Source: Phoronis australis (taxonomy: Eukaryota > Animalia > Phoronida). From it: 64,000 nt of DNA. Positions 1 through 64,000 of this stretch are shown piece by piece (positions within the stretch are counted from its first letter, which is position 1; each line of letters opens with the position of its first letter). The notes beneath the pieces are model-generated. The model was not told the DNA's origin. It saw only the letters and a program-made list of their open reading frames with translations, and did no database searches. The DNA is taken from the NCBI GenBank assembly GCA_002633005.1, contig NMRA01000828.1:66450-130449 (forward strand), in the 5' to 3' direction. The translations under genes were made by a program, and so were the position numbers.

Positions 1-2358
1 GACACGTGTCTGGTTCTCACCGGCTTCCTGTAGTCATAGACCCCTTTCATGCTGTGTTGGTATGGGACCACTTACCTCTCTGCTTTTTAGTAACATTTGC
101 GTATTATAACACAATGATTCTTATAAACAAACTTACCTAAACACTTGACGCAGCAGAGTAAGCAAGCTGGCATTTACATGGAAGTTGGTATAAAAAAATC
201 AATAAAGTTAACCAGTTTCGACTATTCTTTACATACTGCTGAAAAATGCCATGACGTAGATGTTGCTAGGGGAATAAAAATGAAAACAACCGCGACGCAA
301 GCTATCAAATTCGTTACAACAAAATTTGTTTATTTCTATGGTGTGCGAGCATGTACTTTCCTGTCTAAACAGAAATACATACCAGTCCTATAAGGTGCCT
401 ACAAATTTATGCTAAGTTAAAATCGAAGATGAAAATTCAGAAAAGACCATTTCATGAAAATAGAGGCTTTATTTGGGGCAAGCCACAGGCAAGGTTTGGC
501 GGCAACTTTTAATAGATACAGATAGTAGGTTCCGTAAATCTGGTTTGCTTGTATTTGTGAATACGCTGGTAATAAGAAAGGGCCCCTAGTTTGGCTGTAC
601 ATACGCTTGTCTATAAGATGGTGGCCCCTGTAGCACTGTTGCATTTCTGCGTCGCTATGATTTCAGTTAGCCCACTAACAACACCATCTTCATGCCACAT
701 TTTTGTACTCTGAAGAAGATGTGCTTTCAGTATCTAGTGTTTTTTGTTTTTAGTGATGTAATTTGTTAAAGAAAACGTCTATAGTTGAGAGATTAAGTAG
801 ATGCTGTGTTTTAGCAAATAGCCAATGACCGATTGCAGACCAGAAATTAACGGTCGTAATACAATCCTAGTATAGTAGAGATGGCTCTTTATCACAAAAT
901 ATACAGAGATCTGATTGACTGACACTAGTTTTGACAAGAAATACATTTTTGACCACATTTCTGTGAAACTTATCTTGAACCTCTTTAACCCCGTAAAATT
1001 AATGGGACAAGTATACACCTCTCTCCACCACGTGGTTGCATCTGTAACGTTGGCCTGCCATTTCCCCTTCAGCTCATGGGTTGGGTTTTTTAAAGGCATT
1101 CAATTAAATGGGAACATATACTTTTATTTGCAAAATGTAACACTTTGGGAAGATGGGAAGATTTATTAAATTCGCATTTCTGGAATCTTTATTCAATTAA
1201 AAAAAATGCGCACATAAGACCATAAAAATTAGTAAAGGGTGGAGAAAAATCAAACCTACCATGACTAAATGATGATTCATTAGACACTTAACTTTCCGTT
1301 TCACTCCCAGTGGAGCAAATCATAAATATAAATATAACTTCGATACCATGTTTTATTAAGGGCTGTTGTTTTGTTTATAGTTGTATTGATATTATATCAA
1401 AAGTTACTGATTTGAAAATCCACGATCTTAATCACGAACATGTCCAAAAATAAAGCAAATGAACCAAACACTTTAGATCAAAATAAGTTTCAACTTTTCT
1501 TTGAACACTGCTGGTAAAACACCCCTTCAACATGCAACAAAGTTATCTCCGTTCCATCCGTAGCGTGTGACTTTTAAGCCTTGAACCAGGTTTAAAATAA
1601 ATTATTGGCCTGGAAGGCAATGGCAAAGCAAGAAACAAATGAACCAATTTTGTTACTAAAAGAGATTTGCCAAGGGGACCAGGCCAATATTTCTTTTTCA
1701 ATTCAGAATCTAGTATTGACTTATGCTTAGCATAAGAGGTGGTTTGAGGCTAAAAACTGTCAATTTTGCTTTTTGTCACATTTTGTTTGAGTCTCGCTTT
1801 CTCTTTCGGTGGAAGTGAAAGGGCCAAAAATACGAGATAGAATAAAGTTTTGGGATCATGTGTGGCGGTTTTGATGTGAAAGGACTGACAACCTTTCTTT
1901 TGTTCAGAGGTTTTTCGACAGAGTTGAAGAAAGGCATCAAGTTCAGTAAGGTCAGGTCTGCCAGGCAACACCCACTGAAAACTGTAGTGTAATATGAGAG
2001 TAATTAGATTTATGGGAAGCTGCGCCTGCGCCAGAATTTAGACATGCGCCTTTATTTGAAACATTCGAGTAAAATAGAGGTACGTGTTCATGAGTGAAGG
2101 TCACGAAGCTACATTAGGTGAAAAAGTAAGAGGATCTGCAAACACAAAAACGTGTAATCAAAACTTCAGTCCTTTCATGTACAAGAAGCACCCCAGTACA
2201 TTTACGTAAATACGCGTATTATGCCCATGAGCTTATATCCGAAATAATTGTTCCCAAAATAATTAGCAGGCGCTTAATCTTAATGATCTTTACGCACAGA
2301 ATCTATCCTTTGCATATGTCACATCCGTGTGTTTTTCGTAAGTCAATCTGCTATGTTT

Positions 2359-3198
2359 TTACTCTTTCTTAGTTTTTGACCAACGTTTACAGCAACAGCG
2401 ATTGACCAATATAATGAGTCGAAATATAAGGAAACCCATAAAAACTGTAATAGCTAGCACAACAGTTGCGACATCTAATGAATAATACTGGTACCATGGA
2501 AGAAACCTGCCATAAGGTTTTAAATGTGAAATGCCCCTGTGTCGAATTACGTAGTCTATCCAATACAAAAGTAGATCTCTGCCAGATATTGGCTGGTCCT
2601 TTAAATAAGCTGATAAGTGCAAAGCGTTTTCTTTGTAAACAGGATTCGAAATCACGTCACGAATGGCATGCTCAAAGTTTTCTGTTGTCATTGTTTTAAT
2701 GTCAAGACTGACTCCCATTCTGTGAGAAAGAGTGAGTCTGGCGGCGTTTTGATGTTGATCGCCATCTATCGGTAGAGCAACAATGGGCACTCCAAACATT
2801 GCTGCTTCGTACATACTGTTTTGACCACAGTGTGTTACAAAAAGTTTGGTTTTAGTATGGCCGAGAAGAGCGGTTTGCGGAAGCCATTTCACCAGCTTGG
2901 TGTTCCTTCCAAGATTTTTTGGCGTTGGCCCTTCGTATTTCCAGACAATCTTCTGAGGCATCTTTGCAAACGCATTCGCAATCAAGTTCCCATAGTATTC
3001 GTCATATTCTTTTATCATGGAGCCGAAACTCATTAGGATTATTCCGTGGCCTCCTGAACTTCGAACAAATTCTTCCATTTCTTTTTCTAGTGGCTCGGGT
3101 TGTGTAGCAAGAATGCCATTCAGATATACGACATCCGGTAAATATGGCGCCGGATTCTCGAGCGGAAATCCTCCATAAACCAAAGCGAGGCTTTCAGG
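2359..3198 (-). CDS. UGT: UDP-glycosyltransferase gene A, exon 2 (UDP-sugar-binding domain, TM helix, ER-retention tail)
   Basis: ORF contains the UGT signature WLPQTALLGH..KLFVTHCGQNSMYEA...GVP....P..GDQ, then PWYQYYSLDV, a TM helix and a KTKKE tail. Phase-0 acceptor TCTCTTCCAG|CCTGAA at 3199/3198. Confidence 0.95.
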   Translation of the reverse strand, partial: PESLALVYGGFPLENPAPYLPDVVYLNGILATQPEPLEKEMEEFVRSSGGHGIILMSFGSMIKEYDEYYGNLIANAFAKMPQKIVWKYEGPTPKNLGRNTKLVKWLPQTALLGHTKTKLFVTHCGQNSMYEAAMFGVPIVALPIDGDQHQNAARLTLSHRMGVSLDIKTMTTENFEHAIRDVISNPVYKENALHLSAYLKDQPISGRDLLLYWIDYVIRHRGISHLKPYGRFLPWYQYYSLDVATVVLAITVFMGFLIFRLIILVNRCCCKRWSKTKKE

Positions 3199-4383
3199 CT
3201 GGAAGAGATACAATTTGTATACACGTGTATAACTTAAAGCTGCCATGAACCCGCCTTAGTTTGGAAAACAAGCATTTGATTTGATCATTAAACGATATCA
3301 AAGAGGTCTCAAATTTCTTGTTTCTTCGCAGATGAATGATTTGGGCCTCTATCTGACACTGTGCCACGAAGCTGCTTAGACTCAGCAGGTAACTTTACTT
3401 AGGCGTCAAGCTTAGCCTTCCAAGAAACGAACTATTAGCTCTTCCGAAGCACAAATATATCATCTAATTTGAGAAACAAAATTTTGGAAACCAATTTAGC
3501 TTAACGGTACTTGGTTTAGCTCCGACAATAGACTGGGCCTGTCACCACTTAGGCTCTATTCCGCGCTGGAGCTGATCTCTAAAAATCACTTTTCTTGCCT
3601 ATAATGTCCGTTATATTAGAAATTAAAAATATCAGGGGTGAACTTTAAACGGGACACGAGTATTTAAAAGTGATTTTTGCCGGAATTGACGTTTACCTTA
3701 AGCAGGGCATGGACGATAACTGAGGGCTGGATTTCTCCACACTTTTCAAAAAAGTTTTGGTAAATTTCTCTTCCGTTAAAAGACAGTTGACATTTGAAAT
3801 GATATAAAAACACTAGAATTATGTCTTAATATCTGCACGCTAAGGACGTGAGAAGCATGCCTGGACGCGCATTGGCGAGCATCAGATCCACACAGACAAA
3901 GTTGCTACCAGATAGTGGTCACCTGAAAAGTCTGGAAAGTTGTACAATTCTAGCACCTTCTAACAAAACAATTCAAACATTCTCACCGTCCTTATGGTTC
4001 AAAAGGCTATCACTGTGGCTTCTCGGGGTCACAAACTGTGTCAGCACCGGCTTCTATTTCTATCAGCTTGGCGTTCAGTACTCGCAAATTCCCACAAGGA
4101 CCACAAGATAAAGCGTTTAGAGAGCGTCAGGGATGATACAATTCCAAGTGAACCAATCTTTTGCGTTAGTTTTTGCAAATTTAAACCTTTGGATAAACGA
4201 CAGATTAGGAAAGTTTACACATCAAAAAAGTCTGTAGCTTCTGAAAACGCTGAACGGCCAGTGGCGGGCTACATTGGCTAATGGGTGCTGAACAGCTACA
4301 GTGTATGTTAGTAGTTAGTAACCCGTTCAAAGGTATATTCTTAGTAAGTTCAACGGATCTTTGTAAGTTTAGACTATACTTAC

Positions 4384-5082
4384 AAATTTCGGCTCCATGT
4401 TGAATTGTCGAACGAGGCTCTGATGGTCGTATGTCATTTTGAACACACCGATTCTCAGAATACAATACCAAAGCACGTTCATGAATCGCTGAGTAAATGT
4501 CATGTTTTGACCGACTGGGTTCAAAATTGAAACCATGTATGACGGATGGTAAGGCAGCTCGCGAGTTTCCATTCTTCTGAAGAAATCGTGCGGCATGAAT
4601 TCTACGGCTGGTACATCACCTAATATTCTTTGTATCCCGTACTTACAAAATAAAATTGCATTGTAGTAAACCAGCTCAAAGTTTTCTGCCTTGAGCCTTG
4701 AATGAGTCTTTGTTGAGTTGAGGAACGACTCGCAACTGGCAAGAGGCATTTTCATTACGTTGGCTGCGGTTGTCAACTCATGGTCCATGATATCCCGAAG
4801 AGAGAACGTGTGCAGTAAGTCCTGTGGTAGTTTGGTGGATCTAGGATAAGTTATTAACGTCACGCCAGCTTTTCTAAGGAATGCAGGTGGTTGGTATCCG
4901 TTGTCAGCAAGAACGTAAACATCGTGGCCGTGTTCTGCAATCATTGCAAGGATTTTTTCGTCATTCCTCAATGCGGAATTTCGAGCAAAGGTGAGAGGAC
5001 ATCCTAAAATCTTTGCCGCCGCAGATTTTGCCGTGTTGTTTAGCAACACAAAGACAACGACAATTAAAAACCGACAACTCAT
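4384..5082 (-). CDS. UGT: UDP-glycosyltransferase gene A, exon 1 (signal peptide + acceptor-binding domain); joined product 512 aa
   Basis: ATG at 5082 (MSCRFLIVVVFVLL signal), AKIL..., GHDVYVL, PSY and MTFTQRFMN motifs. Phase-0 donor AAATTT|GTAAGT at 4384. Confidence 0.9.
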
Positions 5083-7331
5083 CACAAGCAGTAAAAACCG
5101 TGAAAGTTGATCTACAATGAAGACGTTAACAATCTGATCCGCAATGAATTCACTGAGCAGGCCGTCCGGTCTCGGTGTGCGACGATAAAAATAGCACTTA
5201 GACGACACTGACTTGTCACACAGGGTGTATCAAAACTGTCAGAATTGACGTGCTCGTCTGGCCTCGATGTGATTGAGTTTTGGCAAAGGAGATTTTTATG
5301 TCTGATTTTTATATCTTTTCTAATCTGTTGAGGTCCTCAGTCTGTCTTTCGAAGTGTAGGCTATGTTCGCACCCGAATGTATACATCTTGTACGTATATT
5401 TGCTATGCACGTAAGCGCAAATACACACGGGATGAAAGTTATACACTTGGGGGTACATTGCACTCGCCTACATTGTAATGTAATTGTCCGGGGTGGGGGG
5501 CGTGCCCCCTAAAATTTTGCGGGCGTCTACCGGGTTAAACCTTGGCAGCCGGCATAGCGTGTTACAGGGGACACTTGAGAAAAGAAAGACTGCGAATAGG
5601 GATAAGAGAGAAAGTTCTAGAGAAATAACAACTCAGTATCAATTAATGGTTTTGTCTCGGCTGGCCAGGACATTGTTGTTAAGGTATCCGTTTTTGCAGA
5701 ATACATGTAGGTCATCTAAATGCACTTGAAAACGTGAGTTTTATTATCCATTCATGTATTTCGAAATCAGAAAATTCGAAAAGCGATTTTTAAATTCAAT
5801 AAGACAATTTTACAAACGAAAAACTGTATTTTTGCAGAGGCCCTTCTCTAGCAAGGGAAAATGGAGACAATTGTCGCCGTATTTTCGTTTTTTTTTCTCT
5901 CTAACTGAATTGTATAGCACTTGAGAAAATTTGAAGGCCTGAGAGATAACATCAATTTCTGCACATTTCCTGATTTTTTAAAATATAGATCTTAGGGGCC
6001 AGCCCTTGAAGGTGGCCATTGGTGACATTCACGTGGTCACCTTTTTCGTGTTTTTATCAACAATTTCTTAAGCGGCAGCTCACGAAGAGGGGGCCCAATG
6101 CTTGAATCGATTACCTCTATTTTCCTTTTTTCTGAAATCGTACAACCAGCTTTCATGTTGAGAAGGATCACTTCTTGCGATGGAATGAACTGTCACTCTT
6201 TTTCAAGCATAATGCTGTTTATCTTTATCCTTTCTTCTTAGGTGTCCCATTTCAGGCGGGACTCTCTCTAGGGGCTGTTCGCGTGAATTGTCCCTTTGTC
6301 CATCTATACAATCATGTAAATATGATTCTGCCAAATATTCACGAGGGGAACTTGATATTCCAAATTCGTCAAAAACACAAAACATTTGTGTACAGCACAA
6401 CTGTATCAAGACATTCCACCCAAACAACCACAACATGTGAAAATAGAATATGATTGACCGCTATCGAAAAGGTGGACCGTTATTTGTGAATTACACAAAA
6501 AGACTATTTCCGATGGTTAGTTATAAAATAACGTTACTTTTTCCCATATTATCACAAGAATAGTATTTCTTTTGAAGATCGTTACTAGAAGTTGTTTGTA
6601 AGGAATTCGCAACTATCAAAAAGACTGAGGGCTACTATTTGTGATGATCCTGTACATGTCGAACGGGGGTACTCAAAGTACTCCCAATAATAAACAAATA
6701 TTCAGCGGGTTTTTTGAGTTCAGTTTTAATTCGTGAACCGTTATAAGCACCTCTGAAATGAGCAAAAATACACCTTAATAAGATTGCCTCATCTCCCATG
6801 TTCCCCCGGTTGCCCGTCAAAAATCTCTGCGCATGCCTGCGGAAATTGCTTATAACAACCATTCCGTTTTGATAAACAAATACATGTTTATTTTATGTAT
6901 CTATGAAAATCGACAGATTCGGAGATGAGTTTTGGAAATTAGAAGCTAAATTACGTCTTTTAAGAAATGGTAACGTTTCAGGGAATTTAGTTACAACCTG
7001 GTTAAGCGTGTTTGGCGGTACGTTAACCGTACGTATTTCCTCATGAATGTGAGTCCGTAACCGTGTATTTTGGATGAAAGGATCGTGTTTTGTGAGTCCG
7101 ATCCTGTATATGTGAGTCAGTGAACGGTGTTTGCAGGTACATGAATCGTGCTTTTGCGTCCGTGACCGTGTTTAAGACTCCGTGAACCATGTAGTTTAGG
7201 TACCTTGTACAGGAAGTATATTTTGGTAGCAGCCCTTCGTTGACACGAACTTGGTTGAAGCACACACACTGTGTTATAAGGCATTTTACTAGTTGTTAGA
7301 AAAGCCAATTTATTTAAGTTGTGGATCTTAA

Positions 7332-8140
7332 AGGAGAATGCCACCCAAAAAACAACCTATTTTGTATCAATCTAGATCGATTAGTTCTACTCGATAACGG
7401 CACGTTCGGTTGCGTTACCCGCCACCTGACGGCAGACGGAGGTGTTGAAATTATCCAGTGACGTCATTGGTTTCACACGCAGTCTGTTCAGCAGTTCACA
7501 ACACGGGTTACTGGTGTCAGCTTACCGATTGAATTCATCGTTTAACACCAACACATAATCAAATTTCGACGTAATACCCATAAAAAACTGAGTTCTTATA
7601 AAAACGTGTTGTTTTATTTCGCTGCTACGGATTTATTGGTATTTGAACACACCGTAACCTACAAAGTTCGGCAGGCCAATTTACCAAGGTCCATAGCAGG
7701 AGTTTGGGTCTGTTCGGAGATAAATTCGAAGTATTCTTCCGTGAAATACAGACAGGAGAACCCAGAACTGTGTTGTTTAGACTTATGATTTTTTGAGTTC
7801 TAAATACACAAAATGCTCGTTATCCCGACCCCCCCTAAATCCGCCTCTGTACCTTTTATTCTTCACTACCGCGAGCCACTTCCTAAGCATTTCGGGCTCT
7901 CGGGGAAGTAAAAAAAACGATATACCCGCTTTCTTCTCAGCTTCATTGTTGGAACGATGCACAGCGATATAGCGGCATTCACTCTGCGGACGAACCACTG
8001 ACGTCGCTGCGACGTTTCTCACCTTCCTCACAGGTTAACGCGACACCTCTCGGCAAGGTGAGGTCGACCGTATAAGAGGCGATGTGGATATAGACCGATT
8101 AAGACGGTAAAAAAGCAATTAAATGGGATGGCATTCTCCT
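7332..8140. mobile_element. Kolobok-like non-autonomous DNA transposon with a degenerate THAP-domain remnant (7783-8031, minus strand)
   Basis: TTAA|AGGAGAATGCCA...TGGCATTCTCCT|TTAA: terminal inverted repeats flanked by TTAA. Internal peptide GISFFLLPREPEMLRKWL resembles the THAP 'FP.....W' motif. Confidence 0.75.
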
Positions 8141-9074
8141 TTAACTCTGACCGTAAAAAGGCAGGTATTGAAAATGTGTATATTATGTTCTATTTATTTT
8201 GAAAACATAATGTCATGTTTAAATGGCATCATTAAAGAATACGTTTTAACGCATTTGGTTTGGATTAAAGTTAATTTTGTATTATTTTAACGAAAACCTA
8301 GTCGAGAAAAGTGCCTTTTATTTCGATCAGTGTGGCCAGAATTAAATTGTTTTTGCCTAAACAACATCTAAAATTAAAATTTGAATGCACAAATTACTAC
8401 ATGGACAAACGAACACAATAGGAAGAAGAACTGGCTCAACATTATTGTTTTCCTCAATCACTCCAACTTCATCATTGGTAATTTACATCAGCACGTTCCC
8501 TAAGTAATAACTTTTGCCTCACAATTCCAGATGTATCTCACTTATTGTGAACATGATTATGCAAAGCCGAAGCGTAAAATTTCCAGGACATAAGTTTTCT
8601 ATTCAAAACTTTCATTCTTCACTTGCTTAGTTTAAACATCAAAACAATCAAGGTATTCGTAATTAAGGTAGCTTTATGATCTCTGACTAACGGTGGTGAG
8701 ATTTTGAAATAATTTTGATTCGCGCTATTTTGCTCTTTTGGTTTAAAGTGTGACCAACAGTGAAACCGCTTCAATAGGAGGAGTCTTTGTAGACAGTCTA
8801 TCCGATTCGTCATAAAACGAACTTAAGAAAGCCGAAGGCGAATCGGTTTAGGAAAAATTGGTTCCCGAAATGATACTTGTTGGTGCACCTACAAAATCTC
8901 TGCCATACTTTACACAGCGAGATTCGAATCTCGCTGTAATCACCCACAATGCCGCAATATCCGTCATGCACTTTTTTAGCTTCGTTCTCGTGCGATTCGA
9001 GTACTACATGTGTTCTTTGTTCTTATAATCTTTACAAGTTTTTCTTGGCTGCATTAGCCTTTTTTGTCCGTCCA

Positions 9075-9300
9075 ATGCCAGCGATTTATTATTGCTGTGC
9101 TGTGGGCTGCAACTCCGACAAACATAAACATCCGAGGATGCTATGCATGGTATTATTTTTTTCGCCTTCCCGACATCATTCAAAGACGAGAAAATGCAGA
9201 ACGACTCGATTAACGGTAAGCTCGGCGGATTAATTTTGAACCGAACGCCATCTCTTTTCTTGGGGATATCTTTTCAGTTCCGGTATTTTAAATGGTTAAA
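9075..9300 (+). pseudogene. Frameshifted THAP zinc-finger remnant (transposon-derived)
   Basis: MPAIYYCCAVGCNS in one frame continues as IIFFAFPTSFKDEK in another, matching the N-terminal THAP pattern. Confidence 0.6.
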
Positions 9301-9630
9301 ATCAGGAATATTTTCACGGACATACACTTCTAAGGTTTCCAACATAACTTGTGAGTGAAAATGTACCTCACGTTATAAAACTAGGCCGATGAAGACAACA
9401 AGAGCGGAGTGCTATTGCTGCGTAATAATACAGGACAGCCCTGCTAAGTGCACACAATGGTGGTTATTGGGGACAAATACAACAACAACAATAATATATA
9501 TTTTAGGTTGTATTGGGAATTTCAGGGTCGCAGCTCTACAAATGAATATTTCACATAAGGAACCAGATGGGTTCTTTAATTACAAGAGATAACACAAACA
9601 TTTACGATACCCAATATGTAATTGAGTATC

Positions 9631-9805
9631 GGATGCTAAGTGGCACAGGTTAGCATAGTACCAAATGGGTACATAATACCAAATGGGTATTGGCCGATTG
9701 CCTACCAACTGGGTCGAGCAAAACGGCAAATTCAATAACAAGTACCAAATGGGTACAACTGCCAAATGAGCAAATATCATATAATAAAGTACCAAGTGGG
9801 TACAT
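9631..9805. repeat. Cluster of short TACCAAATGGGTA units, probably the subterminal region of a non-autonomous element
   Basis: About five copies or variants of TACCAAATGGGTA/TACCAAGTGGGTA. Confidence 0.6.
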
Positions 9806-10331
9806 CAAACAGCCAACTGGGCTATAACAACCTGCAAAGCAGGTTCCGGACAAGCTGAGTGAGCAGACCAGCCGGAGTGATAAAAAGAGATATTGTAAGG
9901 AACGCGGTGTTGTGGCTCAGTATGTGCTGAGAGCTGCTACCGGGGTGGAGAGAGGCAAGCTGCAGTGATGGACGCTCGAGTACAGGTGTGGTCGCCAGCC
10001 AAGGACGTATCCTCGTGCTTGACGGTAACACGCTCCGGGCTTGGAGGAGGTACCAGCAGTGGCTGCAATAACAAAAATAACGAACAGCAGATTTTGTAGG
10101 GAGGGTGGGAAAGATAGAAATCGGTTGAATTGAGAATTTGTGGAACCCAGGGTAGGGAGGGTGGGAAAGGTATCAAATGGTCTAATTGGGAAAACTTATG
10201 AGTAAATGTACTGTTGCTTGAGGCTGGGCCAATATTTACCACACATTGGTACTTAGGAGTTAATGAAACTCATATCTAAGGTGGTAAAAAGCAAAGGAAA
10301 TAGACTCTCAAGCAGCAGGGGCACTAGAGTA

Positions 10332-10378
10332 ACAGCAGTGGCAGCAGCAGCGGCGGCAGCAGCAGCAGCAGCAGCAGT
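10332..10378. repeat. (CAG)n microsatellite
   Basis: Imperfect GCA/CAG run seen directly. Confidence 0.85.
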
Positions 10379-11111
10379 TACATATATTCAGTGCCCTGTA
10401 TGCTATCTTTCACTCTAATTCAAACTGGAGAGCGTCTGGTGACTTTCTTTAGTAGAACGTGTTGTGTGGACGGCACTTCATAGTGTACCAGTGCACTTAG
10501 GGGGCACACTCTGTTTTAGGGCAGAAAAGCACATCTTTGGACCATTGTTGGATAGGATAGGCGTCTTGAAGTAATTTGTTTTGACTCAAGACGTATAGAA
10601 CAACAAAATCCATTGTATTATTGTGATGTTGTTGCAAATTGGCATTGAATTCTCGCGTTGGCTGCCAGTCCTTTGTTTTAAGTTGAGGCCGGCGACTTTA
10701 TCAGTACAATTACGCTTCGCTAGCACAGCGCCGATTTGGAACCGCTGGGGTTTTGTGTTCGATTCTGTCTTGGAGCAAATCTTAAAAACAAACTTTCTCG
10801 ACTGTGTACTCAGTGTTCACTGATTCTTACATTAATAACTGAATAAGCGAACAAGTTTCAACGTATTTTTGTGTTTTCAAGTTTTGTTTCCAAGTAGATG
10901 TGTGTTTTTGTTTTGTTAGGCTACAACACTTCCGACTTGCATAGCCACAACAACAAAACACACAATGAATAGCATACTGTCAATCCATGATGACAAATTC
11001 AAATTTTATTTTTGCTGGCGCTAATGGGCTTTCGTACCAAAAACAGTTCAGTGGCCTAAAAATGAAATGGGAATTTTCACTACGAAACACGCATGATAAT
11101 TAGTGACCAGT

Positions 11112-11948
11112 TTATTCTCGTTTTTGTTTCGTACGGCTACAGCACTTCCGACATGCATAGCCACAACATTTGAACAAAACAAAACACACAATGAGTAGAA
11201 TGGAGATCAAAAATGCTAAAACATCAAGTGAATAAAACTGGTACCAAGTCAAAAATCGGCCATAAGGTTTCAGATGCGATATACCTTTATGTCGAATCAC
11301 ATAATCGACCCAGTAAAGGAACAGATCCTTGCCACTGATTGGTTGATCATTTAGATATTTAGCTAAGCGCACAGCATTTTCTTTGTACATTGGATTAGAA
11401 ATAACTTCAGTCATGGCTGACGCAAGAGAGTCTGACGTCATAGATTGGAATTCCACATGAACACCGATCTTATGAGATTTCGTAAGTCTCGCGGCATTTT
11501 GCGGTTGGTCACTGAATAAAGGCAAAGCTATCACCGGTACACCAAACATTACAGTTTCATACATACTGTTCTGACCACAATGTGTAATAAACAACTTGGT
11601 TTTATGGTGAGCCAAAAGTCCCGTTTGTGGAAACCATTTGACTAACTTCGTGTTTTTTCCCAGTGTTTTAGGCGTTGGTCCTTCGTACTTCCACAGAACC
11701 TTTTGCGGCATTCGCGCGAACGCTTCGGCGATCAAGTTGCCGTTGTGTTCATCATACTCCGTTATCATTGATCCAAAACTCATAATAATTAAACCGTGAT
11801 CTCCTGAGCTCTGAACGAAGGCCTCGATGTCTGACTCCAGAGGTTTTGGCTTAGCAGCAAGAATCCCGTTTAAATGCACGACGTCCGGTAATTTTGGCGC
11901 TGGGTACTCCAGTGGAAATCCTCCGAAAACAAGTGCAAGACTTTCGGG
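11112..11948 (-). CDS. UGT: UDP-glycosyltransferase gene B, exon 2
   Basis: UGT signature WFPQTGLLAH...THCGQNSMYE...DQ, TM helix, KQKRE tail. Phase-0 acceptor TTGTTTCAG|CCCGAA. Confidence 0.95.
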   Translation of the reverse strand, partial: PESLALVFGGFPLEYPAPKLPDVVHLNGILAAKPKPLESDIEAFVQSSGDHGLIIMSFGSMITEYDEHNGNLIAEAFARMPQKVLWKYEGPTPKTLGKNTKLVKWFPQTGLLAHHKTKLFITHCGQNSMYETVMFGVPVIALPLFSDQPQNAARLTKSHKIGVHVEFQSMTSDSLASAMTEVISNPMYKENAVRLAKYLNDQPISGKDLFLYWVDYVIRHKGISHLKPYGRFLTWYQFYSLDVLAFLISILLIVCFVLFKCCGYACRKCCSRTKQKRE

Positions 11949-12454
11949 CTGAAACAATGATAAAGTTTGGGGACTATTCCAATTATTTATCTTCTTATCC
12001 ACACCGTTGTAGGAATGGTTATTTATTATCATTACTTATCAGATGGAAAAGACAGTAGTCAACTATCAAGTATGTTAGCCTACGTGATTGAATAGGATAT
12101 TTTGTGCCACGCATCGGAGCGACGTGCGAAACAATTCCATTCGTGCTGGTATAAAAATGAAAATGCCTGAGGTCATTCAAAATACCAGAAATTTATGTCA
12201 GTTTTCACAAAATATTTGGCCACCACCCGCCGAGGACAGGTCGAAATTAACTGAAACTTATATGAAGGCTATATGACCCGCTGTTTTGAGATTGGCCTAG
12301 GAGCGTTACTAAAGCTATTGCATCTTTTTTCAAAAGCTCGAAAACATTCCACAAAACATAAAGAAGAACTCTGTCAGTTGGCCTATCATACAAAACACGA
12401 ACCAATGCTTAATATACGCATGAGCCCTTTTAAAAACTCTTCAATTATACTAAC

Positions 12455-13180
12455 CTGCTTTGGTTCAATTTTGTACTTCCTTGCCAGTTGGCGGTAGTCG
12501 TAATCCATTAATTTGCTCAAAAAACAATATGAATAGGCAGTTATCATGAAATTCACAACTCGCTCCAAAAACAACATTTCTTGTCCCACGTGATATACAT
12601 TTATGGGAAGGTATGAGAATGGTAAAGGCAGTTGTCGATCTTCAAAACGTCTCATCGTGTCGAAAGCAAAATATTCTACGGAAGGGATGTCTCCGAAAAC
12701 ACCTTGAATCACTATTTTACACATAAATAGCGAGTTGTAATAGACCATGTCGAATTTCTCGCGTCTCAGTCGATCGTGAATGATGGACGAACTCGCAAAC
12801 GACTCGCATATTTTCAAAGGAATATCGAGCATAGCCAACACAGATTTCATTGCACTCGTTGTCATATTGCGAAGTGGAAACCTGTGCTCGTTGACTGGTA
12901 GGCCCTTCGGTCTTGGTACTACAATCAATTTTATGCCGGCTTCGGTGATAAATTGTGGCGGTTCATAACCGCTGTCGGCTAGAATGAAAACTTCATGACC
13001 TTGCTTCGCCAGAATTGCTAAGAGCTTCTCGTCATTTCGCAGACTTGAGCTCTTAATAGCTGTCAATGGACATCCTAAGATCTTCGATGCTTCCCCCTCA
13101 TAGCTGGTCACGTGGAATAAAAAGAGTAAGAAGCCAAGGAACCATTGTGGACTTGTCTTAGTGTGACCTGACCTCCCCAT
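12455..13180 (-). CDS. UGT: UDP-glycosyltransferase gene B, exon 1; joined product 520 aa
   Basis: ATG at 13180, signal peptide, SKILGCP, GHEVFIL, MLFLERVVN. Phase-0 donor AAGCAG|GTTAGT. Intron is 506 bp. Confidence 0.92.
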
Positions 13181-14065
13181 GGTTTTATGACGTATGCAAG
13201 TGATCCAGCATTAGGCAGAAATAAGCCATCTCTTATACATGTTATACACACACACAATCTATAGCTGCACTCTATTCCTTTGTGTACACTGTACTCCCGT
13301 GACCAAAGTACACGGTGGATGTCCCACAATAAACGGGTCACTTTGTCACAGCATATGAAAGGCCAACCCGAGAATCGACGTCAGTGCTCAGGTGCTTAGG
13401 ATTTATGCAAGCATGTCCGCGACTAATGTCATCTTCTGATAAACTTGCCAGGTAACCTCAACGTTGAGGAGACGCCACCATGATCAACTGTGGGCTTTAG
13501 AAGATACGCTAGATTCATTAACACCATCGAATCTTCAGTCACAAAGGCCATCTTTGAATGAGTAAAACCCACTTCAACATTTTTGGTTTTGCAAAATCTT
13601 CAAATGCAAGGCCCATTCGTGTTTTTAAAATTTGGTTTTGAGATTCTTCCCGCGAACTCAGAGCTTTTGTCATTTCTTGACAGTAGGGAAATGGAGCAGA
13701 GCACTAAAGTAGAATTTTTGTTAGCGTGTCAATGAATCATTTCACACTGGAAGTGTTTTGCATCATCCAGAGGCTTCTTACTCAACTTGAATTGCGTAAC
13801 TGCGCGCTATCAGAAATCGGAGTAGTTTACTTATGATAATAAGGGGACCAGACAGGACAAACCCGAAAACTGAAAAACGCCGTCATGAGAATATGTTTGT
13901 TTTCAAGAAATTATTGACAGCATTACAGACCAATCATGAAGTAATGTTAGCAAAATTTCGGGTAATTCAACAAAAACTTAGTTTACAGCGAGAATTAAAT
14001 TTGAGAAGGTATCCCAGTGCACACCTTTAGGATGTGAAGTTCAGTTCAAAAACAAACGCATGAAG

Positions 14066-14269
14066 AGGCGGATCTACGGGGGGGGGGGGTTCATGGGGTT
14101 CAACCCGCCCCCTCGGGACAGGATAAAAATATGAATTAAAAAAATGTCGTCAGGAAAACAATATCGGCTACAAAATAACCAAAAAAATCTTACACGTGAG
14201 GGGGGAAATCCCCTCCCGACCTTCGCGTGAATCCTAAACCCCCTTACTGAAAACGTAGATCTGCCACTG
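14066..14269. mobile_element. MITE of the CAGTGGCGGATCTAC...GTAGATCYGCCACTG family
   Basis: GGCGGATCTAC-G-run left end and GTAGATCTGCCACTG right end. Homologous to copies at 24536-24708 and 57953/60220. Confidence 0.75.
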
Positions 14270-16313
14270 GACGAGCTAGTACGGCTAGAAATCAACATAC
14301 ATGCAATATTCCAGGCGCAACTAGAATCGTATATGTTTAAATTATAAAGCTGATATGAAATCACCTTTTAATATGCTAAAACTGAATTTATAAGTTCACA
14401 ATACCGGCTTATTCTAAGTAAATAGACAGAACACGAGCACAAGTCACTATATTGTCAGGAGTACATAATCAACTGTCGCTTTTGAAAAACTGAATGAGCA
14501 TATTTATTGAAATTATAATTTCCAGATGATTGGTAAACGTTGATTTTTCCCATTTACTTACTTGTGAAAAATCGCATCGTTTGTGTTTGATATATCATAA
14601 TATTCTGGCATTTCTTCATGAAAATCTTGCATTTAGCAAGAAATAAACCCCGTCTTTAACCCAGTACACAAAATACACTGTCTTCTTATTGAATCTACCA
14701 ACCTCAGCTCTAAATTGCGTGCCAAGAATCCTGGAACAGTGATTATACAGTTACGTCATAAGCTGTGTATGTTGTCGGAAAGGCGCCTCTGGCGCTGAAT
14801 ACTGGTACTACTTTTTAAAAATACTCGTTCCGCTTCGTGTTAAAAAAAAATCATAGAACGGATTTTAATGTAAAATAGTTCAGTCGAAACTTAACCCCAG
14901 ATAATATTCATCCAACACAACCAATGTTCGAAAAACACGCTGACCCGGTTTCCCGGAGCCAGTGGATTTGCCGCCGGGCCAGTAACTTTCAAAAGAGCAT
15001 GGCACCCGGGCTTGTTAATCTTCAGACTAACTTGAGCGGTTGGCCAGCACATTTATTTGCTGAAGTTGAAACACTGAACACAACACCAAATAGTCTCTAA
15101 CTTAACTGAAATGAATATTAATTTTTAGTTTAATTTTTATTTTTGGTCACTGTAGTGAGTGACAGCTTGGTCATGTATTATGGGTACTCACTCAATTGTC
15201 GCCATAGCAACTGTCGCCATAGGTAATGAGGTTTCTGTAGAAACCCCGCCCTCTTTTAAAAAAATTCAATGAAATAAGGCAAACACAAAAACAGGACTGA
15301 AAGTTACGCAACGTTTATATTTTAGTGATGTCTTTCGACTGTGTTCTAAATTGGTGAACGTAAAATAGAGATTATCTTTAAAGTTTTGTTGTATTTCAGA
15401 AATTCATTGAGCACAAAATCCCTAAGCACTATTGACTATTTTTGTAATTTAGGACGTCATCACCTCAGCAAAATTCGAAATTACTTTCTTTACTTTTTGC
15501 TCTAAAGTGAGCAATTCTTGTTTTATCCCGTGGATCTCTATTATGAACCATTTCTACAATAGTCAACATACACTGTTGTTCACTATACAGCCAAGACTGT
15601 AGTTCACTTAGGTAAAACTAGGAACAAGCCAAAAAGGTAGGAACATTTGGCACTTGTCGTTGAAGCCTTTAGGAACCTCTTGCTGAAAGAAAAGACGTGC
15701 TAGCAGTTTGGTGCTACATTTTTTAACCGCCGACTGCACACAGTTACAGTGTATTGTGCAATCCTGTTAATCTGTTTAGAAGCAAGTTTTCTCTAATCGT
15801 GTTTTGAGATATTTTAGTTTTGTCCACCACGACTAACCATGTACTATCTTCATGACACTTTCTTAAAATATTTACCCGCACACGCACGCGCGCTGACGCG
15901 TGTGCATGTAGTAATCATTTACACAGTAACAGGTAGCTAACATGTTATTTCTGCGGAGTGTAAATACTGTAACCCCACTTTATGTCACGAATTCGTCATT
16001 ACGCTTGTCTTTACGTCCAAACTACAATGGTTTTGCATGTTGGAACACGTGCGCTTTCACATTAGCGTTGCTAAAATTGATGGTAAAATGAAGCATTGTG
16101 TCCCCCAAACAACAATGCACAACATTCATTCTTGCAGAGCCACCAAAGTGAGCAAGTAGTGAATAAAACCAGTGTTCCGTCAATTTTTTTGATTTAGATC
16201 ACCTACCAATGTAAAATTGGTTTCAATTTTTCAATTTGTTCCTCACTCATATTGGAAGAAATTCCTGGGTTTGCAAAGAGACAAGTTGTTATGCCTTTAT
16301 TCCATGATCGGCG

Positions 16314-16398
16314 CATGAAACGACACCTCGTGACAAACCAACCCATGAAACGACCTCGTGACAAACCAACGCATGAAACATCTCGTGACAAACCAACT
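16314..16398. repeat. Short tandem repeat, about 28-bp unit x3 (CATGAAACGACCTCGTGACAAACCAAC)
   Basis: Seen directly. Confidence 0.8.
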
Positions 16399-17382
16399 GG
16401 TACATTACGGTCTCAAGCAAAGGCGAGGTTCTTCCGAAGCCTTGAAATCATCTCGAATATAGCTGAGGAACAATCTGAGACCAGTTAGGTGGTAATTCAA
16501 TTTTCTTCTAATGAAAGGCGGTTTCTTGTGTGGTTTTAGTTGTAAAATTTACAATAAAGCTACAATTCGCCAGTTTAAATTTGGATGATCGTGGTAATGT
16601 TCTTTTAGTCCAAAAACACTTTGGTTAGAAATTCAACACTGACAGGTAAACAGTGACGAAAGGTCCTTTTAAAGAATGTTGTGGAAATCGCATGTCAGTC
16701 TATCAGCGAAAGTTCAAAGGAACATTATTGGCTAGAGATCAGCTTAGGTGCGGAAACGACGTTGAACCCCAGCCGTCGCAGCCGAACACTTTACTTCTGG
16801 CGGGGTTAAATCCCATTCCACTCTATTGACAGCAGATAATTTCACTGGTAAGTGAAAGCCTGGTACGAGATAACGATGAGAATTGGCGTATTGTAATTAA
16901 ATCACAAGCTACAACGGATTTTCTTGTCAATGCTAACCAACAAGTGCAACAGTGTGATTACTGATATAACGTGCCTGTATTTTGAGAACCAGTTTGATGC
17001 CCGTTATTCAGAGGAAAAACTGGTTCTCAAAACTCGGGCACGTTGCACCAGGCCATTACCTCCAACAAGTCTACCTCAGCTAACAATAAGCCCAAAATGC
17101 ATATTCGGCAGTAAAACCGATGATGTTCCTTGATGTATAAGTTGCATATGACAATAATTTGTTCCGGTTTCTTTTCTATTGTCTATTTGTATTGAGCATC
17201 TTCGACAGTCAATCCGTAATTACAATTTGATAATCCCCAATAGCATATTGTCAATCCATGATGACAGATTCAAATTTTATTTTTGCTGGCGCTAATGGGC
17301 TTTCGTACCAAAAACAGTTCAGTGGCCTAAAAATGAAATGGGAATTTTCACTACGAAACACGCATGACAACTAGTGACTAGT

Positions 17383-18219
17383 TTATTCTCGTTTTTGTTT
17401 CGTACGGCTACAGCACTTCCGACATGCATAGCCACAACATTTGAACAAAACAAAACACACAATGAGTAGAATGGAGATCAAAAATGCTAAAACGTCAAGT
17501 GAATAAAACTGGTACCATGTCAAAAATCGGCCATAAGGTTTCAGATGCGATATACCTTTATGCCGAATCACATAATCGACCCAGTAAAGGAACAGATCCT
17601 TGCCACTGATTGGTTGATCATTTAGATATTTAGCTAAGCGCACAGCATTTTCTTTGTACATTGGATTAGAAATAACTTCAGTCATGGCTGACGCTAGAGA
17701 ATCTGACGTCATAGTTCGCAAGTTTACCTCAACACCGATCTTGTGAGATTTCGTGAGTCTTGCGGAATTTTGTGGTTGGTCACCAAATAAAGGCATAGCT
17801 ATCACCGGTACACCAAACATTACTGTTTCATACATACTGTTCTGACCACAGTGTGTAATAAACAACTTGATTTTAGGGTGTGCCAAAAGTCCCGTTTGTG
17901 GAAACCATTTGACTAACTTGGTGTTCTTTCCCAGGGTTTTTGGCGTTGGTCCTTCGTACTTCCACAGAACCTTTTGTGGCATTCGTGCGAAAGCTTCGGC
18001 GATCAAGTTGCCGTTGTGTTCATCATACTCCGTTATCATTGATCCAAAACTCATAATTATTAAACCGTGATCTCCTGAACTCTGAACGAAGGCTTCGATG
18101 TCTGACTCCAGAGGTTTTGGCTGAGCAGCGAGAATCCCGTTTAAATACACGACGTCTGGTAAATATGGCGCTGGGTACTCCAGTGGAAATCCTCCGAAGA
18201 CAACTGCAAGACTTTCGGG
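17383..18219 (-). CDS. UGT: UDP-glycosyltransferase unit C, exon 2 (candidate shared/constant exon)
   Basis: Same length (837 nt) as gene B exon 2 and near-identical to it. Phase-0 acceptor GATTTCAG|CCCGAA at 18220/18219. Confidence 0.95.
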   Translation of the reverse strand, partial: PESLAVVFGGFPLEYPAPYLPDVVYLNGILAAQPKPLESDIEAFVQSSGDHGLIIMSFGSMITEYDEHNGNLIAEAFARMPQKVLWKYEGPTPKTLGKNTKLVKWFPQTGLLAHPKIKLFITHCGQNSMYETVMFGVPVIAMPLFGDQPQNSARLTKSHKIGVEVNLRTMTSDSLASAMTEVISNPMYKENAVRLAKYLNDQPISGKDLFLYWVDYVIRHKGISHLKPYGRFLTWYQFYSLDVLAFLISILLIVCFVLFKCCGYACRKCCSRTKQKRE

Positions 18220-21200
18220 CTGAAATCATAAGAACACAATGTATGTTTGACAGTAGTTCATGATCGCCTTTCACCAATTTCAATCCCACAAGGGAAACAT
18301 TTTTGCCCTTTTTTGAACGTAGTTGATCCGAAGAGATCCGAGATCCATTTCAGGAAATTGACTAAAGATTCAAGACAAAATTTTGGTCTAGCGCTCTCGC
18401 TTCACTATTCCCGGAAAAAGTTTGCCAAGTAATTATGAGCATCACTGTCTAGAACTAATTTATAAAAGTTATCTCAGAAACTAGCTATTACGTGGACATT
18501 CTCAGAAACATTTGAGATTTACATGTAATCATATTCCAGAAATGTTGTGTGGAGCGCAAGACCAAATTTCAACTTGTTTTAAATGTCACTTTTCATGAAA
18601 CAGATTGCAGAACAGCAAATTTTGTCTTATTTATCATAGTGTTGGATTGAGTTAAAAGGAAACAAAAATAGTCTAAAAACAGATAATCAAAGAAAATACG
18701 TCATTGGGTTGAAGCTAGAGCAAGCAAATGTTAAAACAATAGAAGCCGCGGCCTGTAATGAGTATCAACAATCAAACACCAGGAGTGTAGCATCGCAGGC
18801 CCAGTTACGGAGATTGCTATGATTCGGCGGTATTCTCCAACATGGCTGGTATAAACTGATCATTCTTTCTCCATGGAGAATGTCACTATTCTAGATAGGG
18901 AAGAAAACTGATTCAGGCGAGCAATATATGAAAGCGTGGAGAATCCCACTTTAAACAGACAAGGGCGCCTGAGATTTCTGTTACCAAGAACTTGGGATAG
19001 GGCCCTAAAGAGTATCCTGCACAAACTGTGCTATCGTTCACATGATCGAGTCACGTGACACCTCAGTGGCCTGCCGAAGGGCTCGAGATGAGCACGCAAC
19101 GCTTACCCAATCCGCAATTCCAGTAATTGATTTATTTTTTCATGTAAGGCTTTTTGTTCTCATAAAATGGGCAGAGTCTCCCCTTCCTTACCATGATAGG
19201 ATTCCATTTCCACAAACAATAACATGGAAACTATCAGCAACTCAAGAAGTTTACTGGGATTGGCTAACCCTAAAATTGCTAATTCATTCGAGAACACCGC
19301 GAGGACACATGGCTTGCGTCTTTTGTTGCCGGCTCAATCGGCAGCAATTCAATGCTTTAAAACCTCAGAGCGTTTCAGATAAAAACACAACATTCACTGC
19401 TAAAAAGTAGTGAAAAGCAGCTTTAACTAAACAAGCACAGGAACGTCATCAAATCGTGTTACTCATTAGATGTGAGTCACCAGATGGCAAGACCGCGTCT
19501 ACTCCACTAGTCAGCCCACCCCAAGAAATGCCAAACAACGTAAGTTGATGTAAAAGATGAAGTCGTAAGCCTACTTTTTTCGTCTGAAAATTCATCATGT
19601 GGTAACATGTGGCTCTATAATCTTACCAGATCCAAGTAAGATAATACACTAGTGTTGTCAGAACAGTTATCGAGTCAATTTGAAAGGATGCTCTGGAGCA
19701 CCTTTCCTACTAAACCTAAGCCTGGTGAAGAGTCGTTCAGGGTCGGGGCCCACTGGCAATTCGAGGCTAAGGCTTTGGTTATCACTACCACAGTCTACGA
19801 CCGTCAGAGGAGAGCGCAGATTTGCAGATCTTCACTGAAATACTCAGAAAAGACGTCGCGATGTTTAAAAAATTATCCCTTCAATGAGAAAACGAGTATT
19901 CATTAACAGGCAAACCCTTAGGTTTTAAACCCAACATCATTTTAATGCCGGCGTTAGTGGGTAAAGTTGGCAGTCCGTCATTTACCATCATTGCCACAAA
20001 ACAACTTGACGTTGTTACGCAGAACGTTCTTCACAGCAGAGGCAGCTGACGGGGCAATGGCCTCTTGCTCATTGCAAAAGGAAGCCCATCTTAGGTCGAG
20101 CAGCTTATAGATTGTGTCTGACTGCAACTTGAAGCTATGCCCATGGAAAAGAAAGAATAACAAGCAGTGGAGTGTGCTTCGTGCCATTATGGTAATTTCA
20201 GTCGTAGAACTTCGTCAAGGCGCCGGAGTAAACCGAGCAGTGCCAGATTCAGGTTTCTCGGTGCCCTTCAGCTATTATTAGTCTGGGGACCCAGTTATTG
20301 TTCACTGCCCTTGTCGCCATAATTTTCACCCCGTCCGTCAACAAATTTTAGACCAACATCCTGCTCGCAACTTTTTTTACCGCCGGTCTCCGGATCAACA
20401 GTATTTTGAAATTACCCCATCCCTTGGGTACCACAATTTTCAACCCTCCATTCGGCACAATTCATACCTACGTTTCGCGGTCAATGCAACCCTCGAAATG
20501 CGCCCCTCCCCGGGGGCCCCTAGCCTAGGTTATCCGGCACTGAATTTCACCTAAAACTGAGAACTGTCTTATGTTGTGGCAGTTGATCGCGCAAGTCCAG
20601 TCGCTCGCCAAGCAATTTTAAATAAAAATTCTCAAACTCTCAAGTTGCACGACTTCTTTCAACAGAAAACAAAATGATTGTCGTCAGATGACGCATCATA
20701 AAGGTTAGGTGCATCGCTGCATCTTCCTCTTCTTGAATCGACTTACATCGCAGGACACAACCTAAGAATATTATGAAGCCTGCCATCTGGCGACAGCTTC
20801 ACGAGAGTTCGTCATTGATGTTTCACTCTAGCTAGTTCCGACTCGATCACCGCATCGTTTTCGGGAACTCTGATTTATTTATCTCTCAAGACTACCTGGA
20901 ATACGCCCAGTAAAGTTTTACAGAAATGTAAAAAGCAAGGCCAAAAGAAAACAAAAATTGCACAAGGGTCAGTTTTTCGGAAACGGATATCTGCATCTGG
21001 AAACAGTTGGAGTCGTATGCAGTGGAATTATACATGGAAAAGCAAAAAGTGGAAGGTTGAAAAAAGTTAAGGGTCATAACTTCCTTTTTTATCCTTGGTT
21101 GTACGGAATGGGCTCGAGCACAGCTTAGCAACACGTAAACCAAAGCAGTTCATTCGCAAGAACTCTGACACAACTGGAATTGAATGGGAAACGTACAGTA

Positions 21201-21606
21201 TAACATATATGTGGCACTTGCTACAATCTAAGACTTCCATCATACGGTGTCACATACCTTGTGGCCAAAGATGCCCGTTTCCGCCCATCCCAGCCCGTTC
21301 TATAATAATATTTGGACGTGCTTGGACGTTTGTGGGACACACTGGCAGACTCATTAACAGAGCCCAGAAAGTCAATGCGGGTGAGACAGCTCTAGGGCAT
21401 TATCTTAACGTTCCAACCAGAAGGAGCAACACCGATACCTGCTTCCCCACAATTATGACCTGACAGTTTTGATATTTCACTTAAGACAGAAACAACGGAA
21501 AATCCAACAAACGTAGCTCCAACAAATTATACTGACTTATCGAGTCAGCGTTTAGGTAGACACAAGGACCTGTTCCACCAAGCCAGATATTAAGTGGGAC
21601 GCTACA

Positions 21607-21677
21607 CTCGCTGGTTCCCTGCGTGCTTAGCCCAGCCAGCTACCGCCCCATCTAGCGGCACGCAGGGAACCAGCGAG
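21607..21677. mobile_element. 71-bp mini-MITE with a 10-bp target-site duplication
   Basis: CTCGCTGGTTCCCTGCGTGC...GCACGCAGGGAACCAGCGAG is a 20-bp perfect inverted repeat, flanked on both sides by GGACGCTACA. Confidence 0.8.
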
Positions 21678-21704
21678 GGACGCTACACTACATGTATAAC
21701 TGAC

Positions 21705-22372
21705 CTCTTTCGGCTCAATTCCGTACTTCCTCGCCAGTTGGTAGTGGTCGTATTCCAATTTAAACATAAAAGCATACAGCAACGAAACCATCACAAAGTT
21801 CACAGTTCGCTCCAGAAAAGACATACCCTGCCCTGCGTTGTATGTATTGGCGGGAACGTATGAGGGTAATAGAGGGAGCTGACGATCTGCCAATCGTCTG
21901 GTGGAGTAGTGAACAAAATATTCCATGGAAGGGATGTTTCCCAAAACACCCTGGATTACTAATTTACAAAAATACAAGGAATTGTAATAGACCAGGTCGA
22001 ATTTCGTTCGCCTCAGTCTGTCATGAATGTCAGTAGAGTTCGCAAAAGACTGGCAAATCTTCTTAGAAGTATCCAACATCGCCATCAGACCCTGCAGTGG
22101 ATTACTTGTCAAATTCCAGAGAGGATACCTGCCGGCGTTGGACGACAGGCCTTCCGGTCTCGGGACTATAATCAGTTTTATGCCGGCTGCGGTGACGAAT
22201 TTTGGTGGCTCGTAACCACTGTCGACCAGAATGTAAACTTCGTGACCATGCTCAGCCATCATGGTCAAAAATTTCTCGTCGTTTCGCAGAGCTGAGTTCT
22301 TAACCGCCGTCAGTGGACACCCGAGGATCTTAGCTGACTCTCCCCTGTGGTTGCAGGCGTCGAATACAAACA
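21705..22372 (-). CDS. UGT: UGT unit C, first exon variant C1 (open frame; 5' end cut by the assembly N at 22373)
   Basis: AKILGCPLTAVKNS...GHEVYIL...MSFLERTVN. Phase-0 donor AAAGAG|GTCAGT at 21705. Confidence 0.85.
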
Positions 22373-22373
22373 N

Positions 22374-22494
22374 AACTTGTTCCAAAATACTTAAGTTTTC
22401 GCCAAAAACTTAAGTTTTCGGGAATGAAAACTTAAGTTTTTCAGACCAAAAACTTAAGTTTTTCGATGAAAACTTAAGTTCATTTTTGTAAGGG
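22374..22494. mobile_element. End of a non-autonomous DNA transposon (CMC/EnSpm-like terminus) with palindromic AAAACTTAAGTTTT subterminal repeats, inserted in a UGT exon
   Basis: Five ACTTAAGT palindromes ending in CATTTTTGTAAGGG (reverse complement CCCTTACAAAAATG), directly abutting exon sequence. Confidence 0.65.
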
Positions 22495-22976
22495 ATGGAA
22501 GGGATGTTTCCCAAAACACCCTGGATTACTAATTTACAAAAATATAAGGAATTGTAATAGACCAGGTCGAATTTCATTCGCTTCAGTCTGTCATGAATGT
22601 TAGTAGAGTTCGCAAAAGACTGGCAAATCTTCTTAGAAGTATCCAACATCGCCATCAGACCCTGCAGAGGATTACTTGTCAAATTCCAGAGAGGATACCT
22701 GCCGGCGTTGGACGACAGGCCTTCCGGTCTCGGGACTATAATCAGTTTGATGCCGGCTGCGGTGACGAATTTTGGTGGCTCGTAACCACTGTCGACCAGA
22801 ATGTAAACTTCGTGACCATGCTCAGCCATCATGGTCAAAAATTTCTCGTCGTTTCGCAGAGCTGAGTTCTTAATCGCCGTCAGTGGACACCCGAGGATCT
22901 TAGCTGACTCTCCCCTGTGGTTGCAGGCGTCGAATACAAACAGTAGCCACACTGGCAGTTCCGTTAAGCAACGCAT
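22495..22976 (-). pseudogene. UGT: Second copy (probably the other allele) of UGT exon C1, 5' part, interrupted by a transposon
   Basis: ATG at 22976 (MRCLTELPVWLLFVF). Near-identical to about 21925-22372, with about 7 substitutions counted by eye. The frame runs into the repeat after GNIPS. Confidence 0.8.
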
Positions 22977-23329
22977 CTTAAATCCGCGATGGTACGTTGA
23001 CCCAGTCACAATATAATGTGTACGGCAGACAACTAGCTGTAATTTGCACCGTGAAAACAGCCAGTATACGCACATATGTAGGTCAAACAGATTCGCTTGG
23101 AAAAACTCGTATTTCATCGAAAAAAACTAAATTTAGATTTAGATCACTGGTCCTCGGCCATTCCTTCCTCAAATTAGAAGTGTCTTTGTGTCATGTAAGA
23201 AGTGAGAGTTTCTTTAATTTTTCCTCCAAACCATGCTCAGCGAATAAAATAAATTGCCGTGTTAATTTGTTCATTTCGCAAAAACTCTGCGAGGCAAGTG
23301 GGCGTCAGCGAAGTGTTTGAACTATCGCT

Positions 23330-23550
23330 GGCCAAAATTTGGGCGAACGTTGCGCACCCGTTAAATTACTTGCGTAAATTAACTTTAATAAATAAATAAT
23401 TAATTTACACCGTAAAGAATTAATTTGCATCGTAAAGAATTAATTTACAACGTTAAAAGTAAATTTACACCTTGCAAAATAATCAATTTACGTCGCGAAT
23501 AATTAATTCACGCCGTTAATTATCGTTGGCCATATGGGTGAACGTTAGTG
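23330..23550. repeat. AATTAATTTAC-rich repeat element; related copy at about 44790-45060
   Basis: Repeated TAATTTACA/C units bounded by GGCCA..TGGGYGAACGTT motifs at both loci. Confidence 0.55.
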
Positions 23551-24347
23551 TACAAAATATCGAGAAATAAGGACCCAAAGAAACGTCCCTTAGGAGTAAC
23601 AGCCTTTCGGAGTAAGTTGAGAAGTCCTTCAGAGTAAAGACCTAGACCCCTGAAGTGGCGGCACCGGGTTTTCTCACTACATACAGTTGGCACTTGGCAC
23701 TCCTGAGTTAAAGTGGACTCACTACTGGTAGAAAACAAATTTGAGGTGTGGTGACAGTTTTGAGGTATGCATTTTGAATATGCTGTGGGTCGGAAAAGTC
23801 TGCTAGTTCACCAGAAGACTTCAGTTTTAAAAAATGGCAGCTTCCTATAGTAGTATTCCATCACGCATAGTGGACAGTGACAGCCTTCGCTGCGAGTTCA
23901 GGTTAACCCTCAAACAACACAGAACAGCACAAATGTGATTGGATCAAAACTTTTGGACCACATTAATTGTGGAATATATAGTAAATTTACACTCGGGATC
24001 TAGTGTTCGCTCGTGTGGTAGTTGGGCTGAAAGTGTGTCCCCATTGCTGCCGCTTTGGATTATGACGAGTTGATTAAGACTCTTCGCCATGCATTACATC
24101 TATTTTACCAGCTGCGAACAGTGTTACACTATAATTCTTCTCACGAGCTAAAATGAGTTGTTAATGAGGACTATGTGTTTCGACGGAAAGGAGACGAACT
24201 TCTGAAACCTAGTAAACTGTGGCCTATGTTAGCTGTGACGCCTGGTATCATTGGAGGGTCACTAAAATCTCAATATACTCATATATACTGTACATGTAGG
24301 TCTGTCCCTGAAAAACCGCAATCAACAAGTGGATCCTTTGCACTAAC

Positions 24348-25030
24348 CCGTTTTGGTTCAACGCCGTGTTTTCTCGCCAACTGGTGGTTGTCCCCAATGC
24401 ACCTTATTCCAAATACACATATAAACGAGGTCATCAAGAAATTCATGCTCCGCTCCAAAAATGACATTTGATAACTATTCATGGAGAGGTACGAGAACGG
24501 GAGAGGTAGCTGTCGATCTTCCAAGCTTCTGAGCGCAAAGGCGGATCTACAGGGGGGCGGGGGGTATTCAAGGAGTTCAACCCCCCCTCAGGACAGGATC
24601 AAAAATAAAAATTGAAAAAAAAAACACAAAAACCTTCCTTCCGCTCGGCGCGTCGGATTCGTTCGAATCCTAACCCCCCTTACTGAAAATGTAGATCTGC
24701 CGGCACTGGAGCGTGTCCCTAGGAAAAAAAACTCCACTGAAGCGACGTCACTCAAGACAACTGAAAAAATAAATGTCGACCACAGACATTATTGTAGTAA
24801 AAGCATTGTCTGTTATATTACGAAGTGGAAACCTTGTTCGTTTGCTGGTAGTCCCTTCGGTCTGGGAGTAACGCTCAGTTTAATCCCGCCTTTTGTGACG
24901 AATTTTGGAGGTTCATAACTGCTGTCGGCTAGAACGATAACATCGTGACCTTGAACCGTTATCATTGCCAACTTATCGAATGTTTCGGTGGAAATCGTGC
25001 AGTCACCGTCAGTCATAGCCAAGATGTCGC
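24348..25030 (-). pseudogene. UGT: Degenerate UGT first exon (C2), a paralog of exon C3
   Basis: Fragments GHDVIVLADSSYEPPKFVTK and DRQLPLPFSYL...MSFLERSMN...HGVEPKR, with deletions, frameshifts and a MITE insertion. The downstream intron start is nearly identical to that of C3. Confidence 0.9.
24536..24708. mobile_element. MITE (CAGTGGCGGATC family) inserted in the UGT pseudo-exon, 5-bp TSD GAGCG
   Basis: GAGCG|CAAAGGCGGATCTAC...GTAGATCTGCCGGCACTG|GAGCG. The uninterrupted paralog has a single GAACG at this site. Confidence 0.8.
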
Positions 25031-25656
25031 AAGAAGCCACATTGAGTTATGCAGCCTTTCTGTGTCAAGGTTTTGTCCTTTGGTTTATTACGCAAAATTA
25101 ATATTTCCCAAGAAAAAAAAAACAAGTCAGTAGCCGCCCCCAAACCTGCATTAGCTCCTATCCCACTGAGGGACTGGCTCTGTATAACTGAAGAGCTGAC
25201 GACAGCTGAAGGTCATCCCATCTGGTTGGAAAAACGAATTAGGCCTACTCCTCTCGGGAAGCATTTTACTCGCAAAAACGTACAGAGTTTTCATTATTTC
25301 ACCTCGGTGACGGAAATCCATGCGTTTATAGTTGGAAAAATACCTCCGTAAAATACAACATTGGGAATTTAGTTAAATAAGTATTTACGATGACTGATTC
25401 ATTGGGACCTATTCTGAACTTTCATTGGATAGCCTCTGTTATAAAAATTTTCAGGGCGAGAGATGGTTTGCAACCCCTGTGACAGAATGAAGTTCACGTT
25501 ATTTGAAATGTTATTTTAAGTTCTTGCATTTTTTAGAAAACTCATAAAAGGCGTTGTTTTTTCTAGACTATCACAAGTTTGTGACACACAGCAATTTGAT
25601 CATAGCGTGCAGTTTTCTAATCTAATTCATTTTCAGTCGAAAAAGAGCAATACTGT

Positions 25657-26056
25657 TGCTGTGCGTAAACTTGGAATCCTGGTTAATCTCAAGATCGCGT
25701 ATGCGTGAACTTGGAATTGAATCCTCATTAATTTTGAGAATTTTTTGTTCAGCGTAAAGAACTTTTGTAATTATTGGCCTCATTATCACCCATCTTCTCC
25801 TTTAGCGTAACTTGAGTCAAAGAATATCAGAAAATGTTTGTTTAATCAATTATTGTTTGCGGTGGATAAGATCGCCCACAATTGAAAAAGGATTGGATAA
25901 AATTTACGTTATTTTGTCAACATATTATTCGATTTAGTGCAATGCAAATTTTTATCAAGGTGAACGTGATTATTTGAGTGAAGTTGTCGTGTATTCCAAG
26001 TTCACGCATACGCGATCTTGAGATTAAGCAATATTCCAAGTTCACGCACAGCACTG
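25657..26056. mobile_element. MITE with roughly 60-bp terminal inverted repeats; another end of this family at about 45083-45150
   Basis: TGCTGTGCGTAAACTTGGAATCCTGGTTAATCTCAAGATCGCGTATGCGTGAACTTGGAAT and its inverse at about 25994-26053. Confidence 0.75.
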
Positions 26057-26207
26057 TCACCTCGGAGGGGTACAGCGACAAACCAATACTGATGCGAAGC
26101 GTCACCTAGTGAGCATGAATAACAATAACTTCAATGTACCCATGAAAATGAAGAACCCGGTCTGTCCCTGAAAAACCGCAATCAACAAGTGGATCTTTTG
26201 CACTAAC

Positions 26208-26921
26208 CTGTTTTGGTTCAATCCCGTGTTTTCTCGCCAACTGGCGGTGGTCATAATGCATCTTATTCCAAACACCATACATAAAAGAAGTCATCAAGAA
26301 ATTCACAGTTCGCTCCAAAAATGACATTTCCTGTCCTACATGATAAAGATTGATGGGGAGGTATGAGAACGGGAGAGGTAGCTGCCGATCTTGCAAGCGT
26401 CTGAACGTATCAAAAGGAAAATATTCCACTGAAGGGACGTCTCCAACAACAGCCTGGATCACTATTTTACACACAAATGCTGCGTTGTAGTAGATCATGT
26501 CAAATTTCTCACGCCTCAGTCTATCATGAACCTCTGACGAATTCGCAAACGCTTCGCATATCTTTAAAGGAATGTCAACCACAGACATCATAGTTTGAAA
26601 TCCATTGTCCGTCATATTACGAAGTGGAAACCTGTGCTCGTTTGCTGGTAGTCCCTTCGGTCTGGGAGTAACGATCAGTTTAATCCCGGCTTTTGTGACT
26701 AATTTTGGAGGTTCATAACCGCTGTCGGCTAGAATGAAAACATCGTGACCTTGACCCGCCATCATTGCCAACATCTTCTCGTCATTTCGCAGCGCCGAGT
26801 TCTTAATCGCCGTTAAAGGACATCCCAAGATCTTTGCTGCTTCCACATCAAAACTGGTTGCATACCACACAAAGAGTAACAAGCCAATTGTACCCCGGAG
26901 ACACGTGGTTGAAACAGCCAT
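26208..26921 (-). CDS. UGT: UGT unit C, intact first exon variant C3 (238 codons; no private exon 2)
   Basis: ATG at 26921 (MAVSTTCLRGTIGLLLFVW signal), AAKILGCP, GHDVFIL, MSFLERTVN. Phase-0 donor AAACAG|GTTAGT at 26208. Confidence 0.9.
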
Positions 26922-27552
26922 GGTTGTGAACACACTGTGAAGTGTGAGCTAAGCGACAGTATACACACACCTGCACTTTGCCCTTTCTGTGTTGTGTCTA
27001 CAGGGTGAATCAAAAACGCCAAGCTTAGGTAACGGCGGCGGTACTGTAGAAACATGTCACCTTTAGAAAATGACTCCGTTTTACAGATTTCCAGTGGCTA
27101 ATTCAGTGGGATACTCTAAATGAAAAATACACCGTTTGAAAAAAACAGGTAGCTGGTGTAACATACCGGATTTCGATAAAAATTCATATGAAATCGGAAC
27201 TTCAGAAATTAGCCAAGATCGAACTCGTAAGATTTTATTCGCAGTAACGGAAACGCCGATTAGAACAACAGGGGGGGCAATATTACAATCGAACACGCCT
27301 CGGTGGAAAATCACGCAAATTAGTCATCCTCAGTTGGTCAGCATTGCTAAGTTCTCACCTGGCGGGCCATGCAAAGAGCGCTTTCAGCATGCAATGTCTG
27401 GGTCGACCCCTATGGTCACAAATATGGACAGACTGATCATCAGTAAGATACAATCCGATTGCGACATACAGCTTTGTTTTATGCAAACATTAGTGGTGTT
27501 AAGTTTCCAAATAAAAGTTACTAACCAAGAGAGTATTAGGAGATATACCATG

Positions 27553-27855
27553 CAGGGGCGGATCCAGGATTTTGAGTTGGGGGGGCAGGGCACAGGAGAA
27601 TTTCGGCAGATGCGCGCGCCCGGCCTAAAATGCAGGGATGCAGGGGTCTCGAATTTTTGGGTATGCGGACCTTTTGACTAAAAAAAACGGTAACCGGGGT
27701 TTGTTCAGGACCTATGCATTGTTTATTCAACCCCGAGCCCCCCTGGTTGCGCGCATGTGCTAGTCAGCAATTCGCACCCGAACTGCAAAATGGTATCTGG
27801 TAGAATTTTAGGGGGGCATGGCCCCGGCCCTTGCCCCCCCCTGAGTCCGCCACTG
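27553..27855. mobile_element. CAGGGGCGGATCCAG...CCGCCACTG MITE; related element at about 55439-55569
   Basis: Terminal motifs and the GGGGGCATGGCCCC internal motif are shared between the two loci. Confidence 0.65.
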
Positions 27856-28042
27856 GATACCATCCCACCGAACATTGCCTACTGCATAGTGAAGTGCCGA
27901 CAGCTGAAGGGTACCCCAACGTTTAGTAAAAAAACAAGTAACTCGTCTCAGGAGAATTTTTGGCACCGATTAAAGACGCATTATACACACAAGAAAACTT
28001 TAAAAAATGGTGCACTCCTAGTTTTCATTTAGTTATTACTTG

Positions 28043-28307
28043 AAACTTAAGTTTAATTGTGAAAACTTAAGTTTTACACCTGAAAAAACTTAAGTTTTCT
28101 GAAAAACTTAAGTTCTCTGAAAAACTTAACAATGTGATGAAACACTTAAGTTTTTGGCGAAAAACGTAAGTTTTAAAAACTTTTTCTTTTAAAAACTTAA
28201 TTTTTTTGGAAGAACTTAAGTTTTTCCTCTAAAACTTAAGTTACTTTCCGAAAACCTAAGTTTTTTCGCCAAAAACTTAAGTTTTCAGCGAAAAACTTAA
28301 GTTCATT
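28043..28307. repeat. Array of palindromic AAAACTTAAGTTTT units (same family as 22374-22494)
   Basis: About a dozen ACTTAAGT-centred units, ending AAAACTTAAGTTCATT like the 22.4-kb copy. Confidence 0.85.
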
Positions 28308-28880
28308 GCCTGAATTTATGTGTCGCATAGGCCTAGTTGGCAGCGCACATGACATAGTAATTTCATCAATCATCAGATTTGTAAAATACAACATCGGGAC
28401 CAGTAAAATGAATATTGAAGCTAGATGACTGATTCAGTGGGACTCATTTCCCGCACTTTATCGGATAGCTTGCTTGCAACCACTTCGGTCTCGGCGACTT
28501 CAGTTAGCTTGACTGCCAAGGCCGTGAACCGCGTCTCAAGATTTGTTTTCAGAGATTAGTAGGATATGTTTGAAATTGAAACATTCAAGTTGTTCTTTAC
28601 ACGAGTAGTACACAGCGACAAATGTTAGTTTTAGTCTAATTGGTTCCTCAGTTCAGCAAACAAGAACACGACGAGATGCGTTGCTTTCACTGAGCAAACC
28701 GAATGGCTCTATATCATAGAAGTTGACGTTTAACCCCATCTCAAACACGAAATAATTTTTACCTTTATCGTCCTTCCTTGATACAAAGATATTTAGCGTC
28801 TACTATTATGTGCCAGGCTTCATGGTTCACTGACACACGACGACCCCTAGCGAGACCAGTGTAATAACTTGCCAAGTTAA

Positions 28881-30193
28881 AGGCGAAGCCAACCTTTTTT
28901 CGTGACATTTTTAGCAAAAATAAGGTTCGTTGATTATCCCAGACATATTTTTCACTTATTTACTGCTTTTCGTAATTTAATTAATTACTCGTCGTATACT
29001 CCAGAAGTGACGTTTTGGGAGGCAAGAATTTCGCGCCAATTTTTTCATATAGTCTGCACAGTGAGAGCAGTCGAGTCAGTCATTGTTCTACTTCGGTTGT
29101 GATAAGTTCGGTCGTCGTTTGCTTTTGCTTACGAGTCAGTCTGGGGTGTACTCATTATAGTCTCACGTACAGAGGAAGAACTGTCCTACTTGCCCGAGTG
29201 TCCCGCGACACACTCCCACTGAAGGGTGATCTTAGCACCCAAACTGCTTACATCCCGCCGTGTGACTCCCTCGCCACACACCTGGCACCTTCCAAATAGC
29301 TCCAATACAAGTCCACAATAAACTTATCAAACTTAGGCTCACCGATCTCTTCATTGGATGACTTACTGTCCTCTTCACTGGGTGTCGAACTGGGCCTGTT
29401 TTCACTCCCGCTACTCAACATCGCTGCAGGGCTGCTTAATTTACAGGCTCTGGGCTAGAGACAACAGCACAGGTCGAATCACTGCTACTTCCCGGAATTG
29501 CACGCAATGGGGTACGTTCGGAGGCGGGTGACAGTAGATGAAGTGCCTCCAGTCACTGTATATAGTGGTCACAGCTCGCGAGGCTTCTCGCTTCAAAAAC
29601 GCACTTCTCGGGGTTTGCGACGGGGCACTGCCGGGAATCAACAGCGACGGTATGGTACCCTTCTTCAGGCGTTGTTTCGCCGGGACCTTCATCAATTCAG
29701 CGTACATATCTGTCATAATCTTAAGGCAGAAAATGCTTGCCACACACTCGGTAACCCTCCACTGCTTTGCACGTTGCGTGGGTGGGTAGCGCTGTGTTAT
29801 AGGCACATGAACGAGCTAGCCAAGTATGGCGAAGTGTGTCATCCTTCGGAAAGCGACGCAAGGTACCCAAATTAAGCGCGTGTGAGACGATAAAGAGTAC
29901 ATCCCGGCACGCAGTAACAGCGTGGCATGTTGACTGACTTGTAAACAAAAGCAAACGACGACCGAACTTATCACAACCGAGGTAGAACAATGACTGACTC
30001 GACAGCTCTCACAGTCAGACTATTTTATGAAAAGAAATTGGCGCGAAACTCTTGCCTCCCAAAACGTCACTTCCGGTGTAGAGGACGAGAAATTAATCAG
30101 ATTACGAAAAGCTGTAATTAAGTGAAAAATGTCTGGGATAATCAACGAACCTTATTTTTTCTAAAAGTGACATGAAAAAAGTTGCTTTCGCCT
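28881..30193. mobile_element. Kolobok-like non-autonomous element with long (about 240 bp) TIRs and a frameshifted THAP domain on the minus strand
   Basis: TTAA|AGGCGAAGCCAAC...GTTGCTTTCGCCT|TTAA. Internal peptides FPKDDTLRHTW, RVCGKHF and RLKKGTIPSL match the THAP consensus. Confidence 0.85.
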
Positions 30194-32181
30194 TTAAGAC
30201 TCGAACGCGTGTACTGGCAGCTGTAATACAGGGGTCATCAAGTGCAAACTAGGTCAGTTAATCGTATGCAGCAAAACCAAAGAAGCCATGCACATGAAAC
30301 TGAACTAGTAGACGGGCAGCCGTCTTACCTCTTGATCAGGTCGCCTAAGACAGCTGAACACAAGTAATGTACCCCTTCTGGAGGATCATCTATGATATGC
30401 ACCCATCCGAGTGGCCACAAGGGGAGTAAGGCCAAATCTATCTGAATTCAGGTACGTGTCGGCCTTTCTATTATACAAACTTTATATACCAAATTTCACG
30501 GAGACTCTGTCAGGACTTACTTGTACCGGTACGTACAAGTTGACGCACATAAAAAGATATTGTCGTTAGGGGACGCCACAGTAGTCGGCCATGCTTTCAA
30601 TGGTCCTCAAAAGGAACACTAGTCGGTGCCGATCGAAAATTCATGGATATTTTTCGTCGACAAAATTTGTAGATATTGAGGCAGACATCACTGAAAACTC
30701 CCACTAGAGGGCTCCACTAATTGAAAAGTTAATAGCCTCCGTCTTTGAATTTTTAAAATCGATGCATATCATAAGCGAAATTGTCAATAGATTTTTTCAG
30801 CATACGTGACAGATTTCTGTACTCAAACTGCCTCTGGTCATGAGCCTCAAAAAACCATCGATGCATGCACCGGCACTCGATTTTCTGGATGACGGCACAA
30901 CCATGTAACAAACATAATGTTTTATTACAGTGAGTGTTGAGGATACGAATAACAGATAGGTTTAAAGGCCTGTGGGTCCAGGCAGGATTGGATAACAAGG
31001 CATTTCTAAACTTTCACTGCTTGGTGTTCGGCAATCTATCACTTTCTGCTAATGTCAGAAATCAATTATTGTCCTGACCGGAAGATGTGAACCCAGTTTG
31101 TCAGAGTTGATCTGGTGATTTTGCCATTTTCAATCCAAAGTCATGAGTCAGAGGAAATTCCCTTTTAAGCAACCATGGAACTTACAGAGAAACTATCAAC
31201 ACTTCCAGCATCAAAGCCGAGACTCAAATTGTATTATACTAGCCCCTAAAGCCACAATATTTCTGTGTAAATGTCAGGCAATAGAACAGAGACTACATAC
31301 CATCCTGTGCAAAACAAATGTTTATAACCACGGTAACAGTAACAATTGCAAGTTAACCACAACTGCCTCCTAACCACAACAATAACGTCTACATACTTAT
31401 GCAACAAAAACATTATAAATAGCTTCCAAAATTCCGTCATCTTGAACATTGAAAAGTAGGCATTTCCTAAAACAATGGAGGAAAATTCCTGATTTCAATA
31501 AATGATGCACTTTGACCATCAGAACTGAGACTTAATGACGTCTTAAAAGTTGTTTGTTGAAATGAACAAAAACCTCTCAATTTCAACTGTTTTGGCTCCC
31601 ATTGCCTGATAATGAAATTATCCAATTAAATAGACCAGTAAATGAACCTACTGAGAACTGCATGGACTACGACTTCCAAATTTCAAAATGACTATTATAA
31701 ATATCAACAAAAAGTTTCACGACACAGTGATTTTTCGTAAATCTACCCATTACCAATAAGGAATGTAGGAAAAAGCCCTTGACACTCTGACAGTTTTGAA
31801 GTTATGGATACCATACTAACAAGTAATCTGTCTCATAGTTATCAAGACAGTAAACATATTACCAGTTCTGAACTAGGTGAACAATCTCCATCAAGTCTAT
31901 GAGCATCCTAAGTTAGGTCTAGAACCATCTCATCTAATAATAAATTAAAGAGAACGAGATGGCCAGTACAGTAAGGTACAATACATCAAAACATGGTATG
32001 GTACAGTATAGCATGTGACAAAAAATCTGAATATATTGCTGAATCCAAATCGAAAAATAGATAATAGATTCAGAACCACACCCATCACAACTTAAAAGCA
32101 TATCAGATCTGCTTTGAGGTAAGTAAAAACTATACAAACAGCAACACAATGAACTAACCCGCCTCCCCACCATCAGCATTG

Positions 32182-32333
32182 CTAAAGCAAACAATGAAGA
32201 AGAAGAAATGAAATAAGTATAAGATGTAACGCCAGACTGTTATAGCTTTGTTGCCTGGTACCACCGCACACACTCAGCTGATCAGCTTCTCCGGCTTGAC
32301 TAGGGGTGTCTCTACCTGTACCTTTACGAGGTC
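32182..32333 (-). CDS. Tandem avidin, last exon: spacer + GPI-signal-like hydrophobic tail
   Basis: TTGTTGTAG| phase 1; GPRKGTGRDTPSQAGEADQLSVCGGTRQQSYNSLALHLILISFLLLHCLL-stop. Confidence 0.8.
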
Positions 32334-35300
32334 CTACAACAATAAGACAAATTCACATTAAAAATCTTTCAGAAATGCAAAGACAATTCTACTAACACAC
32401 AAACGCATGTGATTCCTTATACCTAACTTCCATATTCTACTGACGTTTAGATGTGAGTGTTTGTTAGTGTGGATGTGCATTTGAGCATGTCTGTGACTCA
32501 AGTTTAGAGATGTTAGCCGAACCAGGGTTTTCCCTAAACTTTTCATTGCAATTTTGTCTTCTCAAGTATAGTGACTAAGCTATATTTTCTAAACAGCTCC
32601 CTGGCTGAAACACTACAGCTTTTGTCAAAAAGCCAATTCGGAACCTACTCTAGTTTTTTATTTTGAAGGTCAAATTTTTGTGAATAGGTATCAGATGTTT
32701 CAAAGACTGACAGTTTATCAGTAACAAGTCACTTGGAATAACACCATGAAAGGGTTGCATCTTCTATAGTATGTGGCCATGACACAAGGGAGGTAAATTC
32801 AACCCAGTTTTATTTGAGTTAGTGACAACAAAACAGACCAAACGCCGACGGAATAGGTCATGAACAAATTTACAAAAAAAATTTAACATTTTTTTCCTAA
32901 TCAGTCAAACCGAGTGGCAACGGACCTGGTTCATAATGTTTGCTCGTTCAAATTACATTTCTCAAGTTCCAATCAATTTGAAATGGTAACCGTGAACTTC
33001 GATTACAACAAGCATTTTAAGAAATATCTCAGGAGGGTTACTTTGTTACGATACAGTCTGGCAACACATATTCCGCCACTCACCAGCCTTCTGTTCCTGC
33101 CTGGTGAACGTATTTTTGCCAAAGATGGTAGACTTCCAGTTGTCATCGCAACTAGCCACACCAGTTCTCAGGATCCACGTCGTCTCAATCGTAGGCTCAC
33201 CACCTTTATGACACACATGGCACTGTCCTGAAAACGTAATGAGACGTAGGTTAAGCTCAATTTATTCAGTGAAAGGGAATTTTGCATTCCCAATTTTAGA
33301 GGTGGCCAACCGTAATAAACTGTGGGTTTTCTAGAGTCGCAGATGGTTTCAATGTAAATGAAAATCAAGACCTACCATGGTAAGGAATATTATGAAACTG
33401 ATTTTATGAGCTTAAGTGGTTTCAGTTTTTGTCTTTGGCGGCTAAATGCTGAGAAAATTCAGTTATACCTAAACGTGAATGTACATGGAATAGACACCTT
33501 GGCTCACAGATATTTTGTGTCTGACCAAGTACAAACTACCCTCTGCTGGTGATGGAGAAAATCAGACCATTCCTTTAACCTACAGTTGACAAAAGAAAAA
33601 AGTTCCATAGAACCGCACTATGCCTGTGTTGACTGTCAACATACAAGAGTGATAATTATAAGCACAAGTCTTCAGATTAAGAATTATAACCTGATATGGC
33701 AAAAAATCATTGCAACTAAGTTTTTTAATTAACAATTAACTATCTTAATAATTTCATTTTGGCAAAGACAGCAATAATCTACAAGACTTCAATAAGATCC
33801 ACAACAAATCAAAGTTGCTCTTTGGAGAATGTAAACACTTTTTAGTCCTATATTGCCATAGGATAGGACGAGACAATTTGCAGCAAGAAGGCAAGGTGAC
33901 TGGATCTTTAAAAAAACAGGCATATGCTCAACAACTCTTCAGCGGTGCTACAAATTTGAATGTTGCTTAAACCAGCCATGCACCTATCTTCTGTTACAAA
34001 TTAACTGTGGATGATATGGCTCAAAAGATGTTAATTCTATGACCAAACATTAGATGTAGACACTTGACAAAATGTAGGTCGAATGGCGAGCTCAAACCCA
34101 ACTTATCAAACTAATAGTGAGATCAAACCCAACTTATCAAACCAATGGTGAGATCAAACCCAACTTATCAAACCAATGGTGAGTTCAAACCCAACTTAAC
34201 AAACTGCCAGTTCTGCCCAAGTCTGGAACAACTTCTCTTCTGAGTACATATCAAAAAGAGAGTAAGTTTACGTGAGAAAGTGTTAGAAATATCAATGAGA
34301 CAGAAGGTGGTGCCACCTACCTACAAATCCTGTGATGGAGGATCCATTCTTCCACACAACAAGCAACGTTAACGTCGCATTCGCCCCTTGCACCCTCCTG
34401 AAACCAAACACTTGAGAATGCGTTGTCCCAGCGCTGCCTCTAGTTCTTTCCACACCAGTGCGATACTCCCCTAGAACAGCAAACGACAGTAAAATGAAAA
34501 CAATACCAGGAGTTTGACTATGGCCACTGGATGTAAGCAAACTGGATACTCACAAGTTCATTGTTGAAATTAACAGAGCACCAAATGACATTCAGCTGAT
34601 TAAGGTAGCTCACTTCCAAATTCTCTAAATTTCCATATTTGCATGTCACACACTCACTTCAATATTAGATAGACAGGACCTGTTTCTTTGTGAACGTTTA
34701 TCACTCGACTGGCAAAACAAATGCTACTCTATATGGTATGCTGGTGTTTTTACTATAGGCTTTGAACTTGTACTTTTTGAAAGTGGCAATGTCTTCATTC
34801 TGAACCATCATTACAGACATGTATTTCCAATGTTGTAATTTAGAATATAAATCAAAGTGGTTTACCTTTAATCTCACCAGAGGACTCTTGAGTTAGAATG
34901 ATTTCTGACCCCACATCGTTGTACCAAGCACCACTGATGTCAGAACATTTGGTGATTACCTCTGCAGGAAATGAACTTTAAACGTGTACAAGAATAACGA
35001 GAATACAATCATATCAAAGCAAGAGAGAGGGGAGAAGGGGGGAGGGAGGGAGGGTGAGAGAGAGAGCAATTTCAAAGCTGCTATCCACCTGCATTCTGCC
35101 AAAGCATATTAATTACTTGATTTAGACTAATACCAACAAAACTGGCTTCAGTGTTCATTACTCTGATCAGAGGTTATTTCTAGGTTTGAGGCTATGCAAA
35201 GAGGCACATCAAGTCAACTTAATCACCCAGATTTCGAGCACTGAAGATCTGTCAGTTCATTTCCAAGCCAGGAAATAGGTTTTGAACACGGACCAATTGG

Positions 35301-38300
35301 GTTCCAATTTTATCATGGCAAGAGGTCAAATCAAAAGCTACCTTTTGACAGAAGGTCGCTCAGAGCAATTTTGTACTGAAAACGTAGGTCATAAAAATTG
35401 TACTGCATGATGTTAGAATTGAAATGAAAACGCAAGTCATAAACCTTTTACTGCACGATGTCAGTTTTGAAGTGAAAACGCAAGTCATAAAACTTTTAAC
35501 GGATTCCTTTTCAAAGCGGATATAAACCCATACTTTCAGTAAAAAAATGCAAATTTTGATTAAGACCACTTACCATTATGAAATTAGTCTCAAATTGTTC
35601 CTAGTCATAAATAGATGAGACTTCCAGGCTTGACAATAATAGACAATTCATCATGTCTACAGGCCAAACTCACACATTTTCAGTTCACATCACAGCTTCA
35701 ACTGAAATATTCTGAGCTTGCTATGAAGAATGACAGGTCTTCCCAAACCCAGAGACCACTTCTCAACTGAGTAAGGAACAAGAACAACCCACTGAGGTAT
35801 AAGCTGATAAGTGGCCCAACTCAGAACTTGGATTTTTGACAAAACAAAGGTTTAATGTTGCTTGATGGCCTATAAAATATAGGTACAGTTGTGCTGTATT
35901 ACGAGAATTTAAGCCAAATATATGAATACTGCACCTTTTGAATCCTGGGGACGATTTTTGCTACGGTCTTCCACACTCTGAAAAATAAAACAATTTTCAA
36001 GACAATCAACTATTGAGTGAATTAATGACAAGAAAATTGCAGTCTGCAAAGTCAATTCATAATTTAGAGAGCTCTACACAGATTAACACAAAAAGAAAGG
36101 TATATTGATAGCAATACAATGGGAGTCAATTACAAGGTATATTGATAGCAAAACAATGGAGTCAATTACAAGGTATATTGATAGCAAAACAATGGAGTCA
36201 ATTACACGACTAAATTTCATTCTGGGATATAAATGTTAAAGGTGAGCGCTGTAACAGTTTATGTTTTGAGCATCTTTTCTTTTTTTTACAAAGATAATTA
36301 AAACAAAGTGTTATGACAAACAGCGCATAACCTTAGCTGCCTAACAGTTTCATGCGAGTCCAATCCCATATTGATGAGATATGAAATTCTGAAGCCATAT
36401 TTTGACATTTTGACTCCTACAAAACATTACCCTCAGCATGCTGTTAGTGTTTTCATAGAACTGTGCATTTGTTAAAACAGTTTTCAATTGATGAGTAGAT
36501 TAGTTAAGCATTATGAAAACTATCCTACTTGAATAACTAATTCATAATCATCAAAGGTCGTGTTTTCCATCAAACAGAATGTTCAGTGATTGAAGGTGAG
36601 CGCTCACAGTAAGTACACAACCAGCTAATAAACTCGCACAGTCACATGGTTGTTGAGTTAACAAACTCTGTACAGGGTATTCAAATTGCTCTAAACTCTG
36701 TTCATTTATTTCAAAATCTGCTAATAGCATTAAACAATATGAAGTACCAATTTAACTAATGAGTGTGTTTGTGTGTAGTTTCATACTTTCATTACGTAGT
36801 TGACAAAACAAAGCATATACCAGAATCCTGTCCAAGTATTTTTGTGGCAACCCTATTACCTACCACAAAATTAATGGTATAAGGTATGTTGTTTTCTGTC
36901 TCCAAGGCGACTGTCTCTTCCTCAGTGGGTTTCCGTCGCGTGAATATGTCCTGGCCAATCATGGTCGACTTCCACTTGTCGCGACATGTGTTTGCCGAGT
37001 ACCTCATAAGCCATGACATGACCAGCTGCTCCTCACCATCACACACATGACATTGACCTTGACACAGATATAAATAATTACCTTAATCAGTTACATCTTT
37101 GTTTGGCCTTGACACAGATAGAAATAATTACCTTAATCAGTTACATCTTTGTTTGGCCTTGACACAGATATAAATAATTACCTTAATCAGTTACATCTTT
37201 GTTTGGCCTTGACACAGATATAAATAATTACCTTAATCAGTTACATCTTTGTTTGGCCTTGACACAGATATAAATAATTACCTTAATCAGTTACATCTTT
37301 GTTTGGCCAAAGTACGATTAGAAAACAGACAATCATCAGCATAATATACAGTAGTCTTATGAATAGACAAAACGTTGAGTTAATATGAACTTTTTTATTT
37401 GTGCGGCGATTGTCCGTTTTCTAATACCTTGATCAGGTAGCTCAACCAACCCATTGAAGTATGCCAAATTAATGAAGTTGTTATTAGGAACTCGGTCACC
37501 TAACTGTGTAAGCTGTACTGAATATCCTTAAGGTTAACTTAATATGCAGAACCATAGAAAATTGGCCAAACTTGACTAACCTCAAAACATCTTATCTCAC
37601 AAATGACTGATCGGACTCCTATGAAACTTTCACCCTGTTTTATGCCGCACTATTCTTCAAAACAATGAAAGGAGTTGTTTTTAAAGTGCTCCATTTTTGC
37701 GAGCTGTGAAAAATAGGACATTTAATGAATAAAATTTTGTGAATATGTTACCGATACCGTTGTTTTGCTAAGGATGTACCTTTTGTTTTTGCTCATTTTA
37801 CTAAAAAGACATGGTCATGTGACCCAATTCATAGCAAAATGGTACAAAGCCAAATTCCACAGGCTTTCTACTATGAGGAAATATATTTCTACTGAGTTAC
37901 AACGTATAGTAGATGATTTGCTAAGTGGATCGACACGTCCATAAGGTGATGCATAACCTTCAACCCAACTTGCCACAAGCACCTCTAGACAAACATCAGG
38001 CTCCAATTTATCAAGTGTTTTCCTAAACAATTGAGATGCACTGTTATGTAATGGCTTATCAGACCCATGTGCACTGAAATTATTTCTACTTGATTTCCAT
38101 GACTGCTAATAGCCAATCGAAATAAACCTAATCTGTAATTTGTGGAAAGTGGAGCCAGATCCTGGATAGAATTTAGTGACAATAGCAGCAGTACCGAGAG
38201 CGTAATTATAATTAGGATTGAAAGAAAACAAAATCAACAATTAAAATTCATTTTGATGACAAACAACTCATCTGATGGTGAACAATAATCTTAGAAATAC

Positions 38301-41300
38301 TAGTACTCATATGGCACTCAATAACAATCGTGGAAAGACAAAAATAAAAAAACAATTTCAACGTAAGCCAAAAACTATTAACGAATAATTCAAAAGCTAT
38401 CAACTACTGACAAGTTATAACATGAGCACCAAGGTGAGGGGTAGGACAGCCAGTCAAGCACGTGTCTAGGAACATCAACTTTCAATGAAATTTTCAGATT
38501 TGCACACAATCAAAAGGCGATTTCCTCAAACTTCAAATTCTGTAGAGCAATTTTATGAAAATTGGTTGTATATTTCTGAGCCTCAAGGGTCTGAATTGAT
38601 TGGCACCAGTTTTGAGTAACTACAACAAAAACAGTAAATCTTTCAACTACTTGCTACACACACAGTATGGCGCATGCGTAAATATTTTGTCTAGTGACCA
38701 ACTTCAAAGTACTAAAGATAAAACATCTATGAGTTTCCATGACAACAACACTGTAATCAGTGAAAACAATAAGTGACAACTTATTTTATTTGTGATTTGA
38801 TTTTTTGGCACGTCGCAAAGCGAACTCAAAGCACTGAACCAGTGCTAACAAAAAATTCAAAAAAGGCGAATAAGAATTTTACACCATCATGAGTTTTAAT
38901 TGATGAAAATGAATCGGAAAAATAATAACAGAATTCCCATGTCACCAACCCTGTTTGTAACACCCTGTTTGTAACACCCTGTGTGAAGGTCCCATACCAG
39001 TAGATGAGCAGTCATCCATCTTAATCCCCTGAACACATACTACGATCATCGGAACCAGCAAATTTTACCTGTCCAGGTTTTTGTTACTGCGCCGTTTCTA
39101 AATGACACGCTGAATCCGAACACATCACCTGCCTTGGCATAGGGCATGTAACCTGAAACAACATAACATCATGCTGATGGAATATTGAAGGAAAAAGCTC
39201 CAAGAATAGCACCAGCCAACTTTGAAACGTAATTATGGTAATTCCATACTACAAAGCTATTACACTTGTAGCATGAAAAGAAACAAGTGGCGAGCAGCAT
39301 TTCATGTAGTTCCCCACATTTGAAAATCAAAAAGCGGACAAATGAATCTAGACCATTTCATATATGAAAATTATCAGCTGCATCACCTAAAAACACTGCG
39401 CATCAAGAATTAAAGATTAGGCTAATAAATATAAAAATGTAAAAAAACAGTCAAACTTAATTTTTTTGTGCATCCACCTGCCTCAATTGACAGAATTTTT
39501 AGTTATGCCTGGAATTGGTAAATCATATCGAAAAGCATAAAAATACACTATAATGTGTCAAATTCACCACATTTTAAAACGCCGGATATTTCTATGGTGT
39601 AGCCAGATGCGGGACAAGGCCTTAAGATGGTGGACCATTCTGCCAAAAGAGGGAGGGTTGGCAAGCGCAAGCACACATTCCATGAAAACACTAAATGCCG
39701 AGAAACACGAAATATAATTTTCAAGCAGACAGGAGTAAAAATGGAGACTGAATACCTACTCAATTCCCATATTATTAACTTTAATTTGATGGCGCTGCGT
39801 TAAAATATCGAAACTGCATCTTCTTAACACAGATTCCGCTGGAACTATCAGTAGCTGTAGTGTACACCTCAGTCATCTTTATCATTTCAATCAAAGCAAA
39901 AAGAGATTACAATTACCAGCTAATCTGTTTATAGTGACTTGTTGACATGGCTACAAGCATTAAAGGTGCAATATACCCGGGCCTTCTGTACAGGGCTCGA
40001 CATAACGAGCTGCAGGTCGCATTTGCGACCTGAAATTTGGTAATGCGAGCTGAGATTTTTGTCAAATCGCAAAATGCGACCTGGAATTTCCAACGAATGC
40101 GAGCTGAGTTTTTACACTTCTCAACAGATACCTGGCAAATACAAAGCAGCTCTTGTTAATCCGACCGTTATTTGGTTGTTGCCAATTCCAAGTTCAAAAG
40201 AACACTAACCGAGAACAGCCCTTCTGAGGACTTGTAAGCAAGTCGCGTGAACGTGGGATATGCAGAATCGATCTTTGACGCGTGTCATTGGCTAACACTT
40301 TCGGCCACTTTTGTAAATTCCCGGATTCGCCGAAGAAAGTTTCGGGCCACTGCTTTACACGTGATAAAACTTCACAAAATAACGGTGTTTCTATTAATTC
40401 TTAAGCGATAAACTTACCAAACTTTGTGGTGGACAAAAATATTTATTTTTCACAGAAGATGTCCTTATTACATGTACCAAATATCCACGACAATATCCCT
40501 GATATCGCACTGCGGCACCGTTAACGCGCACGCAGTCCCGGCAGACAATCGTGACTTAGACTGAGATGTGCTTCTCCTTTTTATCGTATTAAGACAGCCA
40601 AAGTGAAAATGACAACCTTATTAATCGCCAAACGACGGTCACGTCTTTACTTTCAGTTGCCAAGAAATTCTCAAACCCTTTACTTGTTTCTGGGGCTACG
40701 TGCGCGAAATATGATTTGTCTTTCACACGTTGTTGCCATCGTAAAGTGTAGGCCTACTCCAGCGATTCAAGTGTGTGAACTCACGCGTGCACCACTTCAA
40801 AGAACAGCGACAGTTCTAAATGAAAGAGTATACCGTCTTGGCTCTGGTTTATTTGAAATTGAACTCAGATTCCAAGCCGTTATAAAAGACCCGATGTCCC
40901 CGGGACCGATATAACCCAGAACTGAAGTTTTCCTGTTTTAGTACGATGTTTCCCGAGGTCGGTGTTCTGTAAACCCTGTATTCTATGCCCGTAGCCAGCT
41001 ATTGCAAATTGCAACTTAACTAGCAGTAGATGCGAAATTGTGGTTGAAGTTATTGAACATTTCATTCTTCTCTTTATACACCCCCCCCCGGCAACTTTTC
41101 GCTCCCCGAACCACCGTCGCCGTAAAATGTTCAGACTCCTATAGAAACAACCTTGTTCCGGCTGAAGCGGGCAGTTAAAAACAAAATCATTCCGGGTGGC
41201 TAAAAAGGGTACAATGTAGGTGGTAACGATATCCAGAAAGTCACCCCTACTAGATGGAGTTTGCCTCGCAAAATCGTATTATTATAACGTTTCTTACCAT

Positions 41301-44287
41301 TACAGCGTTTTAATATCTTATTACCGCAAACACTGAGGTTAACGACTATGCTCACGCACAAGCCTACTCCCTACCTTTAAAGTGTTTCATAATAAGCGCT
41401 CACTGATCTACATGTATTAAAAGTCTCCCCTTAAATTTTGAGAATTTCCAATTATGCGCCCACACTTCAAGCTAGCGCCCATCATAGCGCACTACAAACG
41501 ACCGCGTGTGGTTTAAAATTGACACGCAGCTTATATGGTGTGTCACTTTCATTTTACACAACTTGAGTTTTCAAAAACGTCTTTTCACAATATGTAAAAA
41601 CCAAATCCCAGCTTTGTTTTATACCTTGGAAAGAAAGTTAACACTAGTGACATGCGTGTCGTTTTGTGAATGACCTATTTTTTCCGTACTTGGAAGGTAT
41701 TGAAGAGCAAACTCGCCATTACCCAAGTTAGTTTGAATCTTTAACGACTTTGAGGACAGCCAGTAGCAGGCCAGATCTTACAAAATCCCGGATACTTTTT
41801 CAACGGGCATTTTCTCCCTTTTCACATCGCAAATTTAGCTACTCGAATGCACAAGTCAGTTAGAGAGCACTGATTCAACTTTCACGTCGGCAACTTTAAT
41901 GCCTTGCGCTCTAGAGTCTTTCAATGGCGGTTGTGAAGAACAGTAAGGCCATACCTGCATGAATGAAGTCAATTTTGAGATCCGAAATTTGTGAGTATTT
42001 AACAATGCAGGTAAGAGCATAATCTAAACATTTTCTCGATGATCTAAAAAATCTATTTTGGCACGTAAAAATGGCGGGAAAATTTTGCGACCTGGCATTT
42101 ACTAATGCGAGCTGGATTTTGAAAATGCGACCTGGGATTTTGGCTAGGTCGCAAAATGCGACCTGGCGATTTTAATAGCGTCGAGCCCTGCTGTAAGAAA
42201 CAACTTTTGATTTAGGCAACCTATAATTACAAAATCAGACTAGTTTGTACGTAGGACTCCACAAAAATGCCTAAATTCAATTGACTTCGGAACATTAAAC
42301 ATTAGGTTATAAGCGGACTGTACCGTGTAGTACTGAGTGACTCATCCCCCCTGTGACACCAATGGCACGTTCCAAGTCACTGTGATACTCTCCATAGAGA
42401 AAACCACCGTCCAATCTCATCAAAATAACCTCTTCTCCAAGCTCATTGTACCAGGAGCCTGCAATGGACTTGCACTTTGAACCTGCAACAATTAAAGTCA
42501 AGCAATAACCAATCCTGAATATTCCAAACAAGAATGATTCCCAAATGCAATTCGGAAGCGTTCACTTATTAAGTCATCACTCGAGGGTAGAAAAGATGAC
42601 AATTAATGATAATGGGAAGGTAGTTAGACTTATGGTGAAGTAAACGTACTAATAGTGAAGTCTATTGTGGTTTAGAATATCTCCATCATAGCTTAGTACA
42701 TACCATTAGGACAAAATACATTACTGTAATAAAATTTGCATTTTCTGTAACGTGAACTACATTCATTTGAAGACTGTCTGTTGGTGTGTAATGCTTATGC
42801 ATCCATCAGCAGTATATGAATGTAAGTTTTGATAACCATAACCCTGTCCTACATTCAACAAGATTAGGAAGACTTCCGATGCAAACACTGTAGTTATGTT
42901 CATATATTTAGCCACAGTGCGTAGAGCAAATTGTTTTAACTCGATGTTTCGTATAACTGTGCTTGTATACTATGTTCGTTATTGTACTTTGGGCCTCTGG
43001 CCTAAAATGCAAATAAAGTGTGGTATGGTGGGACACTTCTGCTGCTGACAACAATATCCAACCACCACATAACACATTCGAATTATTACCTGAACTGATT
43101 GTATTGTTTGTAATGAAAATAAAGAATGACCATTTGATTGCTGAAATTCATTACAGAATACAACAGCAGCAAATGCAACTTACAATTACATAAGAATCAT
43201 AAAAACGGAATATACAATGAGCTGTAGTTTCTTCCAAATACAAAGGAGGTTAACTGTGATGACGTAATTAGAGACTGGAAAGGGGATTATATCATGACGG
43301 GTAATGACAGTCTGGGGGGAAGTTATATCATGATGACGGGTGATGACAGTCTGGGGGAGGGTGTAAATAGTGGAAACACTTGGATGACATATGTGAACTT
43401 TATAGAAATGTCTAATCTGGTCTACTGTTAACTGTTCCAGGTAATGTTTTCTCCAACATCACACTCAGAGTTACACTACCTACCGGTATTTTCCATAGTC
43501 AAGCCCATGATGATGTATTTGAAAAATGGAAAGTTTGAGGTGTTTTAGTGACACCAAATAAACGTTTCATCAGGTGAGCTTATCTACGGAAAACCCTGCT
43601 TACAATCTATCACCCTTCAAGGAGTAATAAAATCATTGCCGATGTGATAATTGCTCAGCCCAAATATACAAAAGAAGTTAATTGCAGTGATATTCCTGAC
43701 CAAATATGAGCCTGTGCCCTTTGGACTCACCTGATGATTTCAGGTGTACCTTTATTCAAAAAGTTGTACCCAGCAAAAACTTAGTGTAATCAGTGTGACA
43801 ACATATGAAACAGAAACCCTCAAGCGCAATCAAAATATGAACTACGTCATGTTTTACGCGACTGGCTGTAAGCTGACTAGAACCTTGCAGTTTTGGAAGA
43901 GTGTTAATTTTAAAAGATGTGCCTGGGGGCACACTGCTGCAATACACTTGCCTATTCCTTTTTGACGCACTGGCGCAAAGTCGCAGTCCAAGAATATCCC
44001 AGTAATTGGCAGTTCATGGTGCTTGATTGTATCAGTGGACAAAGTAATCATAAAGGAACGCAGAAGAAATCGACACAATGTAGCCAAACAGTTTGCAAAC
44101 TACACTTATTTTGTTTGTAAGAAAAAAGCTGAGCATAAGATATTTATCTGACACAACGGAAAATTATGAACGATGTCAGTATGTCTTTTATGAAACGCTA
44201 AAACATACCTTCAACAGAGGACAGAACAAAGCAGGAGATATACACCAAGATTGAAGACAATTTCAGCCACACCTCCACCTCAGCCAT
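32182..44287 (-). CDS. Whole gene span: tandem (two-domain) avidin-like protein with signal peptide and GPI-anchor-like tail; 9 coding exons, 366 aa
   Basis: Exons 44287-44209, 42482-42324, 39152-39069, 37057-36864, 35977-35935, 34961-34866, 34470-34321, 33227-33084 and 32333-32182 join through GT-AG introns into one 1101-nt open frame with two avidin repeats. Confidence 0.88.
33084..33227 (-). CDS. Tandem avidin exon: domain 2, C-terminal part
   Basis: GQCHVCHKGGEPTIETTWILRTGVASCDDNWKSTIFGKNTFTR; TTTTCAG acceptor, G|GTGAGT donor. Confidence 0.92.
34088..34204. repeat. 31-bp minisatellite x about 3.7 (intronic)
   Basis: GAGATCAAACCCAACTTATCAAACCAATGGT units. Confidence 0.85.
34321..34470 (-). 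CDS. Tandem avidin exon: domain 2, middle part
   Basis: GEYRTGVERTRGSAGTTHSQVFG...LTLLVVWKNGSSITGFVG; phase 1-1, 150 nt. Confidence 0.9.
34866..34961 (-). CDS. Tandem avidin exon: domain 2, N-terminal part
   Basis: EVITKCSDISGAWYNDVGSEIILTQESSGEIKG; phase 1-1, 96 nt. Confidence 0.92.
35935..35977 (-). CDS. Tandem avidin inter-domain linker exon
   Basis: TTTTATTTTTCAG|SVEDRSKNRPQDSK|GTGCAG. This 43-nt phase 0-1 exon bridges the flanking exon phases. Confidence 0.7.
36097..36206. repeat. About 36-bp tandem repeat x3 (intronic)
   Basis: AAGGTATATTGATAGCAAAACAATGGAGTCAATTAC units. Confidence 0.85.
36864..37057 (-). CDS. Tandem avidin exon: domain 1 C-terminal part + start of linker
   Basis: GQCHVCDGEEQLVMSWLMRYSANTCRDKWKSTMIGQDIFTR...; donor GTG|GTAGGT. 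Confidence 0.9.
37057..37308. repeat. 50-bp tandem repeat x5, overlapping a splice acceptor
   Basis: GACACAGATA recurs at 37061, 37111, 37161, 37211 and 37261. Confidence 0.95.
39069..39152 (-). CDS. Tandem avidin exon: domain 1, middle part
   Basis: GYMPYAKAGDVFGFSVSFRNGAVTKTWTG (compare avidin FGFTVNW...TVFTG); phase 1-1, 84 nt. Confidence 0.9.
39991..42190. mobile_element. 2.2-kb non-autonomous DNA transposon in an avidin intron (CAGGGCTCGAC termini)
   Basis: CTGTA|CAGGGCTCGAC...GTCGAGCCCTG|CTGTA, with TGCGACCTG/TGCGAGCTG subterminal repeats at both ends. Confidence 0.8.
42324..42482 (-). CDS. Tandem avidin exon: domain 1, N-terminal part
   Basis: GSKCKSIAGSWYNELGEEVIL...GFLYGEYHS; TTGTTGCAG acceptor; phase 1-1, 159 nt. 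Confidence 0.92.
44209..44287 (-). CDS. Tandem avidin signal-peptide exon
   Basis: GCCATGG Kozak context; MAEVEVWLKLSSILVYISCFVLSSVEG; phase-1 donor G|GTATGT. An acceptor at 44307 implies a further 5' non-coding exon. Confidence 0.8.
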
Positions 44288-46552
44288 GGCCACACCTGAT
44301 CTTAGCCTGTCAGAAACACAATCAAGTGTAAGTGACTGGGCCCTTGAAAGGCAGAACAGATGGTCAATACAGCAAATCCTGGATGAGAGTCATGCTTCGA
44401 TTACGTTCTCAAGCAATTTAGATGTAAGTGCTCAGGAATAATACTCATTAGATTACATTAGGACATTCTTTAAAAGCAGACAATAAAGGCACTGCATGTT
44501 TTTAGTACCAAGTATCTTCAAGCAAGGATATACCTTAACCGAAACAGGGTAGTCGCTCCTATTTTTACCACGCCCACCGCAGTGTTATAAATGACCAGTT
44601 GCTGATTTGGGCAACTGAACGAAAGATTGCTGAAAGAAAAGTTTGATTACTGGAGTATTTGTTTGAGTTGGAAGGTCAAACATCGACGACCTCCTAAGTC
44701 GTCCCTCTATGCGTACTTATAATTAAATGACTGATATTTTCATCAGATATAATTCACCGAAAAGCTTCCGGCATATGAAGCTCGTTTCATTGGCCAAATG
44801 GATGAATGTTAGGCATGTAAATTATGTGCGCAAGTTATTATTGTTGTTAGAGGTGCAAAGTAATAATGTGGCGTAAAGTAATTAATTTACACATCTTTAC
44901 GCTGCAAACGCCATTAAAATTTACTTTACGCGGCAAATAATTATTTTACGAAGCAAATAATTACTTTACAACACCTCTAAAAAACTACCATACGCCTCAA
45001 ACAATTATTAACTTTGGCATCTAATTTACATGAGTAACGCTCACCCATTTGCCTAGCCATGCAATGATATTGACAGGAGCTTCACTGCTGTGCGTGAACT
45101 TGGAATCCTGCTTAATCTCAAGATTGAGTATGCGTGAACTTGGAATTGAATATTCTTTAAGGAAAGGAGAAATTTTTGTTCAGTGAAAATATTTTTGTAC
45201 TTAATTTAGGGTGAGCAAACCCAAATACAAATTTCATCAGAAACACTTGAAAATAGTGTTAAATGATAGCTTTAGACATGCCGTTTATACAACTTTTTGA
45301 ATTTTTCAAATCGGTTCGAGTTATTTGAATTTTAGAGCCTCAGAAATGGCCTTTTTTTCAGCAAACGGCACCCAGAAATTTCAGGCCACAGAAAATGGCA
45401 AGTTTAGACAACTATATTTGGGAATCCATAGCTCACAGTGTTCTTTAAACAAGATGGAGAGTCCTTTGCAAGTAGGTTAACAACATGGCATAGACACCAA
45501 ACCACAAATTATTACATTTTGCACGAACAAGAACAACAAAAATTAAAAAATTCACCATCGCCTTAGTTTTTTTCGACTTGTGACAGGACATTTTTGCCCT
45601 TGAAGCTAAGTTGAACAAGTGATGTTTTAAAAAGAGAGCAACTTATTACCTTGAAAATGACAAAACACTTCAAGAATTACTATGGTTTAGTGAACATGTT
45701 TCTTTTGCGCCAAAAGATTTTGAAATAACTCTAAAAAATGAAATTTGCATAGCAAATGAATTCAAAATGAGCAAAAACCAGAAAACTAGTCTTTTTTAGA
45801 GTATTTCGTTATTCATTTAAAAACCTATGAGGTTATGTAAATTAACCTTTTTTCCCAAGTAAGATCAATGTTTTCACAATCTTAAGTTGCACTCCAAATG
45901 ACAAAAAATGATAATATGCATTTTTAATTAAACAAAATTAAATTGGACCCTACAATTTCAACAAATTTTAAATCAATTTCATTCCTATCAAATAATATAG
46001 AAACTGAGAGGTATTGTGTTGGTGACTATCCAAAAAGAGCATATTTGTATACTAAAATGTTTTGATGCACTGCAGCGGTGACTGAACATTTATTTTCGTG
46101 AAATATGTAATTTTTTAAAAATGAAACTGATCACAGCGCCCCCACGAGGTAGTAAAAGTGTAACAGAAAATATTTTTGAAGAAAATAGAAAAAAATGACT
46201 CTATCCCCAAAATTGAAGTAAATTAAATTTCAAAAGTATTCTATATTATTTTAATGAAAATATTTTACCAGGTTTGGGCCACTTTTTGTAATTTAGAGAA
46301 GTTTTGACTGGTTCTGTTGAATACATTTGACCAATCAGGTTCGAGTTTAGTTTGAACCCTGCAAAGGTCAACATGGTTCTTGAAAAATGACTGAAGTTAC
46401 CTTTTTAGAAGTGTTCCTAAATGGAAATGGTGAGATAAAGTGAAAAAATTTGATCAGGAATGGATTAGGACATGATAAGTGATTATGACATTGAGTGTAC
46501 ACTTTCAGGATTTTTCCAGGTGAGAGAGTGGCGAGGCAGTAAATTAAAAAAN

Positions 46553-46670
46553 ACTTTGATGGTTTAGTCGGTGCGAGGCATAATTCGCCGAAAAGCTTCC
46601 GGCGTACAGAGCGCCTATAGCCTCTACATCGCCTCTGCTTCGGGCCAACAGAGGCGATGGTCATTGCCTA
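46553..46670. mobile_element. Right end of a second copy of the TAGGCAATGACCATC element (cut by the assembly N at 46552)
   Basis: Near-identical to about 48035-48156. Confidence 0.85.
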
Positions 46671-46952
46671 CTGCGAGTGCTGCAGTGTCAGTGCCATGGG
46701 GCCAGCAGTTGAAAGTGGTGGCTGTCTATATCTATCTGACTTTAGTGGCTGCCGGTAACAACACTAGCATAGAGGATAGTAGACCTGCTCAAATGTCACG
46801 GTTCGTAAAAAAATCTAATGGAGAAAACCTAGGAGGCTAAAACAACTCCCAGAGAAAACCGACAACCTTTCACGCCTGTCTCATGATCACCTTGAAACAC
46901 TTTACGGCTAACTTTGCGACATATCAAAAGCTTTGTTTATTGTTTCCAACAG

Positions 46953-47040
46953 ATGGAGCTGGGAACACTGACCTATTTCTGTGGAAGGCGACTGTTGACA
47001 AGTCATGAACGTTTTTCATCAACTTTCTTGAAGAGGATGA
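46953..47040 (+). other. ARL6IP6: Candidate upstream exon of ARL6IP6 (coding or UTR)
   Basis: TTTATTGTTTCCAACAG|ATG...GATGA|GTAAGT. The ATG frame is open and ends in phase 1, compatible with the exon at 49564. Confidence 0.4.
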
Positions 47041-47222
47041 GTAAGTCTAACGCTGTGACTGCTAAGAGTTTGTTGTGAGAATCGTAACGTTGTTTAACTA
47101 GCCCTCACTTTCCTTTGGATGGTGCAGCTAAACACCGTTTTAATTTAAAAAGAAACAACAATATGTTATCTTGTTTTGTTATCGTAGTTATTTCTTGATC
47201 CACATTAGCCTTAGCCCTTACT

Positions 47223-48156
47223 TAGGCAATGACCATCGCCTCTGTTGTTGGCCCGAACCAGAGGCGATGCAGAGGCTATAGGCGCTCTGTACGCCGGAAG
47301 CTTTTCGGCGAATTATGCCTTGCACCGACTAAACCATCAAAGTCACGTTGTTATAAATACCTTTTGCGCATAGAGGAACACCTGAGGAGGTTATCGATGT
47401 GTTTAATTCCTTCCAACTCGAACAAATACTCCCATTATCAAACTTTTTCTTCGCGCAGTCCCTATTTCAGTTCCCAAAATCGTGAAATCAAAATTTTCAT
47501 ATTTTTTAACCAGGCCGAAGGTCAGAAGTTGCGGTCCTACCGGCGAACTTTGAAAGCTGAAGTCCCCGCCCTCTGCGTACGTGCTGCAGGGAACCAGCCG
47601 TGCATTTGCCGTGTTGTTAAACATTAAAATGTCAAATATGTGCACAAAGACTATTAAATGTCATATCAACAGCATTCCTTTTTATCAAATACAAACAATA
47701 ATTCATTAAAATACAATCAGTTTCAAGTAACGCCAATTAAAGACAAGTAGTGGTGGCATTTTGGAAACGAACATTTGACTGAAAAGACCGCAGTGGCTCA
47801 CCTTTGGCCTATTTAAAGATTGAGGTCATGAAGTCACATCACCTAGCGAGCGCGGTAAAAATTGGAGCGTGCGCAGTATAAAAATGTTGAGTTCACAATT
47901 TTGGGAACTGAAATAGGGATTGCTCGAAGAAAAAGTTTGATAACGGGAGTATTTGTTCGAGTTGGAAGGAATTAAACACATCGACAACCTCCTCAGGTGT
48001 TCCTCTATGCTCAAAAGGTTTTTATAACAACGTGACTTTGATGGTTTAGTCGGTGCGAGGCATAATTCGCCAAAAAGCTTCCGGCGTACAGAGCGCCTAT
48101 AGCCTCTGCATCGCCTCTGGTTCGGGCCAACAGAGGCGATCGATGGTCATTGCCTA
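47223..48156. mobile_element. Foldback/MULE-like non-autonomous element with about 280-bp TIRs and a 9-bp flanking duplication GATCCACAT
   Basis: TAGGCAATGACCATCG...CGATGGTCATTGCCTA long inverted repeats. GATCCACAT occurs at 47197-47205 and 48157-48165. Confidence 0.85.
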
Positions 48157-49181
48157 GATCCACATCCGCTGCTACACAGGGTACCAACATGAGAATGTGA
48201 CCTGTCTGCTCTCATGGATGGGCAACTTGCGAAGTAAGGTTCAAGAGCTTGCCGCCGGTCAAACCATCGTTTGGCGGTTGCGGATGTGGTTAGTAACTAT
48301 AATAATTGCGATGATCTTCTATACGTGCAACAATTGAATTGTGTCTGATCCTGTATTTTGATTCATGTTGAAAACCATCCATAGGCACTGTTTTCAAGAA
48401 TGATCCCCCACTATGTCGAGTGATGATCATATTTATACCACAATATTAGCATCAAATGGCAAATACAACCGTGTAATAACCCATTTAGTTATCCCACTAG
48501 TGAGATAACATTTTGGCGGGAAACCGAGGCCGGTTTTGAACCGGGCCTCAAGAGGTCGCCAACTTTACCACTTTGCACACCACTCAGCAGCTGACGTCAT
48601 CGAACGTGAAAATAAAATACTTAAATCAGAGACTGATAATGTCTTTGCTTAAACGAGCACGCGCAACAATCGCATGTTCAGCAAAGGGCATTGTACCGAC
48701 ATTTATACGCTATGAAAAATAAGACGCATAATTTCCATTAAAACGATATTTTAATTCAGTGAAATTTTTCTCTCGTGTTCTCTCACTTGTAAATCACCCA
48801 TCTCCAACTTGAATATGGGTTTCGTGTCGTGGGAATCCTTTAATTGACTTGAGCATTATACTCAGTTACTAGTGGTAACCTACTTTAGCAGACGATATTT
48901 TCCCGGTCGAAGCTTAGCGTAATAAAATGTGTAGTAAGCTATAATAGTTGCTAAACCTTAATTTATAGATTCACTTTATTTCTATTTTGCTTAAATTTTC
49001 AATTGGTTTTGAATAAAATATTTGACAAAAATAGCTCAGCTTTTCTTAGGTCATGACCTCCGACCCCGGGCCTCTAACATAGAAATTAGTTACAAAGCCG
49101 AGGCGAGTCAAGAAAGGTAGATCGATTCATTGCAATGTTACTCGTTCAGTATGTGGTATAAATAGATTATTAAATGTTCTC

Positions 49182-49290
49182 AGTCGTTATCCCCTTTATC
49201 TAGAGCCCTCGTGGATTTTGTAGAATTATCACCCTCGGGCGATAATTCTCCAAAATCCACTCGGGCTCTAGATAACGGGGGATAATGACT
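49182..49290. repeat. About 110-bp imperfect palindrome (hairpin MITE-like)
   Basis: TTATCCCCTTTATCTAGAGCCC..GTGGATTTTG...CAAAATCCAC..GGGCTCTAGATAACGGGGGATAA. Confidence 0.8.
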
Positions 49291-49563
49291 TCGCCATGTA
49301 GTAATCTATTTTATGCAAAAATTGGTGGCCATCAAAATCGAAGATAGGTAGGGAGCAGGTACCCGAGTTAGCGATAGGGACGGAAAATTGAAGCAGGAAA
49401 GGAAAAATTGTGATTGGTGAAACTTCAAAAATGTGGTTGTGACTGAGTAGTGTAATTGACACAGTGGCTGAAGTAGTAGCCCAACCGATAATTACACTAT
49501 AATTACACTATAATTACACTATTCTCTTTATGATGTTTGATGAACATTCCATCTTTCTTGCAG

Positions 49564-49687
49564 GTTTTATTCTGTGGTCCCTGTGTGCTGGTGCAGCACT
49601 CTCGGTCCTCTCATGGGCACTGACTTACTTTGACAGTATAGAGTCAGGCATGGCTTCTTCTAGTCCAGTGTCACCTTCTAGAATCAA
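49564..49687 (+). CDS. ARL6IP6: ARL6IP6 (ARL6-interacting protein 6), penultimate exon
   Basis: FILWSLCAGAALSVLSWALTYFDSIESGMASSSPVSPSRI matches the remembered family motif [32 protein letters not shown] acceptor, GTAGGT donor. Confidence 0.9.
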
Positions 49688-51431
49688 GTAGGTGAAGAAG
49701 TGGTAACATTTTTGTCTCCTGTTTTTGCTTCTTCTAGGAACTGACTTACTTCTAACAGCTGTTCTGGTTTGGTAAATATTCATCAAATGTTTGCATTTAT
49801 TAAGAGATATAAATCATCATGTGAGCATTTTCCCCCAAAACATTAGCCATTTGTTTGGATCTTATTTTTTTCTGTTCTATTACAAAATGAAGTGATTCGT
49901 GAATAAGTACTTATAGTCTTGTAAATCATCATGATTCCCCAGAGTATACTGGTTAGATGACCAGACTTGCTCTGGAGAATCACTTCATAATTCTGGGGAG
50001 AAGGCTGTGAGATCATAGATTATAGACAACAGATTCGCAACTCTGACATTTTCTTCCGTACTATCCTAGAGGTGGCGCCACTCTCCTAAATATTCTGGTT
50101 CATTTTCCAGTTAGTGTATTGTGACAGGAAATTCTCACGTCTATTTTACTGTCCAGTACAACGAAAACAAAATAATAGTTTTGGCATTGAAATGCTGTTA
50201 CAAAATCTTAAAATAATAAAACTGTTGGTATCGTGAGTACTTTTAGCAATGCTACTATCACCCTACCACACAACAGCCGACCAAGATTAGCAGACGACAT
50301 ACTTGCCGGAAATAATACCAGATAATTTGGCCAGGTGTAGCTAGTGAATAAAGACATAACGTTGTGCTGAAGAGCACAGATTTCATCCATTGAAAGTATA
50401 CGGAGTTGGCGGTCCATATACTATTAATAGTGTATAGTGAGATGACCAGACAGGGCTCTTTATACATGTATCAAGTTGCGAGCTCAGAAGTTGACAAGAT
50501 TCACAAGCCATACTCATTAACATACTCATTAACATACTGAATGATGAAAAAATGAAACTGGGGAAGTTTTCAACTTTTTGGCTATTACAGTTGACATCTG
50601 TTACAAACAATACACTTTTGATTTCTTTCCATTAGTAAAATGTCTGCACGCAAATATCATTATTATCAATCTTGTTTTATCCATTCCACACACTGTTACA
50701 TTTTCTGTCAACTTTTCAAAATGTATCCATTAAGGAACACTTGCAGAAATATAGATTTAATCCTTTTTGAACATTCCTGTTGACCTGTTCAGGGTTCAAA
50801 AGCATGCTGAATGAGCCAGCCACACGAAGTCTTTGGCCATGTCCAAATGTTCCATTGTCGAACCCACCATGCCAGGATTTCCTAGTCAACTCCAATAAAC
50901 TCTGAAGAGTTTTCTTGAATCAGTGACGTTTTGATCATTACAGCGTCCTGTCGTTCAGTAACTTTTCCAGACGTGAGGGGTGCTGAACATGCGATAATAT
51001 CTGGCTTAACTTAACTTTCATTTTATCAGCCCACCCCAGTCAGGCTAGATACGATCTGATCGGAGATTAGAGCAATTATCAAACAAAAGAGCACAGCCCC
51101 TCCAATCATCAACGCCAGAATGGAGTTAATTGGCTACGGGGGTTAAACTTCCCAACTTGTTGTTGGGCTATACAATCGAACAAGTTGGGAGCAACGGGAT
51201 GTCGCCGTCATGGTTCTTCTTGTTAATAAATAAAATCGTATTATGGTAAGGAGTATTACGAGTCTGATTTCATGAAAATTTGAGAAGGCATTGGTTTCCA
51301 TTTTTTATCTAGTTAAGCAGGGTGAAATACAGTTTAAGTGGTCAACTTCAAAATAACCATGTGGACGAACTGCCTTCTTAATGCTAAAAATCTCTTTTTA
51401 CTATAATTACAAGCTGTGTTTTATATTACAG

Positions 51432-51543
51432 GACACAATCTGGTCATTCCTTTCACATGGGATATGTCATCTGTATATTGAATGGGATTCTCATGTACAC
51501 AACCAGCACCTACTGGCTAAACACTTCATTTTCTCAAGTCTAG
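51432..51543 (+). CDS. ARL6IP6: ARL6IP6, last coding exon
   Basis: KTQSGHSFHMGYVICILNGILMYTTSTYWL...stop matches the family motif GHSFHMGYSMAILNG; the phase-2 join is consistent. Confidence 0.92.
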
Positions 51544-51600
51544 TCTACAACTTGAAGAAACAAATTTGCTGGAATTTTAAAGTGATGATGGCTGGAAACT

Positions 51601-52150
51601 GGAGCAGCTCACTAGTCCGAAAGTGCACTAGTCTGAACGTGCACTAGTTCGAAGGTGTACTAGTCTGAACGTGCACTAGTCCAAACGTGCACTAGTCCGA
51701 ACGTACACTAGTCCGAACGTGCACTAGTCCGAACGTGAACTATTCTGAACGTGCACTACTGCGAAGGTTTACTAGTCAGAAGGTGCACCAGCCCGAAGGT
51801 CTACAAATAAGGCAGAACTGAGCCATAAAGCATTAAAATGCATTTTTGTCAACATTCTACAAAACTCAATGATACATTGCAGTAAGTGTAGAGCTGCACT
51901 TGGATCGCATCGGTTTTCGGAATATTCGGCTGTAACCAATCAAGCCATGCTTTGAAATCCAGTTTCTCAAGTGCAGGAAACCTAAACAAAATGTTAGTAC
52001 TCGGTGGCGGTTGTTTTCAGTAGGTAGACCTGCACCACTGCGACTAACAACTCAGTTGTATTGCGTATTATTGCATGCAGAAAAAATATCAAAAAACACA
52101 CGAATCCGAAACTTTGGACTAGTGCACTTCTGGACTACTACCATGTAACC
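51601..52150. mobile_element. Non-autonomous element with ACTAGTCCGAACGTGC (about 17 bp) subterminal tandem repeats
   Basis: About 11 units at 51610-51800, with inverted units (GGACTAGTG) near 52115-52140. Confidence 0.7.
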
Positions 52151-53551
52151 ACTGAAAAATTATGCAGTGCCTGACTGATATGTTAAAAGAGATCTGATCA
52201 AAGGAGACCAAAAAGTATTAATGCACACAGTTAGAAAGGGACTTAAGGCACATGATAATGTTTCTGATTTAATGTAGTTGGTTTGACTTTGACTTTGACT
52301 GGTGCCAATATTGGTTAAGAATTCTCAAAATGCCTAATTTTATGATATAGTGTCTGTTTATTATAAAACACTTTGTACTCCGAAAGTAGACACCTACTAT
52401 TTCGATGCAGCTTTCTTCCACCTGGCTGAATCTAGGAGTGGTGAAATATTATTTATAAAGGACAGTTTGTGATGTTAACACATTGGCATTGAACTATGAT
52501 GCGAAGAAATATCTTGTATGCTTAGATGTGTACAAAATTGAATTCATGGCAAGATGTTGATTTTAAAGTTAACTAGAAATAAAGATAAAAGATTCATCCA
52601 CACAAGTATTCAATATTGCGAAAAACTTTAAAATGTTAGAAATAAGGTCCTACATGTTCTAGGTACCAGTGTTTTCTTGATCATTCAGTGTTGGCTTGAT
52701 TCAGATGTGTTGGTCATTCTTTAATGACTAAAAGGAAATACATGGTTTTACAAATGGGCATGAGGTCATGTCTTTTTGTGATTGAAATGCAGTAGAAATT
52801 GAACATCGCTTTGTGTTAGAATGCCTTTCATTTAACATTTGAATTTAAAAGTCTAATGCTGACTAACAACGTCGAAAATTTTGACACATTTAGTCAGGTT
52901 GATTGTGAATGCATGACCCAGAGGAAAATCGTTGTGAAACATGGATGGATTTGTTAAATTCCACTGACAGTGTTTTTTAAATGTTTATGTAAATAAATAA
53001 ATTTAAACTATTGATGGTATACTTCTAGGCCCCAAAACTGCAATGTGTTCCAAACCCCATTAGTACGACATAGCTGAACTTGAACTTATGATGTTTGTTT
53101 CTGTGTAGACTAATAGATAAGTTACTAGTGTTATGACTTCATACTTCAGCTCTACTATATAATCTTTTCCCCCCTCATTCATTTTTCCTGGTCTGTCATG
53201 AGCTGAGGACATTTTTGTCTTGAGTCATATCTCATCTGTGTTGTAGATATTACCTAAACTGACATCTGTGCAACACTTTTCTTTTTCGGAAATGCCGCAT
53301 TTAATGTTTGTCGAACTGAAACCTTCATTTCTTGTGTTTGCCATTTGTAATACATTTTTGAATGAGATTTCAAGGTAGCCGGGCTGGACTTCCAAAATGT
53401 AAATTTTTGTATGCTTCATTAATTAGTCATGTAATGTGTAATACTACATGTAAGTAATTGCTTTTGCCATTTTTACCAGATTTATATCATATGGTTTTTA
53501 AACTCAACATCTTCAAAACTAACCAGCCATTAATTTTTCTCCATTAGATAA

Positions 53552-54468
53552 AAGCTGGATATGTGGTTCTGTAACAATTGCTTCAAATTTTGCCAATGTT
53601 AAATTCAATGTGTCAAACTTGGTGTGCATACATAGATCTGTTGTTGTTATTATGTTGTGTATTACTTTTGTAATTTTGATATCTGTGTACTTTTAAGGTT
53701 TTTATTAAAATATATGCATCATACTCTCCCTGTTTCAGTTACTCTGCTTCCCTGTTCAAAAAGTAGGTGCTCATCTGCTATAGTTGTACTGTTAGGGGGC
53801 TGTAGTCCGAGAGATCATAACACGAAAATTATTTACGGGCCGTTCTCTCATGATAGTTTAGGACCACCGCTGACTGCGTCCTATGGAAAACGGGGATTCT
53901 GAGAAGCCACATTGACAATAAATATGGTAAGATAGGTGTCGAAACTCCTATAAACCGAGTTTGGTGTATCACTCCTCACACGGACTTGGTGTGACTGAAG
54001 CTCTGGACTTGGTGTGCCGGGCTGAGACTCTGGTCCGTCGCGGGCTTCACGATCAGACGCGCTCGTCCATTCAAATTTCCTTGCTGTCTTAATATTCTGA
54101 TAATGGTTTGTCTACAGAAGTCAATATCATCAAACAAACAAACAGCAGTTATTTCTCTCTTTATTTCTGTTGAAGTTAACGGCTACTTTTAGTTTGCCGT
54201 TAGAAGAACGAAAAAGTTCAATTTCCAATGACCGATTTTGTTTTTATAGTCTTCAGTCTTACACGTACGTTCGTTCGTGGCTCATAAACGAAGACGTAGA
54301 ACGCGGCAGACCGTGGGGTCGTCAGGGTCAGTCGAGAAAAGAAAGATGCAGCATAAAATGTAGAAGGGAGAATAACGTGGCATTTCCCGGCCTGGCATAC
54401 CAGTGCTAGTTTTAAAGCGTCCTAATTCGAGGATCCGGGCCTCACAGTGGGACAATTTGCTGCTTCAT
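53552..54468. repeat. Diverged direct repeat, copy 1 (about 0.9 kb)
   Basis: Collinear with 56279-57140, with shared blocks such as AAATTCAATGTGTCAAACTTGGTGTGCATACATAGATCTGT, GTAAGATAGGTGTCGAAACTCCTA and TTCGAGGATCCG. Confidence 0.85.
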
Positions 54469-55837
54469 ATAGTGCGCTCACCCAGCCTAATTAAAAAATA
54501 AGGGGGCTCGAAGTTTTGAGAACTAAATGATGGTGGATCTTAACTAAGATTCATGGGGTATGTTCAGAGCCATGAATTGCGCGTTCGCAGAATTTTGACA
54601 GTTACTGTTTTTTTAGTGTCTCCTCCATTTCTGTTTTCGGAGTTTTTGTTTCTCTCTCGTTCGAGCTCCCAGAGCAACCTGGGTGGCGCATGGGTAACGA
54701 TCTCTCCGTTTGCTGCTGTTCATGGCAGTTGGTCGACTCACGAAGTTTTGTTGCGATTTGTGGCCGCGGTCTATAGACCTCACCTGTGTGCCCTAACCCA
54801 GTAAACATGACAGTATTGGCCCAGTACTGGATTTCTGTTGCTTGATAACGCTTGTACCGTATACCGGTTTACGTTTGTGGGCCACGAATGGCCCAGTACC
54901 GTCTCCACGACACAAACCCAGTGAACTTTCCTTATAGCGGCTCGCCGGTATTGGACCGGTAAACACAGACTTGAACACAAGNGTGACAATGCTGCGGGGG
55001 TTCACAGTGTCTCCTGCACCCTCTTGATTGGCTTCCGACACCCTATCCGTGGCGTCAGAGTGTGAGCCCTGAGAACCAGAGGTTAGCTCAAACAGTGGGG
55101 GGTTCCCAGGAAATCCCGTGTCCCGTGTGCGCGATTCAGAATTTGCACTACTGTACCAGAGTCGCAAAATCACATGATGCTGAATATTGTCCATTCCCAA
55201 GGAAGCGGCAAAATGAAATTGTAGGACGTATGGTTTACATTGGGCCACCGTGAACTGAGACAGCATCCCGCCGACCCGGGCGCCGGCAGGATATCGTTGC
55301 GGCCATCCGGCAGCGGGAAATCGTATAACTTTTTATGCTTTGTAATGTATATTATCGCACCCAACGCATGTCATCTCCCCGGCGACAATAGGCCCACGTC
55401 ATGAGTGCGACAATACCGTGCACTTTCCATAGCAGGTCCCAGGGGCAGACCCAGGATTTTGAGTTGGGGGGGTAGGGCAGACATTCCCACCCCCGAGCTG
55501 TCAAATGGAATCTGGGAGAATTTTAGGGGGCCATGGCCCCCTTGCCTCCTCCCCCCTGTATCAACCACTGCTTACGTAAGTTTATGAAACTGGACCAATT
55601 AATGGGCTTTTTTGCACACTTGCCGGAGTCTGAGAAATGAGTTGTTGTGTCTCGTGACCATCACGAGGAGGTGCTTATTAGATAACCTCGCATAGTTAGC
55701 AAGAGGCGTCAGTGAGTGTTTGAAAAGTATGCCGGAGGAAAACGCCAGAGTAAAAGACAAGACGACATTTAGAACTGCCGGGCTCGGAGGTAAGCGACTA
55801 TGTACTCAGCTAAGATGTGTGTTCAAATTTCGAAGTA

Positions 55838-56031
55838 GTGTGACTGAGTGGAGTGTGACTGAGTGGAGTGTGACTGGTGTGGAGTGTGACTGATGTGGAG
55901 TGTGACTGAGTGNGGAGTGTGACTGAGTGGAGTGTGACTGAGTGGAGTGTGACTGATGTGGAGTGTGACTGAGTGGAGTGTGACTGAGTGGAGTGTGACT
56001 GATGTGGAGTGTGACTGGTGTGGAGTGTGAC
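55838..56031. repeat. 15/16-bp minisatellite GAGTGTGACTGAGTG with an internal assembly N
   Basis: Seen directly; N at 55913; degenerate units again at about 56110-56170. Confidence 0.95.
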
Positions 56032-56278
56032 CAACGCCAGAAATTTGTAACATTCTTGATCCGCTAGGTGACGCTTAGCGCCATGTCCCTAACCAATCAT
56101 AACGACGATGGAGTGTGACTGATGTGGAATGTGACTGAATGGTGTGTGACCGAATGGAGTTTAACTGAGTGGGAAAAATCATCATTAGTGCTTGAAAGTA
56201 TAAGCTTGTTTTGAAAGCTTCTAAAACTTCAGCTGTTTGCAGTATAATTTTTTTAATTTTTCTTCTGATTTGAGATGC

Positions 56279-57140
56279 AAGCTGGATATGTCGTTTTGTA
56301 ACAATTGCCGCATTTTGTCAATAATAAATTCAATGTGTCAAACTTGGTGTGCATACATAGATCTGTCATGTGTATTGCTTAGGTAATTTTGATATCTCTG
56401 TACTTTTAAGGTTTTTGTTAAAATATAATTTATATGTTATACTCTGTGGCTGTTTCAGGTGCTATGCTTCCTGTGCAAAAAGTAGATGTTTAGTCATCTA
56501 TGATTTGCATTGTTAGGGGACTGTAATTTTTCGTACCGTCGGAACGATATCAGTCACAACATAAAAAATGTTGCCCTCTCTCATCATATCCTAGATCCAC
56601 CACGGTTTCCTGTGAAAAACAGGTATACTGAGAAGCCGCATCGACGATAAATATAGTAAGATAGGTGTCGAAACTCCTAATGCCGAGTTCGGTGTATCAC
56701 TCATTAGGCCTACACGGACACTGGTGTGCCCTAGCTGAAGCTGTGGGCTGTTATTTCACACTTTAAAAGTTGTGTTAATTGAGTTAATCTATTTTCGCCT
56801 TTCGAAAAATGCAAAGGATCAATCTTTCAGAACGATTTAGTTTTTATAGTCTGCAAAAAATAAAAGGGAGAGAAAATCTTGCCGCAAAACTGCAATGATT
56901 ATACGGCCATCTAAACAGGGACGAAGCGGGGGGTCTACCAGGGAGCCGTTCTTAATGTAAGGCTCGTTCGTGGCGACGCGGCAACATCAGCGTCGGTGGG
57001 GTCAGAGTCAGTCGACTGAGAAAAGAAGGATGCAGCCTGAAACATGAAAGGGAGAATAACCGTGCCACACCAATGCTTTAAAAGCGGCCTTATTCGAGGA
57101 TCCGCGCCCTACACAGTGGGACAATGATTTTTGCTGCTTT
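56279..57140. repeat. Diverged direct repeat, copy 2
   Basis: See 53552-54468. Confidence 0.85.
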
Positions 57141-57204
57141 GCCGGGTTACGCGGACATAGGACATTTGAGAAGTCAATAAATATTTTAGTACAAAGTCAG
57201 AGTG

Positions 57205-57950
57205 ATCGAAATCGCTTTCAAAGTCAACAATTTTAAAATATCATCAGCAAAACTTGGTATAAAACATGATTACAATCTTTATCAAAAGCCTAGTACAAGA
57301 AAACAGGTGTTCCATAACTTGATCAAATATGAAAGCCAAGAACCTAGCATACAATATAGAGCCACAGCTGGAATTCGTAAACAGTTTTGTACAAACTTAA
57401 AGGAAAATCGCTTTCAAAATCTACAATTTTTGGAGCACATCTATGAAATTGGTACAGAGCATATTTTTGATGTCTAATGAAAGTCTTGGAGACAAAAACA
57501 CACGTTCCCAAGTTAACTTGACCATTGAGAGAGAGCCAAAAAGCTAGCATCGGATCAGGGCCACTCACTTTTCGGAAATTCGCACAAACAACAGGTGTTG
57601 GAGCACATCTACGAAACTTGGTACAGAACATATTCATAATGTCTCTTGAAGACAAAAACACATGATCTTTAACTTGGTTAACTCATTAGTGTGAGAAGCA
57701 AAAAGCTAGCCAATAATAAAATTCCGGTACCGTAAATTTTACTATGATATTCAAACCAAAATTGCTTTGAATATCAAGTCTTGGTAAATAACATATTCAT
57801 AATATCTAACGAAAGCCTAGGAGACAAAAAACGGAAGCTCTTTAACTTGATTATTTAAAGAGCCAAAAAGCTAGCATAATTGAGGCCGCAAGCGAAGTCC
57901 AATATTCTGACCGTTCACCGAATCGCTTTCAAAATCTACAATTCTGGGAG
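57205..57950. repeat. Degenerate tandem array of roughly 180-200-bp units
   Basis: Recurring AATCGCTTTCAAA, TTGGTA..AACAT, GACAAAAAC and AAAAAGCTAGC motifs. Confidence 0.7.
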
Positions 57951-57952
57951 TC

Positions 57953-60220
57953 CAGTGGCGGATCTACCGGGGGGGTTCAGGGGGCTTANGGGGCGGTGGG
58001 TTTCACTCTGAAAATATAGTTTTTTGCATTATGAATTGCTGAGTCTTTGTGGCTCATCGGCAAAACGCGCGGGGATTTATTGTGCGCGCGCTTCCGTCGA
58101 CACTTTTGAAGTAGCCAAGCATTTAAGATGGATTCACCGCTGAAAGAGCAGTTCTATAGCCGATTTCTTTAGGTAACTAGCTTCTGTACTCAAAGATATA
58201 TTTTGATTTGATTAGGGGAAATACTGCGGTGCCGCAACCCTGATATTCACGCGAATTGACGTGCAACGTTTTTACCTCATCTGTCATGCCGTGTTATTCT
58301 ATTACACTCCACACGTTTGTAACTGATGTATAGTAAAGTTGTCTTGCGCAATATCATACAGTGTACATGTACATGTAATATTGTGCACATGTACATGTAA
58401 TATTTAAAAAAAAAATCTTTTTCCGAAGAATTGATATTGTGGCGGGCGCCGTGGTCTGGTCGCGAGTCCGTTTGAAGACACACTCTATAGCAAGTTATGT
58501 CTATACAAGGAATGACCAAGGGGGCACTCACATTGAGAAAGTGACCGCATTTGCGAAAAGTGTACAGGAGCAGAAATTGCGGGGAGGCTGTTCTTTCACG
58601 ACAAAGTCTTCCGGGACTCGTGCGATGTTCAATAGGCCTCCTAAGGAGCCCTAGTTCCGACCTCAACACCTACTGTACCGTCTGTCTACCTGCAATAAGC
58701 ACACTGCCGTCTTCTATACTGGGAATTTCCGCAGAAAGGCTCACCCGATGAAACGCTCATGCCCATGGGCATTTATTTGATATTAGTACTTCGGGTTTCA
58801 AGCGTTCAGACATCGGGACGTTTATTTCGAAAATTGCAGGAGATGCAAATAGGTCCTGGGATGCTTCGTCAAAGGTTTGAAGTAGTCCATGATGAACGGA
58901 TCAAATTTAGTTGCGCATGTAAGTCTTTTGAATGGACGTGGCATTCTCAAGGGTCTTAGTGTCAACTGAGCTGCGAAACGAGATGCTGACATTGTAGAGG
59001 CTTACAAGCTCATTGACACAGGAGTTGACGAAGTGCAAGCGTTGGGAACAAACATCGAAGATATCTGGGTAGAATGGTTCCAAGACGAGCAAATCATTGG
59101 ATCCGATATACAAACTCCTCGGCAGTCTAGACAACAGAAGGATAGGACTAACGTATGAGTAACCACTGGGGATTAAAATTTTAGAGAGAAGTTTTCAATT
59201 CAAAATGTTTTGCATAGTACACTTTAGGTCTCGCGACGGACCAGGCCAGCTTGATTTGTGTAGATGTTGAGTTTCAGTGTACTTCTGGTCCCTCGGCGAA
59301 CTAGTCTTGTTATTTTTTTACCAAACTGTAATTTGTAAAACTATTTATCTCAGCCAGTACTGTTTGGTCCCGCGACAGATCGACTATTTTTATAGGGATA
59401 ATAAGCACAGGGGTACTCTTGGTCTCGTGACGGACCAGGTCAGCTTTTTGTGTACTCTCAGTGAGGTCCCTCTGCAAACTAGTCCAGTGTATCTTTTCAC
59501 CACTGTGCACAGGATGTTTTGGTCTCGTGAAACTGTTTTCAGATGATTTGTTTCCTGATAGATTTGACGTTTTTCAATTGTTGTCAACGTGATTCAGCTT
59601 AATAAAGTGATACCTAATTATTTATTACCGCTTTTAATAATAGACTATGATTTGAGAGCACCATCGTTCTCCAGTTTTTCTCGTAACGAGACAGAACACA
59701 TGTTTATTTCCGAACTAACAGTACAGGTCTTCGTTCTTAAACAACTTGAGGCTGCTGTTACGCGATCATCTGATATTCAAGTTTTTACGCCCCGTCGGTG
59801 CTCCTTAATTATGCTCTTGAATATTTGGAAATTGTCTAAACCCCTGTATACACACCAAACTTTTTCGTATACGACTTTTCGTATGCTAAAAAGGTGTGTG
59901 TAAGCAGATGTTCCAACAACAATTTTTGCTGGTGGCGATGTGCACAATATGGTTTCACGAAACTTATGTGCCAAGTTCATGTGACGAAATCGAGAACGGT
60001 TTTTAATTATCTTATGAAAAACTCCAGAGACATGTTAAGTGACAGAAACTTACCAGGATGCATGGGAATTTCAGTATTTGGCTACAAAAACAAAAAATAT
60101 CTTACACGGGAGGGGAAACTCCCCTCCCGACCTCCCCCCGCTCGGCGCTACGCGCCTGGGATTCGACCTTGGCGGGAATCCTAAACCCCCCCCCTTACTG
60201 AAAACGTAGATCCGCCACTG
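57953..60220. mobile_element. Paired ends of the CAGTGGCGGATCTAC MITE separated by about 2 kb of unrelated sequence
   Basis: Left end at 57953, right about 140 bp at 60075-60220. Flanks TGGGAGTC and CCGGAGTC. Assembly N at 57989. Confidence 0.5.
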
Positions 60221-62177
60221 CCGGAGTCTATAAAATTGTACGAAACATTTTTCTCAATGTCTATTGAAAATTTAGAGACCATAAATAGATGTTTTCTTAC
60301 TTGCGTTGATTATATGCAAGAGCCAAAGAACTAGCATTTCTAGGTACCCATTCAAAACATCAGAAGCGTACCTGTCTGCCCAAGATGGCCGTCCTAATGT
60401 ACTTTGCCTAGTCACACACTTTGGAACAGCGCAACCTATTAGGTGGAGACCAAGTTGTATTCGGAGACCCTCAAACCAGATCTGAGACTTGAGCTGAAGA
60501 TTGCAACTAACATGAATAAAAACAAGTTTTTTAGACATAAAACCAATTTTGATGAATTATACTTATAATTTACTTGAGGAAAACATAATTATTGATGATG
60601 TTATGGCCAATACGATAATTGTTGTGATGTAATAACATTAGAATGAAAGCAAAAGGCATTTCAAATGAACAAAAAAAATTTCAGATCCCTTTGTAGGCAT
60701 AGCAATACAAAACAATGCCATATCAATCTTGAGGAATCATCATTTGCATTTATGTGGAAATTTATGCAATTATGATAATATTTAACTGTAATTAACTGCG
60801 ACTCTGCCAGGGCTAAGACTGGTATGGAAGCAACCCCCTGAATTCAGTTGAATGACATTTTTCACATAGTGTTCTAACTACAGCAACAGAATCAAATAAA
60901 TACAACACTAATTTTTATATGTTAGCATAATATTTCATCATATATTACGCAATATTCATAGTTTTGTTGCTGAAAGCCACGGAATAAAATAAATTTGAAT
61001 AATAAATAATAATCACTGCATAAAGAAAGGAAGAGTAATAATAAATAAGAGCATGTAGATCAATATTATTTTTTATTCCAACTTTGAAACACATCAGTTC
61101 AAAACACATTACAATCATTGTAATTTTAACACACAATTGGTGAATTGTATGAAAACAATGTTTATAATACATTTTACAATACATGTCAATACATGAAATA
61201 ATACAGAGACCTCAGCCACGAGACCTAGCACTTCTACAGTACTAATGTTTTGGAATAACTGCAATATAAATAACAACAAATTTGATCTTGCCTACATATC
61301 AATAGTTACAAGGGATAATGTATGTGGTTCGAGGGAACATACACGCCCAACCGATACAAAGAAAATGTTACCAAGAAAAGTTTTCCACTTATACTGTATA
61401 TAATCAGTCTACTTCAGACTATTGACCATTCCATATAAAGTCAATGACATCAATACAAATCCCTAGGCATTGAACTCAAACTATATCTCAGGGTAAATGT
61501 TAATCCTCAAAGTTTTCCAAAATCACATTTAAAACAGTTTAACAGGTTCAAGCCAGTCCTTGTTTTTCAAGTTTTGCAATTTAAAAACCACAGTAATAAT
61601 AAAATAGTACCTTTTACAGCAATTGTGATGTTACATAGTCATATACTGCCACACAGAAGTTATATTTCAAAGTGAGTTGTGCCAGACAAACTGTGACCAA
61701 TTTGCACATTGTCAAGTAATTGTGGTGTAAAGCAAGTGCATATTTGAGAAATAAGTTTAAGTACTTTTTTAAGACATTCGTAACAAACAGGATAAGCACA
61801 CAGAAAGACACGATAACCAAGATTATGGAATGATTAAGCAAGTATAAGCAAACCGTTTACCTCTATATAATTCAAGCATGGAAATTGTTAGAAAATGAAA
61901 AATGTTCAAGGCAACACAGCACACATAATCTGATTTCACACAGGCTTTAAAGGATGCTTAGGATATGAGTGGTAAAGGTCAGCACACAGGTTATAAGCAA
62001 TACAAACCTTGTATATCTTACCTGACAGGTCATGCACCCATTCTCTAAATGAAAAAAGTATATATATACATATATAAATATACATATATCAACTAGGATA
62101 TTTATTTATTCCCACATTCATCAAAAGTAGTGTTCAGCACTGATGGGTTTACTCCAGTTATTTTTTTAAATTCACAT

Positions 62178-64000
62178 TCAAACATGTAGGAGCTTCAAAC
62201 ACTTTCGATTTCTTTTCTGGTTGGGTTTCCGAAACTGCAAATTCTGCTGCTTCAGAAAATGGTGGATACGGACAGTGAAAAACAAGTTAACCATGTACAA
62301 CTCTGAGTGTTTGCAGCTCTCATCACAAATTATTTCAGGTAATTCAGAGTTGTCCTTGACTTTAGTCAAAAAACGTTGTCTAAGTTTGCTATTGTGAATT
62401 CCATAAGTGACGTGATTTCTAAACATAGATTCAAGAGTGGAGACAAAACAAATAAATAACCTACTTGGAGTCATCAGTCCACCCTGATCAATTTCCAGAT
62501 ACTGGTTCTGTCTAATGAAAAATAAAGCATCATTGTCATTATCACAAACATGAGAATGAATACGAATCGAGTCGCAAACATCACAGTCAAATTTCCGTTT
62601 TGCTTTAGAAAGTAAATATCCGGCTATGTATGCTACGATATATTCTTCATGCGATGATATTTCTGGAGGCATAATTCTCAACAAGTCAAAAACGTTTGAA
62701 TCAGTCATGGGACAAGTATTAATTTCACGCGTATCAGAAGGCGTGTTTGCAACTCGATTATTAACATTGGACAAAGTCAGTAAAAAAGAATCCATATCTT
62801 CTTCACAATTACTGTAACTACTCTGAGAAAAAAGTTTATTGATGCATTGCACTCTATGCTCTGCTCTAAATTGAACAGAGTCTGGGTTGTCACGATGGCC
62901 GCCTCGGCCTCTTATAATGGAAAAATAATTTTCAACACAGTCTTGGTTCAGTCTATTTGTTAATAAAAACTCAAAGCCATAATTTGCATGGAGATGTTCC
63001 CAAAGGCCAAGTAAGCTGTTTATATCAAGTTGCCAACCTTCCAAACAAGGCAAAAGTTTACATTTTCCAGCTGACTTCACTTGCTCTGTTAACCAAGTGA
63101 GAGTTTTTGACAGAAAAGTAAAAACTTGGCTAGACTTAGAAGACAGTGCTCTCTTAAACAAATTGGAATGATGAACACTTGAGCTATTAAATATGTTAAA
63201 CAACTTGTCGTATGTTTCAACAAACTGGGCAGTATGTATAGCCTCCTTAGGCAGGGAATTTCCAGACAAACACAAAGTTGTAATTCCAGCAGCCACAGAA
63301 TGGGACATCACCTGAACTGCCAGTGGCACTCTCATGGCCGAAAAGGAAGGTAGTCTGATGTGCTTCGCAGTTAACTTGGGGGCCATGCGAATTGGCAACT
63401 GCGAGTCTATATTATAAAACTGTTCAATAAATTTCCAGCAAACTTTGTTGTTATTTACAAAAAATCCTGAATTCTTTAGGTTGTTTCTAACATTTTTAAG
63501 AAGATGAGGGGGGTCAAAGAAAACGAACCTTTTTGAATCATTATAAATAAAATACGGTTTGTCAACTGTAACACCAATAGATTTCATAACACTTCGGTTG
63601 TTACTGCCCTGGTCACAAACAACGGCTTTAACAATTAAACCAGTGGCCTCAACCTTGTCAATGCAAGAGAATAGTAGATTTTTCAATGTATCAGGAGAGA
63701 TAGGACCACTGGTTAGAAAGTATCCTACAGGTTGCTTCCACTTTTCACACAACCCCCTCACCATAAACACACATACATGGTTGGCAACATATTTGTTTTT
63801 CCCCATCGTCCCTAAATCCTCAAATCCCGACACTTCATCTATGTTTGACTCATAGCATATGCTCTCTTTAATAGCCATTTCATCAAAAACCAAAGAACAT
63901 ACTTTTGATTGTTCTTTCATTTTGGAAACCTTTTGTTTTAAACCATCCAATATAATTTTGTGAAACCCAGGTCTTACGATAATATGGCTTATGCACTTTT
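62178..64000 (-). CDS. P-element/THAP9-family DNA transposase (5' end beyond the window)
   Basis: Uninterrupted ORF of more than 600 codons with FDEM, CDQGSNN, FDPPHLLKNVRNN and NQDCVENYF motifs. The frame stays open to 64000 (KCISHIIVRPGF...). Confidence 0.93.
   Translation of the reverse strand, partial: KCISHIIVRPGFHKIILDGLKQKVSKMKEQSKVCSLVFDEMAIKESICYESNIDEVSGFEDLGTMGKNKYVANHVCVFMVRGLCEKWKQPVGYFLTSGPISPDTLKNLLFSCIDKVEATGLIVKAVVCDQGSNNRSVMKSIGVTVDKPYFIYNDSKRFVFFDPPHLLKNVRNNLKNSGFFVNNNKVCWKFIEQFYNIDSQLPIRMAPKLTAKHIRLPSFSAMRVPLAVQVMSHSVAAGITTLCLSGNSLPKEAIHTAQFVETYDKLFNIFNSSSVHHSNLFKRALSSKSSQVFTFLSKTLTWLTEQVKSAGKCKLLPCLEGWQLDINSLLGLWEHLHANYGFEFLLTNRLNQDCVENYFSIIRGRGGHRDNPDSVQFRAEHRVQCINKLFSQSSYSNCEEDMDSFLLTLSNVNNRVANTPSDTREINTCPMTDSNVFDLLRIMPPEISSHEEYIVAYIAGYLLSKAKRKFDCDVCDSIRIHSHVCDNDNDALFFIRQNQYLEIDQGGLMTPSRLFICFVSTLESMFRNHVTYGIHNSKLRQRFLTKVKDNSELPEIICDESCKHSELYMVNLFFTVRIHHFLKQQNLQFRKPNQKRNRKCLKLLHV

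Follow-up and report, generated by a model that had tools for sequence, protein, structure and literature searches.

The UGT genes at this locus of Phoronis australis raise the question of whether a glycosyltransferase group can lose both residues of the catalytic dyad, and how its members would then transfer a sugar. UGTs of animals and plants are held to be defined by their catalytic His-Asp pair, and in the natural exceptions known to us the His alone is lost. We therefore analyzed the genes, their transcripts and their acceptor domains within the window, which is the whole stretch of 64,000 nucleotides.

Three two-exon UGT genes (A, B and C) were identified, all on the minus strand (Table 1); the splice donor of exon 1 of gene A lies at position 4384, and position 26921 is part of the C3 start codon. 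An earlier note on this DNA had claimed intact reading frames, and those of A, B and C3 were intact; C1 lacked its own start codon (the assembly has an N at 22373), and C2 was broken past codon 160. C2 showed 97% amino-acid identity to C1 with a dS of 0.03, and the RNA reads contained a mixture of C1 and C2 alleles; C2 is either a tandem duplication of part of C1 or a product of misassembly. Gene B exon 2 and the shared exon of gene C were 95% identical. Pfam revealed no match for 8 further long ORFs of the window.

Table 1. Exons, exon remnants and dyad-position codons of the UGT locus (positions in the window).
Feature	Position	Strand	Content	Evidence
Gene A exon 2	2359..3198	(-)	279 aa + stop; UDP-sugar domain, membrane anchor, KTKKE tail	CAG acceptor, Pfam UDPGT E 2e-93, signature match
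Gene A exon 1	4384..5082	(-)	233 aa, signal peptide + acceptor N-domain	ORF, GTAAGT donor, Pfam UDPGT E 5e-8
A, Asp position	4660-4662	(-)	Asn	
A, His position	4972-4974	(-)	Ala, GCA	
Gene B exon 2	11112..11948	(-)	278 aa + stop	Pfam UDPGT E 1e-100
Gene B exon 1	12455..13180	(-)	242 aa	ORF, splice joint in RNA
B, Asp position	12734-12736	(-)	Asn	
B, His position	13043-13045	(-)	Ser, AGT	
Gene C shared C-terminal exon	17383..18219	(-)	278 aa + stop	Pfam UDPGT E 2e-103; splices from 21705 and 26208
Short remnant of a further first exon	19806..19970	(-)	contains stop	tblastn E 3e-7
First exon C1 (alternative)	21705..22370	(-)	222 codons	splice joint in RNA
C1, His position	22290-22292	(-)	Ala, GCT	
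C2, 5' partial copy of C1	22497..22976	(-)	Met through codon 160, followed by low-complexity repeats	
C2, His position	22860-22862	(-)	Ala, GCT	
Decayed pseudo first exon	24299..24972	(-)	in-frame stops	tblastn, blastn
First exon C3 (alternative)	26208..26921	(-)	238 aa	splice joint in RNA, AlphaFold pLDDT 88.5
C3, Asp position	26484-26486	(-)	Asn146	
C3, His position	26793-26795	(-)	Ala43, GCG	

The C-terminal exons matched the Pfam family UDPGT (PF00201) with E-values of 2e-93 to 2e-103, and the N-exons of A, B, C1 and C3 scored 31-41 bits, above the gathering cut-off of 19.5, while C2 gave no match to this family. All three C-terminal exons matched the UGT donor signature [FVA]-[LIVMF]-[TS]-[HQ]-[SGAC]-G-x2-[STG]-x2-[DE]-x6-P-...-[DE]-Q as a regular expression (a PROSITE-type pattern, as given in PMC7781194), so that the UDP-sugar signature was intact through its terminal DQ, as previously claimed. 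A type I ER topology was read from the sequence, with hydrophobic N-termini, a C-terminal hydrophobic stretch and KTKKE or KQKRE tails of the KxKxx type. The proteins are thus predicted ER-type animal UDP-glycosyltransferases (UDPGT PF00201, CAZy GT1). The AlphaFold model of C3 contained the Rossmann-type N-terminal acceptor fold of solved GT1 GT-B structures; its best structural matches included the spider-mite Tetur04g02350 (7lvy, Z-score of 12.4), plant UGTs (Z-scores of 10-12) and OleD (2iyf_B, Z-score of 10.0), although sequence identity to C3 was only 6-14% among the matches listed. Foldseek with the same model likewise revealed GT1 N-domains, with E-values as low as 3e-5.

Raw-read RNA runs carrying the same species label, including X2, X3 and X4, showed splicing of A, B, C1 and C3 at exactly the predicted junctions and on the expected strand. 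The gene A joint (3198>4384) was present in the reads, and the gene B joint (11948>12455) was covered by 2, 7 and 1 reads in X2, X3 and X4. Over three runs, the joint 18219>21705 of C1 was found in 4, 0 and 25 reads (29 in total) and the joint 18219>26208 of C3 in 18, 12 and 10 reads (40 in total), both being CT..AC on the plus strand, which corresponds to GT..AG on the minus strand. In gene C, C1 and C3 are therefore alternative first exons that join the same C-terminal exon. This arrangement resembles vertebrate UGT1A, in which multiple first exons encoding the signal peptide and acceptor domain are joined to a common donor-domain part, and the gene C array likewise holds pseudo-exons. In contrast to the four shared exons of vertebrate UGT1A, gene C has a single shared exon, and its neighbors A and B have private C-terminal exons. 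The C-terminal exon was just 45-48% identical to vertebrate UGT1 and to UGT2 alike, and the first-exon arrangement of gene C likely arose independently of vertebrate UGT1A.

The catalytic His is expected 16 residues N-terminal of the His in the GH(E/D)V motif, and this position is occupied by Ala or Ser at the locus (Table 1). The partner Asp was replaced by Asn (AAT or AAC) in all five copies, within the motifs FELVYYN, FDMVYYN, FDLVYYN (twice) and FDMIYYN. Codons, alignments and AlphaFold models all bear out the double loss that had been proposed. Among 60 related N-domains, the His column contained 35 His, 21 Arg and 4 other residues and the Asp column 54 Asp or Glu, 3 Asn, 2 His and 1 Gln, with both dyad residues missing in just one domain. 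A third near-universal Asp was also replaced: D197 of the (S/T)DxM(T/S)F motif, which is Asp in 33 of the approximately 40 other N-domains with a residue in that column, is Gln at this locus. The earlier note had spoken of a whole clade; the shared dyad loss stands, and among the proteins searched the group comprises just five first-exon copies in three genes at one locus.

Such a loss could be mimicked if a canonical His-Asp pair were present and the alignment register shifted. The N-domain is indeed highly divergent (Pfam E-values of merely 1e-7 to 1e-10), a PDB sequence search with the B N-exon gave no match at E<=10, and the loop between strand 1 and helix 1 is three residues longer than the vertebrate one. 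However, the segment from strand 1 to the GH motif is devoid of His in every copy, and relatives with the same loop length have NSH at precisely that spot. MAFFT gave this register for Ala/Ser and Asn in two runs, one including 60 and one including 42 other UGT N-domains; in BLASTP against a His-bearing relative (P0011), NSA faced NSH and YYN faced IYD; and in HHalign against a vertebrate UGT1/2 profile (probability 98.9), Ser/Ala faced the His of GSHW and Asn the Asp of FTDP. In the C3 model (N-domain alone, without donor; pLDDT 88.5, pTM 0.83), S42-A43 opened helix 1 and N146 closed strand 4, while in a bird UGT1A1 control model S29-H30 opened helix 1 and D142 lay directly after strand 4, so that A43 occupied the position of His30. 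With four alignment methods and two models in agreement that there is no His at the catalytic position, we regard a register error as very improbable.

To place the N-domain, we compared it with its nearest relatives. A search of 1.84 billion representative proteins revealed no closer relative, none of 139 matches reaching E<=1e-30; a word-indexed homologue search with the B N-exon found none among longer proteins, and the ESM Atlas returned generic UGT clusters only. The nearest N-domains came from brachiopod, annelid, cnidarian, hemichordate and priapulid species, and in the N-domain tree, whose deep support is weak, the locus copies stood alone on a long stem. The nearest detectable ones were UGTs of Lingula anatina and Owenia fusiformis (e.g. 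XP_013412569.1 and CAH1784403.1; E-values of 3e-14 and weaker), which belong to an NSR type, found in 21 of the 60 related domains, with Arg in place of the His. They share with the locus copies the long strand 1-helix 1 loop, a helix that begins with NS-x-L-x-N-x-EK and the lack of a catalytic His, but differ in that the Asp is kept (20 Asp, 1 Glu) and in forming a separate tree group of 20. As the locus copies fall outside this group on the tree, their His loss would be independent. In the openly accessible literature searched, we found no dyad-less invertebrate UGT clade, no Arg-for-His UGT group and no invertebrate UGT variable first exons; the NSR-type brachiopod and annelid proteins suggest that His-independent UGTs are commoner in invertebrates than that literature indicates.

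The LRNDEK motif that follows the His position had been described as unusual and invariant. It was invariant in all five copies, but it is not an isolated novelty, since related brachiopod and annelid UGTs, along with other relatives, carry NS[H/R]L(L/M)NMEK at the same site, and N46, E48 and K49 were each found in 48-60% of 42 other UGT N-domains, including His-bearing ones. As judged from these alignments, LRNDEK derives from NS[H/R]L(L/M)NMEK; its N, E and K are ancestral, and R45 and D47 alone are specific to the clade.

Rough omega values were consistent with constraint. The dN/dS ratios were 0.18-0.29 for the N-exons of B, C1, C2 and C3 and 0.08-0.16 for the C-terminal exons, these values being approximate because dS is near or past saturation in most pairs; N-exon ratios of about 0.2 point to purifying selection. 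Among the exon RNA polymorphisms listed, 35 were synonymous and 24 non-synonymous, and codon 43 of C3 showed synonymous changes only. The best-conserved 20-residue stretch across the four paralogs was residues 30-49, spanning the catalytic loop and the first part of helix 1, with 15 of 20 positions invariant as opposed to 73 of 238 overall. In contrast, the pseudo first exon of the same array was silent, with an RNA depth of approximately 0 across 23884-25506, and broken at 24536-24771 by an insert similar to 14066-14271. Purifying selection, expression and a catalytic loop of peak conservation all argue against gene decay, although they are not proof of catalysis.

These observations bear on whether the proteins are pseudo-enzymes that transfer no sugar and serve instead to bind UDP-sugar, a ligand or both, or to associate with active UGTs of the ER membrane. 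We consider this improbable. The loss of both relay residues together with the change of D197 to Gln would fit such a role, and a His-to-Leu change inactivates an insect UGT (PMC7781194). Against it, all donor-contact signature positions are kept in the three C-terminal exons under the low omega noted above, conservation within the N-domain peaks in the catalytic loop, and multiple paralogs and alternative first exons are retained and differentially used, as expected of a substrate-diversified enzyme set. Catalytic activity of the A, B and C proteins is likely.

If they are active, a residue that is particular to this clade and lies close to the former site might still deprotonate hydroxyl acceptors. 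Four residues are candidates: D47, which replaces Met/Leu one helical turn below residue 43; D66 at the top of strand 2; H132, an invariant His in place of Leu/Met in the helix preceding strand 4; and K152. All four are invariant in the four paralogs, have a frequency of 0-5% among 42 other UGT N-domains, and lie at strand C-terminal or helix N-terminal ends in the model secondary structure. A small residue is kept at position 43 (Ser in B, two nucleotide steps away, and Ala in the other four copies), which could expose D47, and a carboxylate lost at 146 and gained at 47 resembles a swap. The earlier suggestion that the acidic residues of RNDEK supply the base is narrowed by the ancestry of the motif: E and K were rejected as relocated bases because both are ancestral in His-bearing relatives, leaving D47 as the only base candidate within RNDEK. 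By helix geometry, moreover, an i+4 residue should lie approximately 6 Å farther from the tip of the helix than a His side chain would extend. We consider a relocated base a minority possibility.

The reading that we tentatively prefer, at somewhat less than an even chance, is that A, B and C transfer sugar by a route without a His base, onto acceptors predicted to be nucleophilic without deprotonation. Both relay residues are gone from the acceptor domain, the donor-binding signature is retained, and amines, carboxylates or thiolates would serve as acceptors for which deprotonation by a His base is unnecessary. From the hydrophobic-to-charged swaps near the site (R45, D47, D66 and K152, plus a basic residue at position 40), we infer that the acceptor may be a charged or polar nucleophile; the catalytic loop was remodelled, made polar and then frozen across the paralogs. 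Human UGT1A4 and UGT2B10, N-glucuronidating enzymes in which the partner Asp is retained, offer the closest parallel, as animal ER UGTs in which a non-basic residue naturally stands in for the N-terminal catalytic His; in UGT1A4 it is Pro. The locus proteins differ from both in having Asn for the Asp and Ala or Ser for the His, in the new charged residues R45, D47, D66 and K152 around helix 1, and probably in not being orthologous to them. Human UGT2B10 has Leu at this position and is specialized in N-glucuronidation, according to PMC7781194. The same paper reports that the His-to-Leu change in the insect UGT abolished or strongly cut O-glucosylation and gave no N-glucosylation, so that loss of the His alone does not make an N-transferase.

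It is conceivable, though we hold it doubtful, that an animal UGT lineage gave up the universal His-Asp pair and reassembled its catalytic site from the new invariant residues D47, D66, H132 and K152, a different GT1 catalytic architecture for polar or charged acceptors that is put to use through an independently arisen UGT1A-like gene with variable first exons. The RNA-confirmed exon sharing in gene C means that the UGT1A-type design is not limited to vertebrates. The dyad-less genes represent an unusual form within a familiar family of detoxification enzymes, and the locus bears on which acceptors relay-less UGTs serve in marine invertebrates. Expressed and constrained paralogs without either residue, and with a newly charged and conserved loop, constitute a natural experiment on relay-free GT1 catalysis.

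In the five N-terminal exons of the UGT genes A, B and C (first exons C1, C2 and C3 of gene C), we found both residues of the family's catalytic His-Asp dyad to be replaced. B has Ser at the His position, 16 residues ahead of the His of the GH(E/D)V motif, and the other four copies (A, C1, C2 and C3) have Ala; the Asp position was occupied by Asn in 5/5 copies. In the stretch separating strand 1 from the GH motif, no copy contained a His. The dyad assignments, made in the earlier note for A, B, C1 and C3, were confirmed by two MAFFT alignments, one with the 60 N-domains that the library search gave and the other with 42 full-length UGTs, among them UGT1A1 and UGT2 orthologues of vertebrates. 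BLASTP against a His-bearing relative (P0011) placed NSA opposite NSH and YYN opposite IYD without gaps, and when the window profile was compared with a vertebrate UGT profile by HHalign (probability 98.9), the two positions matched the H of GSHW and the D of FTDP, with a three-residue insertion placed earlier in the loop. The AlphaFold model of exon C3 (pLDDT 88.5), whose numbering is used here, revealed a strand (30-34), a loop (35-41) and a helix (42-56) starting from S42-A43, as well as a strand (142-146) with N146 as its last residue; in a bird UGT1A1 orthologue modelled as a control, helix 1 started from S29-H30 and D142 lay immediately past strand 4. The feature is real, and an alignment artefact is highly improbable. 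Two steps separate the Ser codon of B (AGT) from the Ala codons (GCN), so position 43 tolerates exchange between small residues.

Profile, signature, fold and topology otherwise place the proteins in the UGT/GT1 family. Pfam UDPGT matched the C-terminal exons with E values of 2e-93 to 2e-103 and the N-terminal exons with only 1e-7 to 1e-10, and no UDPGT match was obtained for C2. The donor signature ending in DQ was preserved in all three C-terminal exons, as previously claimed, and these exons ended in a hydrophobic anchor with a KTKKE or KQKRE tail, while the first exons started with signal-like hydrophobic segments. The C3 model resembled GT1 N-domains (Z-scores of 12.4 for 7lvy, 10-12 for plant UGTs and 10.0 for OleD).

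Searching a profile built from the five N-exons against 1.84 billion representative proteins gave 139 matches at E<=1e-3, of which 11 reached <=1e-10 and none <=1e-30. Among the 60 N-domains (58 proteins) spanning the region, the His column contained H 35, R 21 and Q, N, L and T once each, and the Asp column D 43, E 11, N 3, H 2 and Q 1; both residues were missing in only one, the first half of a tandem cockroach model. The 21 Arg-bearing N-domains, including those of Lingula anatina (brachiopod) and Owenia fusiformis (annelid), retained an acidic residue in the Asp column (20 Asp, 1 Glu), and 20 of them formed one group on the tree; no description of such a group was found in the literature searched. 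Library proteins with this Arg include P0005, P0013, P0014, P0029, P0034, P0040, P0049, P0052 and P0053. The four window exons grouped together with full support, on a long stem of 1.45 changes per site, outside the Arg group in a tree whose deep branches were weakly supported. The C-terminal exon was at most 48% identical to any match, mostly vertebrate UGT1/2. A dyad-less UGT clade of this kind was not found in the literature searched. Human UGT1A4 and UGT2B10 likewise lack the catalytic His but keep the Asp, which the window proteins lack too.

The LRNDEK motif, described earlier as unusual, was so only in part. R45 (10%; usually Leu, Met or Ile) and D47 (0/42; usually Met or Leu) were rare among the 42 other sequences, whereas N46, E48 and K49 occurred in 48-60% of them. 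The Arg-bearing relatives carried NSRL(L/M)NMEK and further related proteins NSHLLNMEK, so that NSALRNDEK is a derivative of this wider NS[H/R] motif.

Across the four paralogs, 73/238 positions were invariant, most densely in residues 30-49 (15/20), a stretch formed by the catalytic loop together with the first turns of helix 1. Clade-specific invariants (4/4 window paralogs, <10% elsewhere) were G33, C34, T37, R45, D47, D66, H132, Y144, N146, K152 and Q156. They were concentrated at strand ends and helix starts, and several placed a charged residue at a hydrophobic position; Q197 replaced the Asp of the (S/T)DxM(T/S)F motif. A relocated base, with D47, D66 and H132 as candidates, is possible but rather unlikely. 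Nei-Gojobori dN/dS was 0.18-0.29 for the N-exons of B, C1, C2 and C3 and 0.08-0.16 for the C-terminal exons, comparisons involving A being saturated. Among the exon RNA polymorphisms listed, 35 were synonymous and 24 non-synonymous, with 56 further differences besides; C3 codon 43 showed only synonymous variation.

Stop-to-stop ORFs and splice-site reading gave three two-exon genes, with the finding extending from the donor of gene A (4384) to the C3 start codon (26921). All first exons ended at a phase-0 GT donor preceded by '...EPK(F/Q/E)', and each C-terminal exon started with 'PESLA...' following a CAG acceptor. Reads from three RNA runs labelled as the same species (X2, X3 and X4) reproduced the predicted GT..AG junctions exactly; in X2, gene A additionally showed four loose ends reading the exon 1 end. 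Since both C1 and C3 were joined to the same exon, gene C has alternative first exons on one common donor-domain exon. Their unequal usage across runs suggests regulated promoter choice. The UGT1A locus of vertebrates has a similar layout, but gene C has one common exon and no evidence of orthology was found; variable first exons in invertebrate UGTs were not found in the literature searched.

Features of the window, with junction reads or RNA depth in runs X2, X3 and X4
Feature	Position	Strand	RNA (X2, X3, X4)	Remark
Gene A exon 2	2359-3198	minus		
RNA pile	3056-3269	plus	depth 38, 26, about 0	loose ends at 3088
Gene A junction	3198>4384	minus	reads 0, 5, 1	
Gene A exon 1	4384-5082	minus		
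C-terminal tail piece	10905-10964			20 residues
Gene B exon 2	11112-11948	minus		
Gene B junction	11948>12455	minus	reads 2, 7, 1	
Gene B exon 1	12455-13180	minus		
Repeated element	14066-14271			about 14.1-14.3 kb
RNA pile	14229-14269	both		many loose ends
RNA pile	16961-17011	both		many loose ends
Gene C C-terminal exon	17383-18219	minus		array of first exons upstream
C1 to shared exon	18219>21705	minus	reads 4, 0, 25	
C3 to shared exon	18219>26208	minus	reads 18, 12, 10	
Gene C short first-exon remnant	19806-19970	minus		
RNA pile	21607-21679	both		many loose ends
Gene C first exon C1	21705-22370	minus		
Gene C first exon C2	22497-22976	minus		
Gene C decayed pseudo-exon	24299-24972	minus	depth 0 or close to 0	
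Repeated element	24536-24771			interrupts pseudo first exon
Gene C first exon C3	26208-26921	minus		
Grouped with repeated element	60176-60216			
606-codon open frame	62178-63998	minus		continues past window end
Single N letters (n=5)	22373, 46552, 54982, 55913, 57989			22373 directly upstream of C1

Within the 21705-22976 stretch, C1 lacked a start codon and C2 passed into AAAACTTAAGTTTT-like repeats beyond codon 160, where its frame was broken. The two were 97% identical in amino acids over their overlap (dS 0.03), and mixed C1/C2 alleles were present in RNA reads; the pair is either the product of partial tandem duplication or two haplotypes placed one after the other by the assembly. B and C shared 95% identity in their C-terminal exons (dS 0.16) and 61-69% in their first exons (dS about 0.9), which points to gene conversion or to the constant exon having been duplicated recently. 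The plus-strand RNA pile, which overlaps gene A exon 2 at its 5' end, resembles an exon belonging to a spliced antisense transcript, and the repeated element and both-strand piles are probably transcribed interspersed repeats. The open frame at the window end contained TNP-like RNase H N-terminal (E 3e-42), GTP-binding-insertion (2e-21) and RNase H C-terminal (2e-7) domains, the set of P-element/THAP9-type transposases.

Taken together, the active site has been rebuilt and afterwards kept constant, with an intact donor site, in genes that are expressed and have diversified. For these reasons, working enzymes are a better fit than decaying ones. A pseudo-enzyme is unlikely. The earlier proposal of N- or S-glycosylation, a relocated base or a pseudo-enzyme was partly supported. 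As precedent, PMC7781194 describes the catalytic His as important for phenolics and primary amines, UGT2B10 as having Leu and being specialised in N-glucuronidation, and an insect UGT in which His-to-Leu destroyed O-glucosylation with no N-glucosylation gained. On the basis of these working-enzyme features and this precedent, we tentatively favour a putative sugar transfer without the His-Asp relay, in which the acceptor would itself be an intrinsic nucleophile, probably polar or charged.

Follow-up and report, generated by a model that had tools for sequence, protein, structure and literature searches.

The locus raises the question of whether several UGT first exons are spliced to a single shared exon 2, or whether each belongs to a two-exon gene of its own. 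The window, the 64-kb stretch of DNA that was analysed, was searched as a whole by tblastn and gave three exon-2-like sequences (A, B and C) and six exon-1-like segments (A, B, C1, C2, C3 and a relic at 19806-19970), all on the minus strand (Table 1). The E-values of the exon-1-like segments A, B, C1, C2 and C3, from 1e-30 to 1e-113, rule out chance similarity. Four first-exon segments (C3, C2, C1 and the relic) follow one another ahead of exon 2 C, and no other exon 2 separates them. The earlier note had claimed that no exon 2 stands between the first exons, and tblastn and blastn agree, finding no further one between 18226 and 26207; a looser search of this interval gave a best E of 0.5, with weak matches on the wrong strand. 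The coordinates of that note all check out. Its C1 "at 21.7-23.0 kb" exists as an exon, but the span is one exon written twice, in 448-bp copies 98.4% identical to each other.

Table 1 Features of the UGT cluster, in window coordinates.
Feature	Position	Strand	Evidence or remark
Gene A, exon-2-like	2362-3213	-	tblastn
Gene A, exon-1-like	4372-5070	-	tblastn
Gene B, exon-2-like	11115-12035	-	tblastn
Gene B, exon-1-like	12389-13210	-	tblastn
Exon 2 C-like	17386-18225	-	tblastn
C1, exon-1-like	21699-22370, duplicate at 22374-22970	-	tblastn
C2, exon-1-like	24300-24971	-	tblastn
C3, exon-1-like	26109-26948	-	tblastn
Gene A, more distant two-exon paralogue	2359-5082 (exon 1 5082-4384, exon 2 3198-2359)	-	
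Gene B, conventional two-exon neighbour	11112-13180 (exon 1 13180-12455, exon 2 11948-11112)	-	junction and gene model
Shared (constant) exon 2	17383-18219	-	acceptor of both junctions, Pfam UDPGT
Intron of C1-initiated transcripts, 3485 nt	18220-21704	-	RNA junction
Intron of C3-initiated transcripts, 7988 nt	18220-26207	-	contains C2, C1 and relic
Relic first exon	19806-19970	-	tblastn E 5e-7
C1 first exon, 3' part	21705-22372	-	donor after 21705
N and 121-bp tail	22373-22494	.	single N at 22373, palindromic repeat
C1 first exon, 5' part	22495-22976	-	ATG at 22976
C2 pseudo first exon	24299-24972	-	decayed C3 copy
Coding part of the intact variable first exon C3	26208-26921	-	ORF, donor, Pfam UDPGT, RNA junction

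All exon-1-like segments, and exon 2 C, were assigned to Pfam UDPGT (PF00201; GT1). Exon 2 C matched the profile with an E-value of 2e-103 over positions 234-498 of 499, and the first exons C3, C1 and B matched with E-values of 9e-8, 2e-8 and 1e-10, all above the 19.5-bit cut-off; comparison of four first exons with vertebrate and amphioxus UGTs by hhalign gave a probability of 99.6%. The first exons end in phase-0 donors after EPKx: EPKF/GTAAGT in A, EPKQ/GTTAGT in B, EPKE/GTCAGT in C1, EPKR/GTTAGT in C2 and EPKQ/GTTAGT in C3, in agreement with the donors that the earlier note had described for C1, C2 and C3. C3 runs from its ATG at 26921 over 238 aa to the donor CAG/GTTAGT after 26208, in phase 0, and C1 from its own ATG to the donor GAG/GTCAGT. 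These two exons had been credited with an ATG and a signal peptide each; both ATGs are present and the translations have a hydrophobic N-terminus after them, a putative signal peptide. Exon 2 C begins at the acceptor TTTCAG/CCC at 18219 and encodes 278 aa and a stop, comprising the UDP-sugar-binding half, a transmembrane segment and a basic tail, with a 3'UTR reaching to about 17239 and an AATAAA at 17281-17276. UGTs carry a C-terminal UDP-sugar signature, FxTHxGxxS..E..P..P..DQ, which is present in exon 2 C as FITHCGQNSMYETVMFGVPVIAMPLFGDQ and aligns with the same block of vertebrate UGTs.

Splicing was followed in the RNA-seq runs X2, X3 and X4 and in the contigs of an older run, X1 (four runs from two studies), with a sample of about 18-19% of the reads per run and junctions listed from 3 reads. 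The junction 26208->18219 was carried by 18 reads in X2 (15 starts), 12 in X3 (8) and 10 in X4 (9), and also by one X1 contig with a 22-letter anchor; the junction 21705->18219 had 4 reads in X2, 0 in X3 and 25 in X4 (20 starts). Both read CT..AC on the plus strand, that is GT..AG on the minus strand. The junction of gene B taken as a control, 11948->12455, had 2, 7 and 1 reads in X2, X3 and X4. At the C1 donor, the loose read ends agreed with 18190-18219 of exon 2 C at all 30 letters in X2 and at 29 of the 30 in X4, with 2 further letters differing from exon 2 of B, and no junction from C3 into C1 or C2 was listed in the three runs. Adding up the depths of C1 and C3 reproduced the depth over exon 2 only roughly: in X4 exon 2 had 43-49 and the two first exons together about 55-60, in X2 24 and about 25, and in X3 19 and about 14. 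The proposal of several first exons with one shared exon 2 thus passed the test that it had itself suggested, and C3, whose silence or failure to join 18219 would have spoken against it, is expressed, at a depth of 13-22 across the three runs, and joined to 18219.

Such reads could also come from template switching during library preparation, which the EPKx/PESLA sequence conserved across the paralogues at the exon 1/exon 2 junction could favour, or from a paralogous locus that lies elsewhere and is missing from the assembly. However, three libraries and one independent assembly all place the cuts exactly at GT..AG, with 8-20 distinct starts each. The reads agree almost perfectly with the window, C3 having a single fixed difference, at 26602, and junction use follows first-exon depth across the runs. 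Cross-junctions to B were not listed either, even though the sequence of B at this point is just as similar: neither 11948->21705 nor 11948->26208 appeared with at least 3 reads, and the suggestion that the C exons also use the exon 2 of gene B found no support. We regard an artefact of either kind as the least probable of the readings weighed here.

The assembly itself offers another way out, in which every first exon owns a near-identical exon 2, one of them collapsed or concealed by the N at 22373. The locus would then be a tandem row of ordinary genes with two exons each, and reads across the C3 junction would simply map to the only exon 2 assembled. Near-identical copies of exon 2 do exist in the cluster (B and C share 95% DNA identity, with a dS of 0.16), and the single N in C1 is flanked by the two 448-bp copies, 21925-22372 and 22495-22942, which differ by 7 mismatches and of which the left one stops exactly at the N. 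On the other hand, the stretches 26208-22374 and 22372-18219 have neither an N nor a trace of exon 2, so that a hidden exon 2 needs two C1 paralogues. At the 7 sites separating the copies, X4 has just one C1 sequence, a mosaic of both in which all reads are concordant, as alleles would be: three sites have the right-copy letters (18/18, 16/16 and 8/8 reads), three the left-copy letters (4/4, 11/11 and 30/30), and the seventh is left-type as judged by read placement. Two further X4 variants are identical on both copies. The copies therefore behave as one locus with recombining alleles and not as two paralogues. In addition, exon-2 variants in X4 were fixed (38/38, 52/52, 49/49, 51/51 and 50/50, among 40 variants listed) while this run expresses both C1 and C3; a further 90 variants outside this listing leave some room for exon-2 variants of intermediate frequency. 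An exon 2 concealed in the gap, which had been named as a possible refutation, is unsupported since the flanking copies act as alleles of one exon, and on this indirect evidence we consider a collapsed or mis-joined assembly very unlikely.

Collapsing the duplicate leaves a C1 coding exon of 702 nt (22976-22495 joined to 21924-21705), which encodes 234 aa and is free of stops. The 121-bp tail after the N consists of tandem palindromic AAAACTTAAGTTTT units. Among reads reaching 22494-22496, every listed group continues into unrelated sequence (14 reads in X4, agreement 1; 8+5 in X2; 6+5 in X3); these reads are on both strands and their continuations differ, which makes the tail a multicopy repeat. 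It was never seen joined to C1 in the RNA of X2, X3 or X4, and is either an un-merged contig end or a repeat insertion in one haplotype.

Two of the four first exons that precede exon 2 C are dead. C2 had been called a pseudo-exon, and rightly: it matches C3 with 90% identity in block 24972-24772 and with 84% in block 24535-24299, the first ~150 nt with the ATG and the signal part are missing, the middle is swapped for unrelated sequence, and stops and frameshifts interrupt it. The donor GT after 24348 is retained, and the homology with C3 continues for 49 nt of the intron before it ends. Across the three runs C2 has an RNA depth between 0 and 0.3 and no listed junction. The relic, a further first exon overlooked by the earlier note, lies inside the intron between C1 and exon 2 and encodes 57 aa with an in-frame stop, 40% identical to C3 residues 81-137; its RNA depth is about 0.

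This turnover of first exons also suits the reading in which the transcript joining C3 to exon 2 is a by-product, C3 being the orphaned first exon of a gene whose exon 2 was lost; its read-through would happen to be spliced to the next acceptor, and its product would have no function of its own. The dS values suit an origin from former whole genes no less than one by exon duplication, B being closer to C3 (about 0.88) than C1 is (about 1.44). Nevertheless, C3 is the dominant isoform in two of the three RNA-seq runs (18 against 4 and 12 against 0 junction reads), its 238-codon frame is intact with a dN/dS of 0.22 against B, and the same junction occurs in the independent older data, where the exon-2 contig differs from the window at 17 of 477 letters. 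We find a by-product slightly less probable still than a collapsed assembly. Both the C1 and the C3 reading frames are intact, the two exons are 62% identical, and dN/dS among the first exons B, C1 and C3 is 0.20-0.26. The origin of the design had been thought young; judged by the dS values above, against the 0.16 of exon 2 between B and C, the first exons are old, an age that applies to the exons and not to the shared-exon arrangement.

The choice between the two live first exons changes from sample to sample. The C1:C3 junction reads were 25:10 in X4, 0:12 in X3 and 4:18 in X2 (Fisher p 1e-5 and 1e-4), a ratio that varies more than 10-fold. In X4 the depth upstream of C1 fell from 21 at 22956-23009 to 3 at 23010-23063 and then to 0, and this drop in short-read depth puts the 5' end of the C1 transcript at about 23010-23060, 35-85 nt upstream of the ATG; the depth of C3 persists at about 5 into the 26779-27300 bin. 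No upstream leader junction to C1 or C3 was listed in the RNA-seq runs. The strong shift in the C1:C3 ratio and the lack of a leader junction make a separate promoter for each first exon likely, with the starts read from the drop in depth.

We hold it highly probable that this is one minus-strand UGT unit, in which the intact C3 (26921-26208) and C1 (22976-21705, duplicate collapsed) are both spliced to exon 2 at 18219-17383, each likely from its own promoter. Transcription would start a short distance upstream of the first exon that is used, and the 5'-most donor in the transcript would pair with the sole downstream acceptor, as the first exons have a donor and no used acceptor. The outcome would be two separately regulated proteins that differ in their acceptor domains and have the donor domain in common. 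The array may have grown by duplication of first-exon-sized pieces, and the constant exon may have been held near-identical to exon 2 of gene B by a conversion or replacement event.

We found also that the catalytic His-Asp pair, which we take to be His35 and Asp151 in the numbering of UGT2B7, is missing in all four paralogues A, B, C1 and C3, the MAFFT and hhalign alignments agreeing on this. The position of the histidine is occupied by Ala in A, C1 and C3 and by Ser in B (S-A-L or S-S-L against S-H-W), and that of the aspartate by Asn in all four (Y-Y-N against the (A/S/M)-D-P stretch). The catalytic histidine is likewise absent from human UGT1A4 and UGT2B10, which do not share the replacement of the aspartate seen here. 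By alignment, the four paralogues can be taken as family members by homology, the classical catalytic mechanism not being assured, and since both residues are missing in all four, to name the products enzymes would be an assumption. In the constant half the best UGT matches listed, from vertebrates and amphioxus, are 44-48% identical. The variable half gave only 27 matches at E<=1e-3 among 1.84 billion cluster representatives, the best with an E-value of 3e-19 and 34% identity over 93 residues.

Among known systems, the vertebrate UGT1A array includes pseudo-exons, UGT1 has four constant exons, and its exon 1 ends after about 288 aa. The present locus resembles it in having dead first exons in the array and a first-exon use that varies by sample, and differs in having one constant exon, two live first exons and an exon 1 that ends after about 234-242 aa, a boundary that presumably lies near intron 1 of UGT2. 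The tandem variable first exons of vertebrate UGT1, as outlined in the accounts cited, have their own promoters and are joined to common exons (PMC3325998, PMC2819257). As there, each first exon of the locus supplies the N-terminal signal-type part (here a hydrophobic N-terminus) and the acceptor-binding half, and is spliced straight to the shared UDP-sugar-binding and membrane-anchor part, skipping the intervening first exons. Vertebrate UGT2A1/2A2 and the zebrafish Ugt2a/Ugt2b and Ugt1a/1b clusters, in the description of PMC2819257, likewise have a few variable first exons before shared exons and whole-gene duplicates alongside (here A and B). The vertebrate Ugt2 constant region has five exons, in contrast to the one constant exon here; single Ugt2b genes have six exons (PMC2819257). 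Zebrafish Ugt5a/5b also link one shared exon alternatively to mutually exclusive paralogous exons, with the opposite polarity: a shared 5' non-coding leader is spliced there to alternative whole-ORF exons, and alternative coding first exons are spliced here to a shared coding 3' exon (PMC2819257).

Orthology with vertebrate UGT1 or UGT2 was considered as well and appears ruled out by the identity of at most 48% and by one constant exon against four to five. With orthology set aside, the low identity and a variable half nearly without relatives make it likely, on sequence comparison, that the UGT1A-like design arose here independently, by convergence, in an animal that is probably not a vertebrate, the invertebrate of the earlier note being plausible; we found no literature report of a comparable variable-first-exon UGT locus outside vertebrates. 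We put forward a wider reading only tentatively, as possible though doubtful: a non-vertebrate animal would have built its own UGT1A-style variable/constant locus in a lineage-specific UGT subfamily that has acceptor domains almost without public relatives and has lost the catalytic dyad, so that first-exon choice would create variants of a UDP-sugar-binding membrane protein that is non-classical or non-catalytic. The constant exon would be kept uniform between neighbouring units by a replacement whose limits match the mature exon, from the acceptor to the poly(A) site, a hint that the conversion may be RNA-mediated.

The window also contains a transposase, whose nearest named relatives, 41-49% identical, are from gastropods.

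In the first 27 kb of the window, two-exon genes of the UDP-glycosyltransferase family (Pfam UDPGT) form a cluster on the minus strand. By tblastn, three exon-2-like segments were found in the window, one each in the neighbouring genes A and B and one in the C unit, together with exon-1-like sequence at six places, of which one, a 57-aa remnant (the relic), was absent from the earlier note. These positions place four first-exon-like segments, namely the relic, the intact C1 and C3 and the dead C2, upstream of exon 2 of C with no exon 2 among them. Each first exon closes with EPKx in phase 0 and is followed by GT, and both acceptors, that of exon 2 of C at 18219 included, read TTTCAG/CCCGAAAG. 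No hidden or decayed exon 2 was found in 18226-26207, where searches by tblastn (word size 2, E <=50) and blastn (word size 7) returned noise only, the strongest match having an E of ~0.5 on the wrong strand. Neither Rfam nor tRNA scanning of the full window gave a match.

Exons, gene models and RNA joints of the UGT cluster (window positions; joints are written as exon 2 end, then first-exon donor)
Feature	Position	Strand	Basis or reads
Exon-2-like A	2362-3213	-	tblastn
Exon-2-like B	11115-12035	-	tblastn
Exon-2-like C	17386-18225	-	tblastn
Exon-1-like A	4372-5070	-	tblastn
Exon-1-like B	12389-13210	-	tblastn
Exon-1-like relic	19806-19970	-	tblastn
Exon-1-like C1	21699-22370 + duplicate 22374-22970	-	tblastn
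Exon-1-like C2	24300-24971	-	tblastn
Exon-1-like C3	26109-26948	-	tblastn
Gene model A	5082-4384 + 3198-2359	-	
Gene model B	13180-12455 + 11948-11112	-	
C3 first exon model	26921-26208	-	
C1 first exon model	ATG 22976, donor after 21705	-	
Shared exon 2 model (C)	18219-17383	-	
Joint, C3 to exon 2 (skips 7988)	18219->26208	-	X2 18, X3 12, X4 10 reads; X1 one contig, 22-letter anchor
Joint, C1 to exon 2 (skips 3485)	18219->21705	-	X2 4, X3 0, X4 25 reads; X1 none
Joint, gene B (control)	11948->12455	-	X2 2, X3 7, X4 1 reads; X1 none
First exons without the His/Asp pair	26208-26921, 21705-22976, 12455-13180, 4384-5082	-	alignment

Four RNA runs were aligned to 10800-27300: X2, X3 and X4, raw-read RNA-seq from one study with the same species label, and X1, an older run from a second study kept as contigs. 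From each raw run 18-19 of every 100 reads were sampled, and joints were listed from 3 reads up. The region showed three canonical joints, all CT..AC on the plus strand, that is GT..AG on the minus strand. Junction reads 26208->18219 and 21705->18219 were both present with canonical ends, which bears out the proposal of the earlier note that several first exons share one exon 2 and confirms, at the transcript level, two first exons spliced to one UGT exon 2. Reads running past the C1 donor continued as exon 2 of C over 30/30 letters in X2 and 29/30 in X4; the same read ends gave no match to exon 2 of B, from which two further letters differed. Combinatorial splicing of the C exons onto exon 2 of B, which had also been suggested, was not supported, as neither C1 nor C3 showed a joint to 11948 that reached the 3-read listing threshold in X1-X4. 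At the same threshold, no joint led from C3 into C1 or C2. The RNA depth over C2 and the relic was essentially nil, and all coding reads had their first mate on the plus strand, as expected of a stranded library from minus-strand genes.

The possibility of two identical copies of exon 2, instead of one, was weighed on the variants carried by the RNA reads. Both isoforms are expressed in X4, where the listed exon-2 variants were all fixed (38/38, 52/52, 49/49, 51/51 and 50/50), and these variants, among those listed, favour a single exon 2 as supportive evidence. The X2 and X3 runs looked heterozygous at four of the five listed sites. Exon-2 depth corresponded roughly to the sum of the C1 and C3 depths in the three raw runs (24 for ~25 in X2, 19 for ~14 in X3 and 43-49 for ~55-60 in X4). 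The exon-2 contigs of X1 (17363-18219) differed from the window at 10/410 and 17/477 letters, and its first-exon contigs differed less (C3, 6/424; C1, 4/219); one divergent exon-2 contig still carried the C3 junction, and the differences may reflect a divergent population or allele.

The window contains five single Ns, one of which, at 22373, falls within C1. The segments 21925-22372 and 22495-22942 are 98.4% identical, differing at 7 of 448 positions, and the N marks the exact end of the left copy; the 121 bases between the copies (22374-22494) consist of tandem palindromic AAAACTTAAGTTTT units. When RNA reads were placed on 21660-23260, X4, in which C1 is well expressed, exhibited a single sequence in all reads at the seven sites distinguishing the two copies. 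This sequence had the right-copy letters at 22006 (18/18 reads), 22012 (16/16) and 22031 (8/8), the left-copy letters at 22545 (4/4), 22668 (11/11) and 22874 (30/30), and a left-type letter at the seventh site, as judged from read placement; two more variants, 22035=22605 and 22154=22724, were the same in the left and right copies. One expressed mosaic of both copies argues for recombining alleles of a single exon and against two paralogues. Reads of the palindromic tail came from both strands, and those leaving it at 22494-22496 (14 in X4, 13 in X2 and 11 in X3) went on, in all the listed groups, into unrelated sequence, with differing continuations; 22374-22494 is thus a multicopy repeat, never joined to C1 in RNA, and the array at the contig junction is part of a multicopy repeat family that is transcribed. 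The gap at 22373 is an un-merged overlap, arising either from a contig ending in junk or from a repeat insertion in one haplotype, and the collapsed C1 is an uninterrupted exon of 702 nt (234 codons). With the gap read as an overlap of one exon, the only site at which an unassembled exon 2 might have lain would fall away. Such an additional exon, which the earlier note had considered at this place, is made unlikely, indirectly, by the mosaic single C1 in the RNA reads, since the flanking copies behave as alleles. At 22992 in the C1 5'UTR, 16 nt upstream of the ATG, 18/27 X4 reads lack 4 bases of the assembly, probably through an indel polymorphism.

The depth over C1 was 21 at 22956-23009, 3 at 23010-23063 and 0 beyond, and no joint from C1 to an upstream exon was listed in 21660-23260. 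For C3, a depth of ~5 persisted into the bin above its ATG, and no upstream joint was listed in 10800-27300. The ratio of C1 to C3 junction reads shifted more than 10-fold between runs, being 25:10 in X4 as compared with 0:12 in X3 and 4:18 in X2 (p = 1e-5 and 1e-4 in Fisher tests). From the drop in short-read depth, the lack of listed upstream joints and these shifts, it is likely that C1 and C3 start separately and are separately regulated.

Pairwise Nei-Gojobori estimates for the first exons gave dS 1.44 and dN/dS 0.20 for C1 vs C3, 1.07 and 0.26 for B vs C1, and 0.88 and 0.22 for B vs C3; for exon 2 of B vs C they were 0.16 and 0.16. Judged by these estimates, the first exons are old and under purifying selection, and the young origin claimed for the design is not supported for them (dS 0.88-1.44). 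The exon 2 copies of B and C would have become alike much later than the first exons diverged. A tract 95% identical between B and C (10968-11954 = 17239-18225) covers exon 2 and the 3'UTR, from the acceptor to ~37 nt past AATAAA, and directly after it B retains an older exon-2 tail relic (10961-10905, 15/19 residues identical). With this adjoining tail, exon 2 of B looks overwritten by a constant-exon copy, probably that of C. As a guess, the limits of the tract, which are those of the mature exon, are suggestive of an RNA intermediate. C2 copies C3 alone and its homology ends 49 nt into the intron, limits which indicate that duplication of a first-exon-sized piece has occurred within the C unit.

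Exon 2 encodes the UDP-sugar signature, a C-terminal hydrophobic segment and a basic tail, and hhalign matches the first exons, at a probability of 99.6%, to the acceptor-binding half of UGTs from vertebrates and amphioxus. In the alignment to these proteins, the position of the catalytic His (S-H-W motif) holds Ala in A, C1 and C3 and Ser in B, and that of the catalytic Asp holds Asn in all four paralogues. The exon 2 UDP-sugar signature is intact and dN/dS is ~0.2, and the missing His/Asp pair makes both isoforms of biochemical interest. With the C3 first-exon product, a complete HMMER search of 1.84 billion cluster representatives returned 27 matches at E<=1e-3, of which none reached E<=1e-30; the best had an E of 3e-19 with 34% identity over 93 residues, and the named members among these weak matches were vertebrate UGTs. 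No close relatives of this exon were found in a word-based search of longer proteins, and the ESM Atlas gave generic UGT clusters only. The acceptor-binding, variable half is close to an orphan, nearly without relatives in these searches. The constant half shares at most 48% identity with the best single-domain matches listed (vertebrates), and 45% with amphioxus.

In vertebrates, the UGT1A detoxification enzymes are classically diversified by a constant donor-binding exon common to alternative acceptor-binding first exons, and the exon-1 length of UGT1 differs from that of the C unit. Insect UGT transcript variants were reportedly treated by Ahn et al. in 2012. The C unit adds to an already known type of gene organisation: the vertebrate UGT1 and UGT2A and the zebrafish Ugt1 and Ugt2 loci have variable acceptor-domain first exons and shared donor-domain exons (PMC3325998, PMC2819257), and the C unit shares with them the variable/constant design and dead exons in the array. 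Unlike these loci, it has a single constant exon and only two live first exons, and it shows no orthology to them. No variable-first-exon UGT locus outside vertebrates was found in the accessible parts of the literature searched, mostly other than subscription journals (including PMC8450408, PMC8010143, PMC2633020, PMC1885805 and PMC13218726). A transcript-verified case with another exon count and with proteins non-orthologous to UGT1/UGT2 would show that the design can arise more than once in the family. The two live and two dead first exons, with conventional duplicates adjoining, offer a small-scale view of the process. For annotation, C3 would be called an orphan fragment or wrongly fused by gene finders, and C1, duplicated around an N, would look like a broken gene. 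Side leads of value are the loss of the catalytic pair and the probable overwriting of exon 2 in B.

Three short stretches, at 14222-14269, 16961-17019 and 21607-21640, look like multicopy interspersed repeats: RNA reads fell on them in large number (30-90 per run), on either strand and with discordant loose ends. The last is in the C1 intron, immediately below the donor, and 16961-17019 lies below the exon 2 3'UTR. A minus-strand frame of 606 aa at 62178-63998, still open where the window ends, encodes a P-element/THAP9-type transposase with TNP-like RNase H and GTP-binding domains; the closest relatives in the database, which are unnamed, show 50-55% identity and the nearest named ones, from gastropods (Batillaria, Plakobranchus), 41-49%. 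Inverted repeats of 265 bp at 28877-29141 and 29932-30197, 89% identical and ~800 bp apart, may be the termini of a small DNA transposon. The remaining single Ns are at 46552, 54982, 55913 and 57989, that at 55913 lying within a GAGTGTGACTGA-type tandem repeat.

Follow-up and report, generated by a model that had tools for sequence, protein, structure and literature searches.

The minus strand of the window (the whole 64,000-nucleotide stretch of DNA that was analyzed) carries, from 44287 down to 32182, one expressed gene of nine GT-AG exons, as judged by stranded RNA and a transcript contig. With the exon ends adjusted to GT-AG, the nine exons give an open frame of 1101 nt (366 residues) that runs from an ATG at 44287 to a TAG at 32184-32182. 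The features of the locus, in the direction of transcription, are the following:

44288..44312, minus strand: 5' UTR part of exon 1; above 44312 the reads part from the window sequence.
44209..44287, minus strand: coding part of exon 1, with the ATG at 44287 and a signal-like hydrophobic segment (residues 10-25), ending in phase 1 at a GTATGT donor; joint 42480/44207 in X5, X7, X8 and X9.
42324..42482, minus strand: exon 2, encoding the opening part of avidin domain 1 (Pfam profile 2-49) and in it the N12, L14 and Y33 positions.
39866..42349, no strand assigned: high-copy repeat in intron 2, non-coding, with RNA from both strands.
39069..39152, minus strand: exon 3, encoding the central part of avidin domain 1 (profile 44-79), where the divergent W70F, S75V and T77K lie.
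36864..37057, minus strand: exon 4, encoding the last part of avidin domain 1 (profile 77-116; W97 and W110) and the start of the linker; ends in phase 0.
35935..35977, minus strand: exon 5, a 43-nt micro-exon that encodes 14 linker residues and restores phase 1; joints 34961/35935 and 35977/36864 in all four RNA runs.
34866..34961, minus strand: exon 6, encoding the opening part of avidin domain 2 (profile 2-28; N12 and S16).
34321..34470, minus strand: exon 7, encoding the central part of avidin domain 2 (profile 25-80; Y33, T35, V37, W70, S75, T77 and F79) and two N-x-S/T sites.
33084..33227, minus strand: exon 8, encoding the last part of avidin domain 2 (profile 74-116; W97, L99, W110 and N118).
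32182..32333, minus strand: coding part of exon 9, with a stalk (GPRK..T.TP motif), S-V-C-G-G, an 8-residue polar spacer, a 17-residue hydrophobic end and the TAG at 32184-32182; joint 32332/33083 with 24-97 reads per run.
31000..32181, minus strand: 3' UTR; the lower end is approximate, the stranded depth being <1 under about 31000.

All eight exon joints (32332/33083, 33226/34320, 34469/34865, 34961/35935, 35977/36864, 37055/39067, 39150/42322 and 42480/44207) were seen in three stranded raw-read RNA runs (X7, X8 and X9), and a single 1779-nt transcript contig (RNA set X5) carries every one of them, from the 3' UTR through exon 1. The earlier note, which was made from the letters alone, had joined nine exons in frame, and the junction reads (13-112 per joint per run) and the contig bear out this joining, as they do the presence of both avidin domains and exon 32333-32182 in one transcript. 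No joint that bypasses the tail exon (32182..32333) was found above the listing threshold in the RNA runs, and the read depth is 0 in bin 32504-33004, inside the last intron. A model of eight exons, in which exon 4 is joined straight to exon 6, was rejected based on the 43-nt exon 5 in the RNA, and skipping of that exon would break the reading frame. That the locus holds two genes of one domain each, or that the assembly is at fault, was ruled out by the one transcript contig across both domains together with their identity of about 39%; domain 1 and domain 2 of the same protein are about 39-42% identical, a level that speaks for an old duplication and not an artefact of assembly. Same-organism DNA contigs (X1) matched the genomic exons with 0-2 differences per listed piece. 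The summed depth of the X1 contigs over the intron-2 repeat was about 1e5, versus about 45-60 in single-copy bins, and the matches in the contigs of organism B (X6, 80% likeness) were to this repeat and to simple repeats only, with no exons among them. Upstream of the coding part of exon 1 a rare joint in the RNA (44305/44533) suggests either a further, non-coding exon upstream or a difference between alleles, and the loose-end read consensus of X8 above 44312 has stop codons in the frame of the ATG.

The encoded protein consists, in order, of a signal-like N-terminus, avidin domain 1, a 42-residue linker, avidin domain 2, a polar stalk and a 17-residue hydrophobic end. Six minus-strand ORF pieces tile the 116-position profile of Pfam Avidin (PF01382) twice (2-49, 44-79 and 77-116 for domain 1; 2-28, 25-80 and 74-116 for domain 2), in agreement with the two matches that had been expected, and four of the six pass the 24-bit cut-off singly in an exon-by-exon search. 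Against an HMM built from the domain 2 sequences of the family described below, the spliced model scored 103.8 bits for domain 1 and 180.2 bits for domain 2. No Pfam family besides Avidin was significant on the exon pieces, with no EGF or CUB among them, and tblastn with the gene model found no second avidin copy in the 64-kb window. Each domain has an extra cysteine pair (C113-C132 and C274-C295, paired by position), and the stalk has one unpaired cysteine. At the N-terminus the hydrophobic core of residues 10-25 reaches a mean Kyte-Doolittle value of up to 2.5, and in a rule check the -3/-1 residues are small for a cut after either S24 or G27. Of 12 family members in the alignment, 9 have an N-terminal hydrophobic segment scoring at least 2.5.

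The conservation of the biotin pocket was compared over a contact set that we take to be N12, L14, S16, Y33, T35, V37, W70, S75, T77, F/W79, W97, L99, W110 and N/D118, in a numbering anchored on the chicken avidin and zebavidin alignments and the zebavidin paper. Domain 2 keeps all 14 positions, among them every position that the available text of the zebavidin paper (PMC3811995) gives as highly conserved. Domain 1 keeps eight of the 14, the changes being S16E, V37L, W70F, S75V, T77K and L99M, and is the second most degenerate domain 1 among 29 tandem members, with a branch length in the domain tree of 1.17 versus a median of 0.31. By comparison, N12, S16, T35, W70, S75, T77, W97 and W110 of domain 2 are kept in all 29 tandem proteins. 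Given that domain 1 has only eight of the contacts, a pseudo-tetramer of this protein would hold two canonical sites and not four, and no stoichiometry based on avidin applies to it.

When exon 2 and exon 8 were each used as the query of a word-indexed protein search, there was no match, and the family to which the gene belongs surfaced only with a HMMER scan and a family profile. A profile search of 1.84 billion (1.84e9) proteins gave 131 matches at E<=1e-3, and the best 10 of these 131 (297-416 aa) had two matched stretches each and, in 10 of 10, two Pfam Avidin stretches; a second profile search gave 113 matches at E<=1e-10. The best family matches have bit scores of 244-288, yet are only 37-46% identical to the protein of this gene. 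Two-domain entries were identified in Octopus, Argonauta, Owenia, Actinia, Nematostella, Desmophyllum, Dendronephthya and Xenia, plus Ridgeia, the same architecture being present in annelids, cephalopods and cnidarians (for example, CAH1779432.1 from Owenia, KAK2192235.1 from Ridgeia, GAB1601759.1 from Argonauta and XP_031571391.1 from Actinia). The named entries of the family are "uncharacterized", "hypothetical" or "unnamed", with the sole exception of one UniRef entry, "Avidin". In a metagenome locus scan with both C-terminal thirds, 128 patterns matched and none was confirmed.

The earlier note knew of no characterized GPI-anchored tandem avidin, and its claim to novelty stood in part: it holds for the literature searched but not for the sequence databases, where a conserved family is present, nearly always as 'uncharacterized protein', and the homologue search placed the architecture in three phyla, so that other genomes have it as well. 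A search of the open-access literature and bioRxiv gave engineered constructs or methods papers, and none on a natural animal avidin that is tandem, GPI-anchored or membrane-anchored. The characterized avidins that we could find are all soluble and single-domain, and the two-domain forms are known as engineered tools.

In the domain tree the 29 rows of domain 2 all form a single clade (SH-aLRT 99) and the 29 rows of domain 1 a single group (81), and the two domains of the present gene fall in their respective family clades. The fibropellin-like matches (P0116) form a separate clade, and membership of the fibropellin group was ruled out by the lack of EGF or CUB modules in the gene. Judged from these sequences, the topology indicates that there was probably one duplication, before the cnidarian/bilaterian split. 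We regard the gene as real and expressed, and as belonging to an ancient avidin subfamily, so far undescribed.

AlphaFold models of two homologues that are 43-44% identical to the protein of this gene consist of two eight-stranded barrels (pLDDT 80-94, pTM 0.62 and 0.72). The best PDB match of both models was single-chain dimeric streptavidin (scdSav), across both domains, with TM-scores of 0.77-0.79 on the target, and Foldseek gave TM-scores of 0.80-0.90 against vertebrate avidin structures. The predicted packing of domain 1 with domain 2 resembles that of scdSav and fits a pseudo-tetramer built as a dimer of chains, with which the models would be compatible.

A GPI signal has small residues at the omega and omega+2 positions, a short polar spacer and a hydrophobic stretch that runs to the C-terminus, with no cytoplasmic residues. 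In the present protein the last 17 residues are hydrophobic up to the stop, with nothing after them, and our own rule check identified C339-G-G or G340-G-T, then 7-8 polar residues and then the 17 hydrophobic residues, which include two histidines and one cysteine. The tail matches the layout of a GPI signal and the protein is predicted from its sequence to be GPI-anchored, a call that is based on the rule check and on conservation across homologues. A GPI-like hydrophobic end was identified in 22 of 33 two-domain proteins, spanning three phyla, with three more having only 1-7 residues beyond the hydrophobic segment, and in none of 60 single-domain relatives. Both the rule check and this distribution agree with the earlier reading of the C-terminus as a GPI-signal pattern.

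We consider it reasonably probable that this protein of two avidin domains, predicted to be GPI-anchored on the outer face of the cell membrane, captures biotin mainly via domain 2. The N-terminal segment would be a cleaved signal peptide, and the tail would be removed and the GPI anchor added at C339 or G340. Domain 2 would bind biotin tightly, while domain 1, with six of its 14 contacts lost but the fold, W97 and W110 kept, would be mainly a structural partner of domain 2, probably lending W110 to the domain 2 pocket. Two chains may pair as a pseudo-tetramer of the avidin type, and the cysteine close to the membrane may form a bridge between them. Capture of biotin followed by internalization would amount to vitamin uptake, as with the GPI-anchored folate receptor, and would also deny biotin to microbes at the surface. 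A tethered binder is saturable and is useful only with turnover, a consideration that favors capture with internalization. It is also the case that very tight binding of the avidin type would suit withholding over delivery, which speaks against uptake unless the protein is degraded after uptake.

A role in surface defense appears unlikely; here the tethered avidin would keep biotin away from microbes at the surface of an epithelium or of blood cells, or would act as a receptor of the pattern-recognition or opsonin type. The fully canonical pocket of domain 2 fits very tight binding, and the degenerate, long-branch domain 1 could have gained another ligand. There is also precedent, in that the available text of one source describes the lancelet proteins Bjavd1 and Bjavd2 as bacteria-induced opsonins and chicken avidin as infection-induced (PMC8033661). 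However, a membrane-tethered binder has a small, saturable capacity, and withholding needs bulk secretion, as in egg white. Moreover, according to the available text of a 2026 paper, zebrafish can dispense with avidin both in development and in resisting one pathogen, though that avidin is a soluble vertebrate form.

It is quite unlikely, in our judgment, that the hydrophobic end is something other than a GPI signal, that is, a single-pass anchor without cytoplasmic residues, or an end that is clipped to leave a soluble two-domain avidin. One of the 33 two-domain proteins, the Owenia homologue, has a true transmembrane helix followed by a 38-residue cytoplasmic tail, four tandem members (P0006, P0010, P0143 and P0144) have no hydrophobic end, and the GPRK motif, which 9 of the 12 aligned members have in their stalk, contains basic residues that make it a possible protease cut site. 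Some of the tandem members that lack the end may be truncated gene models. Set against these observations, 17 residues with two histidines would be a short and weak membrane span, no transcript form without the tail exon was listed in the RNA, and the classic GPI layout of small residues, polar spacer and terminal hydrophobic stretch, by the usual rule, recurs in 22-25 of the 33 two-domain proteins over three phyla. That the protein is a structural or adhesion molecule, with avidin domains that serve only for oligomerization and bind no biotin, is very improbable: an oligomerization role has been proposed for the avidin-like domain of sea urchin fibropellin, avidin domains fused to CUB, EGF or HYR modules are among the matches (P0116 and P0086) and domain 1 lacks six contact residues, but the protein lacks EGF, CUB and other adhesive modules, and a domain 2 with 14 of 14 contacts, eight of them invariant in 29 of 29 proteins over the cnidarian-bilaterian span, is hard to explain without ligand binding.

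Returning to biotin capture by a GPI-anchored protein, we speculate, with considerable doubt, that the GPI-anchored dual-domain avidins, older than the cnidarian-bilaterian split, are the biotin-uptake receptor of marine invertebrates, and that avidin may have begun in animals as a membrane receptor from which the soluble egg avidins of vertebrates arose later as a secreted offshoot. The function of avidin is "not fully understood", in the words of the xenavidin abstract. The existence of an expressed, natural two-domain avidin that is predicted to be membrane-tethered and is conserved in animals as distant as corals and octopuses suggests that the avidin fold has a task at the cell surface.

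The vertebrate avidins (chicken avidin, AVR2, AVR4/5, BBP-A, xenavidin and zebavidin) belong to the same Pfam family as the present gene, and its domain 2 aligns over its C-terminal third with chain residues 77-124 of chicken avidin (1avd) and over its middle with residues 33-75 of zebavidin. Unlike this protein, with its two domains per chain, extra cysteine pairs, conserved stalk and terminal hydrophobic anchor signal, the vertebrate avidins are single-domain, secreted, soluble homotetramers. The engineered dual-chain avidin (dcAvd; 2c4i) and scdSav (6s4q and 6s50) have two barrels in one chain, meant for a two-by-two pseudo-tetramer, and in this are like the layout described here. In 'monovalent' scdSav, as described in the available text of PMC7411666, one site is disabled and there is an inter-chain cysteine bridge, to which the degenerate domain 1 and the unpaired stalk cysteine may be compared. 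However, dcAvd is made of circular permutants (available text of PMC3105096) and matches the homologue models poorly (TM-score 0.45-0.46), and scdSav has a designed linker of 26 residues, whereas the present protein is natural and has a 42-residue linker and a membrane anchor signal. With one intact and one degenerate site per chain, it offers a natural template for dual-chain avidin technology. The lancelet Bjavd1 and Bjavd2 are likewise invertebrate avidin-family proteins, compared here by description only, and have a proposed immune role, being termed soluble opsonins in the available text of PMC8033661.

The two-domain avidins of annelids, cephalopods and cnidarians share the order of signal-like N-terminus, domain 1, linker, domain 2, GPRK stalk and hydrophobic end, with two differences: the Owenia homologue has its transmembrane helix and cytoplasmic tail where the present gene has a GPI-like end, and the linkers of the cephalopod proteins are longer. 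Fibropellins and the EGF-, CUB- or HYR-avidin fusions (P0116 and P0086) are also animal extracellular proteins with a domain of the avidin family, but in these one avidin domain ends a long array of EGF, CUB or HYR modules, of which this gene has none. The GPI-anchored folate receptor is a lipid-anchored, high-affinity vitamin binder of the outer leaflet that works by capture and internalization, and its likeness to the present protein is a functional analogy only, as its fold and ligand are unrelated.

The nine exons that the earlier note had proposed for the avidin gene were borne out by the RNA data. Over 32182-44287, a region that is AT-rich (35-42% G+C over its bins), intron-rich and eukaryotic, six ORF pieces on the minus strand matched Pfam Avidin (PF01382) and tiled its 116-position profile twice (2-49, 44-79 and 77-116; then 2-28, 25-80 and 74-116), which gives the two domain matches that had been expected. 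The exons, with ends adjusted to GT-AG, are the following:

44287-44209, minus strand, exon 1
42482-42324, minus strand, exon 2
39152-39069, minus strand, exon 3
37057-36864, minus strand, exon 4
35977-35935, minus strand, exon 5, a 43-nt micro-exon
34961-34866, minus strand, exon 6
34470-34321, minus strand, exon 7
33227-33084, minus strand, exon 8
32333-32182, minus strand, exon 9

The spliced coding sequence is 1101 nt long and encodes 366 residues; seven of the eight introns are in phase 1 and the intron after exon 4 is in phase 0. RNA evidence for the gene came from four runs compared over 30500-45500, namely X5, which includes a transcript contig, and the stranded raw-read runs X7, X8 and X9, which carry the same species label. 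All eight joints had CT..AC ends on the plus strand, equivalent to GT..AG on the minus strand, and were each crossed by 13-112 reads per raw-read run, the first mate lying on the plus strand in nearly all reads, as expected for minus-strand RNA in a stranded library. A single 1779-nt X5 contig extends from the 3' UTR through all eight joints to exon 1, placing both domains in one transcript. An eight-exon model was ruled out by the RNA, which shows the micro-exon between the domains; since this exon is also needed for the frame, the count of nine is correct. No joint skipping the tail exon (32333-32182) was found in the four RNA runs at the listing threshold, and depth was 0 in bin 32504-33004, inside the last intron, so the tail exon looks constitutive in these samples.

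DNA contigs of X1, from the same organism, cover the exons, each listed piece showing 0-2 differences. The coding differences listed in the comparison tables, out of a larger total, included synonymous changes at Cys295 (in all RNA reads there and in the X5 contig) and at Tyr347 (X1 DNA contig). Two variants fell in the tail codons (32182-32235), His363Tyr in the X1 DNA contig and a 3-nt deletion in X5 that removes one leucine and keeps the frame; the tail stays hydrophobic in both.

Several other features of the locus were observed. At the 5' end (44288-44533), X5 and X8 reads depart from the window above 44312, a common loose end, and four X9 reads join 44305 to 44533, which reflects either an upstream non-coding exon or individuals that differ from the assembly. 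Intron 2 contains a high-copy repeat (39866-42349; summed contig depth ~1e5 in X1 versus ~45-60 in single-copy bins) with RNA reads from both strands. DNA of a second organism (X6) matched this repeat and nothing else in the gene region. Both domains have a phase-1 intron directly before the G-Q-C motif; the other intron differs in position, preceding Y33 in domain 2 and following the loop 3-4 region in domain 1, which indicates that introns were gained, lost or moved after duplication. A tblastn search with the final model against the whole window found no further avidin copy. Elsewhere, at least four UDP-glucuronosyl/glucosyltransferase genes are clustered in tandem on the minus strand (2359-26948), each built from two large exons, one N-terminal and one C-terminal, the latter with a membrane anchor at its end (Pfam UDPGT at 2359-3255, E=2e-93); one N-terminal exon appears duplicated, adjoining an N in the assembly at 22373. 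At 62178-63998 on the minus strand, an open frame covers 606+ residues and is still open where the window ends; it has the TNP-like RNase H domain and the GTP-binding insertion domain of P-element/THAP9-type transposases and may be an intact or recently active transposase.

The layout of the encoded protein is as follows:

Residues 1-27, N-terminus, hydrophobic core at 10-25, with small residues that suit cleavage after S24 or G27
Residues 28-148, avidin domain 1
Residues 149-190, linker of 42 residues, where about 43 had been proposed
Residues 191-311, avidin domain 2
Residues 312-349, polar stalk
Residues 350-366, 17 hydrophobic residues up to the stop

A GPI-attachment signal consists of an omega residue, a polar spacer and a terminal hydrophobic end. 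By this rule the C-terminus has the layout that the earlier note had recognized, small residues and a spacer preceding the hydrophobic tail, and a GPI anchor is predicted. C339, with G and G next, and G340, with G and T next, are the top omega candidates; a polar spacer 7-8 residues long then leads to the hydrophobic end. Each domain has the avidin-type cysteine pair and a second pair, and C339 is without a partner in the ectodomain. When the stalk part of exon 9 (32258-32333) was compared with stored homologous proteins (P0001-P0014), 9 of the 12 aligned members, which span three phyla, had the motif GPRK and, a few residues later, G-T-x-T-P after domain 2, and several also had it after domain 1. 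As judged from this alignment, the spacer after domain 2 is under constraint. Its motif might be cut by a protease, touch the adjacent barrel or act as an intrinsic ligand, as happens in bradavidin.

Word-indexed protein searches with single exons found no relatives. A profile of the two C-terminal thirds gave 131 matches at E<=1e-3 among 1.84 billion representative proteins, and the best ten of these (297-416 aa) all had two matched stretches and two Pfam Avidin stretches. The records of these ten place the architecture in annelids (Owenia fusiformis, Ridgeia piscesae), cephalopods (Argonauta hians, Acanthosepion pharaonis) and a sea anemone (Actinia tenebrosa). An eleven-member family profile then matched 113 proteins at E<=1e-10, adding, with two domains checked, Octopus vulgaris, O. 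sinensis, O. bimaculoides, Nematostella vectensis, Desmophyllum pertusum, Dendronephthya gigantea and Xenia sp., together with shorter or partial matches in Paralvinella palmiformis and Capitella teleta. The best-scoring matches (bit scores 244-288) were 37-46% identical to the window's protein, which is about equidistant from the annelid and cnidarian members. The records of the Owenia, Ridgeia, Argonauta, Acanthosepion and Actinia proteins are labelled uncharacterized, hypothetical or unnamed, and one O. bimaculoides entry has the UniRef name 'Avidin'.

Two near-full domains were present in 33 proteins, drawn from 239 stored proteins and the window's own model, which is counted here as GPI-like. 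The C-terminus was GPI-like, with a hydrophobic stretch ending no more than 10 uncharged residues from the end, in 22 of the 33; four were flagged as a transmembrane segment plus tail, three of them with only 1-7 residues beyond the segment; five had no hydrophobic end; and two (P0196 and P0197) had a different architecture ending directly after the second domain. The latter, both from cephalopods, are ~535 residues long, lack a tail and have their avidin domains at ~160-280 and ~415-535. One of the five, P0032, is an unrelated protein of 337 residues in which streptavidin-like domains stand in tandem and a signal segment is absent; it shows that tandem streptavidin-like proteins also exist outside the family. 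Of 60 single-domain relatives that have a near-full domain, none showed a hydrophobic end in a similar test. A cysteine lay within 16 residues ahead of the tail in 16 of 26 members. In separate-domain trees, a branch with SH-aLRT 99 sets the domain 2 sequences of all 29 proteins apart from the rest, their 29 domain 1 sequences form a single group (81), and twenty single-domain outgroups stand separately (89); these were quick trees on ~120 columns (a smaller set was also run), and the starred branch alone can be called strong. The end branch of the window's domain 1 was 1.17 versus a median of 0.31. The simplest reading is one internal duplication that predated the cnidarian/bilaterian divergence, followed by accelerated change in the window's domain 1.

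Biotin-contact positions were anchored on domain 2 alignments to chicken avidin (chain residues 77-124) and zebavidin (residues 33-75), with the conserved contact residues listed in the zebavidin paper (PMC3811995) as a third anchor. All 14 positions are canonical or family-typical in the window's domain 2 and eight of 14 are canonical in its domain 1, which has S16E, V37L, W70F, S75V, T77K and L99M and retains N12, L14, Y33, W97 and W110. The remaining positions follow the numbering of avidin. Domain 2 has N12, S16, T35, W70, S75, T77, W97 and W110 in 29 of 29 tandem proteins; domain 1 is wholly canonical in 16 of them, and that of the window is the second most degenerate.

Two homologues stood in for the window's spliced protein in AlphaFold modelling: Owenia (alignment depth 11 sequences, mean pLDDT 71.7, pTM 0.62) and Dendronephthya, which has a GPI-like tail (30 sequences, 77.7, 0.72). 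The Owenia model has two eight-strand barrels (block pLDDT mostly 78-92); its linker and stalk are of low confidence, and its membrane segment is spanned by a long helix. The best PDB match of both models was engineered single-chain dimeric streptavidin, scdSav (6s50, 6s4q), to which both barrels align (target-normalised TM-score 0.77-0.79); single avidins matched one barrel at 0.80-0.90, and the circularly permuted dual-chain avidin 2c4i matched poorly (0.45-0.46). The two barrels of one chain are therefore predicted, in these homologues, to pack like a streptavidin subunit pair, a packing that may partly be memory of solved structures, as AlphaFold has seen many avidin tetramers.

We propose that the protein would enter the secretory pathway and have its hydrophobic tail replaced, at residue 339 or 340, by a GPI anchor. 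Domain 2 would bind biotin tightly, domain 1 would have a mainly structural role, and two chains would form a pseudo-tetramer with two good sites near the membrane. If the two subunits fused in scdSav are, as we assume, those that swap the lid tryptophan, the domain 2 pocket would be completed by W110 of domain 1, and this would explain why W110 is retained in a domain whose own pocket has decayed. The protein would capture and internalise biotin for vitamin uptake, at the same time withholding it from surface microbes. Surface defence or microbe recognition is a rival to this purpose; capture and internalisation for uptake is favoured because a tethered binder saturates fast and matters only if it is turned over. 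The Owenia protein, the sole one of the four flagged with a real helix, followed by 38 cytoplasmic residues, carries in them a Y-x-x-hydrophobic motif like those that serve endocytosis, weak support for internalisation since such short motifs are common by chance. That helix is also a precedent for a second alternative, in which the protein would simply span the membrane, or be shed in soluble form, in place of carrying a GPI anchor; the window's protein ends on its hydrophobic residues, as the GPI layout predicts. A structural role without biotin binding fits poorly with the contact residues of domain 2.

The earlier observation is thus confirmed in full and its interpretation partly supported: the gene is real and expressed, and it belongs to an ancient and conserved subfamily, undescribed so far, of two-domain avidins that are predicted to be membrane-tethered. 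The note's claim of novelty stands as regards publications, searches of the open-access literature and bioRxiv having turned up no account of a natural animal avidin that is tandem, GPI-anchored or anchored in the membrane, and is qualified by the relatives already deposited in databases. Avidin-like proteins in cnidarians are termed an underexplored family in a 2026 sea anemone paper (PMC13514124). A fibropellin-type fusion was rejected on sequence as the identity of the window's protein. By sequence that protein belongs to the avidin family; its domain 2 passes the contact-residue test and its domain 1 partly fails it. Engineered dual-chain avidins work similarly on paper, whereas the window's protein is natural and predicted to be membrane-tethered. 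The resemblance to scdSav is close: that design, according to a review, consists of two subunits and a 26-residue linker, two chains assemble and are held by an engineered cysteine bridge, and in the 'monovalent' form one of the two sites is disabled (PMC7411666).
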